The notes beneath the pieces are model-generated. The model was not told the origin of the DNA and did not search any database. It saw only the letters and a program-made list of their open reading frames with translations. This document shows, piece after piece, positions 1 to 64,000 of a stretch of 64,000 nucleotides of DNA. Within the stretch, counting starts at the first letter, position 1; the number at the start of each line of letters is the position of its first letter. Origin of the DNA: an uncultured virus (IMG/VR IMGVR_UViG_3300025009_000076). Taxonomy: Duplodnaviria; Heunggongvirae; Uroviricota; Caudoviricetes. Position numbers and translations under genes: made by a program. The stretch spans positions 1 through 64,000 of the IMG/VR virus record IMGVR_UViG_3300025009_000076; one strand, 5' to 3'.

Positions 1-146
1 ACTGACATATAACCATTCTTATCTAACATGGGGTTAGTACATTCATAAAATGCAGAAGGTGCTTTATAATCCTCACACATCCTACAATATATTTTATCTG
101 GAATATTTAATTTAGGTTCTTTCACTGTTTTTCCAACTCTTGGAAT
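1..146 (-). CDS. 5' part of a Cys-containing protein (YonG-like / possible terminase small subunit), runs off window; ATT start
   Basis: SD AAGAGGTGA then ATT at 146; reads (M)PRVGKTVKEPKLNIPDKIYCRMCEDYKAPSAFYECTNPMLDKNGYMS; position after the yonJ-like gene fits SPbeta order. Confidence 0.5.
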   Translation of the reverse strand, partial: MPRVGKTVKEPKLNIPDKIYCRMCEDYKAPSAFYECTNPMLDKNGYMS

Positions 147-184
147 AGGTCTCACCTCTTTTTAATTAAATTTAGAAGAAGTCT

Positions 185-1375
185 TTAACCAACTTCTTCT
201 AAATCTTTATATTTACCACTAATATAATTTTCCTTAAACTCATTAAATTGTTCTACATTATTCTCACCATACCCAAAAACCTTGTGGAATAAAGCATGAA
301 CACCACCAGTTAAGCAAACACCTACTCCATGAACTTTATGTAATCTACCACATTCATTTTTCATTAATATTAATTCTTCATCTAAGTATTCATTAATAAA
401 TCTTCTTTTTTCGATATTTAAATTCTCGAATATCTCTTCAAATATTTTATCAAATCCATATAAATGATGAATTACATCAAATCGTTTATTTGTTACAACA
501 CATTTATAATTTGAAACTATCATCGATTCTTTCTTCCATTCTGTAATAGAATCTCTTAAAATTGAATTTATTTCAGAGAAACCACCCTTCCACATTGGGT
601 TGTTTTCTCCTTTGTGCATATCATAACTACATAGATTACAACCATAAGAATGAAGCATTGATTCATAAGATTTAGATTGGATTATTCCCTTATGTATTGG
701 ACATTCATATTCCAATGGTGATTGATTATTAATATAATCTTCTTCTTTTGATAAAAGAATTACTTTTTTATCTTTAAATAAATCTTGAACTTCACTAAAA
801 TCTCTTCGTTTATCTTTACTTAATTTGTCCCAAGAACAATATTTACAATCTTGATCTTTATATTTGAAATTTCCATATTTTATAGACTGAACACCTTTAT
901 TTATATGTTTGTTGCAAATGAAATCCATATATGATTCTGCATTTTTATAAGTTTTAGTTAATAATACTAAGTCTCTTTCTTTGAACTCTTCATCTATTCC
1001 ATTAATATTATATTTAGTTTTAGCAACTGCAATTTTACTACCCACACCTTTTATCTGTGGACTATACCTGACTCCATTTTTAATTAAGCATAATTCTTCT
1101 TGTTTCTTATGTTTACATTTATCACACGCATCTTTTATTATAGGTTGATTTTTATGACTATTTGTGTATTTATAATATGGTTTAGATATAACTGTTTCTA
1201 TTCCTTCTTCTAAGCAATAATCACATAAACATTGGATTGGTGCATTACTACCATCTAATAATTTATGAACATTAATTGTAATGACTTTTTTGTATTCCCA
1301 TTTATGACCTAAACTTTCAATGTATTTCTTATTGTTTGACAGGCAAGTTACTTCTACCTCTTTTGTAATTAACAT
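185..1375 (-). CDS. Free-standing HNH-type endonuclease with Zn-ribbon repeats
   Basis: CDYC, repeated C..H....C..C units, GENNPMWKGG, C-terminal HHLYGF...H.LFH.VFG..N; start moved to the ATG after AGAAGG. Confidence 0.7.
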   Translation of the reverse strand: MLITKEVEVTCLSNNKKYIESLGHKWEYKKVITINVHKLLDGSNAPIQCLCDYCLEEGIETVISKPYYKYTNSHKNQPIIKDACDKCKHKKQEELCLIKNGVRYSPQIKGVGSKIAVAKTKYNINGIDEEFKERDLVLLTKTYKNAESYMDFICNKHINKGVQSIKYGNFKYKDQDCKYCSWDKLSKDKRRDFSEVQDLFKDKKVILLSKEEDYINNQSPLEYECPIHKGIIQSKSYESMLHSYGCNLCSYDMHKGENNPMWKGGFSEINSILRDSITEWKKESMIVSNYKCVVTNKRFDVIHHLYGFDKIFEEIFENLNIEKRRFINEYLDEELILMKNECGRLHKVHGVGVCLTGGVHALFHKVFGYGENNVEQFNEFKENYISGKYKDLEEVG

Positions 1376-1618
1376 CTCTAATTCCTTCTTTCTATGCGTA
1401 ATATTATTTCTGTGCGATACAAAATAAATAGAGTAAGAAAGCCGCACAGAATGAGGTAGCTACTCCTCACAATTTACTTCCTTACTCATATGAACAAATT
1501 ATGCTCACATAAATACCTAGTCAATTAAGACTAGGCATAATCTAAACACAATTCCATCCACACAGAAAACGCCTGATTGCTCAAGCGTCTTATAACTTAC
1601 AAAATATTAAATTATTAT

Positions 1619-2380
1619 CTAATTCAATAAATCCTTATTACTATTATCCAACGTTTTATTTCCATATTTAACCTCTAATTGATGCTTTATATAATCCTGC
1701 TTAAATCCCAAAGTAGTCAATGCAGTTACAATCGTCTCTGCTTCATCTACAATCTTTAATTCAGTCTCAGTTAAATAATCTCTAGTTAAATCACTTTTCT
1801 TATTTATATTTCTGGTTTCTCTTATTTGTTTTGCTTTCATATTGAATAAAATAAGATATACCATGTCAGTGTAATTGCTATATGTATACTTATTTATATT
1901 TGGAACATATTCTTGAATACTAGAAGTCATTCTTTTCCTATCTACTTTACCTACTTCACGTTGTAAGTCCCATTTTTCTTGTTTTCCAAAAAATGCTTTA
2001 GATAATACATCTTTAGCATTCAATTGATAATCAATAAGTTTATCCATAACTTCAGGTTTATTTTTTTGCATATCTTTAGTAATAGAAATTTTAGCCAACC
2101 ATAAAGGTAAAAAATCTAACTCAAGACATAATGACTGCTGATTACCTCCTTTTGTGGGGAGGATGAGATTACGTCCCCCTTTAGAAAGTACAATATCTTC
2201 TTGAATCTTTTTTCTCTCATTTTTTAACTGACCTTCTGACAAACCTATTCCATTACAAATCCAATTCACACCTACATAACTTTTACCAGTGTCTTTCATT
2301 TTTACGACTATGATTAGATTACCATTAAAATCAACTTCCATTAACTCCAGTTCTTTAAGTTTTACTAATTGATTTGACAT
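1619..2380 (-). CDS. Phage antirepressor-like protein (P22 Ant N-terminal type domain)
   Basis: YVGVNWICNGIGL..Q..KIQED..LS and LCLELDFLPLWLAKI motifs. Confidence 0.75.
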   Translation of the reverse strand: MSNQLVKLKELELMEVDFNGNLIIVVKMKDTGKSYVGVNWICNGIGLSEGQLKNERKKIQEDIVLSKGGRNLILPTKGGNQQSLCLELDFLPLWLAKISITKDMQKNKPEVMDKLIDYQLNAKDVLSKAFFGKQEKWDLQREVGKVDRKRMTSSIQEYVPNINKYTYSNYTDMVYLILFNMKAKQIRETRNINKKSDLTRDYLTETELKIVDEAETIVTALTTLGFKQDYIKHQLEVKYGNKTLDNSNKDLLN

Positions 2381-2534
2381 AGCAAATCCTCCTGCTCATT
2401 TTTATAGTGGAAGTACGAGCAATACTTATCAGTGCATTTATATAGCAACCTATCCTTGTATAACTTATTTTGTTACACAAAAATACTCCTAACAAAAGCT
2501 AGGATCACTATCTATAGCAAAATTTTATTTATTT

Positions 2535-3344
2535 CTATTCCAAATAACTCCCACATCTATCACAAAACTTAGCATCAGATCCACTAACTTTACCGCAAAT
2601 CTTACATTGCAATTTATCTCTTACAGTAACAACCTTCTCAACTTTGTCTCCGATATCATTAAACCCAACTAATCTTAAAATAATCACATGAGAATTTTCT
2701 TCCAATACACCGATATTCCCATATTTAAATTCTTGATTAATCTCTTCGCCTTTTACAGTAATTCCCTCATCAAAACTTTTAAGATTTACAGAATTATTTA
2801 AAGAACAATTCTGTGCAGTAAAACTAGTTTGGCAAATACTATTATCAAACGATCTTAAACAATCAGTCTGTACAGATTTAGGTGTTGTACTAGACGTAAC
2901 AGTTATCCAAGTAGGATTATAATCATAAATAGGTTGTTTATAAGTAATCCAAGGGCTAATAGGATTAAATACTTGATTAATCTGTTGAGTAATTGGTTTT
3001 AATTTCTCATACCAAAATTCAACCCTAATCAATCCATCTTCAATTTTATCTCCACGATATTCAGAAATTTCTTTTGTTTTTGGTATAAATTTAAACTTAT
3101 TTTTTGCAGTACAATCACTTAAAAATCCTTCTAATTCAGTTGTCTCATTTGGATTAACTAATAATGACTGGCCATTAAGTACATCTACTCCATCTATAGA
3201 TATCTTAACTTTTGCTTTTCTTGATTCCATATTCTTGATATAAATAGAATACTCGCTACCAAATGGAATTTGAATTATCCCCTCTTTTTCTCTAAGGATT
3301 TTGCCATTATTTTTGAGACAGACCACCATTTTCTCTTGATACAT
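2535..3344 (-). CDS. Hypothetical protein with C-terminal zinc ribbon
   Basis: ORF with SD; CKICG...FCDRCG at C-terminus. Confidence 0.7.
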   Translation of the reverse strand: MYQEKMVVCLKNNGKILREKEGIIQIPFGSEYSIYIKNMESRKAKVKISIDGVDVLNGQSLLVNPNETTELEGFLSDCTAKNKFKFIPKTKEISEYRGDKIEDGLIRVEFWYEKLKPITQQINQVFNPISPWITYKQPIYDYNPTWITVTSSTTPKSVQTDCLRSFDNSICQTSFTAQNCSLNNSVNLKSFDEGITVKGEEINQEFKYGNIGVLEENSHVIILRLVGFNDIGDKVEKVVTVRDKLQCKICGKVSGSDAKFCDRCGSYLE

Positions 3345-3493
3345 TTTTTATCATCCTTTCTAGAGCACTGACTAAACTCTAAATATTAAAGTCAGTTATT
3401 TTTATTAATGCTTATTTATTTATAAGCACAAGTAGACACACCAAATTAATGATGTGTCTGATCTACTTATAAATAAATTACAATCTAATAATT

Positions 3494-4288
3494 TTATCTC
3501 TTTCTCAAATTATCCTCAATCTTTAAAATAGTATATTTTGCAATTTTATCTAAATTTTCTTTGTCAAGTTTACTATTATCCCAAATCAAATTATCAATAT
3601 GAATATTAACAGTATTTTTTCCTTCGATTTCTTCATCATTTTCTTCTCTAGCATTTTCATACCCCATAGACATACATTCCTGCAACATACTATAAAGAAT
3701 ATTCCTTAATTCTGATCCATACTCACATTCACTATTCTCAATATATCCAGCATAATGTTCTACTAAACCAATTTCATATTCTTCATCTTCAGTAAATTCT
3801 CCACGGAATTGTTTGCATGATACACAAGAACAATTTTGATAATGCTCTTCACCATCTAACAATTCATCAACATTTTCACAATCATATTCTTCTTCCAAAC
3901 AATTCTCATTATCAAATTCACAAAATATTACCCTACCTTTTCCTGCTAAGAATTCTCTAACATCTCCAAAACTCATATCAGACATCACAAAATAATCTAT
4001 ATTATCTACCTCGTCATATTTATATGTACCATCATCCATTTTAGCAAATTCACAAAAGAAACCAATTTCTTTATCTTTGTAAAATTGTAAACTGACATAG
4101 TATTCATCAACATCACTTGACAATTCCATACATTCAGCATCTATCCCATAGTAATTGTGGATATAATCATAAATATAATGAGCTACTGAAAAGTCGCAAA
4201 TAAACATTAAATTTTGTTCAGAGTCTAAGTGAGAATCAATAATTTCTTCAACTTGAGATAATGTATATTTTATTTTGTTAATCAGCAT
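3494..4288 (-). CDS. Acidic hypothetical protein
   Basis: 264 aa ORF, SD GAGG. Confidence 0.7.
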   Translation of the reverse strand: MLINKIKYTLSQVEEIIDSHLDSEQNLMFICDFSVAHYIYDYIHNYYGIDAECMELSSDVDEYYVSLQFYKDKEIGFFCEFAKMDDGTYKYDEVDNIDYFVMSDMSFGDVREFLAGKGRVIFCEFDNENCLEEEYDCENVDELLDGEEHYQNCSCVSCKQFRGEFTEDEEYEIGLVEHYAGYIENSECEYGSELRNILYSMLQECMSMGYENAREENDEEIEGKNTVNIHIDNLIWDNSKLDKENLDKIAKYTILKIEDNLRKR

Positions 4289-4368
4289 AATTAATATTCC
4301 TCGCTTTTATATTTTATTTTATCTTTATATGTTAAAGTTAGATTGTATTATTTATGTTTTAATAAAAC

Positions 4369-4761
4369 TTACAACATATCCTTCTCTTTTAATAATACAC
4401 TATTCTTAGAAACTTCAATGCTTCCATCTGTCTGAATACGAGACATGGTAATATTGTGATCAACATTCATTTTATTCATAATAATAGAAACTACATCTTC
4501 CATAGACATACCTGAATTAATCAAACAAGTATAAAATCCAGAAAAATAACTTGCTTCTTTTATTCCTTTAATAAATTCATCTTTATCAATTTGAATATCT
4601 TTATCATTTTCTAGATTATCTGTAGAAATGGAAAAAGGTTCTGTGAACATGAGGATGTCATCTAATGGTGATTTTGTTTCTGGTTCTGTATTTGTATCTG
4701 GTTTAGATGTTTCTGAGGTTTCTGAGGTTTCTGTGATTATTTCTTTGCAGTTATCGCACAT
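4369..4761 (-). CDS. Hypothetical protein
   Basis: 130 aa ORF, SD AAGGAG. Confidence 0.7.
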   Translation of the reverse strand: MCDNCKEIITETSETSETSKPDTNTEPETKSPLDDILMFTEPFSISTDNLENDKDIQIDKDEFIKGIKEASYFSGFYTCLINSGMSMEDVVSIIMNKMNVDHNITMSRIQTDGSIEVSKNSVLLKEKDML

Positions 4762-4781
4762 ATGTTATTTCTCCTTGTAAT

Positions 4782-5381
4782 TTAGATTATTTTGTCTACA
4801 CATCCCAGTAAAATTGCTTCTTCAGGCCATAAATATACGTCCAAATCATGTTCAGTAATATCATCAAGTTTTTCTTGAGTAATATTAGTATATTTAAGAA
4901 TTACATCTTGACACCTACGCCATGATGCCTCTAGGTCTTTTAACTTTCTTTTTGTTTGCTCTACTGATGTATTTCCCATTTCAAAACTTTGTACTTGATG
5001 GTAGAGAAATCGAGTATGGTTTTGACAAATACGCTCAGAAGTAGATATGAAAATCTTAAACGCACCACTCATTATTTTTCCATATGCTTTACCAATGATT
5101 TTATAACCACTCTCCTTGAGTGTTTCTATGGTAGCAATTATACTTAGTGATGCAAAAACTGAGCCACCATAACTAGAAATTTTAAGAATAATTGGTTCTG
5201 CTTTGGAAGGTGTTATTCCACTTGCTTTATCTCTTTCTACTATTTTCTCAAACATTCTATTAACAATAAATTCGGTTTCTTCATTGATAGAATCGTCGTT
5301 AATGTAGATTGTGCGCTCATTAATGTAGGCATTGAGTTTAATTTCCTCGATAATTTTATTAATTGGTATCATAATTTCCAT
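4782..5381 (-). CDS. ClpP-family protease
   Basis: ISSYGGSV, IMSGA (catalytic Ser), FLYHQ (His), D.YLWPEEA..LG.VDKI. Confidence 0.85.
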   Translation of the reverse strand: MEIMIPINKIIEEIKLNAYINERTIYINDDSINEETEFIVNRMFEKIVERDKASGITPSKAEPIILKISSYGGSVFASLSIIATIETLKESGYKIIGKAYGKIMSGAFKIFISTSERICQNHTRFLYHQVQSFEMGNTSVEQTKRKLKDLEASWRRCQDVILKYTNITQEKLDDITEHDLDVYLWPEEAILLGCVDKII

Positions 5382-5407
5382 ATACTTATTACCCTTCAGT
5401 TATTTAA

Positions 5408-6742
5408 TTAATCCTTAATCACAGTATTCATAATATCAATAATCCCATATTCCTTACTAACAATAAAACTTTGACTCTTCTTAACTGTACCAGTATAAGC
5501 TTGAGAATAAGACCACTCTGAATTAGAACTCACAGTTGGTAATCTCCTAATCTCAACCCCATAATCGTCAATGACCATTGTCTTATGCTGATGTGCAACA
5601 AACCAATACAAATAATCACAATCACTAATATATTCTTTTGCTTCATTATGTATTGTCTTAAATGCTGACTTTTCATTAATATCGTGTGCTATCCCCACTA
5701 ATACTCGCCCATACTTAATATATTTCCTATCCAATGTCCCGGTATCAATCCACACATTATCATTATTTCTATACCACGAATTTAAAACTTGAAAGATTCC
5801 AAACGTAGTATATCTATCATGATTAGAATTGCAATTCCATACTTCTACAGGAGCAATTTGTGATAAAATATCAATAGCTTTAATTAATAAATCAGATACT
5901 TTCGTAAACATTTGATAATGACTTACTGAGTGATCTGTCTGAGGAGTTCCTTTTGTAGTCTGATATGGGGTATCAAAATTACATATATCACCTAGATTTA
6001 ATAATATAATCTTATCTATTTCTTTATGTTTAATTCTACTTACAACATCATTAATTACATAGAAAAATCTATTAGTTGCAATTACATCATCATATTCATT
6101 ATTACTTGTTTCTAAGTAACTTTTTAATCCTACATGTAAATCTGCTATGTTTAATATAAGCAAATTTCCATTTGTGATGGGATTATATTTAGTATGTTTA
6201 GGGGATGGGATAGAGTAGTTTTTGATTAAATTGTCTAGTATTTTTGTAATATTGTCTTCATTAAGTAATATTTCAGTCCTTGGTTTAACGCTCACCTTTG
6301 AACTGTAGAGAACCTTTACTCCATCTTCCTTAGTATTCATATGCCACATGCTATTTTTGGCACTAAGCAAAATAAACTTATCAGGCGAATATCCATGTGA
6401 TTTCAAAACAAATTCAGGATCTTTAGATTCTTCAAGACTCATAGAAATTAATTTATCAGAAACTTGAGAATCATCTTGCTTGATTTCTACAGATTCTTTA
6501 TAATTAGGTTTAGATGGAGTAGAAGCAGGAATAATTAATTCTCTATCACCATTACCAAGAATAATACCATTAATAATATCTTTTGCTTTTAATGTTCCAT
6601 TTGCTTTTCTATATTTCTTGAATTTACTTCTTAATCCTTCACCTGTGCTTTGAGGATAATACAATTTTGCTAAAGTATCCCAAGAATCAGATATTTTCTT
6701 ATTGTACTTTTGGTAACAAATTTCTATTAATTTTTTATCCAA
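5408..6742 (-). CDS. Calcineurin-like metallophosphoesterase (SPbeta YonJ-like)
   Basis: ADLH, LGD, SNHD, AH, AHQH motifs; synteny with yonK/yonN/yonO-like genes. Confidence 0.8.
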   Translation of the reverse strand: MDKKLIEICYQKYNKKISDSWDTLAKLYYPQSTGEGLRSKFKKYRKANGTLKAKDIINGIILGNGDRELIIPASTPSKPNYKESVEIKQDDSQVSDKLISMSLEESKDPEFVLKSHGYSPDKFILLSAKNSMWHMNTKEDGVKVLYSSKVSVKPRTEILLNEDNITKILDNLIKNYSIPSPKHTKYNPITNGNLLILNIADLHVGLKSYLETSNNEYDDVIATNRFFYVINDVVSRIKHKEIDKIILLNLGDICNFDTPYQTTKGTPQTDHSVSHYQMFTKVSDLLIKAIDILSQIAPVEVWNCNSNHDRYTTFGIFQVLNSWYRNNDNVWIDTGTLDRKYIKYGRVLVGIAHDINEKSAFKTIHNEAKEYISDCDYLYWFVAHQHKTMVIDDYGVEIRRLPTVSSNSEWSYSQAYTGTVKKSQSFIVSKEYGIIDIMNTVIKD

Positions 6743-6768
6743 TATGTTGTTAATACCACCCTATATAT

Positions 6769-7587
6769 TTATTTTATACTTTTATATAACCTACATATAC
6801 TTAAATAATATCTTTCATTTAACATCTTTTTAAGCTCTTTGCGATTATAAAACTTAAACAAGCACTTTACAAATGAATTTAAGTAATTGTTTTCTTCTTT
6901 ATTCACAATAAACTTTTCTTTATTATCATCATCAATACTATAATTTATTTTGTAAGAATTTGTTTGTATCGTATTTCTACTTACAATATTAATAATTCCA
7001 CTATTATTAAACTGATTAATAATTTTTATTAAAGTATTTTTTGATTTAATTCCAGTTTTTCTAGACATTTCTTTATAAGACATATAGAAAACACCATTAT
7101 CATCTGAATATCTTTTACTATTTATAAGCATAGCATATAGCAATAATTTTTCATTCTTTGTCTTTTGTTTTAAAACTTCCAAAATTTCTAAATATGTAAT
7201 ATCTATATTAGTTGCATCAATCTCATACATCCCTTTTCTTCTAATGCTTATGTTTATTTTATGCTCTTCTGAAAATACATCTTTAGTACCACCATAATCA
7301 ATATTATATCCGTGAAATCTGTCTCTACTATTATAAAATTCTATCCAATAAGATTCCCTCTCATTAATAATATCCTCACTACATTCTTCTTGAATTTCAT
7401 ATGTAAAACTATCAATACCATACTTATTATAAGCTCTTTGTAAATGAATATTAAAATGAGTGTTCGCTTTTAATGTGCTTTTGTGTCCTCTTAACCTAGT
7501 ATCTATATCTTGACTTTGACCAATATATACTTTATTATTTATTATATTAGTTATTTTATATATTCCTATTTTCTTATCCTTTGCCAT
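6769..7587 (-). CDS. GIY-YIG endonuclease fused to a C-terminal HTH-like domain
   Basis: GIYKI...VYIGQS..R..H, ERE..WI..GYN; C-terminal MSYKEMSRKTGIKSKNT. Confidence 0.8.
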   Translation of the reverse strand: MAKDKKIGIYKITNIINNKVYIGQSQDIDTRLRGHKSTLKANTHFNIHLQRAYNKYGIDSFTYEIQEECSEDIINERESYWIEFYNSRDRFHGYNIDYGGTKDVFSEEHKINISIRRKGMYEIDATNIDITYLEILEVLKQKTKNEKLLLYAMLINSKRYSDDNGVFYMSYKEMSRKTGIKSKNTLIKIINQFNNSGIINIVSRNTIQTNSYKINYSIDDDNKEKFIVNKEENNYLNSFVKCLFKFYNRKELKKMLNERYYLSICRLYKSIK

Positions 7588-7758
7588 TATCGCATAACCG
7601 CCTTTCATCATCTCGAAATGCCTACACAACAAGTAAACCCCTCTACACCTACTGGCATAAGGGATTCAGACATTGGTGACATTCATGTCCCGACTCCTAA
7701 AATAAAACCTTGTTTAACCTACTTTTTAAAACTTCTCAAGTGACATCTATGACACTAA

Positions 7759-8394
7759 TTATTGCTCAGAATCCTTGATTTTAGTGCGTTTTGTGGCTGT
7801 ATCCTTTCTATTACTTCTACACTTTTCGTATCCTATGGTGTCGAATAATCTAGGAACTAGAATATTGATATTTTTACCACAATAAAGAAGATAAGGATTA
7901 ACCAAATAAAAGGTTTCCTTACCCAATTCATAACTAACTATTGCTAATTTTCCTCTTAAATTTTTCATATTTCTATTTACAGTTCTTCTATCAATGTCTA
8001 ATAATGTTGCCAAACTAATTTGATTTAATGGATTATCTTCCAAATCAACGATTAAATTCATTTCCCATTTTAAATAAGGAGATAAAGAATATAAAAATGC
8101 TAATTCACTTTTTGTAATTCCATATTGTTCAACAGCATGAGCAATTTCTAAATTAAATACTTTAGTGAAATGATCTTTTGGTTTCCAGTGTTGTTTCTTA
8201 ACATCCTTTACAAAAAGAGAAGCAGTTAAAGTATTATCTTCATCTTTTTTAAGATATTGTTTTATAAAGTCTCCAATTTCTTTTTGTGCTTTTATATCCT
8301 TAAACGTATCAACGTCACTAACAAAAATATCTGCTAATATCCGCATAGTTTTATCTTCCATTGTAGGCATCACCTCTTTCATCATCACAGACAA
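7759..8394 (-). CDS. RepL-like winged-HTH DNA-binding protein (start uncertain)
   Basis: LNQISLATLLDIDRRTVNRNMKNL HTH and YLVNPYL motif. Confidence 0.65.
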   Translation of the reverse strand: MSVMMKEVMPTMEDKTMRILADIFVSDVDTFKDIKAQKEIGDFIKQYLKKDEDNTLTASLFVKDVKKQHWKPKDHFTKVFNLEIAHAVEQYGITKSELAFLYSLSPYLKWEMNLIVDLEDNPLNQISLATLLDIDRRTVNRNMKNLRGKLAIVSYELGKETFYLVNPYLLYCGKNINILVPRLFDTIGYEKCRSNRKDTATKRTKIKDSEQ

Positions 8395-8400
8395 ATAAAA

Positions 8401-8646
8401 TTATTTTAAAATTTTATGTTTGTCTAATTCCCTTCTTAATAGGGATGTTGCTTTAGTTAATTTGTTTAAATTAACCATTGCTTTATAATTTAAAAAATCA
8501 TTAATTAATTTTTGAAATAATTCAGGTTTATTATTATCAATTTTAAAATAAACACTTTCATCTTTTTTCTCTGAACCAACTAATTGAAATTTGTAACTAA
8601 CAAATAATGCTGCCAAGTAGAAATCTTTTGTTTCAAAAATATTCAT
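8401..8646 (-). CDS. Small DUF5659-like protein
   Basis: FETKDFYLAALF..VYF motif; SD AAAGGTGA. Confidence 0.6.
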   Translation of the reverse strand: MNIFETKDFYLAALFVSYKFQLVGSEKKDESVYFKIDNNKPELFQKLINDFLNYKAMVNLNKLTKATSLLRRELDKHKILK

Positions 8647-8780
8647 TGTTTTATCACCTTTCATCATCAAAATATGTAACATAAACTTTACGACTTTTTG
8701 CATTGTTATGATTTTTTATTTCCTCTGTCACGCATTAATTCACGCTTCCCTTCATATCTCTTCATATCATGTAGGAATTT

Positions 8781-8960
8781 TTATTTCCTACGACACCATT
8801 CACCGAATGCTTGTTTTACTTCATCTGTATTTTTAAACATAGTATATGTATCGCCTTTACTTCCATTTCCTACTTTTAAAGGTAAAATTCCTTTAGAAAA
8901 ATAAAATTGTGACTGAAATTGATTGTAAATATAAACAAATTCTTTTTCCTTAGTAATCAT
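8781..8960 (-). CDS. 59 aa protein, paralog of 28509..28736 (not in ORF track)
   Basis: MITKEKEFVYIYNQFQSQFYFSKGILP...AFGEWCRRK aligns with FIFIYNLIQAEFYFHKGIAP...AFTDWCNRK. Confidence 0.7.
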   Translation of the reverse strand: MITKEKEFVYIYNQFQSQFYFSKGILPLKVGNGSKGDTYTMFKNTDEVKQAFGEWCRRK

Positions 8961-8982
8961 ATCAAATCCCCACTTTCTTAAA

Positions 8983-9351
8983 CTAAATCAATTCACTATA
9001 CCAACAATCCCTACACACTAAATAAGTCTTATCATAAAAGAATGCCAACCAGTATCTCTTATTACTATTTTTACAAATAGGGCAAGTAGTATCAGCATTT
9101 TCTATGTCATAATCATTATTATCAATATCACCACCGACAATCCTAATCTTATCCTCCAATTCAGGATAAACATAATATTTCTCAGTCGGCTTACTAACAC
9201 AATATAGCACCGGAATATTTATATTATTATTATCAATATCTACGATATCATCAACAATTGCAAATAAACCATTCCAATTTGAGTTGTCAAGAATTTGTAC
9301 TTGAGTTCCTGTACTTAGTTTAGTTTTGTTGTTTAGTTTCATTTTATCCAT
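8983..9351 (-). CDS. Hypothetical protein with C-terminal CxxC...CxxC
   Basis: ORF with SD AAGGAG. Confidence 0.6.
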   Translation of the reverse strand: MDKMKLNNKTKLSTGTQVQILDNSNWNGLFAIVDDIVDIDNNNINIPVLYCVSKPTEKYYVYPELEDKIRIVGGDIDNNDYDIENADTTCPICKNSNKRYWLAFFYDKTYLVCRDCWYSELI

Positions 9352-9440
9352 TTGATAAAAATCATCTCCTTATTAGAGAAAAGTTTATAATGATAGTTTT
9401 TATATGGGTTGTACTATCAAACCCATTTAGTGTTTTATAT

Positions 9441-9868
9441 ACTAACCAGAAAAGCAAGCAAAATAAGACTATTTTTCTTAATTAATTATATTATCCATTT
9501 ATTTATTAAAAATCAATATCCTCTTATTTCTAAGAGAGTATCTTTTAAAATACTTTATTTTTAATATTTGTTCTTCTATAAGGATTTAAAATCCTAAAAT
9601 TTATCAAATGGTGATTAACGAAACGATTGTCGTATTTATGAATAATGTACTAATGTCATATCGTATTGGTGAATAATGATTTTGCGCTTAGTGATAGATT
9701 AGCGATTCTTCTTGCTTGTGACAGCAAACCTAAATTTTGTTTTATTATTATGTATTTAATATACATAACCTGCACTATTTTGCAATGTTTGAATATGGTA
9801 ACTTGAATTTACATCTAATTTCAGATGTCCAAATAAATAGTCTATATCTTGCTTTGCTTCTGGTTAGT
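9441..9868 (-). ncRNA. Candidate ~430 nt structured RNA downstream of the 232 aa gene
   Basis: 9441-9474 is complementary to 9835-9868; internal hairpins; degenerate 7-8 nt repeat tract at 9606-9706; no ORF. Confidence 0.5.
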
Positions 9869-9939
9869 TGTTTTAATTAGTAGAGATGTGGTTAGGCATC
9901 TCTACTAATTAATTGTCATGGTTAATTATTAGATAAAGA

Positions 9940-10638
9940 TTATAAATCAATAGAATATAAATATTTACTCACAATATCTGCTGTTGAATCATGAATGCTA
10001 TAAGGGAATTCATATTCCACAATTTCTTCCATCATGGATTTTTCAATAGAAATACTAAGTTTATCAGCTTTTTCTAGTAATGACTTATAATTATCACTAA
10101 CAATACTTCTATCAAAATTAATTGTTTTAGTAATTACTACATCATACCTATATGGAGTCTCATTACCTTCCTGATTGAATTTAAATCCTTGTGCGACAGT
10201 CTTTTTCTCGTCTGTTTTTATATTGATAAGACTATTTAATACATTAGCTAAATTTCTAGATTGTTTTGCATTTGATATAGCAGAATCTAAGCTAAGATTT
10301 TTATTATCCTTAGTTTGAATTACTATATTTCTTTTTGCTAACTCTACTGAAATTTCTAATTTTGTCTTTTCTGAAATCAAGTCTTGAATAAGATTAATTA
10401 CATCTACAGTTGAAGCATCTGGATATTCTTTAATAGTAGTTGTATCTAATTCCTCATTTTTTGCTTCTGGATTGGACTTTTCTTTAAGATGTTGTTCAAG
10501 TACAGAAATAGAATTATTTTTATTAGAAAGATATGAAGTTAGAGATGAAATAGTTTTATCAATATAAACCAATGTGCGAAAGGACTCTTTTAGTGAAATT
10601 GTTGAATTAGTGTTTTGTGAATTTTGTGAATTAGACAT
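9940..10638 (-). CDS. Helical/coiled-coil hypothetical protein
   Basis: 232 aa, SD GAAAGAAGG; SLKESFR, FNQEGNETPY.Y motifs. Confidence 0.75.
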   Translation of the reverse strand: MSNSQNSQNTNSTISLKESFRTLVYIDKTISSLTSYLSNKNNSISVLEQHLKEKSNPEAKNEELDTTTIKEYPDASTVDVINLIQDLISEKTKLEISVELAKRNIVIQTKDNKNLSLDSAISNAKQSRNLANVLNSLINIKTDEKKTVAQGFKFNQEGNETPYRYDVVITKTINFDRSIVSDNYKSLLEKADKLSISIEKSMMEEIVEYEFPYSIHDSTADIVSKYLYSIDL

Positions 10639-11278
10639 ATTGTTTTCCTTCTTTCAATTTGTATTTTTCTTCTTTGTTAGAGTAATTAACTCAATTCTTT
10701 CTGTATGAAGGAGAATTATACCCCTATAAATTCTCCTTATCTCTTTTGGCATACTTATATATTTCATCAGTCTCATTGCAGTATGCCATTTTTCTCTATC
10801 ACTAAAGTTTAAATGAACTGTGATTAACGCCATAAAGAACAAACAATGAGTGATGAGGGGAATTTTGTGCATCTATAAACCTCATACTCTTTATCAGAGC
10901 AATGCCTGTCTTTCAAGGTCTTACTAACTTATGCACATGATTTTAGGGAGGGTTTGTAATTGCACTAACATTGACCCAATTTTATCAAACCCTAAAACAA
11001 GTTTTTATTGTTGCTGTCTTGGCTTATGCAATTTCCAAAAATCATCACCACAACAATTTATAGAGGGAAGTTTACTGATGATAACAATTTTTATGTTACT
11101 TTGTAATAATTATTATAAAGAAATTAATATTACTATCTATTATAAGTTAATAATATTTGTTTAATCCAATTCATGTTCACAAATGTTTCCACGTTCATCT
11201 TCAGTAAACATATTAACCATCTCCTTCAGTAAACATAACATATCACCTCATAAATTAGATTGTAAATTAATAATAAAA

Positions 11279-11515
11279 TTAATCTTCTTCATCTTCCGAC
11301 TCTTCACTATCTTCATCCATTACATCTTCAATTGCTTCTTCTGTAATAGATAATTTTACATAGCATCCTGAGAAATTTTTAATTACCTCATGAAGATTCT
11401 TAACACCTTCATCTGGGATATTAATTACAATTACTGAATCTACAATTGTTAATTCACCTTCAGTTGCTAATTTATGTGTAATTTTCTTTGTTTCAGTGAG
11501 TTTTGATTTTGCCAT
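11279..11515 (-). CDS. YonK-like small protein
   Basis: L.EVIKNFSG..VKLSITEE pattern and position immediately after the HU gene, as in SPbeta. Confidence 0.6.
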   Translation of the reverse strand: MAKSKLTETKKITHKLATEGELTIVDSVIVINIPDEGVKNLHEVIKNFSGCYVKLSITEEAIEDVMDEDSEESEDEED

Positions 11516-11677
11516 TGTTTTGTTATTCCACCTTTTTATATTTATTTTATATTATGAATATATCATTTGTATTAAAGAATTTGCCTTACGCTCAAATATT
11601 GCAACGTATCGCTTTGCCTTATATTTAAAGATATCTATTAAATATAAGGACTTACTGTGCGATACAAGATTATATAT

Positions 11678-11962
11678 TTATTGCTTAACTAAATCTGCAA
11701 ACTCCTTACCAACTTTAAATCCAACCCTAAATGAATCTTCTGAAGTCCAAGTTTCACCTTTACGATCTCCAAATCGAATTATACCAGTTGTACCTTTAGT
11801 AGGTTTCTTCTCAAAGTTACCAAAATTAACGATTTTCACAGGTTCTCCAGTTGCTACAGTCTCTTTAATCACATCTAATACAACATTAATTGCTTTTTCG
11901 GCGTCCTTTTTTGACATTTCACCTTTTAAACTTACTGCTGTAATCATTTCGTTTTTCGTCAT
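11678..11962 (-). CDS. hup: HU family DNA-binding protein (YonN-like)
   Basis: MTKNEMI..V...SKKDA...V.IVNFGNF...FKVGKEF. Confidence 0.9.
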   Translation of the reverse strand: MTKNEMITAVSLKGEMSKKDAEKAINVVLDVIKETVATGEPVKIVNFGNFEKKPTKGTTGIIRFGDRKGETWTSEDSFRVGFKVGKEFADLVKQ

Positions 11963-12252
11963 GTTTTAATATATCCCCTTTTATTCTTAATTTTTATTTT
12001 TTGTTATTAATTGTTATGATGTTTTGGTATTTTAATCTAAAACCTTGTGAGTTTTAGATTATGTAGTTAATATTGGTGCATTGTGCTTTTTTATTAAGCA
12101 CAAAGACCTATCTTCAATGATTTTACTTTTCTACCTAACAAAAATCCATTAATATAATGACTACCCTCCTTGAATTAATTTAAAGAGGTAACAGATATAC
12201 ACTCTGTCCCTTGACTCCGTACAGAAAGACAGTCTGAGGGAGTAAAATTGTA

Positions 12253-13494
12253 TTATTTCTTCTCAAATAAATCTGAGAATATACCAGAAGCAACGCTTCT
12301 TACATCTTCTTCTAAATAAATGCACCCAAATTCTTTAGTTCCTTTTAATTCATTACACATTTGTACTAAAGCATTTCTTTCTGAAGAATCTACACTAGAT
12401 TGTTTATAATCTCCTGCTAAATAAATTTTAGATTTATCCCCTAGTCTTGTACCGACAAGTTTTAATTGCTTGGGCGAAAGATCCTCAGATTCATCGACAA
12501 CAATTACTGTCTCATCGTATGTTGTTCCTTTAAGGTAAAATGGAATATTAGATTCCAACACTCCACGGGATAAAAGGATTTGTAATTCTCTTTCTCCACC
12601 TTCTAATGAATGAACAATTGGTTTAAAGAACATTTCTGTTTTTTCTTCAAATGTGCCTTTAAGATATCCAACTTCTTTTCCTTCGCCTATTGCTTCTCTA
12701 ATTGCTAAAAGTTTATTAAAATCACCTTTATCTACTGTTTGATGCAATCCCATTCTTACACACAAATAAGTCTTTCCACTCCCGACTTTTCCGTTGACAC
12801 AAACTATTGGTATCTCTTTGTTATTCAACAAATCTAAAGCACATCTCTGTAAACTATTCTTACCTTTAATAACTTTTGAATCAGGTAGTTTCAATCCGAC
12901 AAACTTTTTACCATTAAATCTATATTCATTTTCTTTCTTTTCATCTGAATTATAAAATATTAGATACTCATTTACTACAAATTGATACTTATTGATGCCA
13001 TTATCAATGTCTGTAAAAAAGTTATTTATGAAGTTTGTATCTCCTGATAATTTTTGATATCCTTTATAAATATCATTAGATGTTTCACCACCATATTGTT
13101 TACAAGGAATATTAAGAGAATCACATTTAACTCTAAATAACATATCATTACTATAAGCGATTGTATTATTATCTTTTTCGTACAAAACCTTCAGAAGTGA
13201 GATTATTTTATTATCCATAATCCCTTTATCAAAGCATGAAGGAAGATTATTATAATCTGTTTCATCGATGATATATGTAATTTTGTCTCGATTAGCGTTT
13301 ATATATCTAGTCGCTCTACGGGCCTGAAATTTTACCTCTTCTGTTTTACCATTTTTCTTTAAATTATCTAATTCACCAAGAACAAATCCTGATAATTGTA
13401 TCCCCGAATCTGAAAAATCTTCAAAAACTTTTTTAGGGTGATCCATTAATACATTTGAATCAATGTAAGGTGATTGACATGGTTTATCGGGCAA
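12253..13494 (-). CDS. phoH: PIN-domain + PhoH-family ATPase
   Basis: N-terminal IDSNVL, ELD.LK, D..I PIN motifs; GKVGSGKT, GYLKG, VDE, GD.KQ. Confidence 0.85.
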   Translation of the reverse strand: MPDKPCQSPYIDSNVLMDHPKKVFEDFSDSGIQLSGFVLGELDNLKKNGKTEEVKFQARRATRYINANRDKITYIIDETDYNNLPSCFDKGIMDNKIISLLKVLYEKDNNTIAYSNDMLFRVKCDSLNIPCKQYGGETSNDIYKGYQKLSGDTNFINNFFTDIDNGINKYQFVVNEYLIFYNSDEKKENEYRFNGKKFVGLKLPDSKVIKGKNSLQRCALDLLNNKEIPIVCVNGKVGSGKTYLCVRMGLHQTVDKGDFNKLLAIREAIGEGKEVGYLKGTFEEKTEMFFKPIVHSLEGGERELQILLSRGVLESNIPFYLKGTTYDETVIVVDESEDLSPKQLKLVGTRLGDKSKIYLAGDYKQSSVDSSERNALVQMCNELKGTKEFGCIYLEEDVRSVASGIFSDLFEKK

Positions 13495-13533
13495 TATAAA
13501 CCAATCCTCTACTATTTATTTTACTACTTAGTA

Positions 13534-13809
13534 TCATAAGACACGTTTGCTATTGTTACTATTATCCATACCACTACTAAACAAATACCTTTGATTATCT
13601 TTTATATCATCAATAGTCTGTTTATTTTTATCGTTTTGTTTCAATCTGAGTAGATAATTATAGTATGGGTCTGTAATGTAACGTTGTTTACGAGATTTGC
13701 TACTGAATTTTCCTATTACTACTAGATTATCTCCATAGTTGCCGTGATGTTGTTTGAGAATTTTTAGATTGATTAAGTATGACATTTCTTGTTTTGTAAT
13801 TTTTTTCAA
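13534..13809 (-). CDS. Hypothetical protein
   Basis: 91 aa ORF, SD AAGGAG, TTG start. Confidence 0.6.
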   Translation of the reverse strand: MKKITKQEMSYLINLKILKQHHGNYGDNLVVIGKFSSKSRKQRYITDPYYNYLLRLKQNDKNKQTIDDIKDNQRYLFSSGMDNSNNSKRVL

Positions 13810-14504
13810 TGTATGTTATTGATGCTCCTTTTGGGATTGTTTTTGGAGTTTAATTGTTTTGTTATGTTTTTAATTATAAGATATTTTTTATATAAATCGC
13901 AATCGACCAATACGATTTAATAACTAATTTAGTAGGGAAGAGTAAGTAATAAATTTAAAACCTACTCTTTTACCCTCTATTTAGTTCGATATGCTGTGGT
14001 CTAACACAAGTCCTCACCTCTGTAAATCGGGTTTGGCAAATTTTCATGTGCTAACAGCATATTTGTCTCCTATTTTCATCCGACCAAAGACTACTCATAT
14101 TCGACGTTGATTTAGTTGAGATTTTGTATTATCTAAAACCCTTTAGTGCATATTTCAGCGTTACTTCGATAATACATGCCAAATTATCTTCAAGTCCTAT
14201 TGGCAAAACTCGATAGATAATTTTAAGCAAAGTTTTCTACTAACATAGCCAATTGTGTATGATTTAGTTAGTAAGGAAAGATTAATGGTCTTAAATTTTG
14301 TATGAACGTAAGGGTATAATTAATTTAAAATCATACCCTTCTTTAAAGGGTGTTTGCATATCTCTTATTTTTGTATATTAGTCTATGTTTCCCTTAGAGA
14401 CTATTATGGCAAAACGCTGAAAGTGTTGGTATGACTACGTTTGAGTAAATCAAGTAATATAGCTGTTTTTCAAACCCTTGTGGGAGTAGGGTTGTAGAGG
14501 TTTT

Positions 14505-15440
14505 CTATTTTCGACTATTTCTATTTTTTTGCATCCTCTCCCTATCCTTCTTCATTTTTATGTCTTTTGCACACTTTTCACAATACTTAGATTTATTGTT
14601 TTCTTGTACTATTAAATCACCACAAACTTCACAATATATTTTACTAGTTTCCACATTTGTTTTCAGATTATCAACAATAATATCCCCAAAGCACTCCCAT
14701 AAAGTAGTTTTAAAGTTTGACTTCTTAAATTCATACAGATATTTTACTAACACATCTGTTACATAATAAACATCACTATTTATTTCTAGTATGCTTTTTA
14801 CAATTTCTTGATATAAATAAATCACATTGTTTTGTTCATCTTCCTCATATGTAGAATTTATCATAAAATGCTTTTTTAAATCTAACTCCTTATATTTTTT
14901 TATAATATCTTCGTTTAACTCCACTTTTTTATTTCTCATAAGCATTTTATAATCAAAATTTCCTAATCCTGTAGCAGTAAAACTAATTTTAGTATTTGGA
15001 ATTATCTTCTCTAATCTATTTACAACGCTATTGTTAACTAATTCAACCTTATCTTTCTCTTTATCTTTAGCATAAATAAAAAAATGAGGGGTCTTTAATT
15101 TAGTATAATCAGTAATCATATTCTTTTTAGACTTTGGTCTTACTGGTTTATACAAAGTTTTAGCATAATCAATTGTAAAATTGTTTTCCATACATAGTAA
15201 TTTAATTACATCTAAATTTACTTTACCACTATTCCATATCTTTGTAATATTATTACTACCCATTCCAATGTTTCCACCAGTATATGCCATTTTTAAACCA
15301 TTATAAATACTTTTTTTAGTAATTAATTCTGCTGGTGCTTTTCTCATATTATAATAAAGTGGAACTATATCTTTCATATTACGTTCTGCAATTGAAATTA
15401 ATGTAGGACAAGCAACAACTAAAGATTTATCTCCATCTAC
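14505..15440 (-). CDS. yonO: YonO-like RNA polymerase, exon 2
   Basis: Begins VDGDKSLVV, completing DxDGD; NFTIDYAKT motif; C-terminal Zn ribbon. Confidence 0.85.
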   Translation of the reverse strand, partial: VDGDKSLVVACPTLISIAERNMKDIVPLYYNMRKAPAELITKKSIYNGLKMAYTGGNIGMGSNNITKIWNSGKVNLDVIKLLCMENNFTIDYAKTLYKPVRPKSKKNMITDYTKLKTPHFFIYAKDKEKDKVELVNNSVVNRLEKIIPNTKISFTATGLGNFDYKMLMRNKKVELNEDIIKKYKELDLKKHFMINSTYEEDEQNNVIYLYQEIVKSILEINSDVYYVTDVLVKYLYEFKKSNFKTTLWECFGDIIVDNLKTNVETSKIYCEVCGDLIVQENNKSKYCEKCAKDIKMKKDRERMQKNRNSRK

Positions 15441-16520
15441 CGCGTAATCCATACTTTTATATGGCACAGACTATATCTTCATAATAATACATTACAGTAT
15501 TATTATGCTTGGCGTTTCGAGTTATGATTTTCACATAATCTCTACTCTACTCGGTTATTCGGAAATATTTTTCAATTTCCTATCCTTTCGATAGTCGTTA
15601 GAGGTTATCGGTCTATTCTTTTAATATTATTTTATAATTTAATAAACTTAAAATTCTTATATGGAACATCGTTTTTAATACTTCTTCTAATACCAAGTCT
15701 TACAATTTCCGCATTACTTGAAAATCCATAATTATTATGTAGGTATTCACAACATAAACCTATATAATCAAATTCTTTTAAAAAATTCATATTCTGATCA
15801 TATAATTGTATTTTTGTTGACATTCCATTTTTAATGCCTTTTCTTGATTGTTTCTCTAAAGCTAAATCTGGGTTTTCCTTATATTTTATTTTTAATGTAT
15901 CATTATTATAATTAGGATTGGAAGAACCCATTTTTACTTCACTCATTTTAATTAACCAATCTTCATAATTATCTCCCATCCTTTCTTTTGGGGATACTCC
16001 AAATTGACTATTTAGTTCTCCTTTATGGGTTTCTGATATTTTTATTTTTGTTTCTTGTGAGTGTATGTATCCACTAATACCTTCACCACCATTCGTATAA
16101 TTGCAATTACATTGATTATTACTTTTATATTTTTCAATTGTATCTTTTTCTAATTTAAAAGATTCCTCTTCTTTTAAATTAGAATGGGTTATTCTAACAT
16201 CGCAATTATATTTATTTTTATAATTCAGAAAGTGTTTACTTCTGACTGACTTTGTAGACAATTTATATCTTTTTCCACATCCCTTACCAACATAAAACAC
16301 ATATCCCGTATCAACATTATACCACTCATAAATGTAAAAATTATTTATAGCCTTTCAAACCCCCTCTAAAGGTTTAAAAGAATAGACCGATTTTCCTACG
16401 GGATTGTCGGTGACATTACTCACTACGATTTCCCCGTTAGCCATATAACTATTTTTTCCGATGTTATATGACACCCTATTTTTATAGGTTAGCCAAGTTT
16501 TGATTCGACATGTAATGTCT
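15441..16520 (-). mobile_element. Group I intron (IA-like) in the RNA polymerase gene
   Basis: 5' exon ends in U with P1 UUCGAU/GUCGAA; terminal G; R element CUAACGACUA and S element AAGAUAUAGUC (P7); removal restores LQFD-VDGD in frame. Confidence 0.9.
15632..16348 (-). CDS. Intron-encoded GIY-YIG homing endonuclease with NUMOD3-type motif
   Basis: FYIYEW...FYVGKG..R, N.TNGGEG, HSQETKIKIS; ORF looped out by a 15-bp stem (15608-15622 / 16376-16390); probable ATA start. Confidence 0.8.
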   Translation of the reverse strand: MNNFYIYEWYNVDTGYVFYVGKGCGKRYKLSTKSVRSKHFLNYKNKYNCDVRITHSNLKEEESFKLEKDTIEKYKSNNQCNCNYTNGGEGISGYIHSQETKIKISETHKGELNSQFGVSPKERMGDNYEDWLIKMSEVKMGSSNPNYNNDTLKIKYKENPDLALEKQSRKGIKNGMSTKIQLYDQNMNFLKEFDYIGLCCEYLHNNYGFSSNAEIVRLGIRRSIKNDVPYKNFKFIKL

Positions 16521-18203
16521 ATCGAATTGTAAAATTTTGGATATTAGATCATGACAAGATGTGTATACTCCATTAGTTATAAACCAGTCTTTCTTTTTAT
16601 CATCAATTACATTGTTTCTAATTGCATGTTCTCTATACAAATGTGGGCTTCGCAAGCAATCTAACTTAGGATAAGTTTCATATAATTTACAATACACGTC
16701 TCCATCATTAAGTAATCCTTTTGGATTTTTATCTCCAAGAATTAAAAATTCACAAAAGGCATAAATATCTGGAATAATGAATGTATATACTCCATTTATA
16801 TCTAATTTTGCAGACCTACCTTCTTTAACCATGCTTTTTTTAACTTGTTTTAATATTTCTTTACTGTATGTATCATTCAACAATTCAGGATAAATCTCTA
16901 ATGCTTGCTGAATATTGTTTTTATTTTTATTTGATTTTTTTACCCCCAATACCTTTAACATTGTCTTTCTATCTCTACCGATGTTCAGTATATTATGTTT
17001 AGTAGTTTTCGCAATTATTTCTAATTCTTTATTATCCATATCTGTTAATGTCTGAAGCATCTGATAATTTATTTTTGCGTCACTAAAATCAATTTCTTCT
17101 TCATTACATTTCCCAGCTTGGCACTTATATTTTAAATAATTGTCTTTATAAACATCCCATCCATACTTAGTAATTACTTCTTGCTCATTATGGCTATTTT
17201 GATAATATTTATACATTTTGAATTGACTACGTGTAAAAATTACCTCTATTCCTTCTTTTATAATATCGTGTTCTTTTCCATAAATATCGAATATATTGCC
17301 ATATATTTTACCTTCCTCATTTTTATTTGCTTCAATAATGAATTTATCAAATGCAAATGGGACTAGCAATCCCTTTATCCACGGTAATCTAACCATCATG
17401 CTTTTATCACTTAAACTTGGTAACATCATTCCACATCCATCTGTATGAGAAACTGGGATTTTCATTTTTTGTCTAATAATTTCATATGTTATATCATTTA
17501 TAAAATCGACAACACCTTCTACTTCTGTTTCCATATCTTCCACAACAATTGATTTTGTAATATCAAATTCTTTCCATACATCTGTCGCTGAATTTGCTAA
17601 GGCTAAGTAAGCTAAGTATTTATTAATATTTACTCCACCTAATACATTAATATCTTCAATTGTTAATCCGCACATTAATGTATTCCTATATTCTAATAAA
17701 ATACTTTCCTTAATAAAAACTGTCTTTTTTGTTCTTATTTGTCCTGCACTGGCAGTTAAACATACATATTTTTCATTTCCGAACATAAAATCATCAAGTA
17801 TTATGTCTTCAATTACATCAAAGAAATATGTTTGAACAATAATAATATCAGCAGTTAATGTATTTTCTGGAATCTGTATTGTTCTTGTAAGAACTGAATC
17901 AAAAACAGAAATTACATTGTATTTATTTAACGCATCTCTACGTAAATTTCTAATACCACTATTTAATTTGAATTCATCATATAAAGAATTTTTATATTTT
18001 TTTAATCTCATATTGGTATTCTGTATAAACTTCTCCAGAATACCAATATATTTTGAATCAGATTTTAATTTACTTATCTTTTTTATTAATTTGTTTCTAA
18101 GATAATAGTTTTTATTCAAACGTTTATGTATAATCATTTCTTTATCATTATAAAAACTACTGGTATCAACACTATAGATATGAATTTGTTTATTTAGACT
18201 AAT
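16521..18203 (-). CDS. yonO: YonO-like single-subunit RNA polymerase, exon 1 (ATT start)
   Basis: LNKQIHIYSVDTS.FY N-terminus, SAGQIRTKK, HTDGCGM, RLPW.KG, LRSPHLY.EH, ILQFD; spliced product 872 aa. Confidence 0.85.
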
Positions 18204-18218
18204 ATTGATCTCCTCCTT

Positions 18219-18863
18219 TTAATCTTCAAAGAACCATGCATCTGCGGGATCGTTTGGATCTAAACTTGCTATAAACTCTCTATTTTCATCATAAGATGAT
18301 TTGGTTTGTCCATCATGATTTTTTGATTTCCACATAGGACATTCATCGTTATAACAATACTTTTCTTCACAAGTATCATCAAAGTCCTCTTCTCCATTGC
18401 ACATATCTAGAGCATCATTGCATTCTTCATGTGCATTTTCTGGATAATATTCACGATATTCTCTACATTCAGGACACATTTGTTCTCCACATTCTTCACA
18501 TATTTTTATATCAGAATAAATTGATTCTTTTTCACAATGCTCACAATCATATAAACCATTTCTGGGGAAACTAATTGAACTACACCATATAGCATGTTTT
18601 AAATATTTTAATACTTCTAAAAATTCTTTGGTATATTTATTGTCCTTATACAATTGTATTTCACTATATTTATCTTCAATTACTTTTTGAAATAAAGATC
18701 CCCATTCATTATTGATTGTATCTCTAAATTCATAAAATAAATACTCATTATTATTCAATCCATTAATATGTTTATTTGTCTTTCTTTGATCGGTGTATAA
18801 ATAAGATTCTAGCCCCTCTATTCCATTTTCAACAACCAAATATGCAACTCTATTCTTTTTCAT
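18219..18863 (-). CDS. Cys-rich hypothetical protein
   Basis: SD GGAGG, several CxxC. Confidence 0.65.
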   Translation of the reverse strand: MKKNRVAYLVVENGIEGLESYLYTDQRKTNKHINGLNNNEYLFYEFRDTINNEWGSLFQKVIEDKYSEIQLYKDNKYTKEFLEVLKYLKHAIWCSSISFPRNGLYDCEHCEKESIYSDIKICEECGEQMCPECREYREYYPENAHEECNDALDMCNGEEDFDDTCEEKYCYNDECPMWKSKNHDGQTKSSYDENREFIASLDPNDPADAWFFED

Positions 18864-18952
18864 ATAATTATTCCTCCGTCTTTCATTTATTAATATAGGT
18901 ATAAGGAGAGCAAAATACTCTCCTACCCATCCAAAATTCACACAAATCCCAT

Positions 18953-19378
18953 CTAATCCAACTGTCTCAATTTATATCCACCATAACTCTTTCCATCTCT
19001 CAAACACATTAATGCATCCATCATTCCTTCAAATATATCTCTAATTCTAAGCAAACTACCTTTCTCTACAGCAAATATTTCATATTCAATGCCATTAAAC
19101 AACTTATCATACATTTTTAACAAATCATCTTCTTTCATCTGCCAAGCAGTAACACCATTTGATTTATAATTATGAGGATTAACCATTATACAATCATAAA
19201 TATTATCTAATTTTTCAATATAAACAGTAACTCCATCTTCTTTAAATTGAATTGTCAACATATCATTGTTATTCAAGTGTTTTACTATATCTGAGTAATT
19301 ATTTTCAACAAAATTAAGATTCAATCTTGGTCTTTTGATATTCATATTGTTTTTGTTATTTTTACTCTTATTTTTCAT
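18953..19378 (-). CDS. Hypothetical protein
   Basis: SD AAGGAG before MKNKSK. Confidence 0.65.
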   Translation of the reverse strand: MKNKSKNNKNNMNIKRPRLNLNFVENNYSDIVKHLNNNDMLTIQFKEDGVTVYIEKLDNIYDCIMVNPHNYKSNGVTAWQMKEDDLLKMYDKLFNGIEYEIFAVEKGSLLRIRDIFEGMMDALMCLRDGKSYGGYKLRQLD

Positions 19379-19458
19379 ATTATTTCTCCTTCTTGCTATT
19401 GATTGCAACCCATAATATTATTCTAATCTATCCCTTAAAACTCACCTTCTATGGGATA

Positions 19459-19662
19459 TTATTTATCCATTCTAACTGTTCCACATTCAGGATATAAATC
19501 AACTGTCAATGGTCTTCTATTCTCTACATATTCATAATTATTATTAAACGGCATATTTCTTTTAGGATTAGATATTGTAAAATCATATATTTTTGTAGTA
19601 TTTGTGTCTCTTATACGTATTTCAGTAAACTCACCAGAATAATTACAAACTTTGCAAATCAT
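19459..19662 (-). CDS. Small hypothetical protein
   Basis: ORF overlapping upstream gene end. Confidence 0.55.
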   Translation of the reverse strand: MICKVCNYSGEFTEIRIRDTNTTKIYDFTISNPKRNMPFNNNYEYVENRRPLTVDLYPECGTVRMDK

Positions 19663-19918
19663 TATATTCCCTCATTTCACTCTTATTATGCCATAAAAAT
19701 CTCTTTACCTCACCTTCAAACCAAATCTGATTTATAAATGGTTCATCTGAATATTTAGCACAAAAATGATAATAATGATTATCTCTTTTATCAAACCAAT
19801 AAAAATGAGGCCATTTACATTCAAATATTTCTAACCATGAACCACGTTTTATAATTTTTATATTTGTAGGATTTAATATGTATTGTTTTATTGAATGTAA
19901 TAGACAATTGCTATACAT
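19643..19918 (-). CDS. Hypothetical protein
   Basis: SD AAGGAG; WPHFYW motif. Confidence 0.6.
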   Translation of the reverse strand: MYSNCLLHSIKQYILNPTNIKIIKRGSWLEIFECKWPHFYWFDKRDNHYYHFCAKYSDEPFINQIWFEGEVKRFLWHNKSEMREYNDLQSL

Positions 19919-20426
19919 TATTGTTTAACTTCTCCTTTCTAAATTCCATTCGTAACTTACACATTTCTCTATTATAACTATTTTTAATTCTTAACTCTTT
20001 CATAAAATCAATCAAATAATCCTTAACTATTTTGAAATTACACATAGAAGTAAAATTTAAAATCTTAATACTTGATTTTCCAACTCTATCAAAACTATCT
20101 TCTTTATACCAATCAACTAACACAGGATACTCGTCCTCAGATGGAACTAATGTATCTTTATTAATATTTTTTAATAAAAATTCTTCTAATTCAGATATAT
20201 CTTTTATTAATAAACCACCTTCCTCATCATCTCCTTCATAATCATAATTTTCATATTTGACATCTAATTCTTCACAAATGTCCCATATATTTTCAAACAT
20301 AGGAACATCATTTCCTACATAATCTTCTGCACCATGTTTAAGAAAGAATTTTAATAGTCTAATAAACTCTGAATGATTATTGATTATACATTTATGACCA
20401 CTATATTTATAATCTTTTAATGCCAT
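19911..20426 (-). CDS. Hypothetical protein
   Basis: SD AAGGAG, 171 aa. Confidence 0.7.
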   Translation of the reverse strand: MALKDYKYSGHKCIINNHSEFIRLLKFFLKHGAEDYVGNDVPMFENIWDICEELDVKYENYDYEGDDEEGGLLIKDISELEEFLLKNINKDTLVPSEDEYPVLVDWYKEDSFDRVGKSSIKILNFTSMCNFKIVKDYLIDFMKELRIKNSYNREMCKLRMEFRKEKLNNNV

Positions 20427-20460
20427 TAATTTATATCTCCTTTATTAATATTACTTTATT

Positions 20461-20670
20461 TTAATAATCCATTTCTGCACAAGGAACTGAATTTAAACCA
20501 TATTTATTATCACACGTTTTACATATGTAATTACCTGAATCTAAATCATAATAGATATATTTTATATTTGTCATACGTTTTCCACAGTGAACACATCGTT
20601 CATCAACTCTATCTAATTCTACATCGCTATAATTACTATCCCCTCCTTTACATTGCTTTAACTTTGTCAT
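20461..20670 (-). CDS. Small Zn-finger protein
   Basis: CVHC...CKTC; SD GGAGG. Confidence 0.55.
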   Translation of the reverse strand: MTKLKQCKGGDSNYSDVELDRVDERCVHCGKRMTNIKYIYYDLDSGNYICKTCDNKYGLNSVPCAEMDY

Positions 20671-21091
20671 TATGCATATCCTCCGATGTCCCAGTAGAAT
20701 TATTATAATCCTCAGTAATAAACTTACCAATAGAATCTGTTAAATCAATCAACGTCAGTTCAACATTAGTATCTAACAATTCAAATAATATTTTTTCTAA
20801 TGAAAAATTTCCAACAAAATAAGATTCAACTTTTGTGTTATAATTCTCTCTACCAATGATTAATTTCCCAAAACCTTTGTGCTCTATGCCTGTAATATAT
20901 TCTACTAGCTTTACTTCAATTAATTTATCAACTGTATTTTTAGAAGAAAAAATTGTATCTAGAATTTGAGTTACTGATTTGGTTGAGTTGTCGATTATTG
21001 ATGTGATTATGTAGTTTGGTTTATTTAGTTTGTTGGATATGGAGGGGATTTCTGATAGGGATATTGTTCCTGAGAGTGTTAGTTTTTGCAT
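20648..21091 (-). CDS. Hypothetical protein
   Basis: SD GAAGG before MQKLTL. Confidence 0.6.
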   Translation of the reverse strand: MQKLTLSGTISLSEIPSISNKLNKPNYIITSIIDNSTKSVTQILDTIFSSKNTVDKLIEVKLVEYITGIEHKGFGKLIIGRENYNTKVESYFVGNFSLEKILFELLDTNVELTLIDLTDSIGKFITEDYNNSTGTSEDMHNDKVKAM

Positions 21092-21345
21092 TATATTTTG
21101 CCTTCTTTCTATTATTAATATTATTTTGTATTTTAGATTTGTAACCAAGGGTTGATATGCCGATTATAGACTTTTTATAATAATTAAAATAAACCTCTGT
21201 AACCATTGTGAGAGTAGTATTACATGTTATTTATAATCATTACATATTTCATAAAAATTTAGCTAGAATCAATTGTAATAATTTGTTGGTAAGATTGTGT
21301 CAAATAGTAAATCTACACCTTAAATGGACTATAAATTTCAATTAT

Positions 21346-21747
21346 TTATTTATTTTTATTAGATTCTTCTTTTAACTTTGCTTTTAATTTATCTTGTTTT
21401 TGTTTAAGTTTTAAGTCTTTTAGTTGTTGATTACTCCCCATTGTCATTATCTTGATTATTTTATGTATTCTATGAATGTCTTCAGTGTTAAAAATCAACA
21501 CAGCTTCTTCGCATACCTCACCACTTATGTAAGTCCATACCTTTATATTTTCTGCTTCAAACTTTGGCATTAAAGTATTTACTGAACTTGCACCAGAGGG
21601 TAGATAAAGTGCTAGAGTTGAATCTGAATATTTATAAACTTGACCGTTGTAGCGACATTTCAAATAGTTGTCATTTTTGTTCTTGCTGATAGATCCGTCT
21701 GTGTTCAAAGTATGAAAAACTGTATATGTCCCAATATAGTCTAAAAT
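21346..21747 (-). CDS. Hypothetical protein (ATT start)
   Basis: SD AAGGAGGTGA, 6 nt, ATT in frame with the track ORF. Confidence 0.65.
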   Translation of the reverse strand: MLDYIGTYTVFHTLNTDGSISKNKNDNYLKCRYNGQVYKYSDSTLALYLPSGASSVNTLMPKFEAENIKVWTYISGEVCEEAVLIFNTEDIHRIHKIIKIMTMGSNQQLKDLKLKQKQDKLKAKLKEESNKNK

Positions 21748-21793
21748 TTCTTTTCACCTCCTTAAATAATATTTATTTTAGTATTTATAAAAT

Positions 21794-21967
21794 TCAATAT
21801 GTATTATAACTATACATTAACTTCTTATTATCACATTCTTCACAAACTAAATGAACCCAATGTTCTGTGTAACTGTCATCATACCACATATTAAATTTTT
21901 CAGTATGTTTTATTGAAGTATTATTACTGTTACAAGCTTTACACTCAATATGAAAACCTATATCCAT
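21794..21967 (-). CDS. Small Zn-ribbon protein
   Basis: CKAC...CEEC; SD AAGGAGGTGA; own promoter. Confidence 0.65.
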   Translation of the reverse strand: MDIGFHIECKACNSNNTSIKHTEKFNMWYDDSYTEHWVHLVCEECDNKKLMYSYNTY

Positions 21968-21993
21968 TAATCTCACCTCCTTTGCTACTTAAT

Positions 21994-22023
21994 TATTATA
22001 ACATTATTTTTACAACATGTCAA
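21994..22023 (-). promoter_or_regulatory. sigmaA promoter
   Basis: TTGACA-17-TATAAT; related promoters near 23792-23820, 28988-29017 and 31526-31555. Confidence 0.75.
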
Positions 22024-22056
22024 ATAATTATTTATTACTTTATACACCTATGTATT

Positions 22057-22265
22057 CTATTGAATTTTCTTTATTACTCCTTTTTTATCACGATACTTTT
22101 TAATTATAAAATCAAGAAACTCTTTTTCATATTAAACATTTGCAAACCTAAATCAAATACTTTCTCCCATACTTTCAATAGAGCAATTAATAAAACTCCA
22201 CTGGTGACAATTAAGGATAGTCCAATAGTTACTTTTATTAGGTTATCTATGATTACAATATCCAT
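22057..22265 (-). pseudogene. Small membrane protein with apparent frameshift in an A-run
   Basis: MDIVIIDNLIKVTIGLSLIVTSGVLLIALLKV...; one extra A at 22123-22127 would extend the frame to 22057. Confidence 0.4.
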
Positions 22266-22296
22266 TATTTATACTTCCTTTCAATATTAATTACAT

Positions 22297-22608
22297 TTAA
22301 TCTGCTAATTGACACAACCCTCCTGCGGAACCATATTGCTGTACCCACAAAAACTTTTTCTTAGTTTCCATGTCTTGATAAATTAAAATAGTATAATTAT
22401 TATTATCCCTTTGAGTATAGATGATTTCAAATCTATTATTTGTAAATGTTTGTTTAATTTTTAATTGCTCTTCTTGTTGAATCTTAATCTCCTGTGCTTC
22501 TTTAGTTTTCTGTTGAATTTGTTGTTCTGATATTTGTTGTTGACTGCATCCAATTATTCCAAATAAACTAATAATCACGATGATTAAATTTCTTAACAAT
22601 TTTTTCAT
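22297..22608 (-). CDS. Putative lipoprotein (DUF6440-like C-terminus)
   Basis: Signal peptide with lipobox IIGC; RFEIIYTQ...D.ET..KFLW...GGL. Confidence 0.65.
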   Translation of the reverse strand: MKKLLRNLIIVIISLFGIIGCSQQQISEQQIQQKTKEAQEIKIQQEEQLKIKQTFTNNRFEIIYTQRDNNNYTILIYQDMETKKKFLWVQQYGSAGGLCQLAD

Positions 22609-23193
22609 TTAATTGATTCTCACATCCTCTAAATCTCTTTCAACAATCCTAATCACCTTATAATCAAATATCCCCATAATAAACTGTGCTAATATCTGTA
22701 ATCCAATTAATATATTAATACTTACTTCTAATTTTATTACAACTATTGCTAATGTTGCTCCCATGATCTGTGCTATTGAAACTAAATAACTTTCTTGTGT
22801 TTGATAATTAGTTAAATCATCTCCTTGCCATATTTTATTTATATTTGACTTCATAATGCACATCCATATAGCTGAAGATGTACCATTGAGTATAGAAATT
22901 CCGAAGAATCTTATGTTTATATTATGTAATCCATAAATTGATACAAATAAGAATCCTAAAACATCTAGAATTACAATCAGTAAGAAGAATTTTTGCAATA
23001 ATTCTCTATTCTTTTGTTTCTTTAATATATAATTTATAAGAAAGATTGTGATAATTCCTACCCAATTTACTATAGAATATATGTAAGTGGATACCTGTTG
23101 CATAAAATATATGTTTATTGTAGGTGTTGTTAGAGCGAATAGTAGGCAATTGGTGAATATACCTGTGTATAGATATAGTTTTATGTTTTTGAT
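22609..23193 (-). CDS. Multi-pass membrane protein (probable ATC start)
   Basis: Several hydrophobic helices; open frame extends to ATC after SD AAAGGAGG. Confidence 0.65.
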   Translation of the reverse strand: MKNIKLYLYTGIFTNCLLFALTTPTINIYFMQQVSTYIYSIVNWVGIITIFLINYILKKQKNRELLQKFFLLIVILDVLGFLFVSIYGLHNINIRFFGISILNGTSSAIWMCIMKSNINKIWQGDDLTNYQTQESYLVSIAQIMGATLAIVVIKLEVSINILIGLQILAQFIMGIFDYKVIRIVERDLEDVRIN

Positions 23194-23232
23194 ATAGTGA
23201 TAAACCTCCTTTCTATTAGTTTATTTGTATAA

Positions 23233-23673
23233 TTACCTAAAGAATATCTCAAATGGTTTTAGTTTTTCTTTTAGATTCTTTTCCTTGTTTTTTCTTTCTG
23301 TGGTTTCTATGATTTTTATTTCCATTCTTTTTTCATCAACAAATACTTCTAACTTATTTAAATACTCCTCAATATAATCTACCCAAGCACCATAAATGAG
23401 CCAATCATAATTAATCCCCTCTTTTGTTGTATTCCCGTAAACATGTAATACAGGTATCCCACTGAACCGAAAACACTTATTATTGCGTATTAAACTTAAA
23501 TCTTCTGTCTGATAAACGTAAATGTCTACACCATTATATGGAATATAGTTAAACATTATATTTTTATGTACATAAAGGTCACAGCCCATACCCATTGAAT
23601 CAACTATATCTACTAAGCCAACTACATCTAACAAACCTAAATCTTTTGCTTCCCATAAATACCATAATTTCAA
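23233..23673 (-). CDS. Hypothetical protein
   Basis: SD AGGTGA, TTG start. Confidence 0.6.
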   Translation of the reverse strand: MKLWYLWEAKDLGLLDVVGLVDIVDSMGMGCDLYVHKNIMFNYIPYNGVDIYVYQTEDLSLIRNNKCFRFSGIPVLHVYGNTTKEGINYDWLIYGAWVDYIEEYLNKLEVFVDEKRMEIKIIETTERKNKEKNLKEKLKPFEIFFR

Positions 23674-23855
23674 GAAAATCACCTACTTTGTATTTATTAT
23701 ATTTTATTTATTGGATATTGAGGAAGGGGGTAGGTATATTTTAGTGTGATTTATTGATGTGTAAACCAGACCGCCCTGCACCTCTATATACAGTATACCA
23801 CTTTATTAACCACATGTCAAATAATTTATTTATATATTTATAAAATGTATACAAC

Positions 23856-25475
23856 CTATCTCTTCTTAATAATCCAACTGATCTTATTTGCTTTCACACA
23901 AGTGTGAACATCAAATTTAGTTCTTAATACCTTACCATTAGCCCACCATTCATTCTTTAACCAATCTAATTGCTTTTGAGTTGCAGGTTCATATTTCCAT
24001 TTTGCTTTTCTATCAAGGAATGTAGAATATTTCCTTGAAGCATATTTTTCTGATTCTTCAATGAGATTAATTAAATTATCATCCTCAGACACATATTCTT
24101 TTCTATTAACTTTATTTGTGGTATCAACAATGAATAATTCAAATATATTCTCTTTTATATTCTTATAAATTACATAATGTAAATCAGAATTTATAGACAA
24201 TGCAAACGTATCTCTATCACACTTATACCAATCATAATAACTTTCAGAGAAATACTCACTCATATTTGCCTTAAATAGTTTTAATTCTTCTGCAATTAAT
24301 GCCAATCTCTCTATTTCTTTTTGTTTTGCTAATTCTTCTCTTTCTAATTTCTCTGCCTTATTCTTTTCTTCACGTTCGATTGCTTCAGTTAAAGTTTCTT
24401 GATCTTTAATTTCTACACCAAATATATCTGTCATTGTCATTAAGTCATGTTTACGCACAATATCAACTACATCAATGATTAGACAATTGGATTTGCCTTC
24501 TGAGGTTCTAAGTCCTCTTCCAATTATTTGGGTATAGAGGATTTTAGATTTCATGGGGCGACATAGCAAAATACAGTCACATGGAGGATAGTCGAATCCT
24601 AAAGTTAGAATTCCAACATTTACAATAACTGGAATTTTACCTGACTTAAAATTATTAATAACTAATTCTCTTTGTTTATCTTCAATAGTAGAATCAATAT
24701 ACTCACAAACGATATTATTATCCTTAAACTTTTGGCATATATCTCTGGCATGAGCAATACCTGAAGCAAATACTATTGTTGCTTTTCTATCTGAAGCATA
24801 TTTTATATAAGATTCTACTACAAGATCATTTCTAGTTTCTGTATTTACAGTATCTTCTAATTGTCTCTGATTAAATTCTCCTGCGATTGTTTTTACATTA
24901 GATAAATCTGTATCAGAATGAACATATATTGCTTTTGGCTCACATAAGTAATTGCTTTTAATCATTTCCAATATAGACTTTTCATAGATTATTCCGTGGA
25001 ACACTTTCTTCATATCCTCATTAAAAGGTGTAGCTGTTAGACCGACTACCTTTATATTCGGATTCAATTTATCTAATATCTTTTTAATTTGTCCTACTGA
25101 ACTGTGACATTCATCAAAGAATACTAATTCAAAATCACCATATTCAGACATCTTTTCTAATCTAGTAGATTTAGAATGTGTGAGCGATTGACGGGTAGCT
25201 ACAACAATTTTATTAGACACCATATTTAATGATGCTTGTACTGATCCAACATCTAAATCAGGATTTGTATTGTAAAGTTTCTCAACAGTTTGCTCACGAA
25301 GTTCCTGTGATTGGACTACAATCAAACACCTAGACTTTACTTCATTTGCTATTGCAGATACTATTACCGTCTTTCCGGTGCCAGTAGAAAGTGATAGAAT
25401 ACCATTAAAATTTGGTTTCAGATTTTTTACTGCTTCTATTGCTTCTAATTGATATGGTCTTAATTCATATGCCAT
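23856..25475 (-). CDS. SF2 DEAD/DEAH-box helicase (ResIII-like)
   Basis: LRPYQ, TGTGKT, DECH, TATP, GFD.P, Q.IGRGLR. Confidence 0.9.
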   Translation of the reverse strand: MAYELRPYQLEAIEAVKNLKPNFNGILSLSTGTGKTVIVSAIANEVKSRCLIVVQSQELREQTVEKLYNTNPDLDVGSVQASLNMVSNKIVVATRQSLTHSKSTRLEKMSEYGDFELVFFDECHSSVGQIKKILDKLNPNIKVVGLTATPFNEDMKKVFHGIIYEKSILEMIKSNYLCEPKAIYVHSDTDLSNVKTIAGEFNQRQLEDTVNTETRNDLVVESYIKYASDRKATIVFASGIAHARDICQKFKDNNIVCEYIDSTIEDKQRELVINNFKSGKIPVIVNVGILTLGFDYPPCDCILLCRPMKSKILYTQIIGRGLRTSEGKSNCLIIDVVDIVRKHDLMTMTDIFGVEIKDQETLTEAIEREEKNKAEKLEREELAKQKEIERLALIAEELKLFKANMSEYFSESYYDWYKCDRDTFALSINSDLHYVIYKNIKENIFELFIVDTTNKVNRKEYVSEDDNLINLIEESEKYASRKYSTFLDRKAKWKYEPATQKQLDWLKNEWWANGKVLRTKFDVHTCVKANKISWIIKKR

Positions 25476-25666
25476 TTATTATTTTCTCCTTCAAAGTCAT
25501 TTTATTTATTTTATAATTCAATTGTGGAAGGTGCAACGCACCGACACCCAAGGGAAATGCTCCCACGCTGGCATTTCGCTTGTATACGTTCCTGCTCTCG
25601 TTGGGTTCTCTTTAATTGTTGTTAATATGTACGCACTATATCTCATTGTTTTATCTCCTTTATATT

Positions 25667-26281
25667 TTACACTAGATAATTACCTTTTTTTACAGTATGT
25701 GTTTTAAACCATTCTCTAACAAAAGTATTGCTTTTCTTTAAGCCATTAAGAATGCCAGTATCTAACTCACTTTCTAATAATAAATCTTTAGCCTTTACTG
25801 ACATACCACTTATTTGAACATCTAACCAATTCTTAAATTTTGTATATGCAATCCCTTTATTAATTCTGGAATCTGCTTTGTTTTCTTGGTATTTAATAGT
25901 ATTCTTAGTTATATCATTTTCTATTTTTATCATTGCAATATATTCATCTTTATTCATCCATTCTATAATTGGTAATTGTATTGTCAAAGCATCTTCAGTT
26001 TTAAAATCATCATTATACTTTGGTTTATAAATATTTATTAAATATGGTTCATAAACATTTACATCAGCATGACTATTCAATTCACATATTTCTATCCTAT
26101 CTATTGAATCATAGCATTCCTTACCAAGATGTCCATTACAAGAATGTTGATTGAATCTTAATTGTGGATTAATTGAACAAGTTTTACCAATGTATATTAT
26201 TTCATTGTTTCTGTCTATAAATTTGTATATACAATATCTCATTTTCATTGTTATATCTCTCCTTTTAATTTCTATCCCCAT
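25667..26281 (-). CDS. GIY-YIG nuclease whose C-terminal domain is shared with the upstream helicase-like gene
   Basis: CIYKF...IYIGKT..R..QH, E.YLIN.YKPKYN. Confidence 0.75.
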   Translation of the reverse strand: MGIEIKRRDITMKMRYCIYKFIDRNNEIIYIGKTCSINPQLRFNQHSCNGHLGKECYDSIDRIEICELNSHADVNVYEPYLINIYKPKYNDDFKTEDALTIQLPIIEWMNKDEYIAMIKIENDITKNTIKYQENKADSRINKGIAYTKFKNWLDVQISGMSVKAKDLLLESELDTGILNGLKKSNTFVREWFKTHTVKKGNYLV

Positions 26282-26324
26282 AATATCCTATTATAGTTCT
26301 ATAGGGGAAATGGGGGATAGATTT

Positions 26325-28478
26325 TTACACTAAATAATTTCCTCTCTTAACTGTATGTTTTTTAAACCAATCTTTAACAAATGCATTACTACTTTTTACT
26401 TTGTCTAATTCCTTAGATTCCAATTCACTCTCTAATAATAACTCCTTTGTTTTAACTTCTCTACCTACTATTTGTACATCCAACCAATCTTTAAATTTTG
26501 TATATGCTATTCCTTTATTCTTCCTACCATCTGCTTTACTCTCTTTAAATTCCACCAACTCATCATCTATAACATTAATTAATTCTCCCTTTCTAGGAAA
26601 CAATTGCTCTATCATTTTTAATATGATACTCTTTATTGCAAATACATGACAAACTATTTTATCATTACAACTATATTTTCTTAATTTTGTTCTATGAATT
26701 TCTTGATAAAAATCTGTTACCATTGTAAAGTATTTATATTTATTTAATGGTTCATATCCAAATTCCCAATTCTTATAATTTGTACCATAATCATCACCAT
26801 TATATTCTGTTTTGCTTCTATCTTTAACTTCTAATTTTTCACTCATTTGTATTGCTTTTTCTAAATTAGAACATTTACTTATTATTCCCTCCCAATCAAC
26901 ATATGTAGATAACCATTGAATGACATATTCAAAATCAGGCATTGTATGCCATCCTAACATAAACATATTAACACATTCTTGCATATTATTATTGCCCTTT
27001 GTACTATTATAATAATATACTTCAAAGTCATTAGGAGTAGGAATATAATCTAAGTGCTTTAATTGCCCATATAAATCACTTGCTACTCTTTGATATGTTA
27101 CTACATAAGTTTTCTTAGTAAATCCAATTCTCATCTTATTATTAATAAATGATGCACAAGCATTAACTAAATGATTCTTTTCTCTAAATGTTGTCTGAGT
27201 TAATTTATGTTTATTATATACATTTATTGTAAGATTATCATATGATCTTGTATTTTCTATGTCTAGATACTTTATACTACCTTTATTATACATTCCTAAA
27301 TACTGAGGATCATACAGAGCAGTACCATCAAATATTATTGTTTTGAATGTTTTACAGTATAATTCCTTCAAGTCCCTACTGCCTATTGTACATATAAATT
27401 CTATATTCTTTTGATAGACATAGAAACCTCCCAATGTTAGTATTGTATGTATATGTTCAAGTTCTCTTTTATTCTCAAATCTCATATATTTATCCCATAA
27501 AGTCATAAACTCTAAATCATTTTTACAAATCATGTCATTATTAATATTGGATACTATAAATCTTTTGTGTTCACTTCCTCTTAATCTTTGCATTTTAGTA
27601 TTTATTGTGTCAGATATTTCTTTAAACTTATTTTCCAATGTAGTTTTATCTTCAGTGGTATTATAACTTAATTTACTCAATGTTGTAGATATTTTGTTCA
27701 GGAGTTCCTTACTTACTTTTACAACATCTAATACATCTGGACGCTCATCAATAAGTAATATCGTTCTAGTACCATTCTCCCAATCCTTATATTTAATAAT
27801 ACTATCTGCACATTCTCTTAGTCTGGCATTGGTGATTAATAATATAGGGAATTTCTCTTGTTCTTTTTGTTGCTTACTGATTTTACATTTAGAAAAGAAA
27901 TTACAATTATTAGGAGTGCAAACTTTAGCATCAGATTGTTTAATCTTTTTGTTAATACATATATCTTTATTCCAACCTTCTAATATGTATGTGTATCCAT
28001 CTAAATTTATATGCTTTAGATATTCAACTGTATTTCTTAAACTTTCTAATCTATCAGTTACAATTATTATTCCATCAGTAGATTCCTTATTTATATGAAG
28101 AGAAATTATCTTTTGTAATATTTCAGATGTAATACTGCTCTTACCAAATCCGCAAGGAGCTGGTATTACAGTAATTATATCTTCTATTAATTCACCAAAT
28201 ATTATTTTAGATGTCTCATTAGCAAAGTTAATTTGTTCAGTAGTTAAACCTCCTCTTGATTCAAATGTATTAATAAAGTTATTTGTTATATCAGTGGCGA
28301 TTAATTCTAATTCAGGAGTAATAGTTACTATTTCATTTGCTGTGTAGACTTCTTTGGATAATTTTATTACTTCATTTAATCTATTGTCTCCATCAAGTAA
28401 GAGTTTGTTATTTTCATGATTTAATATTTTATATTTGTAATTATAATCTAGGTCTTTGATTAAATTAATTTCTCTCAT
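26325..28478 (-). CDS. Divergent helicase-like P-loop protein (possible replication/origin-binding protein)
   Basis: APCGFGKS Walker A, LLIDE Walker B, IFDGTA, KG.N. Confidence 0.7.
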   Translation of the reverse strand: MREINLIKDLDYNYKYKILNHENNKLLLDGDNRLNEVIKLSKEVYTANEIVTITPELELIATDITNNFINTFESRGGLTTEQINFANETSKIIFGELIEDIITVIPAPCGFGKSSITSEILQKIISLHINKESTDGIIIVTDRLESLRNTVEYLKHINLDGYTYILEGWNKDICINKKIKQSDAKVCTPNNCNFFSKCKISKQQKEQEKFPILLITNARLRECADSIIKYKDWENGTRTILLIDERPDVLDVVKVSKELLNKISTTLSKLSYNTTEDKTTLENKFKEISDTINTKMQRLRGSEHKRFIVSNINNDMICKNDLEFMTLWDKYMRFENKRELEHIHTILTLGGFYVYQKNIEFICTIGSRDLKELYCKTFKTIIFDGTALYDPQYLGMYNKGSIKYLDIENTRSYDNLTINVYNKHKLTQTTFREKNHLVNACASFINNKMRIGFTKKTYVVTYQRVASDLYGQLKHLDYIPTPNDFEVYYYNSTKGNNNMQECVNMFMLGWHTMPDFEYVIQWLSTYVDWEGIISKCSNLEKAIQMSEKLEVKDRSKTEYNGDDYGTNYKNWEFGYEPLNKYKYFTMVTDFYQEIHRTKLRKYSCNDKIVCHVFAIKSIILKMIEQLFPRKGELINVIDDELVEFKESKADGRKNKGIAYTKFKDWLDVQIVGREVKTKELLLESELESKELDKVKSSNAFVKDWFKKHTVKRGNYLV

Positions 28479-28508
28479 TAAGTATTATTCCTTTCATAAT
28501 CATTGTAT

Positions 28509-28736
28509 CTACATTTTTCTATTGCACCAATCTGTGAATGCATTTGTTAACTCATCATTTTTAAGGAATTGTACAAATACATTCTTTTGACTGCTAAGAC
28601 CTACTCTATAAGGAGCAATTCCTTTATGGAAGTAGAATTCTGCTTGTATGAGATTGTAGATAAAAATGAATTTATTATTATTTTGTTTAGATGTAGTTGT
28701 GTTTGTTTGATTTTCAATCTTAATGTTCCCAATCAT
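28509..28736 (-). CDS. Small protein, paralog of 8781..8960
   Basis: SD GGAGG; IYNLIQAEFY..KG. Confidence 0.7.
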   Translation of the reverse strand: MIGNIKIENQTNTTTSKQNNNKFIFIYNLIQAEFYFHKGIAPYRVGLSSQKNVFVQFLKNDELTNAFTDWCNRKM

Positions 28737-29045
28737 TTTAAGTCCTCCAATTTATTTGATATTTATAATTTGATTTAATTTGACATTAGAAGGAAACGAA
28801 AATATTAATTGTTCTTCACAAGTTCATCTCAATTAATATTTTATGCTATATAGAATAATAATTTTATTTTTATACTTATGTAAAACCACTAGCAATAATA
28901 TTAATTTGTATATGCAATAGAAAATGTAATAGAATTATCAATATATTTCCTCCTTCTGAATTTATTTCATATTTATCCCTTACCTATATTGTACCACTTT
29001 ATATTCTATATGTCAAGCATTTTTATTTATATATTTATAGAAGAA

Positions 29046-29339
29046 TTAATCCATATTAATCAAATACTCAATATACTTTTTCATCTCAATCTTTACTGCT
29101 AGTCTAACTTGATCAACTCCATGACCAGATTCTACATGATATATTTCAGTAGATATATTTTGTCTGAATGGTTTAGGTATTTGTGAACTGATTTCTCTCC
29201 ATTTAGATTTACCTTTATTGAAGGAATATGTACAGAATATATTGTTTAGGATGTAATCAAAATCTTGAGCAATGGAATAGACATTGGATATGGATTTGAG
29301 TTGTGATTTATAGTTAGAGAATTGGTTAAGATTGTTCAT
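29046..29339 (-). CDS. Hypothetical protein
   Basis: SD AAGGAGG. Confidence 0.65.
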   Translation of the reverse strand: MNNLNQFSNYKSQLKSISNVYSIAQDFDYILNNIFCTYSFNKGKSKWREISSQIPKPFRQNISTEIYHVESGHGVDQVRLAVKIEMKKYIEYLINMD

Positions 29340-29438
29340 TGTGTTTCCTCCTTTGCTTTTTATAGAAGAATTTCAATCTAACAACCTAATGAAAGTTATT
29401 AGATTGAAACTATCAAAACAAAAAAATTAATTATGTAA

Positions 29439-29663
29439 TTAAATTTCTCCATTGATTTCATTTTCTGTACACCAATCTAAAAATTCATCCTCTAATTTAG
29501 TTATACTATCCTCTACCTCTTCCTCAGACATTCCATTAATAATAGAATCTTCATAAATATCTTCTTTAGTTTTATAACCATTAACTTTTAACCAAACACT
29601 AAAATCAGAATACTTTTCTCTATCAATTGTACGAACCATGACTCCATCAATATATTCTTCCAT
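29439..29663 (-). CDS. Small acidic protein
   Basis: SD GAGG, own promoter. Confidence 0.65.
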   Translation of the reverse strand: MEEYIDGVMVRTIDREKYSDFSVWLKVNGYKTKEDIYEDSIINGMSEEEVEDSITKLEDEFLDWCTENEINGEI

Positions 29664-29762
29664 TTTGTGTAGCCTCTTTCTGTTAAGTATTGATTCTTGA
29701 TTATATTATACACTTATTACTTTGTAGATGCAATAAGTGTATAATATTATTTGTTGATTTGA

Positions 29763-31031
29763 TTAGAATAAAGCACATCCAGATAGTTTAAATTCATTTA
29801 TATATGTATTCCATTGTTCTTTATCAATTTCTAAATATTCCATAAGATGTTTTTTGCAAAAATAATCATCCATATTTCTACCTAGTAACTTTAAATTCAT
29901 TGCTATATCGTCATTTTTGTTTACCTTTTTATCACATATTTTGCATTTATGATTGAAGTATTTTTCTACTATATCAATATTAACTCCCTTATGTTCTGCA
30001 AATTCATTAATAACTTCCAAAGTTGGTTCTGATCTTAATAATCCTCCATTCCAACAGAGATGATATTCTTTTATTGTGCAGTTTAATTTAGTCCATTTTT
30101 GATTATCAATAAAGTCATTGTTTAATATATCATGCCATCTCTTATACATACTAGGATACCAATATTTATCTAGTACCCAAGTTGTTTTAGTATAATTTGG
30201 GCAAGCTATAGCACAGCCAACCCTAGAATAACCTTTTTTATATTTAGGATTAATATCAATTTGTTTCCATAATGTGTATAACCATATTTGTTCTTCGTTC
30301 CATTTGCGAATAGGAAGTACACCTTCCCATTGACGATTACCCCATTTTTCATTTTTCCATTCATCCGTATATCCAGAACGACTCGTTGATTCTTCATTTC
30401 TCATTCCTAAGAAGAATAAATACTTTATATCTTTGTCTAGATAATCCATAGTGGATTTTTCTTTCAACAATGTACAACATGCACGACTTAATCTTGTGGG
30501 GATAAATTGAATTCTTTTACTCCATTGATAAAATCCTTCCTTTGGATTGATTATTTCTACATTATTCATTGTCTTAACAAATTTATATGTATCAGCAGAG
30601 TCCAATGATGTATTATTAAATATTTTTCTAGAATTTATGACTTTATCAACCAGATAAGAAGTTGCTTGGCTATCCTTACCTGTAGATGTTAGTGTAATTG
30701 GACTATACCACTCATACTTTTCAATGCTATTTTTAATTAACTCGATACTCTCATTCTCTAATTCTACTAATTTGTCCTTATTTCTCTCCATTGTTTCCTC
30801 CCAAGATTCAATCTCATAAGTTTCCTTCTTATAATCAGTAGCAGTAATATTTAATTCATCATCAATATGAATTCTTAAAACTTTGTGAATTTTTCCTTCA
30901 ACATCATAACATTTAATAATTGATCTATCTAACCAATAATATCCCTCAACTAAATTATATTTATTAATATCTACGCCTTTATCTTTTAAGAATCCCAAAT
31001 ACTCATTAAATACTAAATTCAATACATACAC
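29763..31031 (-). CDS. PAPS reductase / DndC-family PP-loop protein
   Basis: STGKDS, RACCTLLK, GMRNEES..R, GYSRVGC..CP. Confidence 0.85.
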   Translation of the reverse strand: MYVLNLVFNEYLGFLKDKGVDINKYNLVEGYYWLDRSIIKCYDVEGKIHKVLRIHIDDELNITATDYKKETYEIESWEETMERNKDKLVELENESIELIKNSIEKYEWYSPITLTSTGKDSQATSYLVDKVINSRKIFNNTSLDSADTYKFVKTMNNVEIINPKEGFYQWSKRIQFIPTRLSRACCTLLKEKSTMDYLDKDIKYLFFLGMRNEESTSRSGYTDEWKNEKWGNRQWEGVLPIRKWNEEQIWLYTLWKQIDINPKYKKGYSRVGCAIACPNYTKTTWVLDKYWYPSMYKRWHDILNNDFIDNQKWTKLNCTIKEYHLCWNGGLLRSEPTLEVINEFAEHKGVNIDIVEKYFNHKCKICDKKVNKNDDIAMNLKLLGRNMDDYFCKKHLMEYLEIDKEQWNTYINEFKLSGCALF

Positions 31032-31225
31032 CTTATTTATTTACATTAAGCAAATAAATAAGGAAAACATAACTAATTACCCAAACTGTGGCTTTTACAT
31101 GTAAAGCATACGCAATACACCACAATGCAAATGGTATATGTTTTTATGTTTCTCACACATTTTTATACGGCATCCTTACGCATCGGATTTGTAAGATTAT
31201 TGATTGCTCTATTCTCAATGCCGAT

Positions 31226-31468
31226 TTAACAACCAGTTATATCTGGATCGTATGTATTGAAATGGATGGAAGTTTGTTCAATTTCTAATAATTTAAATAT
31301 CCAATAATATTTATCATTGCGATAGTCTATATTAGTTATTTTATTAGGGTTGTGTCTGTTATTTCTTATTTCTTGTGTAAATGCATCTGTGATGGTTATT
31401 CCTTGATTGAGATTATGAATGACATTTTTACAATTGTTGTCATTAAATTTTGCTGTGTGGTTTTTTAC
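31226..31468 (-). CDS. Hypothetical protein (start uncertain)
   Basis: SD GAAAGGAG downstream of the promoter at 31526-31555. Confidence 0.45.
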   Translation of the reverse strand, partial: VKNHTAKFNDNNCKNVIHNLNQGITITDAFTQEIRNNRHNPNKITNIDYRNDKYYWIFKLLEIEQTSIHFNTYDPDITGC

Positions 31469-31559
31469 TATTATAATTCTCATCTCCTTTCTAGGTAAAT
31501 AATTTACAGATTTGTACCTGTGAATATTGTAACACAGATTAATAAGTTTTGTCAAGGAA

Positions 31560-33850
31560 ATTTATTTTAGCATTTATAAACATAAGAACTATATAATAAT
31601 AAATTTTTACCAGAGGAATTATTTTTATAATCCTTGAAAGTATTGCTAGAGTAGTATTACAGGGATTTGTATGAATGAAGTGTATTATATAGTATAGCAC
31701 TTTTTCCGAGTGAATTGGTGTAATGGTTGTTAGAGTAAGGATAGAGGGATTATTTGATTTGTGTTGTTTGGTAAATTTTTATGGATTGATTTGATTTAGA
31801 ATTAATTTTATTTTGAGATATTATTTTGATGTGAATTGTTAAAAATATTTTATTCAATTTTTAGATGGTCGGATATATGGTATAATTGATTCGGATGAAT
31901 TTGTTAAAGTACGCCCCTCTATAGTAGAAGGGATTGTTAGAATGTGTTATAATTGGTTAGGATCAAGGATTTTAAGGTTATTTGTAGGATTAGATTTGTT
32001 AGGAATTTGTGATTAATTTTGAATGCATAATTATGAATTTTCATTAGATTTTTTTGTTCGATGAGATTTATGATAATTATATTTTGATTTTAATATTTGG
32101 TAGAAATTTATAGATCAAAATATGAATTAATATAAGGTTGAATCTGGTAAAGAAACTGTATGAGAGTAGGATTTATTGGTTATTTTGTATGGATTGATTT
32201 AGTGATATTTATTAAGATTATGTGAGAATTTTATATTATTTTATGAGATTAATTTACAAAATTATTTGACTTTTGAGAAGTTTTGTGATTTGGAATATGT
32301 ATTTATTGGGTTGGAAATTGTTGTGATGATTATGTTTTTGCGATGTGAGAACGAAGGGGAAATTTGGATGGATTTGTCTCGAAATCGATTTCTAAAATTT
32401 CGATGTGTAAACAAGTACTCTGCACATAATGTCGAATAATGTCGAATAATAATTTGTAATCTATGCCCCACCTATGATAAAGTTGGCATGGTTTTTGAAA
32501 GTGAATGTTAGCACAGGTTTTTGCTATCAGCTTTACCTATGACAAACTGAAAATAGCATAGGCCGATTACCTGCTAATCCCTGAAACCCTTGCTATAAGC
32601 CGATTCCTGCTATTTTCTGAATGTGACACAATGGGAATGTGTCACATTGGATGAGGATTGGGCCTTATATTATGTCTCGGAATGAGTTTGAAGAGGTTAG
32701 AAGGGGAAATATGAGGCAGGAAATAGAATGGAATGATAATGGATAAAATACAGATAATGTCCTAGTATTGTATCGGCTGCAGTCGGGAATGATTTGTCGA
32801 ATTGAATTGATCGGGAGAAAATGGAATGAATCGTAATGCGCTGATGATGCTGATTATACGTATATGAGTATATACGTATATACGTATAAAATATCGAGGT
32901 CTATAACATAGGCGAAATTAGTGAAGACTTAAATAAATGAGTAACCACTCATATGTACAACCATTCATATAATAAAATTGTAATTACATTGTACATACAC
33001 ATATAATACTTTGAATATCAAACTATATTAGTCTCAAAATATTCTATATTCAAACTAATATCACATAACCCATAATCCTATCATACTACCATACAATACA
33101 GTCACTTGACTACATTACACGTTCAATATAATCATAATCATATTATCCCATCACATTAACCACATTATATGATCATTATGATCACATATCACCTATACTA
33201 TCATAATCCAAACTAATATCAACCATTTCACTAAACTATAATCCACACCAAATTACTATGCTTTAATACCTACTATATTACTTGGTATTTATATCCTATC
33301 ATTCTACTATACATTAATACCAACTAATTAACTATGCTATATATATCCATATCATTTCACTACACTATAATAAATTAGTACACAACATAAATATATAACC
33401 TGTTATATATCACTATACCCTCAAGGGGTATACTCTAACCTCAAAACTACCATACCCACGTAGGGTATAAAATTCCACATCTCGTAATACCCCTAAAATA
33501 AAATTCTACACACTAACATATACCTCTAAACCTCAAACCGCTTAAACGCCCCTTTCTGTCGCTCTAATCTTATAATTTTATTTCTTGCTTCAACGCATTA
33601 TATCAACTCTTATTTTACATTGGCATAAGTTTTGCTAGTATAATACAGTAATACATAAACCATATCTGTATTAATACACAGTCTTCATATCCTACGATCA
33701 TATCATAATCAAACCAACAACATACAATTATAAATACTCATAGTAAATATCCTAAAATCCCTACAAATTCATAACTATAAAAATAAATTTTATTGCAAAT
33801 GGTTTTCCCTATTGTTTTTGTGATATAATAATATAGGAAATCAATTAATT
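31560..33850. other. Non-coding divergence region between the arms (candidate origin/terminus/control region)
   Basis: No credible ORF; G/T-rich then C/A-rich top strand, switching near palindrome TATACGTATATACGTATA (32871-32888). Confidence 0.6.
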
Positions 33851-33866
33851 AAAAGGAGTGCTAACA

Positions 33867-34193
33867 ATGATTAAAGCAACGAAAGCAACTAAAAAAAGAT
33901 TAACTACTGAAGACTTTACACCTTATGTTCGCCTTTCAACTCTCATAGAATCAATAATCAAAGAAGCAGAACGAGTTGAAAGACATGGAGAAGAGACAGA
34001 CTTTAGAGCTTGCTATACAGATAGAGGATTATTTTACAAATGTTATGAAGACGAAAAACCATTATTTAGAGGATTTGAAAGTAGATACCCTGAATTAATT
34101 GAAACAACATTAACACATGGTTTAAACCAAATTAAAATACCAGATGTGAATAAATTTGTTAAAGTTATGTTGCAAAGAAAATTTGAAGACTAG
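33867..34193 (+). CDS. Early hypothetical protein
   Basis: Extended -10 promoter, SD AAGGAG, terminator after. Confidence 0.75.
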   Translation: MIKATKATKKRLTTEDFTPYVRLSTLIESIIKEAERVERHGEETDFRACYTDRGLFYKCYEDEKPLFRGFESRYPELIETTLTHGLNQIKIPDVNKFVKVMLQRKFED

Positions 34194-34237
34194 AGATAGT
34201 CTTCTTTTTTGACCATAAACCCCAAAATAAAATTATC

Positions 34238-34265
34238 TTGACATTCTCCCAAATTTATTTATAAT
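34238..34265 (+). promoter_or_regulatory. sigmaA promoter (representative of the cassette promoters)
   Basis: TTGACA-16-TATAAT; similar at ~35019, 35597, 36562, 38375, 39982, 40295, 40675, 41015, 41281, 43839, 44569. Confidence 0.8.
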
Positions 34266-34355
34266 TATATTTATACCTCAACTAAATCAATTACATAAAA
34301 AATCCTAAACCCAATTCCCTAAACCAAACCAAAAATAAAAGGAGCGTGTACCCAA

Positions 34356-34862
34356 ATGAACAAATTTAAATTTTTCTCAACCTGCAAAACCATCCAGGAG
34401 CTAAAAACTACATTCCGCGAACTCGTAAAACTCCATCATCCAGACAAACCGACCGGAAACCTCGAAACAATGAAATCCCTAAACATAGAGTATGAATTAG
34501 CATTCGAATACATCAAAAACAATCCAATTAACGACACTGAGAAAAAATCCTCTTTCTATGCAAATGTAAACGATGGATTCCGCGAAACCTTAGAAAAAAT
34601 TATCTTCATTCCTGAAATTTTTATAGAAATATGTGGCTCCTGGATTTGGGTCAATGGTGAGACAAAAGCAGTAAAACATCTACTAAAAGATGCTGGTCTA
34701 TGGTATGCAACAAACAAAAAAGCATGGTATTTTAAACCTGCTGATTATAAGGCCAAAAAGCATAAGGCATTTAGCATGGAAGATATTCGCGGTAAATATG
34801 GTTCAGAAACAGTCGAGAAGAAGGAAAGAGTAAAGGTAGAAAATCCAATGGCAGCAAAATAA
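34356..34862 (+). CDS. J-domain (DnaJ-like) protein
   Basis: ELK..FRELVKLHHPDK; IEICGSWIWV.G.T motif. Confidence 0.85.
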   Translation: MNKFKFFSTCKTIQELKTTFRELVKLHHPDKPTGNLETMKSLNIEYELAFEYIKNNPINDTEKKSSFYANVNDGFRETLEKIIFIPEIFIEICGSWIWVNGETKAVKHLLKDAGLWYATNKKAWYFKPADYKAKKHKAFSMEDIRGKYGSETVEKKERVKVENPMAAK

Positions 34863-35087
34863 AATTGTTAAATAAAATGAGGCTTAAACAGTCTCATTTT
34901 TCTTTTTTATGTGCTAACATTTTGCTCTTATCTATTTTGTGCTACCTGGTAAACATTTTTGTATTAATTCTAAATAATTAACCATTAATAAAACCTTAAA
35001 ATAATTTTCCAAAATCTATAGACATTCGCTTAAAAATATATATAATAATAAGTAAGAAGTTGTTCAAATTTGAAAGGAGTTTTTAAA

Positions 35088-35465
35088 ATGGCAAGTATTA
35101 AAACTGCTAAAATTGGAGATATGCTACAAGTTCCTTCGATCTTATTATTCCCTCAAAGGACTGGAAAATTTAATAGACATGGTTATTCTATAGGTAAAGT
35201 AATCAATGTTTTTAAACATTCTGAAACAGGCGAAACGGTTGTAGAGGTCGAATATTTAGAAGCATTCCGCTACAAAAGCGATTTCCCTTTACAAGTAAAA
35301 AAATTCTTTGTTGGAAATTGTATGAAATTTAAACTGGAACCATGTACTTTATCTGATAAAGATGCAGAATTATATATCTCAAAAGCTGGATATAAACGCA
35401 TAAATGGAAATGTATATGATCTTTATCAATCGGCATGTATTGATACATTTAATTTAGAAGTATAA
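35088..35465 (+). CDS. Early hypothetical protein
   Basis: Promoter, SD, terminator AAAAGGAAGG-gaaa-CCTTCCTTTTT. Confidence 0.7.
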   Translation: MASIKTAKIGDMLQVPSILLFPQRTGKFNRHGYSIGKVINVFKHSETGETVVEVEYLEAFRYKSDFPLQVKKFFVGNCMKFKLEPCTLSDKDAELYISKAGYKRINGNVYDLYQSACIDTFNLEV

Positions 35466-35630
35466 AAGGAAGGGAAACCTTCCTTTTTCTCTATTTCTAA
35501 AAATGCTCTCTAGTGACCTCTGACATCATTCCATAACCCTTTATATCAATACTATCTTATCCAATCATCTTGCAAATACAAATATAAAATATTTTCTTGA
35601 CATTGGCCTAAATAAGCGTATAATAGTAAA

Positions 35631-35810
35631 TGTAGAGATAAGAGGAAAAAGCACATAGGGCATATGTTGAGGAAATGACTTGTTAATCAAGTGTATAAGA
35701 CCTCACTAGTTCGGGAGGCTGGAAGGCCTATAATCCTCACTATTGGTTGAGGGAACAAAGATAACCCGGAACCCCTACAACTTGATAGAACTATCTACTT
35801 ATCTCTATAC
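35631..35810 (+). ncRNA. Candidate ~180 nt multibranched RNA
   Basis: Starts just after the promoter at 35597-35624; closing stem TAGAGATAAG/CTTATCTCTA with nested helices. Confidence 0.55.
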
Positions 35811-35835
35811 TAAATCTTAAAAGGAGTTTTGACTA

Positions 35836-36045
35836 ATGAGAATAGTGCAAAGTCAAACTGAAGGTAATTGCACAAAAATTATGATTATTACTTATAATGA
35901 AGGTGTTTCAATTTTTATAACTGGTGCATATGTAACCAGTGAAGGAAAACCAAATGCACTAAATCAATGCTTTGGAGTAAGAAGTTTTTCAAAATTTGAA
36001 GAGGCAGAGGAAAGATTAAATTCTAGTTGTAAAAATTGGGGTTAA
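35836..36045 (+). CDS. Small hypothetical protein
   Basis: SD AAGGAG. Confidence 0.65.
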   Translation: MRIVQSQTEGNCTKIMIITYNEGVSIFITGAYVTSEGKPNALNQCFGVRSFSKFEEAEERLNSSCKNWG

Positions 36046-36061
36046 TTGGAGGTTTTAATTA

Positions 36062-36286
36062 ATGAAAAAAGGCCAAAAATTCTGGTATTATGGTGAATTA
36101 GTTACTTATACTTACTATAGCATAAAATACAATTCCCATCATTTTAGCAATTCGGTTTGCAAAGATAATCAAATTTCTGTCATTGGTACAAAAGACTATC
36201 ATAATTTTTCTGAAGTCCTTGCTAATCAGGAATATCATAAAAGTTATAAAATTCCTGAAATCAATGAAAATGAAGTATTATTTTAA
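36062..36286 (+). CDS. Small hypothetical protein
   Basis: SD GGAGG. Confidence 0.65.
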   Translation: MKKGQKFWYYGELVTYTYYSIKYNSHHFSNSVCKDNQISVIGTKDYHNFSEVLANQEYHKSYKIPEINENEVLF

Positions 36287-36777
36287 AGACTCGATTCCCT
36301 CCTATTACATATGTAGAAGCAGCAAAATAAACACAAACCACAAAATAAATTCTCTAAGAGGCTCTAACGAGTCTCTTTTCTATTCCCCTTATAATCCTTC
36401 ACCTATCCACAAAAACCTTCTTACAATCAATCCTAGCGCATATCACAGCAATATAAACCACATTCCGCTACAATCTCAAATCCTATAATCCTAATAATTA
36501 TCAACCATCCTTATCAATCCCATATTCCCGATCACAACAAAAACAAACCCTAAAATAAATATTGACATATCATATTCAATCATGCTATAATTAATTTTAC
36601 CCAATTATACAAAATAAATTTCTAAGGAAAGGAGTTGAGCGAACTATACTAATTATTAATTTTATTAATTTTGCTATTACTATCTATAGATCCGGCTATA
36701 CATAATAATCTAATCAATTATCCGTCCTTAATCTTTAGTCAATTATAAAAATAAAATAATGAAAGAGGTAAAACAAA

Positions 36778-37083
36778 ATGAATGAATTTGATCTATTTGA
36801 TTTTATGTACAATCCTTATGGCCCTAATGGACTGGAAGAAGAGCAGGAACCTCAAGTATTAAACCTTAAATACATCCTAGAATACTGTAATGAATATTCC
36901 TTAGAGTCAGCACCAGAGACAATATATCATGAATGGATACAATTATTAGAAAGTCAGCATCTATTTGTTTGTGAAATGATACTAGAGCCTTATATGATGG
37001 TAATCGAGAGAAACACTGGTAAAATAGTAATGGAACATAATGAACAAAGACAATATGTAAATATAGAAGAAGAAGAAAAATAG
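36778..37083 (+). CDS. Acidic hypothetical protein
   Basis: SD GAGGT. Confidence 0.65.
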   Translation: MNEFDLFDFMYNPYGPNGLEEEQEPQVLNLKYILEYCNEYSLESAPETIYHEWIQLLESQHLFVCEMILEPYMMVIERNTGKIVMEHNEQRQYVNIEEEEK

Positions 37084-37084
37084 A

Positions 37085-38095
37085 ATGAATATATCTAAAC
37101 TATATTTAGGATTAACAATAAAAAATTACAAGGAATTATGTATTTTCTTAGAAATACCAGTCAAAGGAGGCAACGGCAAACAAATACAATTAAACGAATT
37201 ATCTAGATATTGTAATTTTACTAAAGAAGGTAAAAAATTTACTTTTAATGAGATATATGAGGAACCACTAGAAAAAATAGATTTAAGATCAGAGGGTAAT
37301 AATTCTAAATATGTAGAACATATTCAAGCTCAATTATTACATACACTATCTAAGGCTGAAGGGCATAAATATACTATTACTAAAAATAATTTATTTGAAT
37401 CTCTTGGAATGGTTAACGCTCAATACTTAGATAAAGCACTAGTAATAAAATTCTTGTCTAAAAAGGATAGTAGATTTACAAAATTCAATATTAATCACTT
37501 ATATTTAAGAACCAATGATAGATTGACTAGAATCCTATTTGATTCTTTAAATAGTTTAAAAAGAAGATGTCTAATTGACTATAATGAATTACATATAATA
37601 GTTAAAATAGATGATGAAGGAAAAGAGCATCATCTAAGGGCCAATGATGATGAAAAAACTTTAATTATGAGTATTAAATATAATGTATTGCAAGACATGA
37701 AACTTAATACTATCACTCAGGTTATGTTTAAATTTAAGACTGAAGAATTTTACAAAAGAGTTAATAAGAAACTAAAAGAATATGGTATAGATTACGCATA
37801 TAAGCAAATAGAGTTATTATTTGAACAAGAAGATGTATTACACGAACTTAATAAGATTGAATTACAGCAACATAAAAAGAATTTAAATGATAAAGTAATC
37901 GAAACAATGACTATAAATACAAGAGATACCTTTTACAATAATGAAAAAGAATACAATGAAGGGTTAATGGATTTCTTACTTAATGAAAGACCAATGATAG
38001 GGAGATATAATGAAATGAAGTTTACAGGATTTAAACATAATTCAGACTATATTGATATACAATTAGAATTAATTGAATATATATTAAGAATTTAA
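37085..38095 (+). CDS. Phage hypothetical protein, possibly DNA-binding
   Basis: 336 aa; KNYKELC..L....GG..K..QL N-terminal motif. Confidence 0.75.
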   Translation: MNISKLYLGLTIKNYKELCIFLEIPVKGGNGKQIQLNELSRYCNFTKEGKKFTFNEIYEEPLEKIDLRSEGNNSKYVEHIQAQLLHTLSKAEGHKYTITKNNLFESLGMVNAQYLDKALVIKFLSKKDSRFTKFNINHLYLRTNDRLTRILFDSLNSLKRRCLIDYNELHIIVKIDDEGKEHHLRANDDEKTLIMSIKYNVLQDMKLNTITQVMFKFKTEEFYKRVNKKLKEYGIDYAYKQIELLFEQEDVLHELNKIELQQHKKNLNDKVIETMTINTRDTFYNNEKEYNEGLMDFLLNERPMIGRYNEMKFTGFKHNSDYIDIQLELIEYILRI

Positions 38096-38446
38096 TAAAT
38101 TAAAATTTAGTTGACAGTTTATAAATCATAAATATAATATAGCATGGTGACAAATGTTATAGTTCTTTATACTACGACTTTTAAACTGTCAACTAATTTC
38201 TTTTTCTCTATTTGTCTTTTTAAAAGTGCCAACTTTTCTCTAATCCTTAAATTTATACGGTGACTTAGGAACGCAAGCATAATTTCCGGCAAGTGTGCGG
38301 AAATTCTGGTATATACTTCTAATAATTTTTTTCTTATAATCTTAAATCTATAAACACTAATATAAATTATTCTATAGACATTGCTCTCCTATTTTGTTAT
38401 ACTATCAATATTAAACATACCCAAATCAATAAAAGGAGGTTTCCCA

Positions 38447-38896
38447 ATGGCAAAGCGTAGAACTAAACAAGACATGCAAAAAGCAGCAAATACATGTCGC
38501 TTATTTCTCTTATCCGACAATAATCCCCATACTGCATACGAGCAATACATAAAAGACCATATGCTTTCTGGTCAACCAATGCCTTATTATATCCAAGGAA
38601 TCAAAGACTTTATTACAGCATCAAAACTCTTGGAATCTGATATCCTGGCAATCAAAAAAGAAAAAGAACGCTCAGAGAATCAATTAGCAGAAAAACAATC
38701 TGATATGGAATTGATCAAATCATTAGACGTTAAGTTAGTAATGCAAGCTTATAAAACATCATCGGGCAATGCTAAACTAGAATTATGCAATTTAGCAAAT
38801 ATGGTACACGCTAAAGACTTTACCGGAATTACGCAATCAGAAATCTACACTGCAAAGGAATTCCAATTAATTAAAGAAAGTAGGTACACCTCATGA
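38447..38896 (+). CDS. Hypothetical protein
   Basis: SD AAGGAGG. Confidence 0.7.
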   Translation: MAKRRTKQDMQKAANTCRLFLLSDNNPHTAYEQYIKDHMLSGQPMPYYIQGIKDFITASKLLESDILAIKKEKERSENQLAEKQSDMELIKSLDVKLVMQAYKTSSGNAKLELCNLANMVHAKDFTGITQSEIYTAKEFQLIKESRYTS

Positions 38897-39210
38897 AAAA
38901 ACTAATATCTATCTTAACAATTTCCCTCACTCTCCTAACATCCTCTATCCTAACAACTTCAGCAAATCCCACAATACAACCTGGCTCTGACACCTCATAC
39001 ACAATGATAGCACTGGCCACACAATCTATCTACAATCCACCAAATTCTTGTTACCATACAACTATTCAAAATGAAAATGGCGATGCCTTTATAATCCTCA
39101 CAACAGACAATGTTACAAACAAATGGTTTGAATGCTCAGTTGACAGTAATAATACACCGGAAAATATAAAAGATGATAAAATAATTGATCTTGGATTGCT
39201 AGAGGAATAA
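38893..39210 (+). CDS. Secreted hypothetical protein
   Basis: N-terminal signal peptide MKKLISILTISLTLL..SA. Confidence 0.65.
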   Translation: MKKLISILTISLTLLTSSILTTSANPTIQPGSDTSYTMIALATQSIYNPPNSCYHTTIQNENGDAFIILTTDNVTNKWFECSVDSNNTPENIKDDKIIDLGLLEE

Positions 39211-39325
39211 ATCTTAAAATAAAATTATCTACTACCAAAACTATTCAACCTATGCTATAATGTTGGCATAGGTTTTTTATTGTAATTAATTCAAATCTAA
39301 AATATTAGAAAGAAGGTAAATACAT

Positions 39326-39874
39326 ATGATCAAATTAACCGAACTCAAACGCATGATAAAAGCCAATAACTTGAACCCTTGTTTTTATGCTGAAGGATTA
39401 AATAATGTCATTTTCAACTATAAGCAACAACTTACTATTATTTTAAAGCAAATTGACCAACCAAAACTATTTGCTTATTTACAATCAACTAATTATGTCT
39501 CTGCTGATCTAAAATTCACTCCTTATAATCTAGATATGGATCTTAAAAATAAATTTGAGAGAATCACAGCTAACAAACTGGAGCATACACAAATGTTAGT
39601 GGACACCGGAATACAATTCCACAAAAAAGGAAAATGGAAAGACGAAGAGAAAATTCTTTACAAAGTATTCAAAACTGAAAAAGGATTAATGAAGATCAAA
39701 GATGAATACCTTTGTATACTTAATCAAGATGTTAAAAAAGGAGTTATGCTAAAAACAAATGAAGCGCATAGCATGGTATTTATATATAATAATACATTTG
39801 ACATTATCGGCGTTTGCGTGGGAGAAAAATTCGAAATGAGCGAACTAACAGAATATACACAATGGGGATCTTAA
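39326..39874 (+). CDS. Hypothetical protein
   Basis: SD, terminator after. Confidence 0.7.
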   Translation: MIKLTELKRMIKANNLNPCFYAEGLNNVIFNYKQQLTIILKQIDQPKLFAYLQSTNYVSADLKFTPYNLDMDLKNKFERITANKLEHTQMLVDTGIQFHKKGKWKDEEKILYKVFKTEKGLMKIKDEYLCILNQDVKKGVMLKTNEAHSMVFIYNNTFDIIGVCVGEKFEMSELTEYTQWGS

Positions 39875-40361
39875 GGAGCTTTACAGCTTCTTTTTTCTTT
39901 GCCTTAATACTAATTCCCTCTATCCATAATCCAACCTCTTAAAACCCTATCCACGGGCCTTAAAAACTAAAATAAAATAGTTTGACATTGCGCTATCTAT
40001 CTATTATAATCTTAATTAATAGATCAAATATAAATTATTAGTACCGGAAACAATAGAAGAAGCAGAAATATGGATAAAAAATTATCAAAGAATCAGAACT
40101 CAAATTTGGGAATATAATCAAACTCAATTAGATAATTACAAGGACTGAATAAGTCCTTTTCTTTTTGTCTCACAATCCCTCCATACCTTCCACGATGCCT
40201 TGTAAGCTCTCAGATATCCTACACTAATACAAATATACCACTAAATCATCAATAAGGCCACAAACAATGCTAAAATAATATTTATGTTTTGCTATTGTAA
40301 TTGCGCTAGAAATAGATTAATATATAAATATCAGATTAATTAAATAAAAGGAGTGCTTCAA

Positions 40362-40568
40362 ATGGCAAACTACAAAGCAATCTTATTAAATGATCAAGGC
40401 GCATGTCTGGCTGAAAGAAATTGTGATACAGTCGAGGAAATCAGAAATCTACTAAATGAGTATTCAGACCCAGAAAATATTGACTTAAGAGTGTTAGAAG
40501 ATCATGAAGAAGTAGAAATAGGATGGTACATAGATAATGGATTTATGGAAGATTATGAAGAGAATTAG
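40362..40568 (+). CDS. Small acidic protein
   Basis: Promoter-SD-terminator cassette. Confidence 0.7.
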   Translation: MANYKAILLNDQGACLAERNCDTVEEIRNLLNEYSDPENIDLRVLEDHEEVEIGWYIDNGFMEDYEEN

Positions 40569-40735
40569 GAGCCAGTAATGGTTCCTTTTCTTTTTGTCTA
40601 AATACTTTCAAACTCTTGATTTATGGGATATAGTAAAGTGTAAAATAATTATTTTTAAAAACATTAAAAATCTATTGCATTAATCTTAAAAATGATTATA
40701 ATTATATTATAAGGTAAATAAAAGGAGTGCTGAAG

Positions 40736-40990
40736 ATGAGTAAAAAGTCGCGGTCAGTCGATACACAAACCCTTACTAAAATTAAAAAAGATGCTGAGAA
40801 AGTCAGAAAAATACATGAGAAAATGGAAAAAATGGTTCAAGAACTAAAGGAAATTCACGAAGAGAATAATTGGTTAAATTACTTAAACAGTGCTAACGTG
40901 GAATTAACCGAGCAAGAAACTGGAGAATTTTATGAAGCATCAGACATTATAAATAGAGCAGAAAAAGTAATTATAAGAAAAGGCCAGTAA
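40736..40990 (+). CDS. Small coiled-coil protein
   Basis: Promoter-SD-terminator cassette. Confidence 0.7.
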   Translation: MSKKSRSVDTQTLTKIKKDAEKVRKIHEKMEKMVQELKEIHEENNWLNYLNSANVELTEQETGEFYEASDIINRAEKVIIRKGQ

Positions 40991-41076
40991 TGGTCTTTTC
41001 TTTATTCTTTTTGTTTGACCTTATAATATATCCTATGATAAAATAGAGTATAAATAATTTTAGAAAGGGTGATGAT

Positions 41077-41235
41077 ATGATTAAAATTGAAATCGAAGAA
41101 TCTCCTGAATATTCGCGCTGCACTTCATGTTTTGCAAAAGAGAATCTTAAAAACTTAATTATTGGATCAATACAGGTAACTTTATGCAAAACATGTCAAA
41201 ATAAAATTATAAATATTTTAAAAGATGCTGAATAA
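41077..41235 (+). CDS. 52 aa Zn-finger protein (not in track)
   Basis: CTSC...LCKTC; promoter at 41015, SD GAAAGGGTG, terminator. Confidence 0.7.
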   Translation: MIKIEIEESPEYSRCTSCFAKENLKNLIIGSIQVTLCKTCQNKIINILKDAE

Positions 41236-41347
41236 AGCATCTTTTTCTTTTCAATTTCTCAAACCAAATGCCCATTTTATTTGACATATCTAATAATATC
41301 TATACACTGTTAATTAATCATATAATAAATTTGAAAGGAGCGATAAA

Positions 41348-41580
41348 ATGAATATCAAAAAGAAGCATATTAATAAATTTATCAAATTAGCTAATGAATT
41401 GGATACGCTAATTAAAGAAATTAAAGAGTATTGCCCGGAAGCTCAATATTATGTGTCTGTAGAAACATTAAACCTAATGAACGGAGAAACGCACGATGAC
41501 AAACATTTTCAGCATTCATTGAGAGAGAAAATATAGTGAAAAGTGTTGCTGTAAAAACATTGAGTGATGGAGACTGGTAA
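41348..41580 (+). pseudogene. Small protein with apparent frameshift in a GA repeat
   Basis: Removing one GA at 41521-41528 continues ENIVKSVAVKTLSDGDW*. Confidence 0.45.
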
Positions 41581-41692
41581 AATCAATAATTTTAAAATAA
41601 GAGTACAAAAAGACATAAATAATTATTGTACTCTTATTTGTTTTGTGTTAAAATATAAATATCAGATACATATTAAAAAGGAGGTTTTCCAA

Positions 41693-42859
41693 ATGAAAGT
41701 ATACAAATGTTTTACATCAGATTTCCAAGACCTAGAAAAGAAAATTAAGCGCATCACTAAAAAACTCGACAAGAACTCCCTCAAATGGTCTTTCGAAGTC
41801 CTTGGAGAATCAGGCGAAGAAGTTAGAGTTATTGACTATGTTAACCGCGATAATATACCATCTTGGCAATTCAGCCCTAAAGATTGTGGAATGGTTGTAG
41901 TCGATGTTACCTTATACACTTTTGAAATGGAATCACTAAAATTAGGCGAATTTGAAGTTCTGGCAGTAATTGAACATAATGCGGTTGAAGGCTCAAACGA
42001 AAATATCATACACGTTATCAAGGAAAATGCTTCAATCCCTGTTGAATATCGAACAGTAAAAAGTCACTGTCAACATTGCAATTCTGACAGAAAGAGAAAC
42101 AAAACAGTCCTTCTGATTAATTCAGAAAATGAAATTATCCAAGTTGGCAGCACTTGCATAAAAGAGTATACAGGGATTGACGGACTAAGCATCATAGGTA
42201 ATTATCAAGACATACACGACATTTGTATTGAAGAACCTGCAATGGATTATGATAACCTCGGAAAACAATCTAAGTATTTAAAAACTCTTGATTATCTTAC
42301 AAATTGTCTAAACTTGATTAACTCAGAAGGGTACAAAAAGGAAGAAACTAAAAACGAAGCTTGGGATCTAACCAAAAAATCTGGCAAAAATGAAAAATAT
42401 GAAGTAATGGCCCAGGAAGTTATAACCTACTTCAAAAGCAAAGAGTTCAAAGAGTATGAAACATTCCAAAACAATATCAAAATATATCTTAGTAATGAGT
42501 ACACCAAAATAAACGGAATTGTGGCCTATGCTTATGTAACTTATCAAAAGGAAATTGAAAAGGATATCAAAAGAGCAAAGGAAAACGAAGGTAAAAAAGA
42601 TTCCAATTACGTTGGAGAAGTCAGTGAAAAAATTCAAACTGAATTAACCTATATGAATTCATATTCTTTTGATACCGAATGGGGAACCTCCTATATTCAT
42701 AAATTTTTAGATCAAAATGGAAATATTTTTGTATGGAAGTCCTCAAATTCAGTAAGAGCGGATCAAGGTGAAGTTGTTAAAATCAAAGGTACAATTAAAG
42801 ATCATTCCGAATACGCAGGAGCGAAGCAGACAATTTTAACTAGATGTAAAATAGCTTGA
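41693..42859 (+). CDS. Phage protein with CxHC motif and C-terminal OB-fold-like domain
   Basis: CQHC...R, QVGSTC; FVWKSS...KGTIKDHSEY.G.KQT.LTRCK; SD AAGGAGG. Confidence 0.75.
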   Translation: MKVYKCFTSDFQDLEKKIKRITKKLDKNSLKWSFEVLGESGEEVRVIDYVNRDNIPSWQFSPKDCGMVVVDVTLYTFEMESLKLGEFEVLAVIEHNAVEGSNENIIHVIKENASIPVEYRTVKSHCQHCNSDRKRNKTVLLINSENEIIQVGSTCIKEYTGIDGLSIIGNYQDIHDICIEEPAMDYDNLGKQSKYLKTLDYLTNCLNLINSEGYKKEETKNEAWDLTKKSGKNEKYEVMAQEVITYFKSKEFKEYETFQNNIKIYLSNEYTKINGIVAYAYVTYQKEIEKDIKRAKENEGKKDSNYVGEVSEKIQTELTYMNSYSFDTEWGTSYIHKFLDQNGNIFVWKSSNSVRADQGEVVKIKGTIKDHSEYAGAKQTILTRCKIA

Positions 42860-43164
42860 AGGGATACTAAAGACTAGGCAAAAACCTAGTCTTTTTCTTT
42901 TATCTAAATATAAAATATAATAAAATTACTCCTTCCGGCTCCCACTAATCCAAACACCTCGCACAGAATGCCACCTATAAGCCCTCAGAATCTATACCCC
43001 TATATAATTGCACTTTAACACGTTTTAAACTTGTTAAAATCAAAATGCAGGTATAAGGTCTATAAATTATAAAATAATTTTTCTGTATAACTTCTATTTT
43101 CCTTTATTCTATGATATACTTAATAAAATTAAATATATTGGAATTTGAAAGGAGAAAACTACAT

Positions 43165-43617
43165 ATGAAAAACTTAAAATCTGGAATGATTGTCAAGCAC
43201 AATAACGAATTATGCAAACTGTCCAGGGGTGCCGAAAAGAAATTATACTTCGTTCCTGCTAAATATTATGTGCAATCATGGGAGGATTTAGAGGTAGCCT
43301 CTGAGGAAAATACTCAAGATACTACCCACGATGAAAAAGTAGAATTCCTCAAAAATGATTTTACATGGGGCGAAGTAGTTAAGACTTATACTATTGGAGA
43401 ATATGTTGTCTTTGAATATATAGATGGTTACGATCTAGAGCATGAAAAAGTAAAAAACATCAGATTCCACGCTCTAATCAATTATCAAACTGTTAGTATC
43501 TCATATCATTCTTTAGATTCCTGCTTAGTTGGCACAATCGCATATAAATTTGATGGAGCGAACTCTCAAGCAGCAGGTTACTTTGAAAAAATGATTGGAA
43601 TGAAAGGAGCAAAATAA
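43165..43617 (+). CDS. Hypothetical protein
   Basis: SD GAAAGGAG. Confidence 0.7.
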   Translation: MKNLKSGMIVKHNNELCKLSRGAEKKLYFVPAKYYVQSWEDLEVASEENTQDTTHDEKVEFLKNDFTWGEVVKTYTIGEYVVFEYIDGYDLEHEKVKNIRFHALINYQTVSISYHSLDSCLVGTIAYKFDGANSQAAGYFEKMIGMKGAK

Positions 43618-43746
43618 ATGAATTACAACAAAACTCAAAAACGAGTCCTGCGCTACAGATTAGCACAAAAAATGGACGTTTGTTGTTGGCCTACAAATCA
43701 ATGGGGAATATCTAGTATTCCATTTCTTAAAAAAGTAATTAAATAA
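43618..43746 (+). CDS. 42 aa peptide (not in track)
   Basis: SD GAAAGGAG, coupled to upstream stop. Confidence 0.5.
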   Translation: MNYNKTQKRVLRYRLAQKMDVCCWPTNQWGISSIPFLKKVIK

Positions 43747-43906
43747 AACAAAATTAAGAGCTAACAATTAGCTCTTTTTCTTTTCTCTCCAATCCATTAA
43801 AAATCCATTTTTATAGCATAAATAGAGATATAAAAACCTTGACTTTAAGTCATAAATCGTTATACTTATATTATAAATTGTTTCAAATTTGAAGGGAGTT
43901 TTTCAA

Positions 43907-44059
43907 ATGAAATACGAAGTAACTAAAAAATTCATCGGCGGGATCTTAAAGGGATTAAATCACACTAGCATTACCTCAGTAAAATTCGAAGTTGGATTCA
44001 CCTGTAGGGATTCAATCGGAGGCAGTCCTTATAAAATAATTTCCTGTAATCCAGTGTAA
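43907..44059 (+). CDS. 50 aa protein (not in track)
   Basis: Promoter at 43839, SD GAAGGGAG, hairpin after. Confidence 0.65.
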   Translation: MKYEVTKKFIGGILKGLNHTSITSVKFEVGFTCRDSIGGSPYKIISCNPV

Positions 44060-44113
44060 ACTAAAAAGGAAGGGTAAAACCTTCCTTTAATAATTTGAAG
44101 GAGTGATAAACAA

Positions 44114-44461
44114 ATGTTTAAACCAGTAACAACCAAACAAACTAATAAAATGTCTCAAAACTATAAAAAATTCATTTCTACACTATTCGGAGTTGAGGCA
44201 ATCGGAGCCACAAAGCAAGAAGCTGAACAAAATTTATATGATCTCATTAACTGGAATACAAAGCAATTCAGAAAATACTTTCAGCATGAAAATATAATTG
44301 CTATATTATCAAATAGTCCTTACGATCTTAATCAATATCATTATTCTTATATTCGAGAAGGAAGGGAGTCGGGAACAACCATATTCGATGCAATAAGCGA
44401 CAAGGAAGCAATAAATAAAGCTCAGAGATATTTTGATGAATACATAGGATGTTCAAATTAA
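44114..44461 (+). CDS. Hypothetical protein
   Basis: SD GAAGGAG. Confidence 0.7.
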   Translation: MFKPVTTKQTNKMSQNYKKFISTLFGVEAIGATKQEAEQNLYDLINWNTKQFRKYFQHENIIAILSNSPYDLNQYHYSYIREGRESGTTIFDAISDKEAINKAQRYFDEYIGCSN

Positions 44462-44632
44462 GACTCTTAGGAGTCTTTTTCTTTGTCTTGCTATAAAGTT
44501 TTACCTTAAACATATTCTAGTGCCTAAAAAGTGCCATTATGGGCCTTAAAATTAAATATAATTACTATTTGACGTTTATATTTGTTCTATGGTATTATAT
44601 CAATAAGAAATAAATTCAGGAGGTTATTACTT

Positions 44633-45124
44633 ATGAAAAAATATGATTTCGTAAAAATTCCAAACATCGGCGTAGGTAAAATTGAAAACATTTGGGACAA
44701 CAAAGACGTTGAAGTTATTATTTGTGGTACTAAATACTATAGGGATTTAACCGAGGATAGGCCAGACATAGGAAACGTTGAACCTGCCACGGAAAAAGAA
44801 TACATAGAATTTATTAAATTCATGGTTAAAGAACTAACCGCAAAGTCTAAAAATAAAAGGAGCGAAGCAACAGAATATAATAAGGAAGTTGATGGAGAAG
44901 CCACAAAGCGAAAAGGAAAAGTAAGTGTAATAAATGGTCAGTATGCTTTTGGATTATGTGAGAATTCAATATCTAGTCATCATAGAGAATTATTGTCTGA
45001 TGCTAAGAAAGCAAAGGAGTTAAAAGAAAAACTTAAAAAAGAAATTGCATGGTATAAACATAGGGATAAATTAATAAAAGAGGCTGAAAAGGAAAGAAAG
45101 AATAGAGAAAAGAACGCAGGGTAA
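44633..45124 (+). CDS. Hypothetical protein
   Basis: SD AGGAGG, terminator 45132-45161. Confidence 0.7.
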   Translation: MKKYDFVKIPNIGVGKIENIWDNKDVEVIICGTKYYRDLTEDRPDIGNVEPATEKEYIEFIKFMVKELTAKSKNKRSEATEYNKEVDGEATKRKGKVSVINGQYAFGLCENSISSHHRELLSDAKKAKELKEKLKKEIAWYKHRDKLIKEAEKERKNREKNAG

Positions 45125-45645
45125 ACCATCTAAAGACTAGAAATAAAATTCTAGTCTTTTTTATGTTCATTCAGCCCGATCAACTCATTTCCCCATTTAA
45201 ATCCTTGACAAACCAAAAACACACCCACAAAAACGGCCTTTCCTGCCCTCAGATTGTATTACCCTTTATAATCTTACCTAGTATACCTTTTAAACGTCTC
45301 AGAATCAAAATACATCAATTATCCCTGCTAATCTAGGCTATTTTATCCAAGATCCCATTCAAATCTAAAAATAATATTAATTATATAGTAATACTGAGCA
45401 AACAATAGTAATCAATAGATAATGTCATATAATCCACTGTAAATAGGCTAAAACATGGTTATTTGAGAGTATACAATATTATTTTAAGTATGTTATACTT
45501 AAGAGTACCATAAATACAAAAATAAATTGAAAGGAGATAGAGAGATTTTAATTAATATTTTTGGTTATACATAAGTAGGTTTTTATTGATAATGGGATAA
45601 TGGGTTGATAAATAAAATTATAAAAAGAAAGAGGATGAATAATTA

Positions 45646-46701
45646 ATGCCAAAATTAGTATCTTATGAAGAAAATCACAGAATTAATGAAAATGAAGAAT
45701 TGGAAAAGTTATGCAGTAAACATTATATCTATTTCCCTGAAGAAAGTTCTTGGTTTCCTTGTAATGATAAATATTTTAATAAAAATCCAACAAATACTAA
45801 AGACGGCTTAAATGGACTATGTAAAAAATGTTTAGGTAAAAATAGTAAAAAATACAATAAACCTAAAAAACCTAAAAACATAATACCAGAAAGATTACAA
45901 CAAACTTATGAAAATATGAGACAAAGATGCTACAATCCTAATGCAAAAAGTTATAAATATTATGGGGATAAAGGAGTTATTATTTGTGATGAATGGTTAA
46001 AAGATAGAAAAACTTTTTATAATTGGGCTTTGTCTAATGGTTATGAAGAAAATCTAACTATTGATAGAAAAGATACTAACGGAAATTACGAACCAAATAA
46101 TTGTAGATGGATAACTCATAAAGAGCAACAAAACAATAAAACAAATAACGTATTTATTGAACACGAAGGGGAAGTAAAAACAGTATCACAATGGAGTGAA
46201 GAAACTGGAATTAGTGGTAACTCTATAAAAGGAAGATATGAGAAAGGGAAAAATATTATGGAAGATTATTTCCACATAAAAATAAGTATAAACGGAGAGA
46301 TAAAAACACTAATAGAATTATCGGAAGAATATGAAATACCATATTCAGCAATGTTAGATAGATACCACAAAGGCTGTAGTTCAGAAGATTTAATTAGGGA
46401 TCTTGAACCAAGAGAGACTAAACATATAGAAATTAACGGAGAAATACATACGATTACGGAATGGGCCGAAATTTCAGGTCTAACAAGAGAAATAATTATA
46501 AATAGAATAGCTTATGGATGGAATATAAATGATTTATTAAAACCTAGAACAAGAGAGGGTAGAAAGAAGTATATAGAAATAAATGGGACTAGTCACACAG
46601 TTCCAGAATGGTGTGATATTATTGGAATAAGTCCTGTTGGAATGTATAATAGAATTAAGAAAGGACTAAAAGGAAATGATTTATTAGCACCAGCAAAGTA
46701 A
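45646..46701 (+). CDS. HNH homing endonuclease with repeated C-terminal DNA-binding modules
   Basis: M.QRCYNPN..Y..YG.KG..ICDEW, LTIDRKD.NGNYEP.NCRW; 4x I.(I/H).G..KT..EW-type repeats. Confidence 0.85.
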   Translation: MPKLVSYEENHRINENEELEKLCSKHYIYFPEESSWFPCNDKYFNKNPTNTKDGLNGLCKKCLGKNSKKYNKPKKPKNIIPERLQQTYENMRQRCYNPNAKSYKYYGDKGVIICDEWLKDRKTFYNWALSNGYEENLTIDRKDTNGNYEPNNCRWITHKEQQNNKTNNVFIEHEGEVKTVSQWSEETGISGNSIKGRYEKGKNIMEDYFHIKISINGEIKTLIELSEEYEIPYSAMLDRYHKGCSSEDLIRDLEPRETKHIEINGEIHTITEWAEISGLTREIIINRIAYGWNINDLLKPRTREGRKKYIEINGTSHTVPEWCDIIGISPVGMYNRIKKGLKGNDLLAPAK

Positions 46702-46708
46702 TTAAATA

Positions 46709-46750
46709 AAAGACAAAAAGACTAAGTATAAATATCTAGTCTTTTTGTCT
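46709..46750 (+). terminator. Intrinsic terminator
   Basis: AAGACAAAAAGACTA...TAGTCTTTTTGTCTT hairpin. Confidence 0.7.
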
Positions 46751-46827
46751 TCAGAAGCTTTAAATTGTTTATAAAATATCTACAATAAAATAGGACTCCA
46801 TAAACAAGTAATATATAAAAGTTTTCC

Positions 46828-46856
46828 TTGACTTATTTAGTTCATTACTATAAAAT
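46828..46856 (+). promoter_or_regulatory. sigmaA promoter of the long early transcription unit
   Basis: TTGACT-17-TAAAAT. Confidence 0.75.
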
Positions 46857-46860
46857 AGGG

Positions 46861-47390
46861 AACATAAGAGGGAGCAAACAAAAACCTCTTAGCACTTAGA
46901 AAAGTCAACTATTCACTTGAATCGAAAAATAAATGTACATAAGGAGGGCCAACAATCACAAAGTATCTTGTGGCGTGACTAGGAAAACAACCTAGCATGA
47001 ATTCTTTAAAAAGAGTTGAGATGATCTTTGAAAACTGAATTAAGAGACTAGCCAGCCAACACTTGTCAAATAACATACATTAGAGTATTCTATCTTAGAA
47101 TATCCTCTGAGGGTTATAATCAAGAACGTGGTAAAAAATTCGAGTGCGATATGGGCTAGTATAAATTTCTTTTATCTTATCTAATTCTCTATCCTTTCTA
47201 AATTCTAGCATATGGGATATTCCCTCTATATCAAAATTTTCTTAACAGCGTCCCTTAGTCGAATGATGATCTAAGACAGCCAAAAGAAAATAAAGATACA
47301 CGGAATACAAAATATGTTAGATTTTATAAAGGATAGAGGAAAGGATAAAAACATTCTAGGGATATGCTCCTGTTAGTGCCTACTCAAAAG
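46861..47390 (+). ncRNA. Long structured leader RNA with boxA-like motifs
   Basis: GATCTTTGAAAACTGAAT at 47023-47040; several hairpins and long stems; no ORF. Confidence 0.6.
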
Positions 47391-47404
47391 GAGTATGATA
47401 ATTT

Positions 47405-47680
47405 ATGATAGCTTTAATTTCTTCTGATTATATCGTTAAAAATCACTTCGAGGAAATTGTGGATAATTTTCCTCAATTAAAGGTATTCAATACTAACGAT
47501 GAAATAATCAGAAACGAAGAAAATTATAACCAATTCGATCAAATTTGTTTTTGTAATTTCGAAATAACAGCCTACACTTCTATGAAAATTTCGAAATATG
47601 CTCCAGAAAAGAAAATACAATTTTCTGATTTATACAGTTTGAAAAATTATCTTTGCAAATTAAAAAACATTCTTAACTAA
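47405..47680 (+). CDS. Hypothetical protein enclosed by a long-range stem
   Basis: SD AAGGAG; flanks 47357-47382 and 47691-47716 are complementary. Confidence 0.65.
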   Translation: MIALISSDYIVKNHFEEIVDNFPQLKVFNTNDEIIRNEENYNQFDQICFCNFEITAYTSMKISKYAPEKKIQFSDLYSLKNYLCKLKNILN

Positions 47681-47964
47681 AAATTAAAATGTAGGCATTA
47701 ACAAAAGCATATCCCTTAAGCAAAAAAAGAGAGAATTAACCTAAAACATTCTACTAAATCCCTTCAGTTTATTCATTATTACTATTTAATCATAACAATT
47801 GCTTTAAACTTGCATAACAAAATTAAAATGCAGGTTGTTGTAATTTAATGCTAAATTGTCTATGCTATAGGCTGAAGGGATTGAATTTTCCATAAGGTGT
47901 GAGCTTATAACAATTGGAGTTTAGACCTTGTGCAAAAATTTAAGAATGAAAGAGGTTGTGTAAA

Positions 47965-48153
47965 ATGGCAAAGGTAAGAGAATTAAAACTTTACACTTTA
48001 GAAACTACTAATTATCTCGCAGTGGTAGAAGCTCATACAAAAGCTGAAGCCATCGAAAAAAGTGATTTCACAAAAAGTCAAGTAATTGTCAGGGAGGCCA
48101 CGGAAGAAGATATAAACTATTTAAAAGCAATGGGAGGGTATATAGTTAGGTAA
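47965..48153 (+). CDS. Small hypothetical protein
   Basis: SD GAGG. Confidence 0.65.
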   Translation: MAKVRELKLYTLETTNYLAVVEAHTKAEAIEKSDFTKSQVIVREATEEDINYLKAMGGYIVR

Positions 48154-48297
48154 AATCATAATCCATTAAAAAAGACAATTTATGGGAAATGAAGTGCTTT
48201 ATAATACTGGATTATAGAGCACTTTGAATTTTATTAAACTATGTACTAAGCAAAAATAATTAGTTTGTATTTTAGTAAAATAAAAGGAGTGGTCAGA

Positions 48298-48552
48298 ATG
48301 ACAAAAGATACCATTCAGGCACTAAATGAAAACAAACGATTCACTATAACCATGATGAATAAAAATGGTTATACAGTCATGAGAAAATTTTCTACCATTC
48401 AATCCTGCAAGACCTTTGCAAAACATTTTCCTTTGTCTGTATTCTTCGCTTGGATTTATGACAAGTCAAAGGACGCTATAATAATGCAAAATAATTATAG
48501 CGACAAGTTATATAAATGTAACGAAGAATCATTTATTCCTTATTGGTGTTAG
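48298..48552 (+). CDS. Small hypothetical protein
   Basis: SD AAGGAG. Confidence 0.65.
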   Translation: MTKDTIQALNENKRFTITMMNKNGYTVMRKFSTIQSCKTFAKHFPLSVFFAWIYDKSKDAIIMQNNYSDKLYKCNEESFIPYWC

Positions 48553-48646
48553 CCCCTTAAAGTTTGTTTGCCTCTAGCAACAAAATCAAAATAACAGCAT
48601 AAAAATTTTGTTGCTAGTGTCGAGTAAATTAGAAGGAGTGGTTAAA

Positions 48647-49870
48647 ATGGCAAGAAGAAAACCAACCACAATGTCATGGAATATCAAGCAAATTAACACT
48701 ATGATCAATAAGGGAACAATCCTCTTTACTCATCCTTTACAACGTCCTACGGGCCAATGGGAGCAAGCAGACAAATCCTTATTAGTTGATTCTCTTTTAA
48801 CCCTCTATTGTCCAGATTGTTTCGCCATCAAGGAAAAGACAGAGAATGGAAATACATACAGCATCATTGATGGTCTTCAAAGGTTATCGACTATTCATGA
48901 ACTTCTAGCAGACAAATTAACTATGACAGAATTAGAAGACTTTTGCCTAGACGCTACCGGAAATGAAGTCTATAACATTTCAGGCAAAACATGGTCACAA
49001 TTTCCCGAAGAAGTTCAAAACGAAATAATGGGTTATACTTTAGGTCTTAAAGTTTTTGAAATCGAAGAGGGAGACGACGAAGAGTCAATCATTGAAGAAA
49101 TCTTTTACCGCCTTAATAACGGTAAAGGAATGTCACTAGAGCATAAAGCACTAGTAAAAGCTAGTCATAAGGTGCAAAAGTTTGTTCACAGAATTGCGAC
49201 AGAACACAAATTATTCACCAACAGTGCAAAGTATTCTGAAAAAGCGGTTAAAAAATCAGATATTCCAATGACCATTATGCAAGCAATTCTTCTTATCTCA
49301 AGGTTAGATTATCCTAGCCTAGCAGCAAAGGACATTGAACTGGTATTCTCAAAGAATGAAATAACAGATCAAGTCCTAGCACTTGTGGAAAAATCCTTTG
49401 ACTTAATTGCTACAGCATTTCCAGAACAGCATAAATTTGTTACAAAAATCAACATTGTTTCAATGGCCTATTTGTTTGCTAATAGTCTTAATCATGATCA
49501 AACAATTGTTAATCTTTTGAGATATGTTAATCAAGAGATTAAACCAGGGGACGCTTATAAAGGATATACTGGCTCTGGTAATGTTAAAAAAGAAAAAACC
49601 ATTAATAGACTTAAAGGTATTCTTAAATTATGCGGTGTTAATGACATTGGATTACCGATAGTGGAAGAAGTCGAAGTTGAGCAAAAATTAGAACAAGAAA
49701 TAATTGTTGAAGAACAACCGCAACAAACTGAAAACCTTGATTCTGCTATAACAGTGACCCCAGAAGAGTTCAGCGAAAATCAAGAAGAGCAACCGGAAGA
49801 AAATGAAACATCAGACCAAAACCAAGAAGATGCTCAAGCAATTCTAAACATCATTGACAATGTTGCTTAA
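48647..49870 (+). CDS. DUF262 (ParB/GmrSD N-terminal-like) domain protein with acidic tail
   Basis: LQR...W...KSLLVDSLL, IIDGLQRL, IFYRLNNG. Confidence 0.8.
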   Translation: MARRKPTTMSWNIKQINTMINKGTILFTHPLQRPTGQWEQADKSLLVDSLLTLYCPDCFAIKEKTENGNTYSIIDGLQRLSTIHELLADKLTMTELEDFCLDATGNEVYNISGKTWSQFPEEVQNEIMGYTLGLKVFEIEEGDDEESIIEEIFYRLNNGKGMSLEHKALVKASHKVQKFVHRIATEHKLFTNSAKYSEKAVKKSDIPMTIMQAILLISRLDYPSLAAKDIELVFSKNEITDQVLALVEKSFDLIATAFPEQHKFVTKINIVSMAYLFANSLNHDQTIVNLLRYVNQEIKPGDAYKGYTGSGNVKKEKTINRLKGILKLCGVNDIGLPIVEEVEVEQKLEQEIIVEEQPQQTENLDSAITVTPEEFSENQEEQPEENETSDQNQEDAQAILNIIDNVA

Positions 49871-49969
49871 TCATTAAATAATTGTATCTGGAAGCTAGAC
49901 AATAACAATGTTAACTTGCTATTGTCTAGCATTCGAGGTAAAGTTATTATATTCAAAGGAGGTCAAACA

Positions 49970-50278
49970 ATGCAATTCTTAACCCACTACGAGCGTTATA
50001 ACGTGTCAAAATGGGAGCAACGTCAAATCATGCCACAATCTAATTTTATAGCCTTAAACAATTCATTTATGAACCACAATTCTTCTCTAATCGGTTTCCA
50101 AATTGAACATGAAGAAAAACGAGTACATTATTCAGTTAGTAATATGTTTCTCGAAAGGTTGCAAGCTCAATTCCCTGATAACTGGCTTGATATTCTAAAT
50201 GACGGTATGGTTTATGAGTTCAAACAGTGGGAGCGTGGTATTTATTCTAATATGTATCAAGAGGGATTTTTTAGTTAG
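49970..50278 (+). CDS. Hypothetical protein
   Basis: SD AAGGAGG. Confidence 0.7.
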   Translation: MQFLTHYERYNVSKWEQRQIMPQSNFIALNNSFMNHNSSLIGFQIEHEEKRVHYSVSNMFLERLQAQFPDNWLDILNDGMVYEFKQWERGIYSNMYQEGFFS

Positions 50279-50451
50279 TAAAATACATTACCTAAACTAA
50301 AAAATAATTATTTAGAGAATTAGCCTTAATTCTCTTCTAAGTTCATGAAAAAAGTGATATAATATATATCATAAGGCTATGAAATTAGAAGGCAATTGTG
50401 GAAAATATCTATAACAGTTGGCCTAGAATAAATCAAAGGAGCGTGTATATT

Positions 50452-50847
50452 ATGCAAAAAGTAACTGAAGCAGAATTCCAAAACCTTTTAAACCAAAATA
50501 ACTATTCTTTAAAAGGTCTTGAAAATTATGAAATTGTTCCAGACTTCACACCTGTCGGAAACAAAATTATTGATTCATGTTTACATTCAAGGGTTAAAGA
50601 TTGTGGAAGTACATTATACTTTGGAGGCTATACTAATTCAGGTTGTTACTCATTCCAAATTATGGTCAATAAATCCTATAACACGACTGCACTATTCGTT
50701 GACGGATACAGGGCAGTATTGACTGACAATGATTCCCATAACATTTACACTTATTGCGAAGGTGATATTTCTGTTGAATCGTTCGGAAGTATCGAAGAAT
50801 ATCAAGTAGGAATTGCTGAAGCACTAGAATTTTATGAGGTTAATTAA
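50452..50847 (+). CDS. Hypothetical protein
   Basis: SD AAGGAG; YTYCEGD motif. Confidence 0.7.
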   Translation: MQKVTEAEFQNLLNQNNYSLKGLENYEIVPDFTPVGNKIIDSCLHSRVKDCGSTLYFGGYTNSGCYSFQIMVNKSYNTTALFVDGYRAVLTDNDSHNIYTYCEGDISVESFGSIEEYQVGIAEALEFYEVN

Positions 50848-50867
50848 TAAAGGAGAGTGGACGCTAA

Positions 50868-51116
50868 ATGATCACAATTATTAAATTAACCCATACCCTA
50901 GATGAAATCAAACCTAAATTTGATAACTGGAATGAACTTTCCAAAACTCAAAGAGATTTTCTTGAATCCTATAACGAATTCAGAATAACAAATTATGGTC
51001 AAGAAATGCTAGTATATGAAGGAAGACAAATTATTGCTAGTTGTTCAACATCAATAACTTATCATGATAAAATAGTTATTGACAGCATATGGACAAAAGA
51101 AGGTAAAATATTATAA
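50868..51116 (+). CDS. Hypothetical protein
   Basis: SD AAGGAG. Confidence 0.65.
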   Translation: MITIIKLTHTLDEIKPKFDNWNELSKTQRDFLESYNEFRITNYGQEMLVYEGRQIIASCSTSITYHDKIVIDSIWTKEGKIL

Positions 51117-51209
51117 CCATTCTTTATCTCGACAGTGGGCAGGTAACATTATAACAATAACAAATGTTATTTGCCTAGTTTCGAAATTAAGAAAAGGAAG
51201 TGTATTTTA

Positions 51210-51452
51210 ATGAAAAATTTTGTAATTAATAACGTGAATATGATTAAAGAAGATTTTTCGCAAATGATTAACTATGTAGGGTCAAGAGCTATAGCATTGT
51301 CCGAAGTAGAAGAAGGTATTGCAATTAATACTTCTAGCCCTTCAAACGAAAAAGATGTTCATAGTAGTATTGTGTTTTTCTTTGAAAAATGGAATAATGC
51401 TTATAAATTAGATTATGAAAGGAAAGACATATTGATTACTTGGAGGGAATAA
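51210..51452 (+). CDS. Hypothetical protein
   Basis: SD AAAGGA. Confidence 0.65.
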   Translation: MKNFVINNVNMIKEDFSQMINYVGSRAIALSEVEEGIAINTSSPSNEKDVHSSIVFFFEKWNNAYKLDYERKDILITWRE

Positions 51453-51500
51453 CCCGACCAAACACGAATTTTAAGCTAAATATGAAAGGAAGTTTTTGGA

Positions 51501-51695
51501 ATGTATGAAATTAATGTATCTTTAAACGGTTATCATTTATTTGCTACTCATGAAAGGTCTCTAACCAATGAAAATATGTTTAAACATGCGTTAGAAATTT
51601 TCAAAGAAAAATTTCCAGAATCAGAAGGTTATCAAATATCAGCTTCCTTATTGCAACCTAGAACTAGTAAAATATTAGATATTAATAAATTTTAA
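51501..51695 (+). CDS. Small phage protein
   Basis: YEINVSLNG.HLFAT.ERS...KFPESEGY. Confidence 0.7.
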   Translation: MYEINVSLNGYHLFATHERSLTNENMFKHALEIFKEKFPESEGYQISASLLQPRTSKILDINKF

Positions 51696-51803
51696 CATGA
51701 AATCTAATTTTGATTGTATGGAAATAGGGCGAAGTGATATAACAATAACAGGACTTCGCCTTGATTCGAGACTATTAAAATTAGAAGGAGAGTGTTTTAG
51801 ATT

Positions 51804-52241
51804 ATGAACGCAATGGCAGAAGCATTAAATAAGGCGCAAATAAAAGCAAATGATTTTGAGGATAAACAAGTCGATGAGAAAGCAATTGAAGCAGAAATGC
51901 AAATTGATTTTCTCGAAACATGGTTGAAATTACTTGAAAGAAATGCTTCTGAAAAGGAAAAGTATAACTTTGTGATAAAGCATGGTTTTGTATCAGTTTT
52001 ACAATTTAACCTGCATATGTCATGCATGGAAGATGTTCATAACCTGAAGGATATCTTAGATGATATTCGATATGATATTTCAGCCAGTGAAATTGCAGAA
52101 CGTGAAAAAGAAATAACAGAGAAAGAGGCAATGGCAAAGAATATCAAGAACTTGTTTTATTACAAAATGATTCTAAGGGGTTTAGGTAAAAAGGATATTA
52201 CTCCTTATGGAGAGGATATTTTGAAAAGAAAACTAACATAA
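51804..52241 (+). CDS. Hypothetical protein
   Basis: SD GAAGGAG. Confidence 0.7.
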   Translation: MNAMAEALNKAQIKANDFEDKQVDEKAIEAEMQIDFLETWLKLLERNASEKEKYNFVIKHGFVSVLQFNLHMSCMEDVHNLKDILDDIRYDISASEIAEREKEITEKEAMAKNIKNLFYYKMILRGLGKKDITPYGEDILKRKLT

Positions 52242-52398
52242 AACCAAACTTTTATATGACAGAGCGAGAAATAAAAATAATTTATCTCGCTCTGTGTGCT
52301 TTAATTATTCTCTAGACCGTGATATAATGTAAATATAAAATATTACGGTTTGGAGAGCATTTAAAACTCTCTTAAAATCTAAAAGGAGCGTGTTACAT

Positions 52399-54666
52399 AT
52401 GTATTATGGAGATCAAAGAGAATCAATGGTCAATCTGTCTTATGCATTAGAAGGCAAAGGTTGGGAAATTTTTGGTTATAGTGCGGATCAATCTGATTCC
52501 CAGTCTGATTATTATCATCCTGCATCATGGGACGGTATTGCTACTAAAAATGGCTTTGTTCTCTGTGTAGATATTAAAGATTATCAAGTTCAAAATTCAG
52601 GCAAAGGAGTCTATGAGTACACAAAAAATTATACAAATGTTTCAGATTATTCTAAAATTCAAAAACTCCAAGCACTAGCTAATGATTCGGCAGCGAGTCC
52701 AGAAGAAAAAGACACAGCACTAAAATTTATCGAGAAACTACATAATAATCAAGAAATCAAAGATCAAGACCGCGAAGCAACAAGAGTTTTAAAATATACT
52801 TATCCTATATTCCAAGCAAATCCTCCTTCTTGTAATTGGCATGTCGAAAAAGATGGTGTAATTTTAGCTAAAGGAAAAGGAGCTTTCCAATTTTCAGACC
52901 TCCCCTATGACTATGATTGTTCAACAGGTTTACAAAAAACATGGAGAAGTAGAGAATGGACACCGGATGAGAAAGAGCAAAAAGTTATTAACAAATTCTT
53001 ATCATTCGTTGCAAAAATAAATAATGTTGCATCGGGTGTGGCTAACATGGGCGATGGAACAGAAGAAACAGAACAGGAAGGATTAGAAGCCGAAAAGAAT
53101 TCTGGTTATGAAACCATCACTGTAACTGAATATAAAAGCGAAATTCAGGCTAATGAGATTGAAACACCAGAAACTTTAATTGTTGGAATGCATTTCAAAT
53201 TAAAGGCAAGCTTTACGCACTGTAATTCAGGAGATATTTATGTAATTACCACAATTCGTGAGAATCAATATAACAACAAGTGGTATATTACAGCATCGAG
53301 AATGAACCGCAAACTTAACAAAGTGTTAACTGGCAGAGCAACAGCAAGCAATAATTTTGACTGTGAACTTGAAAAGCTTAATACTTGGATAAGTAAAAAA
53401 TTTATTTCCATCGTCGAACTTGAGGAAGTAAAAACGCCTTATCAAGTACAAAAATGTGTAAAAATTACAAGGGATAAGACCACTAAACCAACCCAAAAGA
53501 AAACTAAAATTGAAGACGAAAAGACTGAAAATCCAATAACACCAGACCATGAAGAATACCAAGATGAAGTCTTGAGTGCCGATATAAGCGACACAACATC
53601 AATTAATGAAGAATCAGCAACCGAATTTATTCAGGCTTCCAAACGTCAATTATATGCCTTATATATTGGTACTAAGATCAAGACCACTGACCTAGTAATT
53701 AGCAAAGAAAAAGCAGGAGAATTGATATCTAAGAGTATCAAAGGAATCAATATCACTGAAGAACTTCAGGCATTTATAAATGGGGAGACCTTTATAACAG
53801 AAGTCTCAGAACCATTGCAGGAATTAGAAGAGATTAAACAAGAGGAGGAAATTAAAATAATGGAAAATGTTGATAATATACTCAGTAAATTTGATGAAAT
53901 AGAGGTGAAAAATAGTTCGCGTATCTCCTTAGATGATCAAACATTCTGCGAGGATCAAGAAAGAAACTACAATGAATTTATAAAATTCTCCAATGACTAC
54001 ATAAATTATCTAAATGAAAATTCCTTATCAAATACATTCTATAACAGCGAGTCTTTAGTCAATGAGATGAATAAAACCAGAGATATTAAAAAGGATATGT
54101 TTATTTCTAAAGTGGTAAATTATTTTAGAGATAAATACAAAGTAACGCTAAAAAGCGAACCGATTCAAAAGAAGTATGATATTTCTGTAAAGTATGATAT
54201 AATTATCGATGAAGTCATAGAACAACTGGGAGGTTATAACTTCATTGATAAAGCAGAAAAAGAGATTAAAGACGAATTCAAAAACACTTTAAGACATGAC
54301 AAAATTAAACTTAAAAATAAAAAACTATCAATTGAAAGTTTTTTTCAAACTGATTACTTTAGCATTAAGTATGGAACATATGAAGTTGGATATGGAAGCG
54401 ATGAAAAGTTTTATAAGTTGTTCAAGGCCATGTCTCACTTTTTATATGAGAGTAACGAGAATCTTTTTGATAATGTATATAGCACTATAACTAGACAAAA
54501 AGATGATGATGTATTTAAAACTCATGAGATAATTGGCAAGGATATTATCAAAACTTTGAAAGTATATAAAAATGGAAAAATTGATTTAGAATTTAGCAAC
54601 TCGGATCATATGCGAAAGTTTGCGAAGGATTACTGCGGATACACAGGTGATATTGCAGCCAAGTAA
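52399..54666 (+). CDS. Large multidomain (polyvalent-type) protein; C-terminal ~270 aa paralogous to the next gene
   Basis: SD AAGGAG; D.SDSQSDYY.PA.W motif; internal SD+ATG at 53860. Confidence 0.8.
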   Translation: MYYGDQRESMVNLSYALEGKGWEIFGYSADQSDSQSDYYHPASWDGIATKNGFVLCVDIKDYQVQNSGKGVYEYTKNYTNVSDYSKIQKLQALANDSAASPEEKDTALKFIEKLHNNQEIKDQDREATRVLKYTYPIFQANPPSCNWHVEKDGVILAKGKGAFQFSDLPYDYDCSTGLQKTWRSREWTPDEKEQKVINKFLSFVAKINNVASGVANMGDGTEETEQEGLEAEKNSGYETITVTEYKSEIQANEIETPETLIVGMHFKLKASFTHCNSGDIYVITTIRENQYNNKWYITASRMNRKLNKVLTGRATASNNFDCELEKLNTWISKKFISIVELEEVKTPYQVQKCVKITRDKTTKPTQKKTKIEDEKTENPITPDHEEYQDEVLSADISDTTSINEESATEFIQASKRQLYALYIGTKIKTTDLVISKEKAGELISKSIKGINITEELQAFINGETFITEVSEPLQELEEIKQEEEIKIMENVDNILSKFDEIEVKNSSRISLDDQTFCEDQERNYNEFIKFSNDYINYLNENSLSNTFYNSESLVNEMNKTRDIKKDMFISKVVNYFRDKYKVTLKSEPIQKKYDISVKYDIIIDEVIEQLGGYNFIDKAEKEIKDEFKNTLRHDKIKLKNKKLSIESFFQTDYFSIKYGTYEVGYGSDEKFYKLFKAMSHFLYESNENLFDNVYSTITRQKDDDVFKTHEIIGKDIIKTLKVYKNGKIDLEFSNSDHMRKFAKDYCGYTGDIAAK

Positions 54667-54696
54667 CCAAAAAATTAAAAATTGGAGTGATTTATT

Positions 54697-55524
54697 ATGT
54701 TAAATTTATTGAGTAAATTCGATGAAATCAAAATTGAGAATGTAAACAGAATTGATGAGGAAGATAAAAAATTCTGTGAGATGTTCAACAAAATTTATGA
54801 TGAAACATTAGTATGCTATAGGAACACCTTAGAAAGTTTAATATCCTTATATAATGAACAAATCCTGTTAGTAAAAAACAGTTATGATTTATGTATTTCA
54901 AAATATGGCGGTGGAAGGAACGATCTTAGTATTGACGGTGTTAAAAATGGCATTTTTCACGTAAAGGAAAATTTTATCAGTAAGATTTGTTATTATTTTA
55001 GCAGAAAATATAATGTTACTATTGATCACAGTAAAATTTATGAAAGATACAAAGATATTGAACTCCCCTACGGTAAACAAGAGAACAGAGATAAGACACT
55101 TAATATAAATTTGCTTGAATATGTACATATTGATTATAACATTATTTTGGATGAGATATTCGCTCAATTAAATGGTTTTAGTTTTCTTGAAAAGGCAATT
55201 GATGAAATTAAGCAAAAAGCAAAAATACCCTTACGTTGGTACGAACATCGTAAGTATTGGAATTATGAGGTTAAAGGTAAAACGATCAAATTTAGAACAA
55301 GTATAGATGATATTAAGTCAGCACTATATTTTTATGATAATAATGAAACACAGCTAATTGACTGCTACACTCATAACAAAGTTGATGATTATACAAGTTA
55401 TGATAATGGTAATACGAATATTAAGTTTATTAATTCTTCTTATGCTCTTGATTTTGCAAAAAGATATTTAGGATATATTGAAATGACTGAGGAGCAAAGA
55501 GAAGCATTTAAGAAAAGTTGTTAA
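54697..55524 (+). CDS. Hypothetical protein paralogous to the C-terminus of the upstream gene
   Basis: LSKFDEI....RI...D..FCE, FISK...YF..KY.VT, Y.II.DE...QL.G..F..KA..EIK shared. Confidence 0.8.
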   Translation: MLNLLSKFDEIKIENVNRIDEEDKKFCEMFNKIYDETLVCYRNTLESLISLYNEQILLVKNSYDLCISKYGGGRNDLSIDGVKNGIFHVKENFISKICYYFSRKYNVTIDHSKIYERYKDIELPYGKQENRDKTLNINLLEYVHIDYNIILDEIFAQLNGFSFLEKAIDEIKQKAKIPLRWYEHRKYWNYEVKGKTIKFRTSIDDIKSALYFYDNNETQLIDCYTHNKVDDYTSYDNGNTNIKFINSSYALDFAKRYLGYIEMTEEQREAFKKSC

Positions 55525-55546
55525 TTGAATTAAGGAGTTGAAGAGA

Positions 55547-58500
55547 ATGAAATACGCTATAACAAATGTTGTAATACCTCAAGAAAGACGCAAGGAAATA
55601 AATTCTAAATGTTTATATGTTGTTGAAAATAATTTAGATGTATTAACTCAACAAGATGTATTTTCTTGCTATTCTGGCGAGGGTGGACTTCATGGTTTAG
55701 AATTTAAAGAGTTTGATAACTATCATTCGTTCTCTGAAGCGAAAAAAGAAATAGAACTTGGAGCCTTCTTTACTCCTGCTACAATATCGAAATTTATGGC
55801 TGATTGTATAAAACCAAGTAATCAAGATTTAATTTGTGACATGACTTGTGGCGCAGGTTCATTCTTTAATTATCTTCCAGTCGAACACAATGTCTATGGT
55901 AATGAAATTGATATTAAATCTTATAAAGTTTCTAAATATCTTTATCCAAAAGCAAATATTTCTAATGATGATATTAGAAATTATGCACCAGACGTTAGAT
56001 TCGATCTAATTCTTGGAAATCCTCCATATAACTTAAAATTAAGAGTAGGTAAAGAAGAATACCTTTCACAACTTTATTATTGTATGAAAGCTTCAGAACT
56101 TCTTAAACCTGCCGGATTCATGGTATTAATTGTTCCTAATTCATTTCTAGCAGATACCTTCACAGATTCGGGAATGATTAAAACTATTAACAAATCATTT
56201 AATTTCATATGTCAATTCGATCTTCCTACAAATGCCTTTAAATCAGTAGGGGTTGAAAACTTTGCAACAAAAATAATGTTCTTTCAAAAACAATCAGAAC
56301 ATTTATTGACTATGCCTTATACCACTGATAAAATTCCTAACATTTTCATTACAGATGCATATGCTGAGATCATACATAATCAATATCTACTTCCATACAT
56401 AACTAAAAAGGAATCCTTAAAAGGCAAATTATTCTTTGAAAATGTACATAATAGTGATACTCAAGAGAATGCAGAATTTCAGTATAAAGTAAAAAAGATG
56501 TTATTTGCAATTAAACAACATCCTGCAATTAATTCATATTATGGAAAATGCTTATCTTATTTAGATAAATTTAATACTCAGAAAATGCCAGAGGGTATGA
56601 AGTATGAGGAATGGTCTAAGGTTAAAATCACTGAGAAAAAAGTATTATCTTATCTTAAAAGAACATTGGCAAAACAATCTAAAAATGAACGTGATGAGAT
56701 CCGATTAGTTAAAACATCTTATTCAATCAAGTTAAAGGGATATTCCCAAAAGAACAAAGTGTTTCTGTCTAAATATGCAGGAGAAAAGAATATCTCTATT
56801 AATGATATGATTATTTCTGGGAAATATCCTTTTGAAGATAAAACATATCAAAAATTAATTGATAAAAAAGTCAATGATTATAACTTTAATAGTTCTAATT
56901 TGCGTGAACTTCTTGCTAATTTAAACATATCTAATTTCCTTAATGAGTTTTCTCTTACAGATACATCCACAGGGGAAATATTACGCCTTAACGACATTCA
57001 AAAAAGTGACATGAATAATATCATTCAAAGACGTTATAGTGTCCTTAATTACAGTATGGGTGCTGGTAAAACTCCATGTGGTATTGCATGGTATAAATAT
57101 CTATTGTCCCAAAATAAAGTCAGAAATGTATTTATTGTATCGGCAGCACTAGGAATAAATTTAACATGGGATGTAAAACTGAATGATTACAAAGAGGATT
57201 ATATTAAAATTAAATCATTAAAAGACATTAATTCTATTAAACCTAAACAAATTGTAATATTATCATTCAATATGTTAATTAAATATCAAAGACAAATTAA
57301 AAAGTTTATTAAAATGCAATCTCAAAAAGTGGCTTTGATTGTAGATGAATCAGACGAATTGACTAATGATAAGTCACAAAGAACAAAAGTTACTTTAGAT
57401 TGTTTTAGAAAGGTAAATTATAAACTCTTAACTACTGGAACTACTACACGTAATAATATTAATGAATTATACAGTCAACTTGAATTACTTTATAATAATT
57501 CTGTTAATATGTTGTGTGAAGCTGATTATATTTATAAATTCAATAAGGAGAAAGAACTTAAGGAAGAATACAATGAACATTATATGAACCCCTTTCCTGC
57601 TTATCATGGGAAAAAGTTGTTTGTTGCTAGTTTTTCACCATCTAAAATAAGTGTATTTGGTATTAAAAAAGATTGTCAGGACATTTATAACATTGAATAT
57701 CTTCAGAAAATTATTGAAAAAACAATTATTACACGTAAATTTCAGGAGGTAGTTGGGCGTAAAATTTATGAGATTATTACTCATAGGATTAAACAAAATT
57801 CAGCAGAAAGAGAAGTTTATAAAGTAATTATGGAACAGTTTTATGAAATGCTTTATTTGTTTAGAAGTACTGGGAACAGTCGTAAAGACGCTATGTTACG
57901 TCTAATTAGGCAAATTCAATTATTAATTAAATCAACTTCAACACCAGAACAATTTAAGGAATATGCTAGTACCGAAACGCCTAATAAATACTTAAAAATC
58001 TTTAGCTTATTAGACAAGTGGAAAAATGAAAAAGTAGCAATTGGTACAGTATTCCTAGATACTGCAAATAGTTATTATTCTAAACTTCGTCAAAGGTATC
58101 CAGAACGAGAGATATTTATGATTCAAGGCAATGTATCCTTTACTAAAAGAAAGAGCATTATAAGCCAATTTGAGGCAACTAGTAATGGAATTTTAGTTAG
58201 CACTCAACAAAGTTTAAAATCCAGTGTCAATATTCCAACTTGCGATAAGGTTATTATTGAGTCCATGCAATGGAATATACCAAAGATTAGTCAGTATTAT
58301 TTTAGGTTTATTAGATTCAATTCAACGCAAAATAAGGAAGTACACTTCGTAACCTACGATCACACGATTGAGCAAAATTTAATGGCCTTATTAATGGCGA
58401 AAGAAAGAATTAATGAGTATATCAAAACATTAGATTTTCAAGACCAAGAGGAAATTTATGAGGAATTTGACGTAGATTTGGGCATACTCGACGCACTAAT

Positions 58501-58564
58501 AGAAAAGGGAGAAGATGAGAATGGACATGTAAAGTTGACATGGGGAGAACAAAAGATAGTATAA
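55547..58564 (+). CDS. N6-adenine DNA methyltransferase-SNF2/SF2 helicase fusion (DarB-like)
   Basis: FFTP, DMTCGAGSF (motif I), GNPPY (motif IV), MGAGKT, VDESD, TGT. Confidence 0.85.
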   Translation: MKYAITNVVIPQERRKEINSKCLYVVENNLDVLTQQDVFSCYSGEGGLHGLEFKEFDNYHSFSEAKKEIELGAFFTPATISKFMADCIKPSNQDLICDMTCGAGSFFNYLPVEHNVYGNEIDIKSYKVSKYLYPKANISNDDIRNYAPDVRFDLILGNPPYNLKLRVGKEEYLSQLYYCMKASELLKPAGFMVLIVPNSFLADTFTDSGMIKTINKSFNFICQFDLPTNAFKSVGVENFATKIMFFQKQSEHLLTMPYTTDKIPNIFITDAYAEIIHNQYLLPYITKKESLKGKLFFENVHNSDTQENAEFQYKVKKMLFAIKQHPAINSYYGKCLSYLDKFNTQKMPEGMKYEEWSKVKITEKKVLSYLKRTLAKQSKNERDEIRLVKTSYSIKLKGYSQKNKVFLSKYAGEKNISINDMIISGKYPFEDKTYQKLIDKKVNDYNFNSSNLRELLANLNISNFLNEFSLTDTSTGEILRLNDIQKSDMNNIIQRRYSVLNYSMGAGKTPCGIAWYKYLLSQNKVRNVFIVSAALGINLTWDVKLNDYKEDYIKIKSLKDINSIKPKQIVILSFNMLIKYQRQIKKFIKMQSQKVALIVDESDELTNDKSQRTKVTLDCFRKVNYKLLTTGTTTRNNINELYSQLELLYNNSVNMLCEADYIYKFNKEKELKEEYNEHYMNPFPAYHGKKLFVASFSPSKISVFGIKKDCQDIYNIEYLQKIIEKTIITRKFQEVVGRKIYEIITHRIKQNSAEREVYKVIMEQFYEMLYLFRSTGNSRKDAMLRLIRQIQLLIKSTSTPEQFKEYASTETPNKYLKIFSLLDKWKNEKVAIGTVFLDTANSYYSKLRQRYPEREIFMIQGNVSFTKRKSIISQFEATSNGILVSTQQSLKSSVNIPTCDKVIIESMQWNIPKISQYYFRFIRFNSTQNKEVHFVTYDHTIEQNLMALLMAKERINEYIKTLDFQDQEEIYEEFDVDLGILDALIEKGEDENGHVKLTWGEQKIV

Positions 58565-58709
58565 GGCATAGAGGAAATGAACTAAAATGGTTTGTTTCCT
58601 CTCTTTGTTCCCTATTATAAAGTAAAAAATAATTATTTATCTATTGCAATTTGTTTAGTTTTCATATAAAATAAGCAATAAGAAGCAAACTAGAAGGAGC
58701 GTGTAACTT

Positions 58710-59066
58710 ATGTCTAAATTAGCAGTACATAATGATGGTGTTTGCTCAGTGGTTGACCCATTCATAACAACTAATGAAAGATGTTTAACTTTTAAGTATG
58801 CAGGAAATGACAAAGTAGAGAAAGCAAAAAATCTTTCAAACTTATTAGATCAAAACAAAATAGATTATGTTTGCTATCTTGAAACAGGGAATTATTACCC
58901 TTGTCAATTTATCCTTAGAAGAAGTGGCAGAAAGTGGAATGATATAATGAAGTTGGTTAACAGTGTTCAATCTCCAAAATACGATTATGCTAAGATTGAC
59001 TTCTATATAACTGACGAAGTAAAGAAAAATGTTTTAGGTAAAATTCAAGTAATTCAATATTGTTAG
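58710..59066 (+). CDS. Hypothetical protein
   Basis: Promoter ~58644, SD GAAGGAG. Confidence 0.7.
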   Translation: MSKLAVHNDGVCSVVDPFITTNERCLTFKYAGNDKVEKAKNLSNLLDQNKIDYVCYLETGNYYPCQFILRRSGRKWNDIMKLVNSVQSPKYDYAKIDFYITDEVKKNVLGKIQVIQYC

Positions 59067-59142
59067 TCCAATAAACCTTACATTTCCAATACTAAAATGG
59101 TATAATATGTATAACAAAATCAACTAGAAAGAGGGAATTAAA

Positions 59143-59301
59143 ATGGAAATTACTTTTGAACAACTGAAGAAAACTATGCTAAATGGATTAGAAGGAGAAT
59201 TTAAAAGATCAATTGAAGGGATTATTGATTGCAGTGAGAAAATCGGAAAAACAGTTCCAGAAACAATGGATAAAATTACTAAGATATTATTAGGACAATA
59301 G
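59143..59301 (+). CDS. 52 aa protein (not in track)
   Basis: SD GAAAGAGGG. Confidence 0.6.
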   Translation: MEITFEQLKKTMLNGLEGEFKRSIEGIIDCSEKIGKTVPETMDKITKILLGQ

Positions 59302-59386
59302 GTTGATTGAAGGTTACACACCAATAATTCTATAACAAATTGGCGTGTGACATTGAACCAAAATATTGTAGAAAGAAGGAATTATA

Positions 59387-59740
59387 ATGAATTTATCAGA
59401 AATTACTCAAGATGCTTTTCAGATAATCAAAGATTTTAAACATGGTCATGGTCGTTATTCTTTGATTGTATCAAGTGAGTCAAAATATGGAGATTTTTCA
59501 ATTGAATATCGAATGTTAAATAATGAAATTAATCAAATTTTGGTATCTGAGAGAATAGCACCTAATCATAGTTCTAAATTCGTGGTTACTCCAAATAATT
59601 TCCGTACTATCACAGAACAAGGATTCGAAGCAGACAAATTCTTTGATAAAATCATAAAGGAAATGAATTTTGATGCTGTAGAGGTTCGTTGTTTTCCAGC
59701 CGATATGGAAGAAATATATTGTCAAGAATTTAATATCTAG
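59387..59740 (+). CDS. Hypothetical protein
   Basis: SD GAAGG. Confidence 0.7.
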   Translation: MNLSEITQDAFQIIKDFKHGHGRYSLIVSSESKYGDFSIEYRMLNNEINQILVSERIAPNHSSKFVVTPNNFRTITEQGFEADKFFDKIIKEMNFDAVEVRCFPADMEEIYCQEFNI

Positions 59741-59825
59741 GTTGAAATCTGAGGTATTAGTATAACAATAACGATATGATCCCTCGACTTGAGTCTATAA
59801 ATTAATTAGAAAGAGGGAATATATT

Positions 59826-60089
59826 ATGGGTATGATTAAAGAAAATGCAATGGAATTAAAGGCTAAAATCGAGAACCGTCACACCTTCGAACCAATTAAT
59901 TTAAAATGTAATGGCGGTACGTTCTATGGAAGAGGTTGCCTTAATTATGTAGATTCTGGTGATAATGTAAATGGAATTTGGTGGTTTTCTAATGGTAGTG
60001 TAGGTGGTAGTTTTGAGGCCAGTGAAGAATTTGTGCTAACCACTATCGGAATTAATTACCAAGAAATTAAGGAGTATTTTGAAGGATAA
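59826..60089 (+). CDS. Hypothetical protein
   Basis: SD GAGGG. Confidence 0.7.
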   Translation: MGMIKENAMELKAKIENRHTFEPINLKCNGGTFYGRGCLNYVDSGDNVNGIWWFSNGSVGGSFEASEEFVLTTIGINYQEIKEYFEG

Positions 60090-60115
60090 ATCAATTAAGA
60101 AAGAAGGAATTATTT

Positions 60116-60301
60116 ATGTCTGAAATTTCAATTTGGCAATTAAACAGAACTGATAATCAAGGCAATATCATTTCAGGTTATCAAGACATTTCCAAAAACG
60201 TAACACGCGAACAGGCAATAACAGATTATCTTTACTACTTGGAGACCTCAGAAGGGATTGAAAATCCTAAGTGTGAGTGCATTGAAATTGATTGGGAATA
60301 A
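60116..60301 (+). CDS. Small hypothetical protein
   Basis: SD GAAGG. Confidence 0.65.
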   Translation: MSEISIWQLNRTDNQGNIISGYQDISKNVTREQAITDYLYYLETSEGIENPKCECIEIDWE

Positions 60302-60414
60302 ATTAATTGCATATGGAGAATAGGCAATAACAATAGTACCATAACAGAACCGTTATAACAGGTTGTTGCCTTCCTTTCGAGGTAAAGTTGACTAAATATG
60401 AAGGAGTGGAAATT

Positions 60415-60576
60415 ATGGAGAAAATTGACTCTATTAATATTCATTGTAGATGGTTTGATAGCAATACAGAAAGGGAGCGTATTCAAAGATTAATACTCAA
60501 AGGTAAAGTAGAAGGGGAAATAATCCAACATAACGAAACTGGAGAAGATTATTGGGGATGGTGGAAAAGATCCTAG
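60415..60576 (+). CDS. Small hypothetical protein
   Basis: SD GAAGGAG. Confidence 0.6.
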   Translation: MEKIDSINIHCRWFDSNTERERIQRLILKGKVEGEIIQHNETGEDYWGWWKRS

Positions 60577-60610
60577 TAAACAATAATTTTAAATGAAAAG
60601 GAGAAAAATT

Positions 60611-60802
60611 ATGAAAAACTATTTAGTAGAATTAATACTTGAACCGAGACTACCACAAGGAAAATATATTGGGCGTAGGTATATAACTATTAAATTACCT
60701 GCTGATAATGAAATTGACGCAGGTAATTTTGCAAAAGAATCAATAGAAGTGTTATTGATTTCTAATGTATTGGTTATAGTAAATAAAGTATTGGAAAGTT
60801 AA
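60611..60802 (+). CDS. Small hypothetical protein
   Basis: SD AAGGAG. Confidence 0.6.
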   Translation: MKNYLVELILEPRLPQGKYIGRRYITIKLPADNEIDAGNFAKESIEVLLISNVLVIVNKVLES

Positions 60803-60933
60803 TGTCTAGGGGCATTTAAAGCCCTTCTGAGCGTCAATAATGCTATAACAGTCATATATATCCATAACAGCAGAGTAAGGGACGTTCAGAAGAGTTCTGA
60901 AGACTCTAAAAATAAATTGTTGGAGGTTATTTT

Positions 60934-61272
60934 ATGAAAATATTGCAATTTGATTATCTTCAGGCAGAATATGATGGAGAAGTGCTAAAAGATTTTCTTA
61001 TCGAACAGTTACCACGCTTTATAAATTGTGAACAAATGCAAACATACATAAAATCATCCGATGGATTTTGGCAAGATGTTAGAAATGAAATAACAAAGCA
61101 AAAAAGAGTTAAAAGGTTCAGTGAATTAGAAGATTATAAATGGATATTAGATTACCTTAATTTTTTAGCTGACAGAGATTTAGCAAAGGCAATAAACAAA
61201 GGATTGAACACAAGAAATAAAAAGTATGCGGATCTTGAAAAATTCTTTATTAAATATTCAAAGGCAGCATGA
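60934..61272 (+). CDS. Hypothetical protein
   Basis: SD GGAGG. Confidence 0.7.
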   Translation: MKILQFDYLQAEYDGEVLKDFLIEQLPRFINCEQMQTYIKSSDGFWQDVRNEITKQKRVKRFSELEDYKWILDYLNFLADRDLAKAINKGLNTRNKKYADLEKFFIKYSKAA

Positions 61273-61312
61273 ATGTACCATTTGCTCAGGTTAACAAAAG
61301 GAGGAATAACAA

Positions 61313-61519
61313 TTGATTATTAATATTGATCCTTATCAAAATACCTTTTATTCTCGTAAAATCAATAATAATCTATACAGACATGAGGGCAGACAGAATA
61401 CAATTGAATTTGTGATTGATAGTAAAACTCCAAAGACTCAAGAAGAAATTCTCGATTTTTTAGAATCAAAGTCAATAGATTATCTATTAAATAGAGAAGG
61501 AACTATCATAGATATTTAA
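61313..61519 (+). CDS. Small hypothetical protein
   Basis: SD AAGGAGG, TTG start. Confidence 0.65.
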   Translation: MIINIDPYQNTFYSRKINNNLYRHEGRQNTIEFVIDSKTPKTQEEILDFLESKSIDYLLNREGTIIDI

Positions 61520-61641
61520 AGAGTTTATGCTCTTTATCTTAAATCTATCATAACAGAAGCCCTATATAGGTTGATGGATTTAAGATAAAGGATATAAATC
61601 TAATCATTATATCCTAAAATAAAATCAAAGGAGGTAACAAA

Positions 61642-61749
61642 ATGAGCAAATTAAAATTACTCCAAGAATTCAAAAACATTTGCGATACTCATTCTATTCC
61701 ATTCACTTTTAAGTCATTTGACATGTTTCTTACTCATATTTCTAAATAA
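61642..61749 (+). CDS. 35 aa peptide (not in track)
   Basis: SD AAGGAGGT. Confidence 0.55.
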   Translation: MSKLKLLQEFKNICDTHSIPFTFKSFDMFLTHISK

Positions 61750-61809
61750 TCTTACATATTCTATATCAACTATAAACCAAAAATAAAATTATTGAAAGAA
61801 GGTAATCAA

Positions 61810-62100
61810 ATGCAAAAACCTAAAAATATCAAAAACTTAACCCATTCTGCTTCAAAACTTAATATCTTATACTTAGGCAAAGAAATTGTTTACACAGGCA
61901 CAGGACACTCCTTAAGACCTTATCGTGGAGAAATCATTAACATTGCTTATTACTCAGACCTTGAACCTGTTCCATATGCAGAAATCAAGTTAAAGATATG
62001 GAACAGCCGGACAGTAACTAAAATTCTTCCATTATCTGATGTTGTTTTGGTATCTTCTTTGAAGAAAACTAAAACTAAGAAATCTAAGATAGCAGCATAA
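61810..62100 (+). CDS. Basic hypothetical protein
   Basis: SD GAAGGT. Confidence 0.65.
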   Translation: MQKPKNIKNLTHSASKLNILYLGKEIVYTGTGHSLRPYRGEIINIAYYSDLEPVPYAEIKLKIWNSRTVTKILPLSDVVLVSSLKKTKTKKSKIAA

Positions 62101-62256
62101 TTCAATATCTTTTCTATGGACACTGTAAAGCGTAAAATAATTATAACAATTGATTCCCATACGTTGTACAGTGTAATTCTTAAAAGGTATTAGTTAAACT
62201 CAATGCTAATATCTCAACTATTGTATAACAAAATCAAAAGGAGGACAGGAGATATC

Positions 62257-62586
62257 ATGTCAAAATTATCTAATGTAGAAATCATTGCAATTGAAGCATC
62301 TAAAAAAGAATATATTTATAATGGTGAGAATATTTTTACTTTTGCTCAGTGGGAAAAGAGAGGATTCGGAGTTAAGAATGGGCAAAAAGCATTTATCAAG
62401 ACTAGATTAATGAGTCAGGGAGAAAATCCAAGATCGATCCCAGTATCGCTTTATACCATCGAACAGGTAAAATATAACGAAGACTTATGGAATGGCAGAC
62501 CTCGCAAACCACGACAAATAAAAGATGAAATTGGTTATTATCTTGTAAACAAGCAACGTACTCAGAGGGAAGTTATTATGGTATAA
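62257..62586 (+). CDS. ArdC N-terminal-like ssDNA-binding protein
   Basis: FTFAQWEKRGFGVKNGQKA...LY..EQV motif. Confidence 0.6.
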   Translation: MSKLSNVEIIAIEASKKEYIYNGENIFTFAQWEKRGFGVKNGQKAFIKTRLMSQGENPRSIPVSLYTIEQVKYNEDLWNGRPRKPRQIKDEIGYYLVNKQRTQREVIMV

Positions 62587-62666
62587 TCTTGTAAATGTCA
62601 TAACAGCCATAACACGGACGTTCGAGAGGTTCAGAAGATATTTTTAAATTATTAGGAGGAATTATT

Positions 62667-62918
62667 ATGCAAAGTGGTTTACAGTCTAAAAATGAGTATA
62701 TTCTATATCGTTCTATGTATAACAATGAACTTCACAATGCTATAATGGATAAGGATGTTCAAGCGATTGAAATATTATTAGATGGATTAACAAAAGCACA
62801 TTTGAAGAATTATGATTTTAGCCTATATGATTCAAATACTTTTATTGATATTGATTATGTTTACAATGAGCATGTAAAACAAATTGAAGAATTGGAGGCA
62901 TATTGTCGTGGTTTATAA
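62667..62918 (+). CDS. Hypothetical protein
   Basis: SD AGGAGG. Confidence 0.65.
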   Translation: MQSGLQSKNEYILYRSMYNNELHNAIMDKDVQAIEILLDGLTKAHLKNYDFSLYDSNTFIDIDYVYNEHVKQIEELEAYCRGL

Positions 62919-63040
62919 ATTCAAGCAAGCAATTGTAAATGGTGATCAATATATTTATGGATTTGGATTTTATTTGAGTATTGTGAAGTGGTATAAGTAA
63001 TCCCATTAATTCATTAATAACAAGAAAGGTTGTGTAGTTG

Positions 63041-63199
63041 ATGGAATTAGGTGATAAAGTTAAAATCAGAAATGGTATGCTTAGAGGAGTAATTGTCGAG
63101 ATACAAAAATCCATGAAAGGTAGAAAGATATTTGTAGTTCAAATTACTAAAAATGTTAGTAATGGATATTGGGAAGAGGAATTAGAGAAAATTATTTGA
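63041..63199 (+). CDS. 52 aa SH3/KOW-like protein (not in track)
   Basis: MELGDKVKI...GVIVEI...W.EEELE; SD GAAAGG. Confidence 0.55.
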   Translation: MELGDKVKIRNGMLRGVIVEIQKSMKGRKIFVVQITKNVSNGYWEEELEKII

Positions 63200-63307
63200 C
63201 CCAACGAAACTATTAATTTATACCATATTATGGATTTAGAAACCCTTATAACAGTAGTGTTTCAGGGTTTGACGAATTTAAAAATTAGAAGAAAGAAGGA
63301 AATTATT

Positions 63308-63619
63308 ATGAAAAAGTCAGATTTGAAAACGGGAATGAGATTTAAAACTAGAGATGGCGAATTATATTTGGTTTTAAAAGATTGTGAAACATATTTAGGA
63401 AATCACACTTGTTTTGTAAATTTTAATGGAAGAGGATTTAATTTTGATGATAATTATACCGAGGAATTAACACTTGTACAACTAAATGAAGTAGAAGAAG
63501 ATGGTTATGGCGATGTCATGGAAATTTATACTACGGAAAGAGGATTTGTTAATGGTTGCACATTAGATCCTAAAGATTTAAAGTTAATTTGGAAAAGAAA
63601 TGAAGCTGAATCTAAGTAG
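63308..63619 (+). CDS. Hypothetical protein
   Basis: MKKSDLKTGM...LIWKR; SD GAAGG. Confidence 0.7.
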   Translation: MKKSDLKTGMRFKTRDGELYLVLKDCETYLGNHTCFVNFNGRGFNFDDNYTEELTLVQLNEVEEDGYGDVMEIYTTERGFVNGCTLDPKDLKLIWKRNEAESK

Positions 63620-63669
63620 CACGAAAAGCAAGTTTAATTGATTTAAAACAAGAAAGGAAATGATAAATT

Positions 63670-64000
63670 ATGAAAACTATTTTAAAAGAAGGAACAGATT
63701 TTAAATGGATTAAGGTAAAAAATAGGCATGGTTATGAATTCCCTTGTCCTAAGTTATTAGATGGGAATAAATTACTACGTATAAGTGATCCATCTTTTAA
63801 TTCAGTGGTTTATCACAGAGATAATGAAAATACACTAAAATTGGTATTGATTAAAAATGGACAATATGAAGTCAATGGAAGACTATCAAACTTTTGGTAT
63901 TGGTACGAATTAGATGAAAATCTTCAAATAACAGAAGAGAAAAATGGTTATGGTAATTTCTTCGAACCTTTAAAACCTTTTGATGTTAAAATTAAATATG
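63670..64000 (+). CDS. Hypothetical protein, runs off window
   Basis: SD GAAAGG, open frame to the end. Confidence 0.6.
   Translation, partial: MKTILKEGTDFKWIKVKNRHGYEFPCPKLLDGNKLLRISDPSFNSVVYHRDNENTLKLVLIKNGQYEVNGRLSNFWYWYELDENLQITEEKNGYGNFFEPLKPFDVKIKY

Follow-up and report, generated by a model that had tools for sequence, protein, structure and literature searches.

Many of the small, presumably early genes of an uncultured groundwater phage are separated by spacers that carry a shared UAUAACA loop tag, which is probably read by a putative factor at places where sister phages carry ribozymes. The window analyzed here, a 64,000-nt stretch of the phage genome, had been described in an initial annotation as containing an array of intergenic hairpins with ATAACA, and all 15 intervals indeed hold the sequences described. 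We give about an even chance to the explanation that the elements serve as mRNA punctuation between cistrons or as leader modules, and that in them YAUAACAR is recognized by a putative RNA-binding protein or nuclease. The cutting or binding of RNA at the elements, the existence of the factor and the early nature of the genes are what we infer from the observations below.

Among the hexamers of the 28 sense-strand spacers between 47.6 and 63.7 kb (2621 nt in all), ATAACA shows the largest excess, with 25 copies against 1.83 expected (z 17.6, 0/1000 dinucleotide shuffles), which bears out the enrichment over shuffled spacers that the initial annotation implied. The excess of the runner-up AAGGAG, the Shine-Dalgarno word, was lower (12 copies vs 1.26 expected). 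The extended tag is YATAACAR, the spacers having 14 copies of ATAACAA and 10 of ATAACAG; its core is UAACAR, and each hairpin displays one to three copies of YAUAACAR, located 21-114 nt upstream of a start codon. From 47 kb onward the + strand has 48 ATAACA copies and the − strand 4. Counted on both strands of the entire window, ATAACA shows no enrichment (85 copies vs 90.4 expected). In the 33-47 kb region it is outside the top 8 hexamers and the element is absent, in agreement with the earlier remark on 34-46 kb, and it was not found as an enriched word in other genome regions or in more distant relatives. The spacers also contain TCGAG more often than expected (5 vs 0.57, 0/1000 shuffles). 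A TCGA-type word had been noted after several hairpins; TCGAR follows 6 of the 15, and in orthologues TCGAG changes to TCAAG and TCGGG.

The tagged features are listed below. For the 15 listed elements that come first, the minimum free energy (MFE) was compared with that of 200 shuffles.

47757..47882, + strand, imperfect hairpin of 126 nt; tags at 47792 and 47814 in the apical part; −38.5 kcal/mol, z −5.8, 0/200 shuffles
47891..47932, + strand, hairpin with a loop opening with ATAACA (47907); helix end 27 nt upstream of start codon 47965; z −4.8, 0/200 shuffles
48556..48635, + strand, extended hairpin (core 48574-48617, 13 bp) beginning 3 nt past a stop codon; 18-nt loop with ATAACA at 48591; TCGAG at 48620; z −4.8
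49877..49948, + strand, extended hairpin (core 49894-49930); tag 49902 at the stem/loop edge; 3′ flank TTCGAGGTAAAGTT, common to the 60322 element; z −6.9
50390..50424, + strand, weak hairpin 3′ of a TGnTATAAT promoter-like site; tag 50411; z −1.9, 13/200 shuffles equally stable
51117..51197, + strand, extended hairpin (core 51139-51176, 13 bp) beginning right at the end of a stop codon; tandem-tag loop ATAACAATAACA (51151, 51157); TCGAA at 51181; z −6.3
51703..51785, + strand, extended hairpin (core 51728-51760); tandem tags 51739 and 51745; TCGAG at 51766; 3′ base adjoining the Shine-Dalgarno sequence; z −7.5
59303..59361, + strand, hairpin (core 59313-59351); tag 59332; z −2.9
59751..59795, + strand, tag ATAACAATAACG (59762) in a near-unstructured spacer with no convincing hairpin; z +0.3, 117/200 shuffles equally stable
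60307..60385, + strand, hairpin (core 60322-60371); three tags at 14-nt spacing (60327, 60341, 60355); TCGAG at 60377; z −2.4
60804..60904, + strand, composite of a small GC hairpin, a long hairpin and a GAGTTCTGAAGACTC tail (core 60826-60890); tags 60845 and 60864; z −2.4
61520..61601, + strand, long hairpin (core 61531-61589); tag 61550, then a small inner hairpin; z −5.7
62105..62190, + strand, long hairpin (core 62120-62173); tag 62143; z −5.0
62587..62638, + strand, weakly structured spacer with two tags (62600, 62609) and TCGAG (62622); z −0.3
63231..63280, + strand, hairpin (core 63240-63270); tag 63248; z −2.4
59111..59116, + strand, linear, unstructured tag 4 nt 3′ of a TGnTATAAT −10 box (promoter-like site 59077-59106) and 32 nt upstream of start codon 59143
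62225..62230, + strand, linear tag 32 nt upstream of start codon 62257; kept in the related phages L020, L023 and L025
63017..63022, + strand, linear tag 21 nt upstream of start codon 63038
12002..12017, − strand, two sense-oriented tags in the leader of minus-strand ORF 11678-11962, after a small hairpin
13860..13865, − strand, sense-oriented tag 7 nt 3′ of a TATAAT box, in the leader of minus-strand ORF 13534-13809

Of the 15 listed hairpins, 12 are more stable than their own shuffles, about nine of them with z ≤ −4.8 and none of 200 shuffles equally stable, and four (59303, 60307, 60804 and 63231) with z between −2.4 and −2.9. The other three (50390, 59751 and 62587) are weak or not hairpins, so that the original count of 15 holds for 12; the 50390 hairpin had already been marked as weak. 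As controls, 17 spacers beyond 64.4 kb gave a median z of −0.5 and 40 coding windows a median of +0.4. The stems of different elements are unrelated in sequence, as first described, and loop sizes vary from 9 to 45 nt. The statement that the tag lies in or at the edge of the loop applies in part: in the MFE folds at least 5 of the 6 bases are unpaired in 13 of 22 copies, and the other 9 are partly paired at stem edges or in small inner helices. [quoted passage not shown]

Imperfect inter-cistronic hairpins in a polycistronic early transcript are known as RNase III sites from T7 early mRNA and from the Bacillus phages SP82 and SPO1, where cleavage leaves hairpin-protected ends. The present elements are likewise imperfect hairpins between genes, and they could be plain processing or stabilizing sites for host RNase III (or RNase Y), with the tag, lacking a loop reader, as a relic of common descent. 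The long imperfect helices with internal loops fit this, as 9 of the 15 MFE folds have at least 20 pairs (44, 27, 29, 29, 29, 26, 23, 32 and 28), and so does the location of the hairpins right past stop codons with a short leader left before the next gene. Still, we regard it as improbable. With fewer than 20 pairs, six of the 15 elements are too short for RNase III, and the tag is kept in these and in the three sites that form no hairpin. We know of no requirement for a conserved apical loop in the T7, SP82 and SPO1 sites, whereas here the tag is better conserved among orthologous spacers than any other part and the stems change; common descent by itself would not preserve a loop whose two arms are both replaced. 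The tag also occurs outside hairpins, in linear leaders. Copies after promoters (59111, 62225, 13865) and directly 3′ of the predicted pistol ribozyme cleavage site in L021, L022 and L020 suggest that the tag may also work in linear leaders, and that what it needs would be a single-stranded state rather than a loop. The 63017 tag appears to travel with its downstream gene, since it lies just past position 63001, where homology with L003 and L004 stops.

The folded form of the sense strand is favored. The + strand fold is stabler in 13 of 15 elements, with sums of −316 kcal/mol for the + strand vs −238 kcal/mol. A strand-symmetric alignment of the arms gave 312 Watson-Crick pairs, 41 G.U on the + strand, 16 A.C and 29 transversions. 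The predominance of G.U among the mismatches, which had been noticed initially, is significant against a composition control of 929:750 (binomial p = 0.0076), but modest, as the + strand is rich in G and A and this alone gives a ratio of 1.24. The few tag copies in the minus-strand gene cluster are likewise sense-oriented, and in six metagenome relatives 83 tags have the orientation of the genes and 13 the opposite one.

Orthologous hairpins in metagenome relatives keep their pairing through double changes. Of 23 pairs in the 61520 hairpin, 14 are the same in L024, 4 are retained through two-sided and 3 through one-sided changes, and 2 are broken. The 59303 hairpin keeps one pair by a double change and two by A-U to G.U, and the 63231 hairpin keeps one by a double change, with TTATAACAGT invariant across 4 orthologues. 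In L025 the 62105 hairpin has A-U for a G.U pair, and the 60804 composite has different inner stems between the same flanks. The 60307 hairpin, with 14 pairs conserved in its L023, L024 and L020 counterparts, showed no double change. The tag's first A varies (CUAACAA in L023, GUAACAG in L024), and the number of tags in the 62587 spacer differs by strain, with one copy in L020. The preference for G.U over A.C, the double changes and the sense-oriented copies in the minus-strand cluster together argue for selection on sense-strand RNA. These data and the lack of a match to any Rfam family, ribozymes included, support the initial view of a gene-by-gene RNA signal that is not a described motif.

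A signal at the DNA level is, by comparison, very unlikely in our estimate. It could be an N4-type hairpin promoter, a plasmid Frpo-type single-strand promoter, a site of replication or nicking, or an operator in duplex DNA. The tag resembles a −10 box (TATAAC), and the phage has a gene for an RNA polymerase of its own, of the YonO type, a type for which an excerpt of PMC5467207 describes the promoter as undetermined even in SPbeta. The same excerpt states that YonO transcribes the SPbeta late genes from one promoter, which speaks against this reading. SPbeta also has a repeated intergenic element in early regions, SPBRE, described in part of PMC10516654 as a 15-bp duplex operator that lies at promoters and is recognized by the repressor MrpR. 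By that description rather than by its letters, SPBRE differs from the 6-8-nt strand-specific word framed by covarying stems found here, and a flanking variable inverted repeat would be superfluous for an operator. Furthermore, the tag is on the non-template strand, which folding favors, and the stems have no conserved hexamers. A scan and manual check found no promoter geometry associated with the hairpins, nor a constant −35 spacing (seven elements checked manually).

The hairpins, initially noted to have no U-tract, are not terminators. A terminator scan of 46.5-64 kb reported none of the 15 and found two + strand sites, at 48190-48226 and 58570-58602; hairpin plus T-run terminators with sigma-A promoters occur in the 34-46 kb part of the phage. 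This bears on the suggestion that the loops are nut-like sites on which a factor for antitermination or elongation would be loaded anew gene by gene. Some tags are just 3′ of promoters (59111, 62225, 13865), and UAACAA presumably resembles the 3′ part of E. coli rrn boxA. We see only a slim chance for this, with at least 15 copies per 16 kb, loops unlike the boxB pentaloops, no terminators between tagged genes that need suppression, and no N- or Q-like protein found. The sense-RNA part of the initial interpretation is supported; its antitermination part finds no support.

A protein-binding loop, also considered initially, is the simplest account of a conserved single-stranded tag, but among the phage proteins no RNA-binding protein or nuclease was recognized with Pfam and PHROGs, the proteins of the array being nearly all orphans. 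A conserved loop word on a variable stem, in one to several copies per leader, is read by protein in lambda boxB/N and in CsrA GGA hairpins; here the word is another one, loop length is much greater and varies, and copies per genome far exceed those of nut sites. The RegB and RegA regulons of T4, as outlined in a section of PMC3014915, are similar in that a single factor of the phage targets many early messages by way of a short unpaired word between cistrons. RegB cleaves GGAG where no structure blocks it, about 30 mRNAs are repressed by RegA at unstructured sites rich in A+U, and RB69 RegA selects UAA repeats (PMC3014915, same section). Their words lie within the ribosome-binding site, unlike the upstream and mostly hairpin-displayed tag, and no RegA or RegB homologue was detected in the phage.

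Under the preferred explanation the elements would be cis-acting signals on sense mRNA, each of them at a gene boundary, in an extended array of small orphan genes with mosaic structure. A trans-acting factor of phage or host, be it an endoribonuclease or a protein that binds RNA sequence-specifically, would read the tag on all tagged messages and so control how they are processed, how long they last or how they are translated, as a single regulon. The hairpin would present the tag and may protect RNA ends after the polycistronic transcript is cut.

Comparison of strains indicates that the spacers are a conserved scaffold of a mosaic gene array in which adjoining genes are swapped. Homology is restricted to the spacer, with both neighboring genes unrelated, in nine cases: five ATAACA spacers (59313 in L021 and L023, 60322 in L023, 63240 in L020 and L022) and four pistol spacers (L003, L020, L021 and L022). 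It ends within a few bases of stop and start codons. The entire 59303 spacer recurs in this way in L021 and L023, and in L023 the order of spacers is kept with different genes between them. Contigs of other runs join gene borders, e.g. 59384>60302 and 49961>51700, which is weak evidence given 80% likeness and short sides. All this fits equally well with recombination linkers at the DNA level, in which the spacers are short homologous landing pads for exchange of orphan genes and hairpin and tag are by-products or minor regulatory parts. A precedent is the PeSL of T4-type phages, described in part of PMC2839356 as recombining stem-loop cassettes that flank small orphan genes in a hyperplastic region and between which genes are exchanged among close relatives. 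A PeSL consists of a sigma-70 consensus promoter and a terminator stem-loop, with about 100 bp conserved (PMC2839356, same part). The elements here have neither promoter geometry nor T-run, and their conserved part is a single-stranded loop word rather than the stem. Different spacers within the genome have only 6-8 nt and a Shine-Dalgarno sequence in common, too little for homologous exchange between them, and the strand bias, G.U excess and compensating changes point to selection on the folded sense strand. We therefore consider linkers an unlikely primary function; the recombination pattern probably follows from the modular layout.

A pistol ribozyme (RF02679, genome 64373-64446) occupies the spacer that follows in the same array, where it begins 2 nt past a stop codon and leaves 24 nt up to the following start codon. 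Equivalent spacers of sister phages carry two pistols and a twister each in L007 and L009, a hammerhead in L012, and a pistol in L003, L020, L021 and L022. The pistol P3 loop of L003 contains CATAACAA at the place of GATAATAA in the window. The initial idea of a processing or stabilizing site gains circumstantial support from these neighbors. The ATAACA hairpins share with the ribozymes the arrays and the spot right past the stop codon, tens of nt before the start; the analogy is positional only. By protein recognition the modules might do what pistol, twister and hammerhead do at the same position, where processing of polycistronic transcripts by such phage-array ribozymes is proposed, not established, in an excerpt of PMC6765202. 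Any cutting would need protein because the hairpins have no conserved catalytic core.

The substitution of element for ribozyme also suits a new small self-cleaving RNA, formed by the AUAACA-loop hairpin and a GGAR/UUCGAG lower helix, and new ribozyme classes were reportedly found in ribozyme-rich arrays of this kind by Weinberg et al. in 2015. We assign this the faintest probability. Conservation extends to only about 8 nt, the copies share no pseudoknot or junction, the TCGAG-type word is limited to 6 of 15 elements and altered in orthologues, and the tag occurs without any hairpin. The initial annotation had missed the neighboring ribozyme, as well as the linear-leader tags, the non-conservation of TCGAG and the scaffold spacers.

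The hexamer ATAACA, which the initial annotation placed in the loops of 15 intergenic plus-strand hairpins between 47757 and 63270, was not enriched when both strands of the whole window were counted (85 copies, 90.4 expected). From 47 kb onward 48 copies occurred on the plus strand and 4 on the minus strand, and they were concentrated in the intergenic spacers. The 28 sense spacers between 47.6 and 63.7 kb (2621 nt) contained 25 copies versus 1.83 expected (z 17.6), a number reached in none of 1000 dinucleotide shuffles, and ATAACA was their top hexamer, above the Shine-Dalgarno word. The sharing of the loop word thus withstood comparison with shuffled sequence. Its wider consensus is YATAACAR. 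In the spacers at 1-32 kb, 33-47 kb and 63.3-78 kb ATAACA was outside the top eight words, in agreement with the remark that the element was not seen at 34-46 kb.

Conservation in related phages, proposed as a further check, was found in part. In six metagenome relatives (L020-L025, 78-94% identity) the word occurred 83 times on the gene strand and 13 times on the other. By contrast, it was outside the top eight spacer words in Clostridium phage D-1873 and in the distant helicase relatives L006 (55% helicase identity), L007, L011 and L014 (ca. 50%); L006 carries a single look-alike at 14619-14660. The loop word was the most conserved part of alignments of orthologous hairpins, and TTATAACAGT was invariant in four copies of the element starting at 63240. 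Strictly kept is only UAACAR, as L023 has CUAACAA and L024 has GUAACAG.

In minimum free energy (MFE) folds at least five of the six bases were unpaired in 13 of 22 copies, and the remainder were at stem edges. Linear copies and copies in the minus-strand gene cluster also occur:

Minus-strand and linear copies of the loop word
12002-12017, minus strand, copies in a leader, sense to their own genes
13860-13865, minus strand, copy in a leader, sense to its own gene
59111, linear copy just after a −10 box
62225, linear copy just after a −10 box
13865 (the minus-strand copy at 13860-13865), linear, just after a −10 box
Linear copy, 21 nt upstream of the 63038 start codon

The word needs single-strandedness, not necessarily a loop. 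The TCGA sequence reported to follow several hairpins was recovered as TCGAG, with 5 copies in the spacers versus 0.57 expected (0 of 1000 shuffles). Since it follows only 6 of the 15 hairpins and is replaced by TCAAG or TCGGG in orthologues, TCGAG was rejected as a second conserved box; it is most likely the 3′ strand of a weak lower helix. At 60327-60360 three copies of ATAACA spaced 14 nt apart put its internal TAA stop codon in all three frames, which may be chance in AT-rich sequence. A further hairpin with an ATAACA loop (GGATGGT ... ACCATCC) is located directly after a stop codon at genome positions 66312-66360, which is 6312-6360 in L015, the same contig beyond 60 kb. The near-identical contig L003 has a version with two copies of the word at 19522-19536.

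Nine of the 15 hairpins gave z values of −4.8 or lower, none of 200 shuffles per element being as stable, and four were moderate (z −2.4 to −2.9). The sequences at 50390-50425, 59751-59785 and 62586-62631 were weak or unstructured. The list of 15 hairpins therefore stood for most members, which fold better than shuffles, and failed for the latter two; 50390-50425 had been marked as weak from the start. Control spacers beyond 64.4 kb (n = 17) had a median z of −0.5 and coding windows (n = 40) a median of +0.4. The folds are larger than the cores first described, as weak lower helices rich in G.U pairs extend most of them to 50-126 nt.

The plus-strand fold was the more stable one in 13 of the 15 elements, with summed energies of −316 versus −238 kcal/mol. 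In a strand-symmetric alignment of the arms, the mismatches comprised 41 G.U versus 16 A.C; because the A- and G-rich composition of this strand alone gives a ratio of 929:750, the excess corresponds to p = 0.0076. This bears out the claim that stem mismatches favor the plus strand. When 61531-61589 was compared with its orthologue in L024, 14 of 23 pairs were unchanged, four were kept by double changes, three were kept with a one-sided change, and two were broken. One double change was kept in the orthologues of each of 59313-59351 and 63240-63270, and none was present in those of 60322-60371. MAFFT alignment of the copies registers on ATAACA and leaves the arms out of register, and no consensus structure was obtained from a four-row alignment of one hairpin.

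The initial annotation had proposed selection on the sense RNA. The alternative of a signal at the DNA level is countered by the fold asymmetry, the G.U excess, the compensating changes, and the sense orientation of the copies in the minus-strand cluster. These sequence features indicate that the elements work as RNA of the sense strand and not as DNA duplexes. Two hairpin systems that operate on DNA were also compared. The attC core sites of integrons, RYYYAAC and GTTRRRY, are paired at the base of the hairpin. The integron reading was rejected because conservation here is confined to a word in the apical loop and does not extend to the stem bases, and no integrase was seen in the contig. Promoters of the N4 type consist of a short conserved hairpin on the template strand and are used with an N4-type virion RNA polymerase. 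In the present elements it is the non-template strand that carries the word and folds more stably, and the polymerase is of the YonO type, so this candidate was dropped as well.

[quoted passage not shown] A scan of 46.5-64 kb for intrinsic terminators, defined as a GC-rich stem followed by a T-run, reported none of the elements; they are not intrinsic terminators by this definition, and the reported lack of a U-tract was confirmed. On the plus strand the scan did yield two sites, at 48190-48226 and 58570-58602, and another terminator at ca. 52250 was read by eye in the sequence. Between 34194 and 45645 nearly every gene has its own hairpin and T-run terminator, followed by a TTGACA/TATAAT promoter. 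Promoter-like sites were not in excess in 46.5-64 kb (111 versus 99 expected). A promoter reading of the elements was rejected after −35 spacing was checked by hand in seven of them, since no constant −35/−10 geometry was present. With ordinary terminators and promoters elsewhere and none of the 15 in the scan, the hairpins with ATAACA form a class of their own, located within operons.

A search of positions 1-64000 with Rfam 15 gave no matches at gathering score. At E ≤ 5 there were six weak, chance-level and unrelated matches in 47-64 kb, none of them a ribozyme, and the sole one on an element was mir-3910 at 61522-61600 (26 bits versus a cut-off of 95). No description of an AUAACA loop motif was found in the literature outside subscription journals, so that the word still counts as undescribed.

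None of the elements in 1-64000 reached the gathering score of 34.5 bits for the pistol ribozyme (RF02679). The next array spacer, outside the window, contains a pistol ribozyme at genome positions 64373-64446 (L015 4373-4446; 60.1 versus 34.5 bits). It begins 2 nt past a stop codon, and 24 nt separate its end from the following start codon. L003, L020, L021, and L022 carry orthologues. The P3 loop of the L003 pistol reads CATAACAA and that of the pistol at 64373-64446 reads GATAATAA; L021 and L022 have a tandem AUAACAAUAACA directly after the predicted cleavage site, and L020 has a single copy of the word after this site. The tag on the P3 loop in one strain, or after the cleavage site in others, links ribozyme punctuation to putative protein-read tags. 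The arrays of L007 and L009 (50% relatives) carry two pistols and one twister each, and the distant relative L012 has a type II hammerhead at 1892-1959 whose score of 37.5 bits barely exceeds the cut-off (37).

By analogy of location, the ATAACA modules are positional equivalents of ribozymes, and it is mainly for this reason that we favor a function in processing, stability or as a leader. Ribozymes and a presumably non-catalytic loop-tagged hairpin alternate at the same kind of boundary in this lineage. Weinberg et al. 2015 reportedly described a RAGATH-type category of ribozyme-associated RNA motif candidates. The ATAACA motif fits this category in that it is conserved and recurs in arrays also holding twister, hammerhead or pistol, an assignment that is by context and not to a sequence family. 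This context would suit the idea that the AUAACA hairpin, together with a lower helix of weak conservation (GGAR/UUCGAG), is a novel minimal RNA, catalytic or ribozyme-assisting, that has replaced pistol-type ribozymes at gene boundaries in this lineage, or in a milder version the target of a dedicated phage endoribonuclease, which would make it a protein-based counterpart of ribozyme punctuation. We regard this idea, for which the Rfam search gave no ribozyme match on an element, as very improbable. Cutting of polycistronic transcripts by ribozymes has been suggested, not shown, and their role in phage arrays is regarded as an open question (PMC6765202).

The sole RAGATH match, RAGATH-18 in phage D-1873 (L002 21173-21233, 64.9 bits), lies directly after an OrfB-family transposase gene and was set aside as unrelated. 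Other structured RNAs were noted in or near these arrays. A 394-nt spacer at genome 65777-66170 (L015 5777-6170), which follows a gene for an HNH endonuclease (64877-65776), has a predicted fold of −101 kcal/mol and no Rfam match at gathering score. The L009 array contains a HEARO RNA (109 bits), and SAM-I riboswitch aptamers (58.7 bits) are located at 14041-14128 in L011 and 14138-14225 in L012, in arrays related by the helicase gene.

Comparison with the relatives revealed nine cases in which a spacer was conserved at 77-96% while both neighboring genes were unrelated, at loci with room on both sides:

Spacer-only homology
Element 59313, plus strand, ATAACA spacer conserved in L021 and L023
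Element 60322, plus strand, ATAACA spacer conserved in L023
Element 63240, plus strand, ATAACA spacer conserved in L020 and L022
64373-64446, pistol spacer conserved in L003, L020, L021 and L022

The homologous stretches extend no further than a few bases from the stop and start codons. The 61531 spacer accompanies only its downstream gene in four loci, and the 60322 spacer only its upstream gene in one. In L023 the spacers 59313, 60322 and 61531 follow one another in unchanged order but are separated by other genes, and in L025 the flanks of the 60826 element enclose another inner stem. Reads from four DNA runs at 80% likeness, with short sides, showed joints at gene borders, in weak agreement with a mosaic. 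The same low-likeness reads contained three SNPs in the hairpin at 61520-61605 (61524 T>C, 61542 A>G, and 61549 C>T). The array is a mosaic in which the spacers appear to form the stable scaffold, and the genes swapped between them are orphan and probably anti-defence genes. Since the spacers are an apparent scaffold for gene swapping, the elements may explain both the expression of each newly acquired gene and the modularity of the array.

The array resembles the PeSL cassettes of T4-type phages (PMC2839356), in which stem-loop modules likewise lie beside orphan genes that close relatives have acquired, lost or exchanged; DNA linkers of this kind are a less likely reading of the ATAACA spacers. 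PeSL modules, however, contain a consensus sigma-70-type early promoter, which is missing in the ATAACA spacers, and different ATAACA spacers share too little sequence to recombine mutually. Plain RNase III sites would fit the nine of 15 MFE folds that have at least 20 pairs, about two helical turns of imperfect duplex as in T7-type sites, but not the other six. The earlier suggestion of a reloading site for an antitermination complex gained no support: nut sites of the lambda type combine boxA with a boxB that has a loop of 5-6 nt and occur once per operon, whereas here loops are 9-45 nt and there are at least 15 copies, and no N-like protein was found with Pfam and PHROGs.

We give about even chances to the reading that the modules serve the mRNA as leader signals or as punctuation between cistrons, with a tag that is read by one trans-acting protein. 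The hairpin would present the tag and protect the ends, and the single-stranded YAUAACAR would be read by a binding protein or a nuclease, a putative reader that would treat all tagged messages alike. Enrichment, folds, strand bias, covariation, placement, neighboring ribozymes and the mosaic were observed, and binding or cleavage at the elements, the existence of such a reader and early expression of the genes are predicted. The proposed logic is comparable to that of T4 RegB and RegA (PMC3014915). Hairpins that separate early genes of phages, and loop words that proteins recognize, are already known as a kind of element; new are the AUAACA word, its association with ribozyme-bearing arrays and its behavior as a spacer scaffold. 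Nearly all array proteins are without a Pfam or PHROG family, and no RNA-binding or nuclease family was found among the predicted array proteins with these two databases. The sole near-match in the search for a reader was a sub-threshold ArdC-N (E 0.0028) in the ORF at 62203-62586.

The virus contig is 78,297 nt long, the window being its first 64 kb, and has a G+C content of 25-34%. Genes are on the minus strand up to ca. 31 kb and on the plus strand from ca. 33.8 kb. The contigs L003-L005 from IMG/VR are 99.95-99.99% identical to the window up to 63001; L005 ends at 62241, and L003 and L004 diverge past 63001. The phage was present in 14 sequencing runs from seven studies, all DNA, of groundwater, soil and sediment metagenomes. 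No phage record matched 47-64 kb in a Megablast search, a scan of viral contigs with a 131-aa array protein returned the same phage only, and a scan of genome contigs gave one distant locus in Paenibacillus (50% identity), which is no host clue. The nearest named relative is Clostridium phage D-1873, with 62% identity over a polymerase piece and 45% over the helicase, and the SPbeta group is also among the nearest named relatives (ca. 54%). Encoded products include a PIN-PhoH protein, helicases, a DarB-like methylase-helicase (55538-58564) and a GmrSD-N protein.

The gene for the YonO-type single-chain RNA polymerase is in two pieces on the minus strand, at 16482-18137 and 14505-15467, whose products of 551 and 320 aa match positions 24-550 and 551-846 of PHROG 8308. 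A NUMOD3 endonuclease-like ORF (15632-16300, 222 aa) lies between them. An intron, an intein or a split gene could account for the interruption; no intron match was obtained with Rfam in 14505-18137. Downstream of the polymerase gene, ca. 600-700 nt on the minus strand at 13900-14500 are without an ORF. This gap recalls a region of SPbeta between yonN and yonK, ca. 1.7 kb of non-coding DNA in which the YonO-dependent start site was mapped; that region upstream of yonK showed no obvious likeness. A second stretch, 2.3 kb without ORFs of at least 100 aa (31556-33857), separates the divergent minus- and plus-strand clusters.
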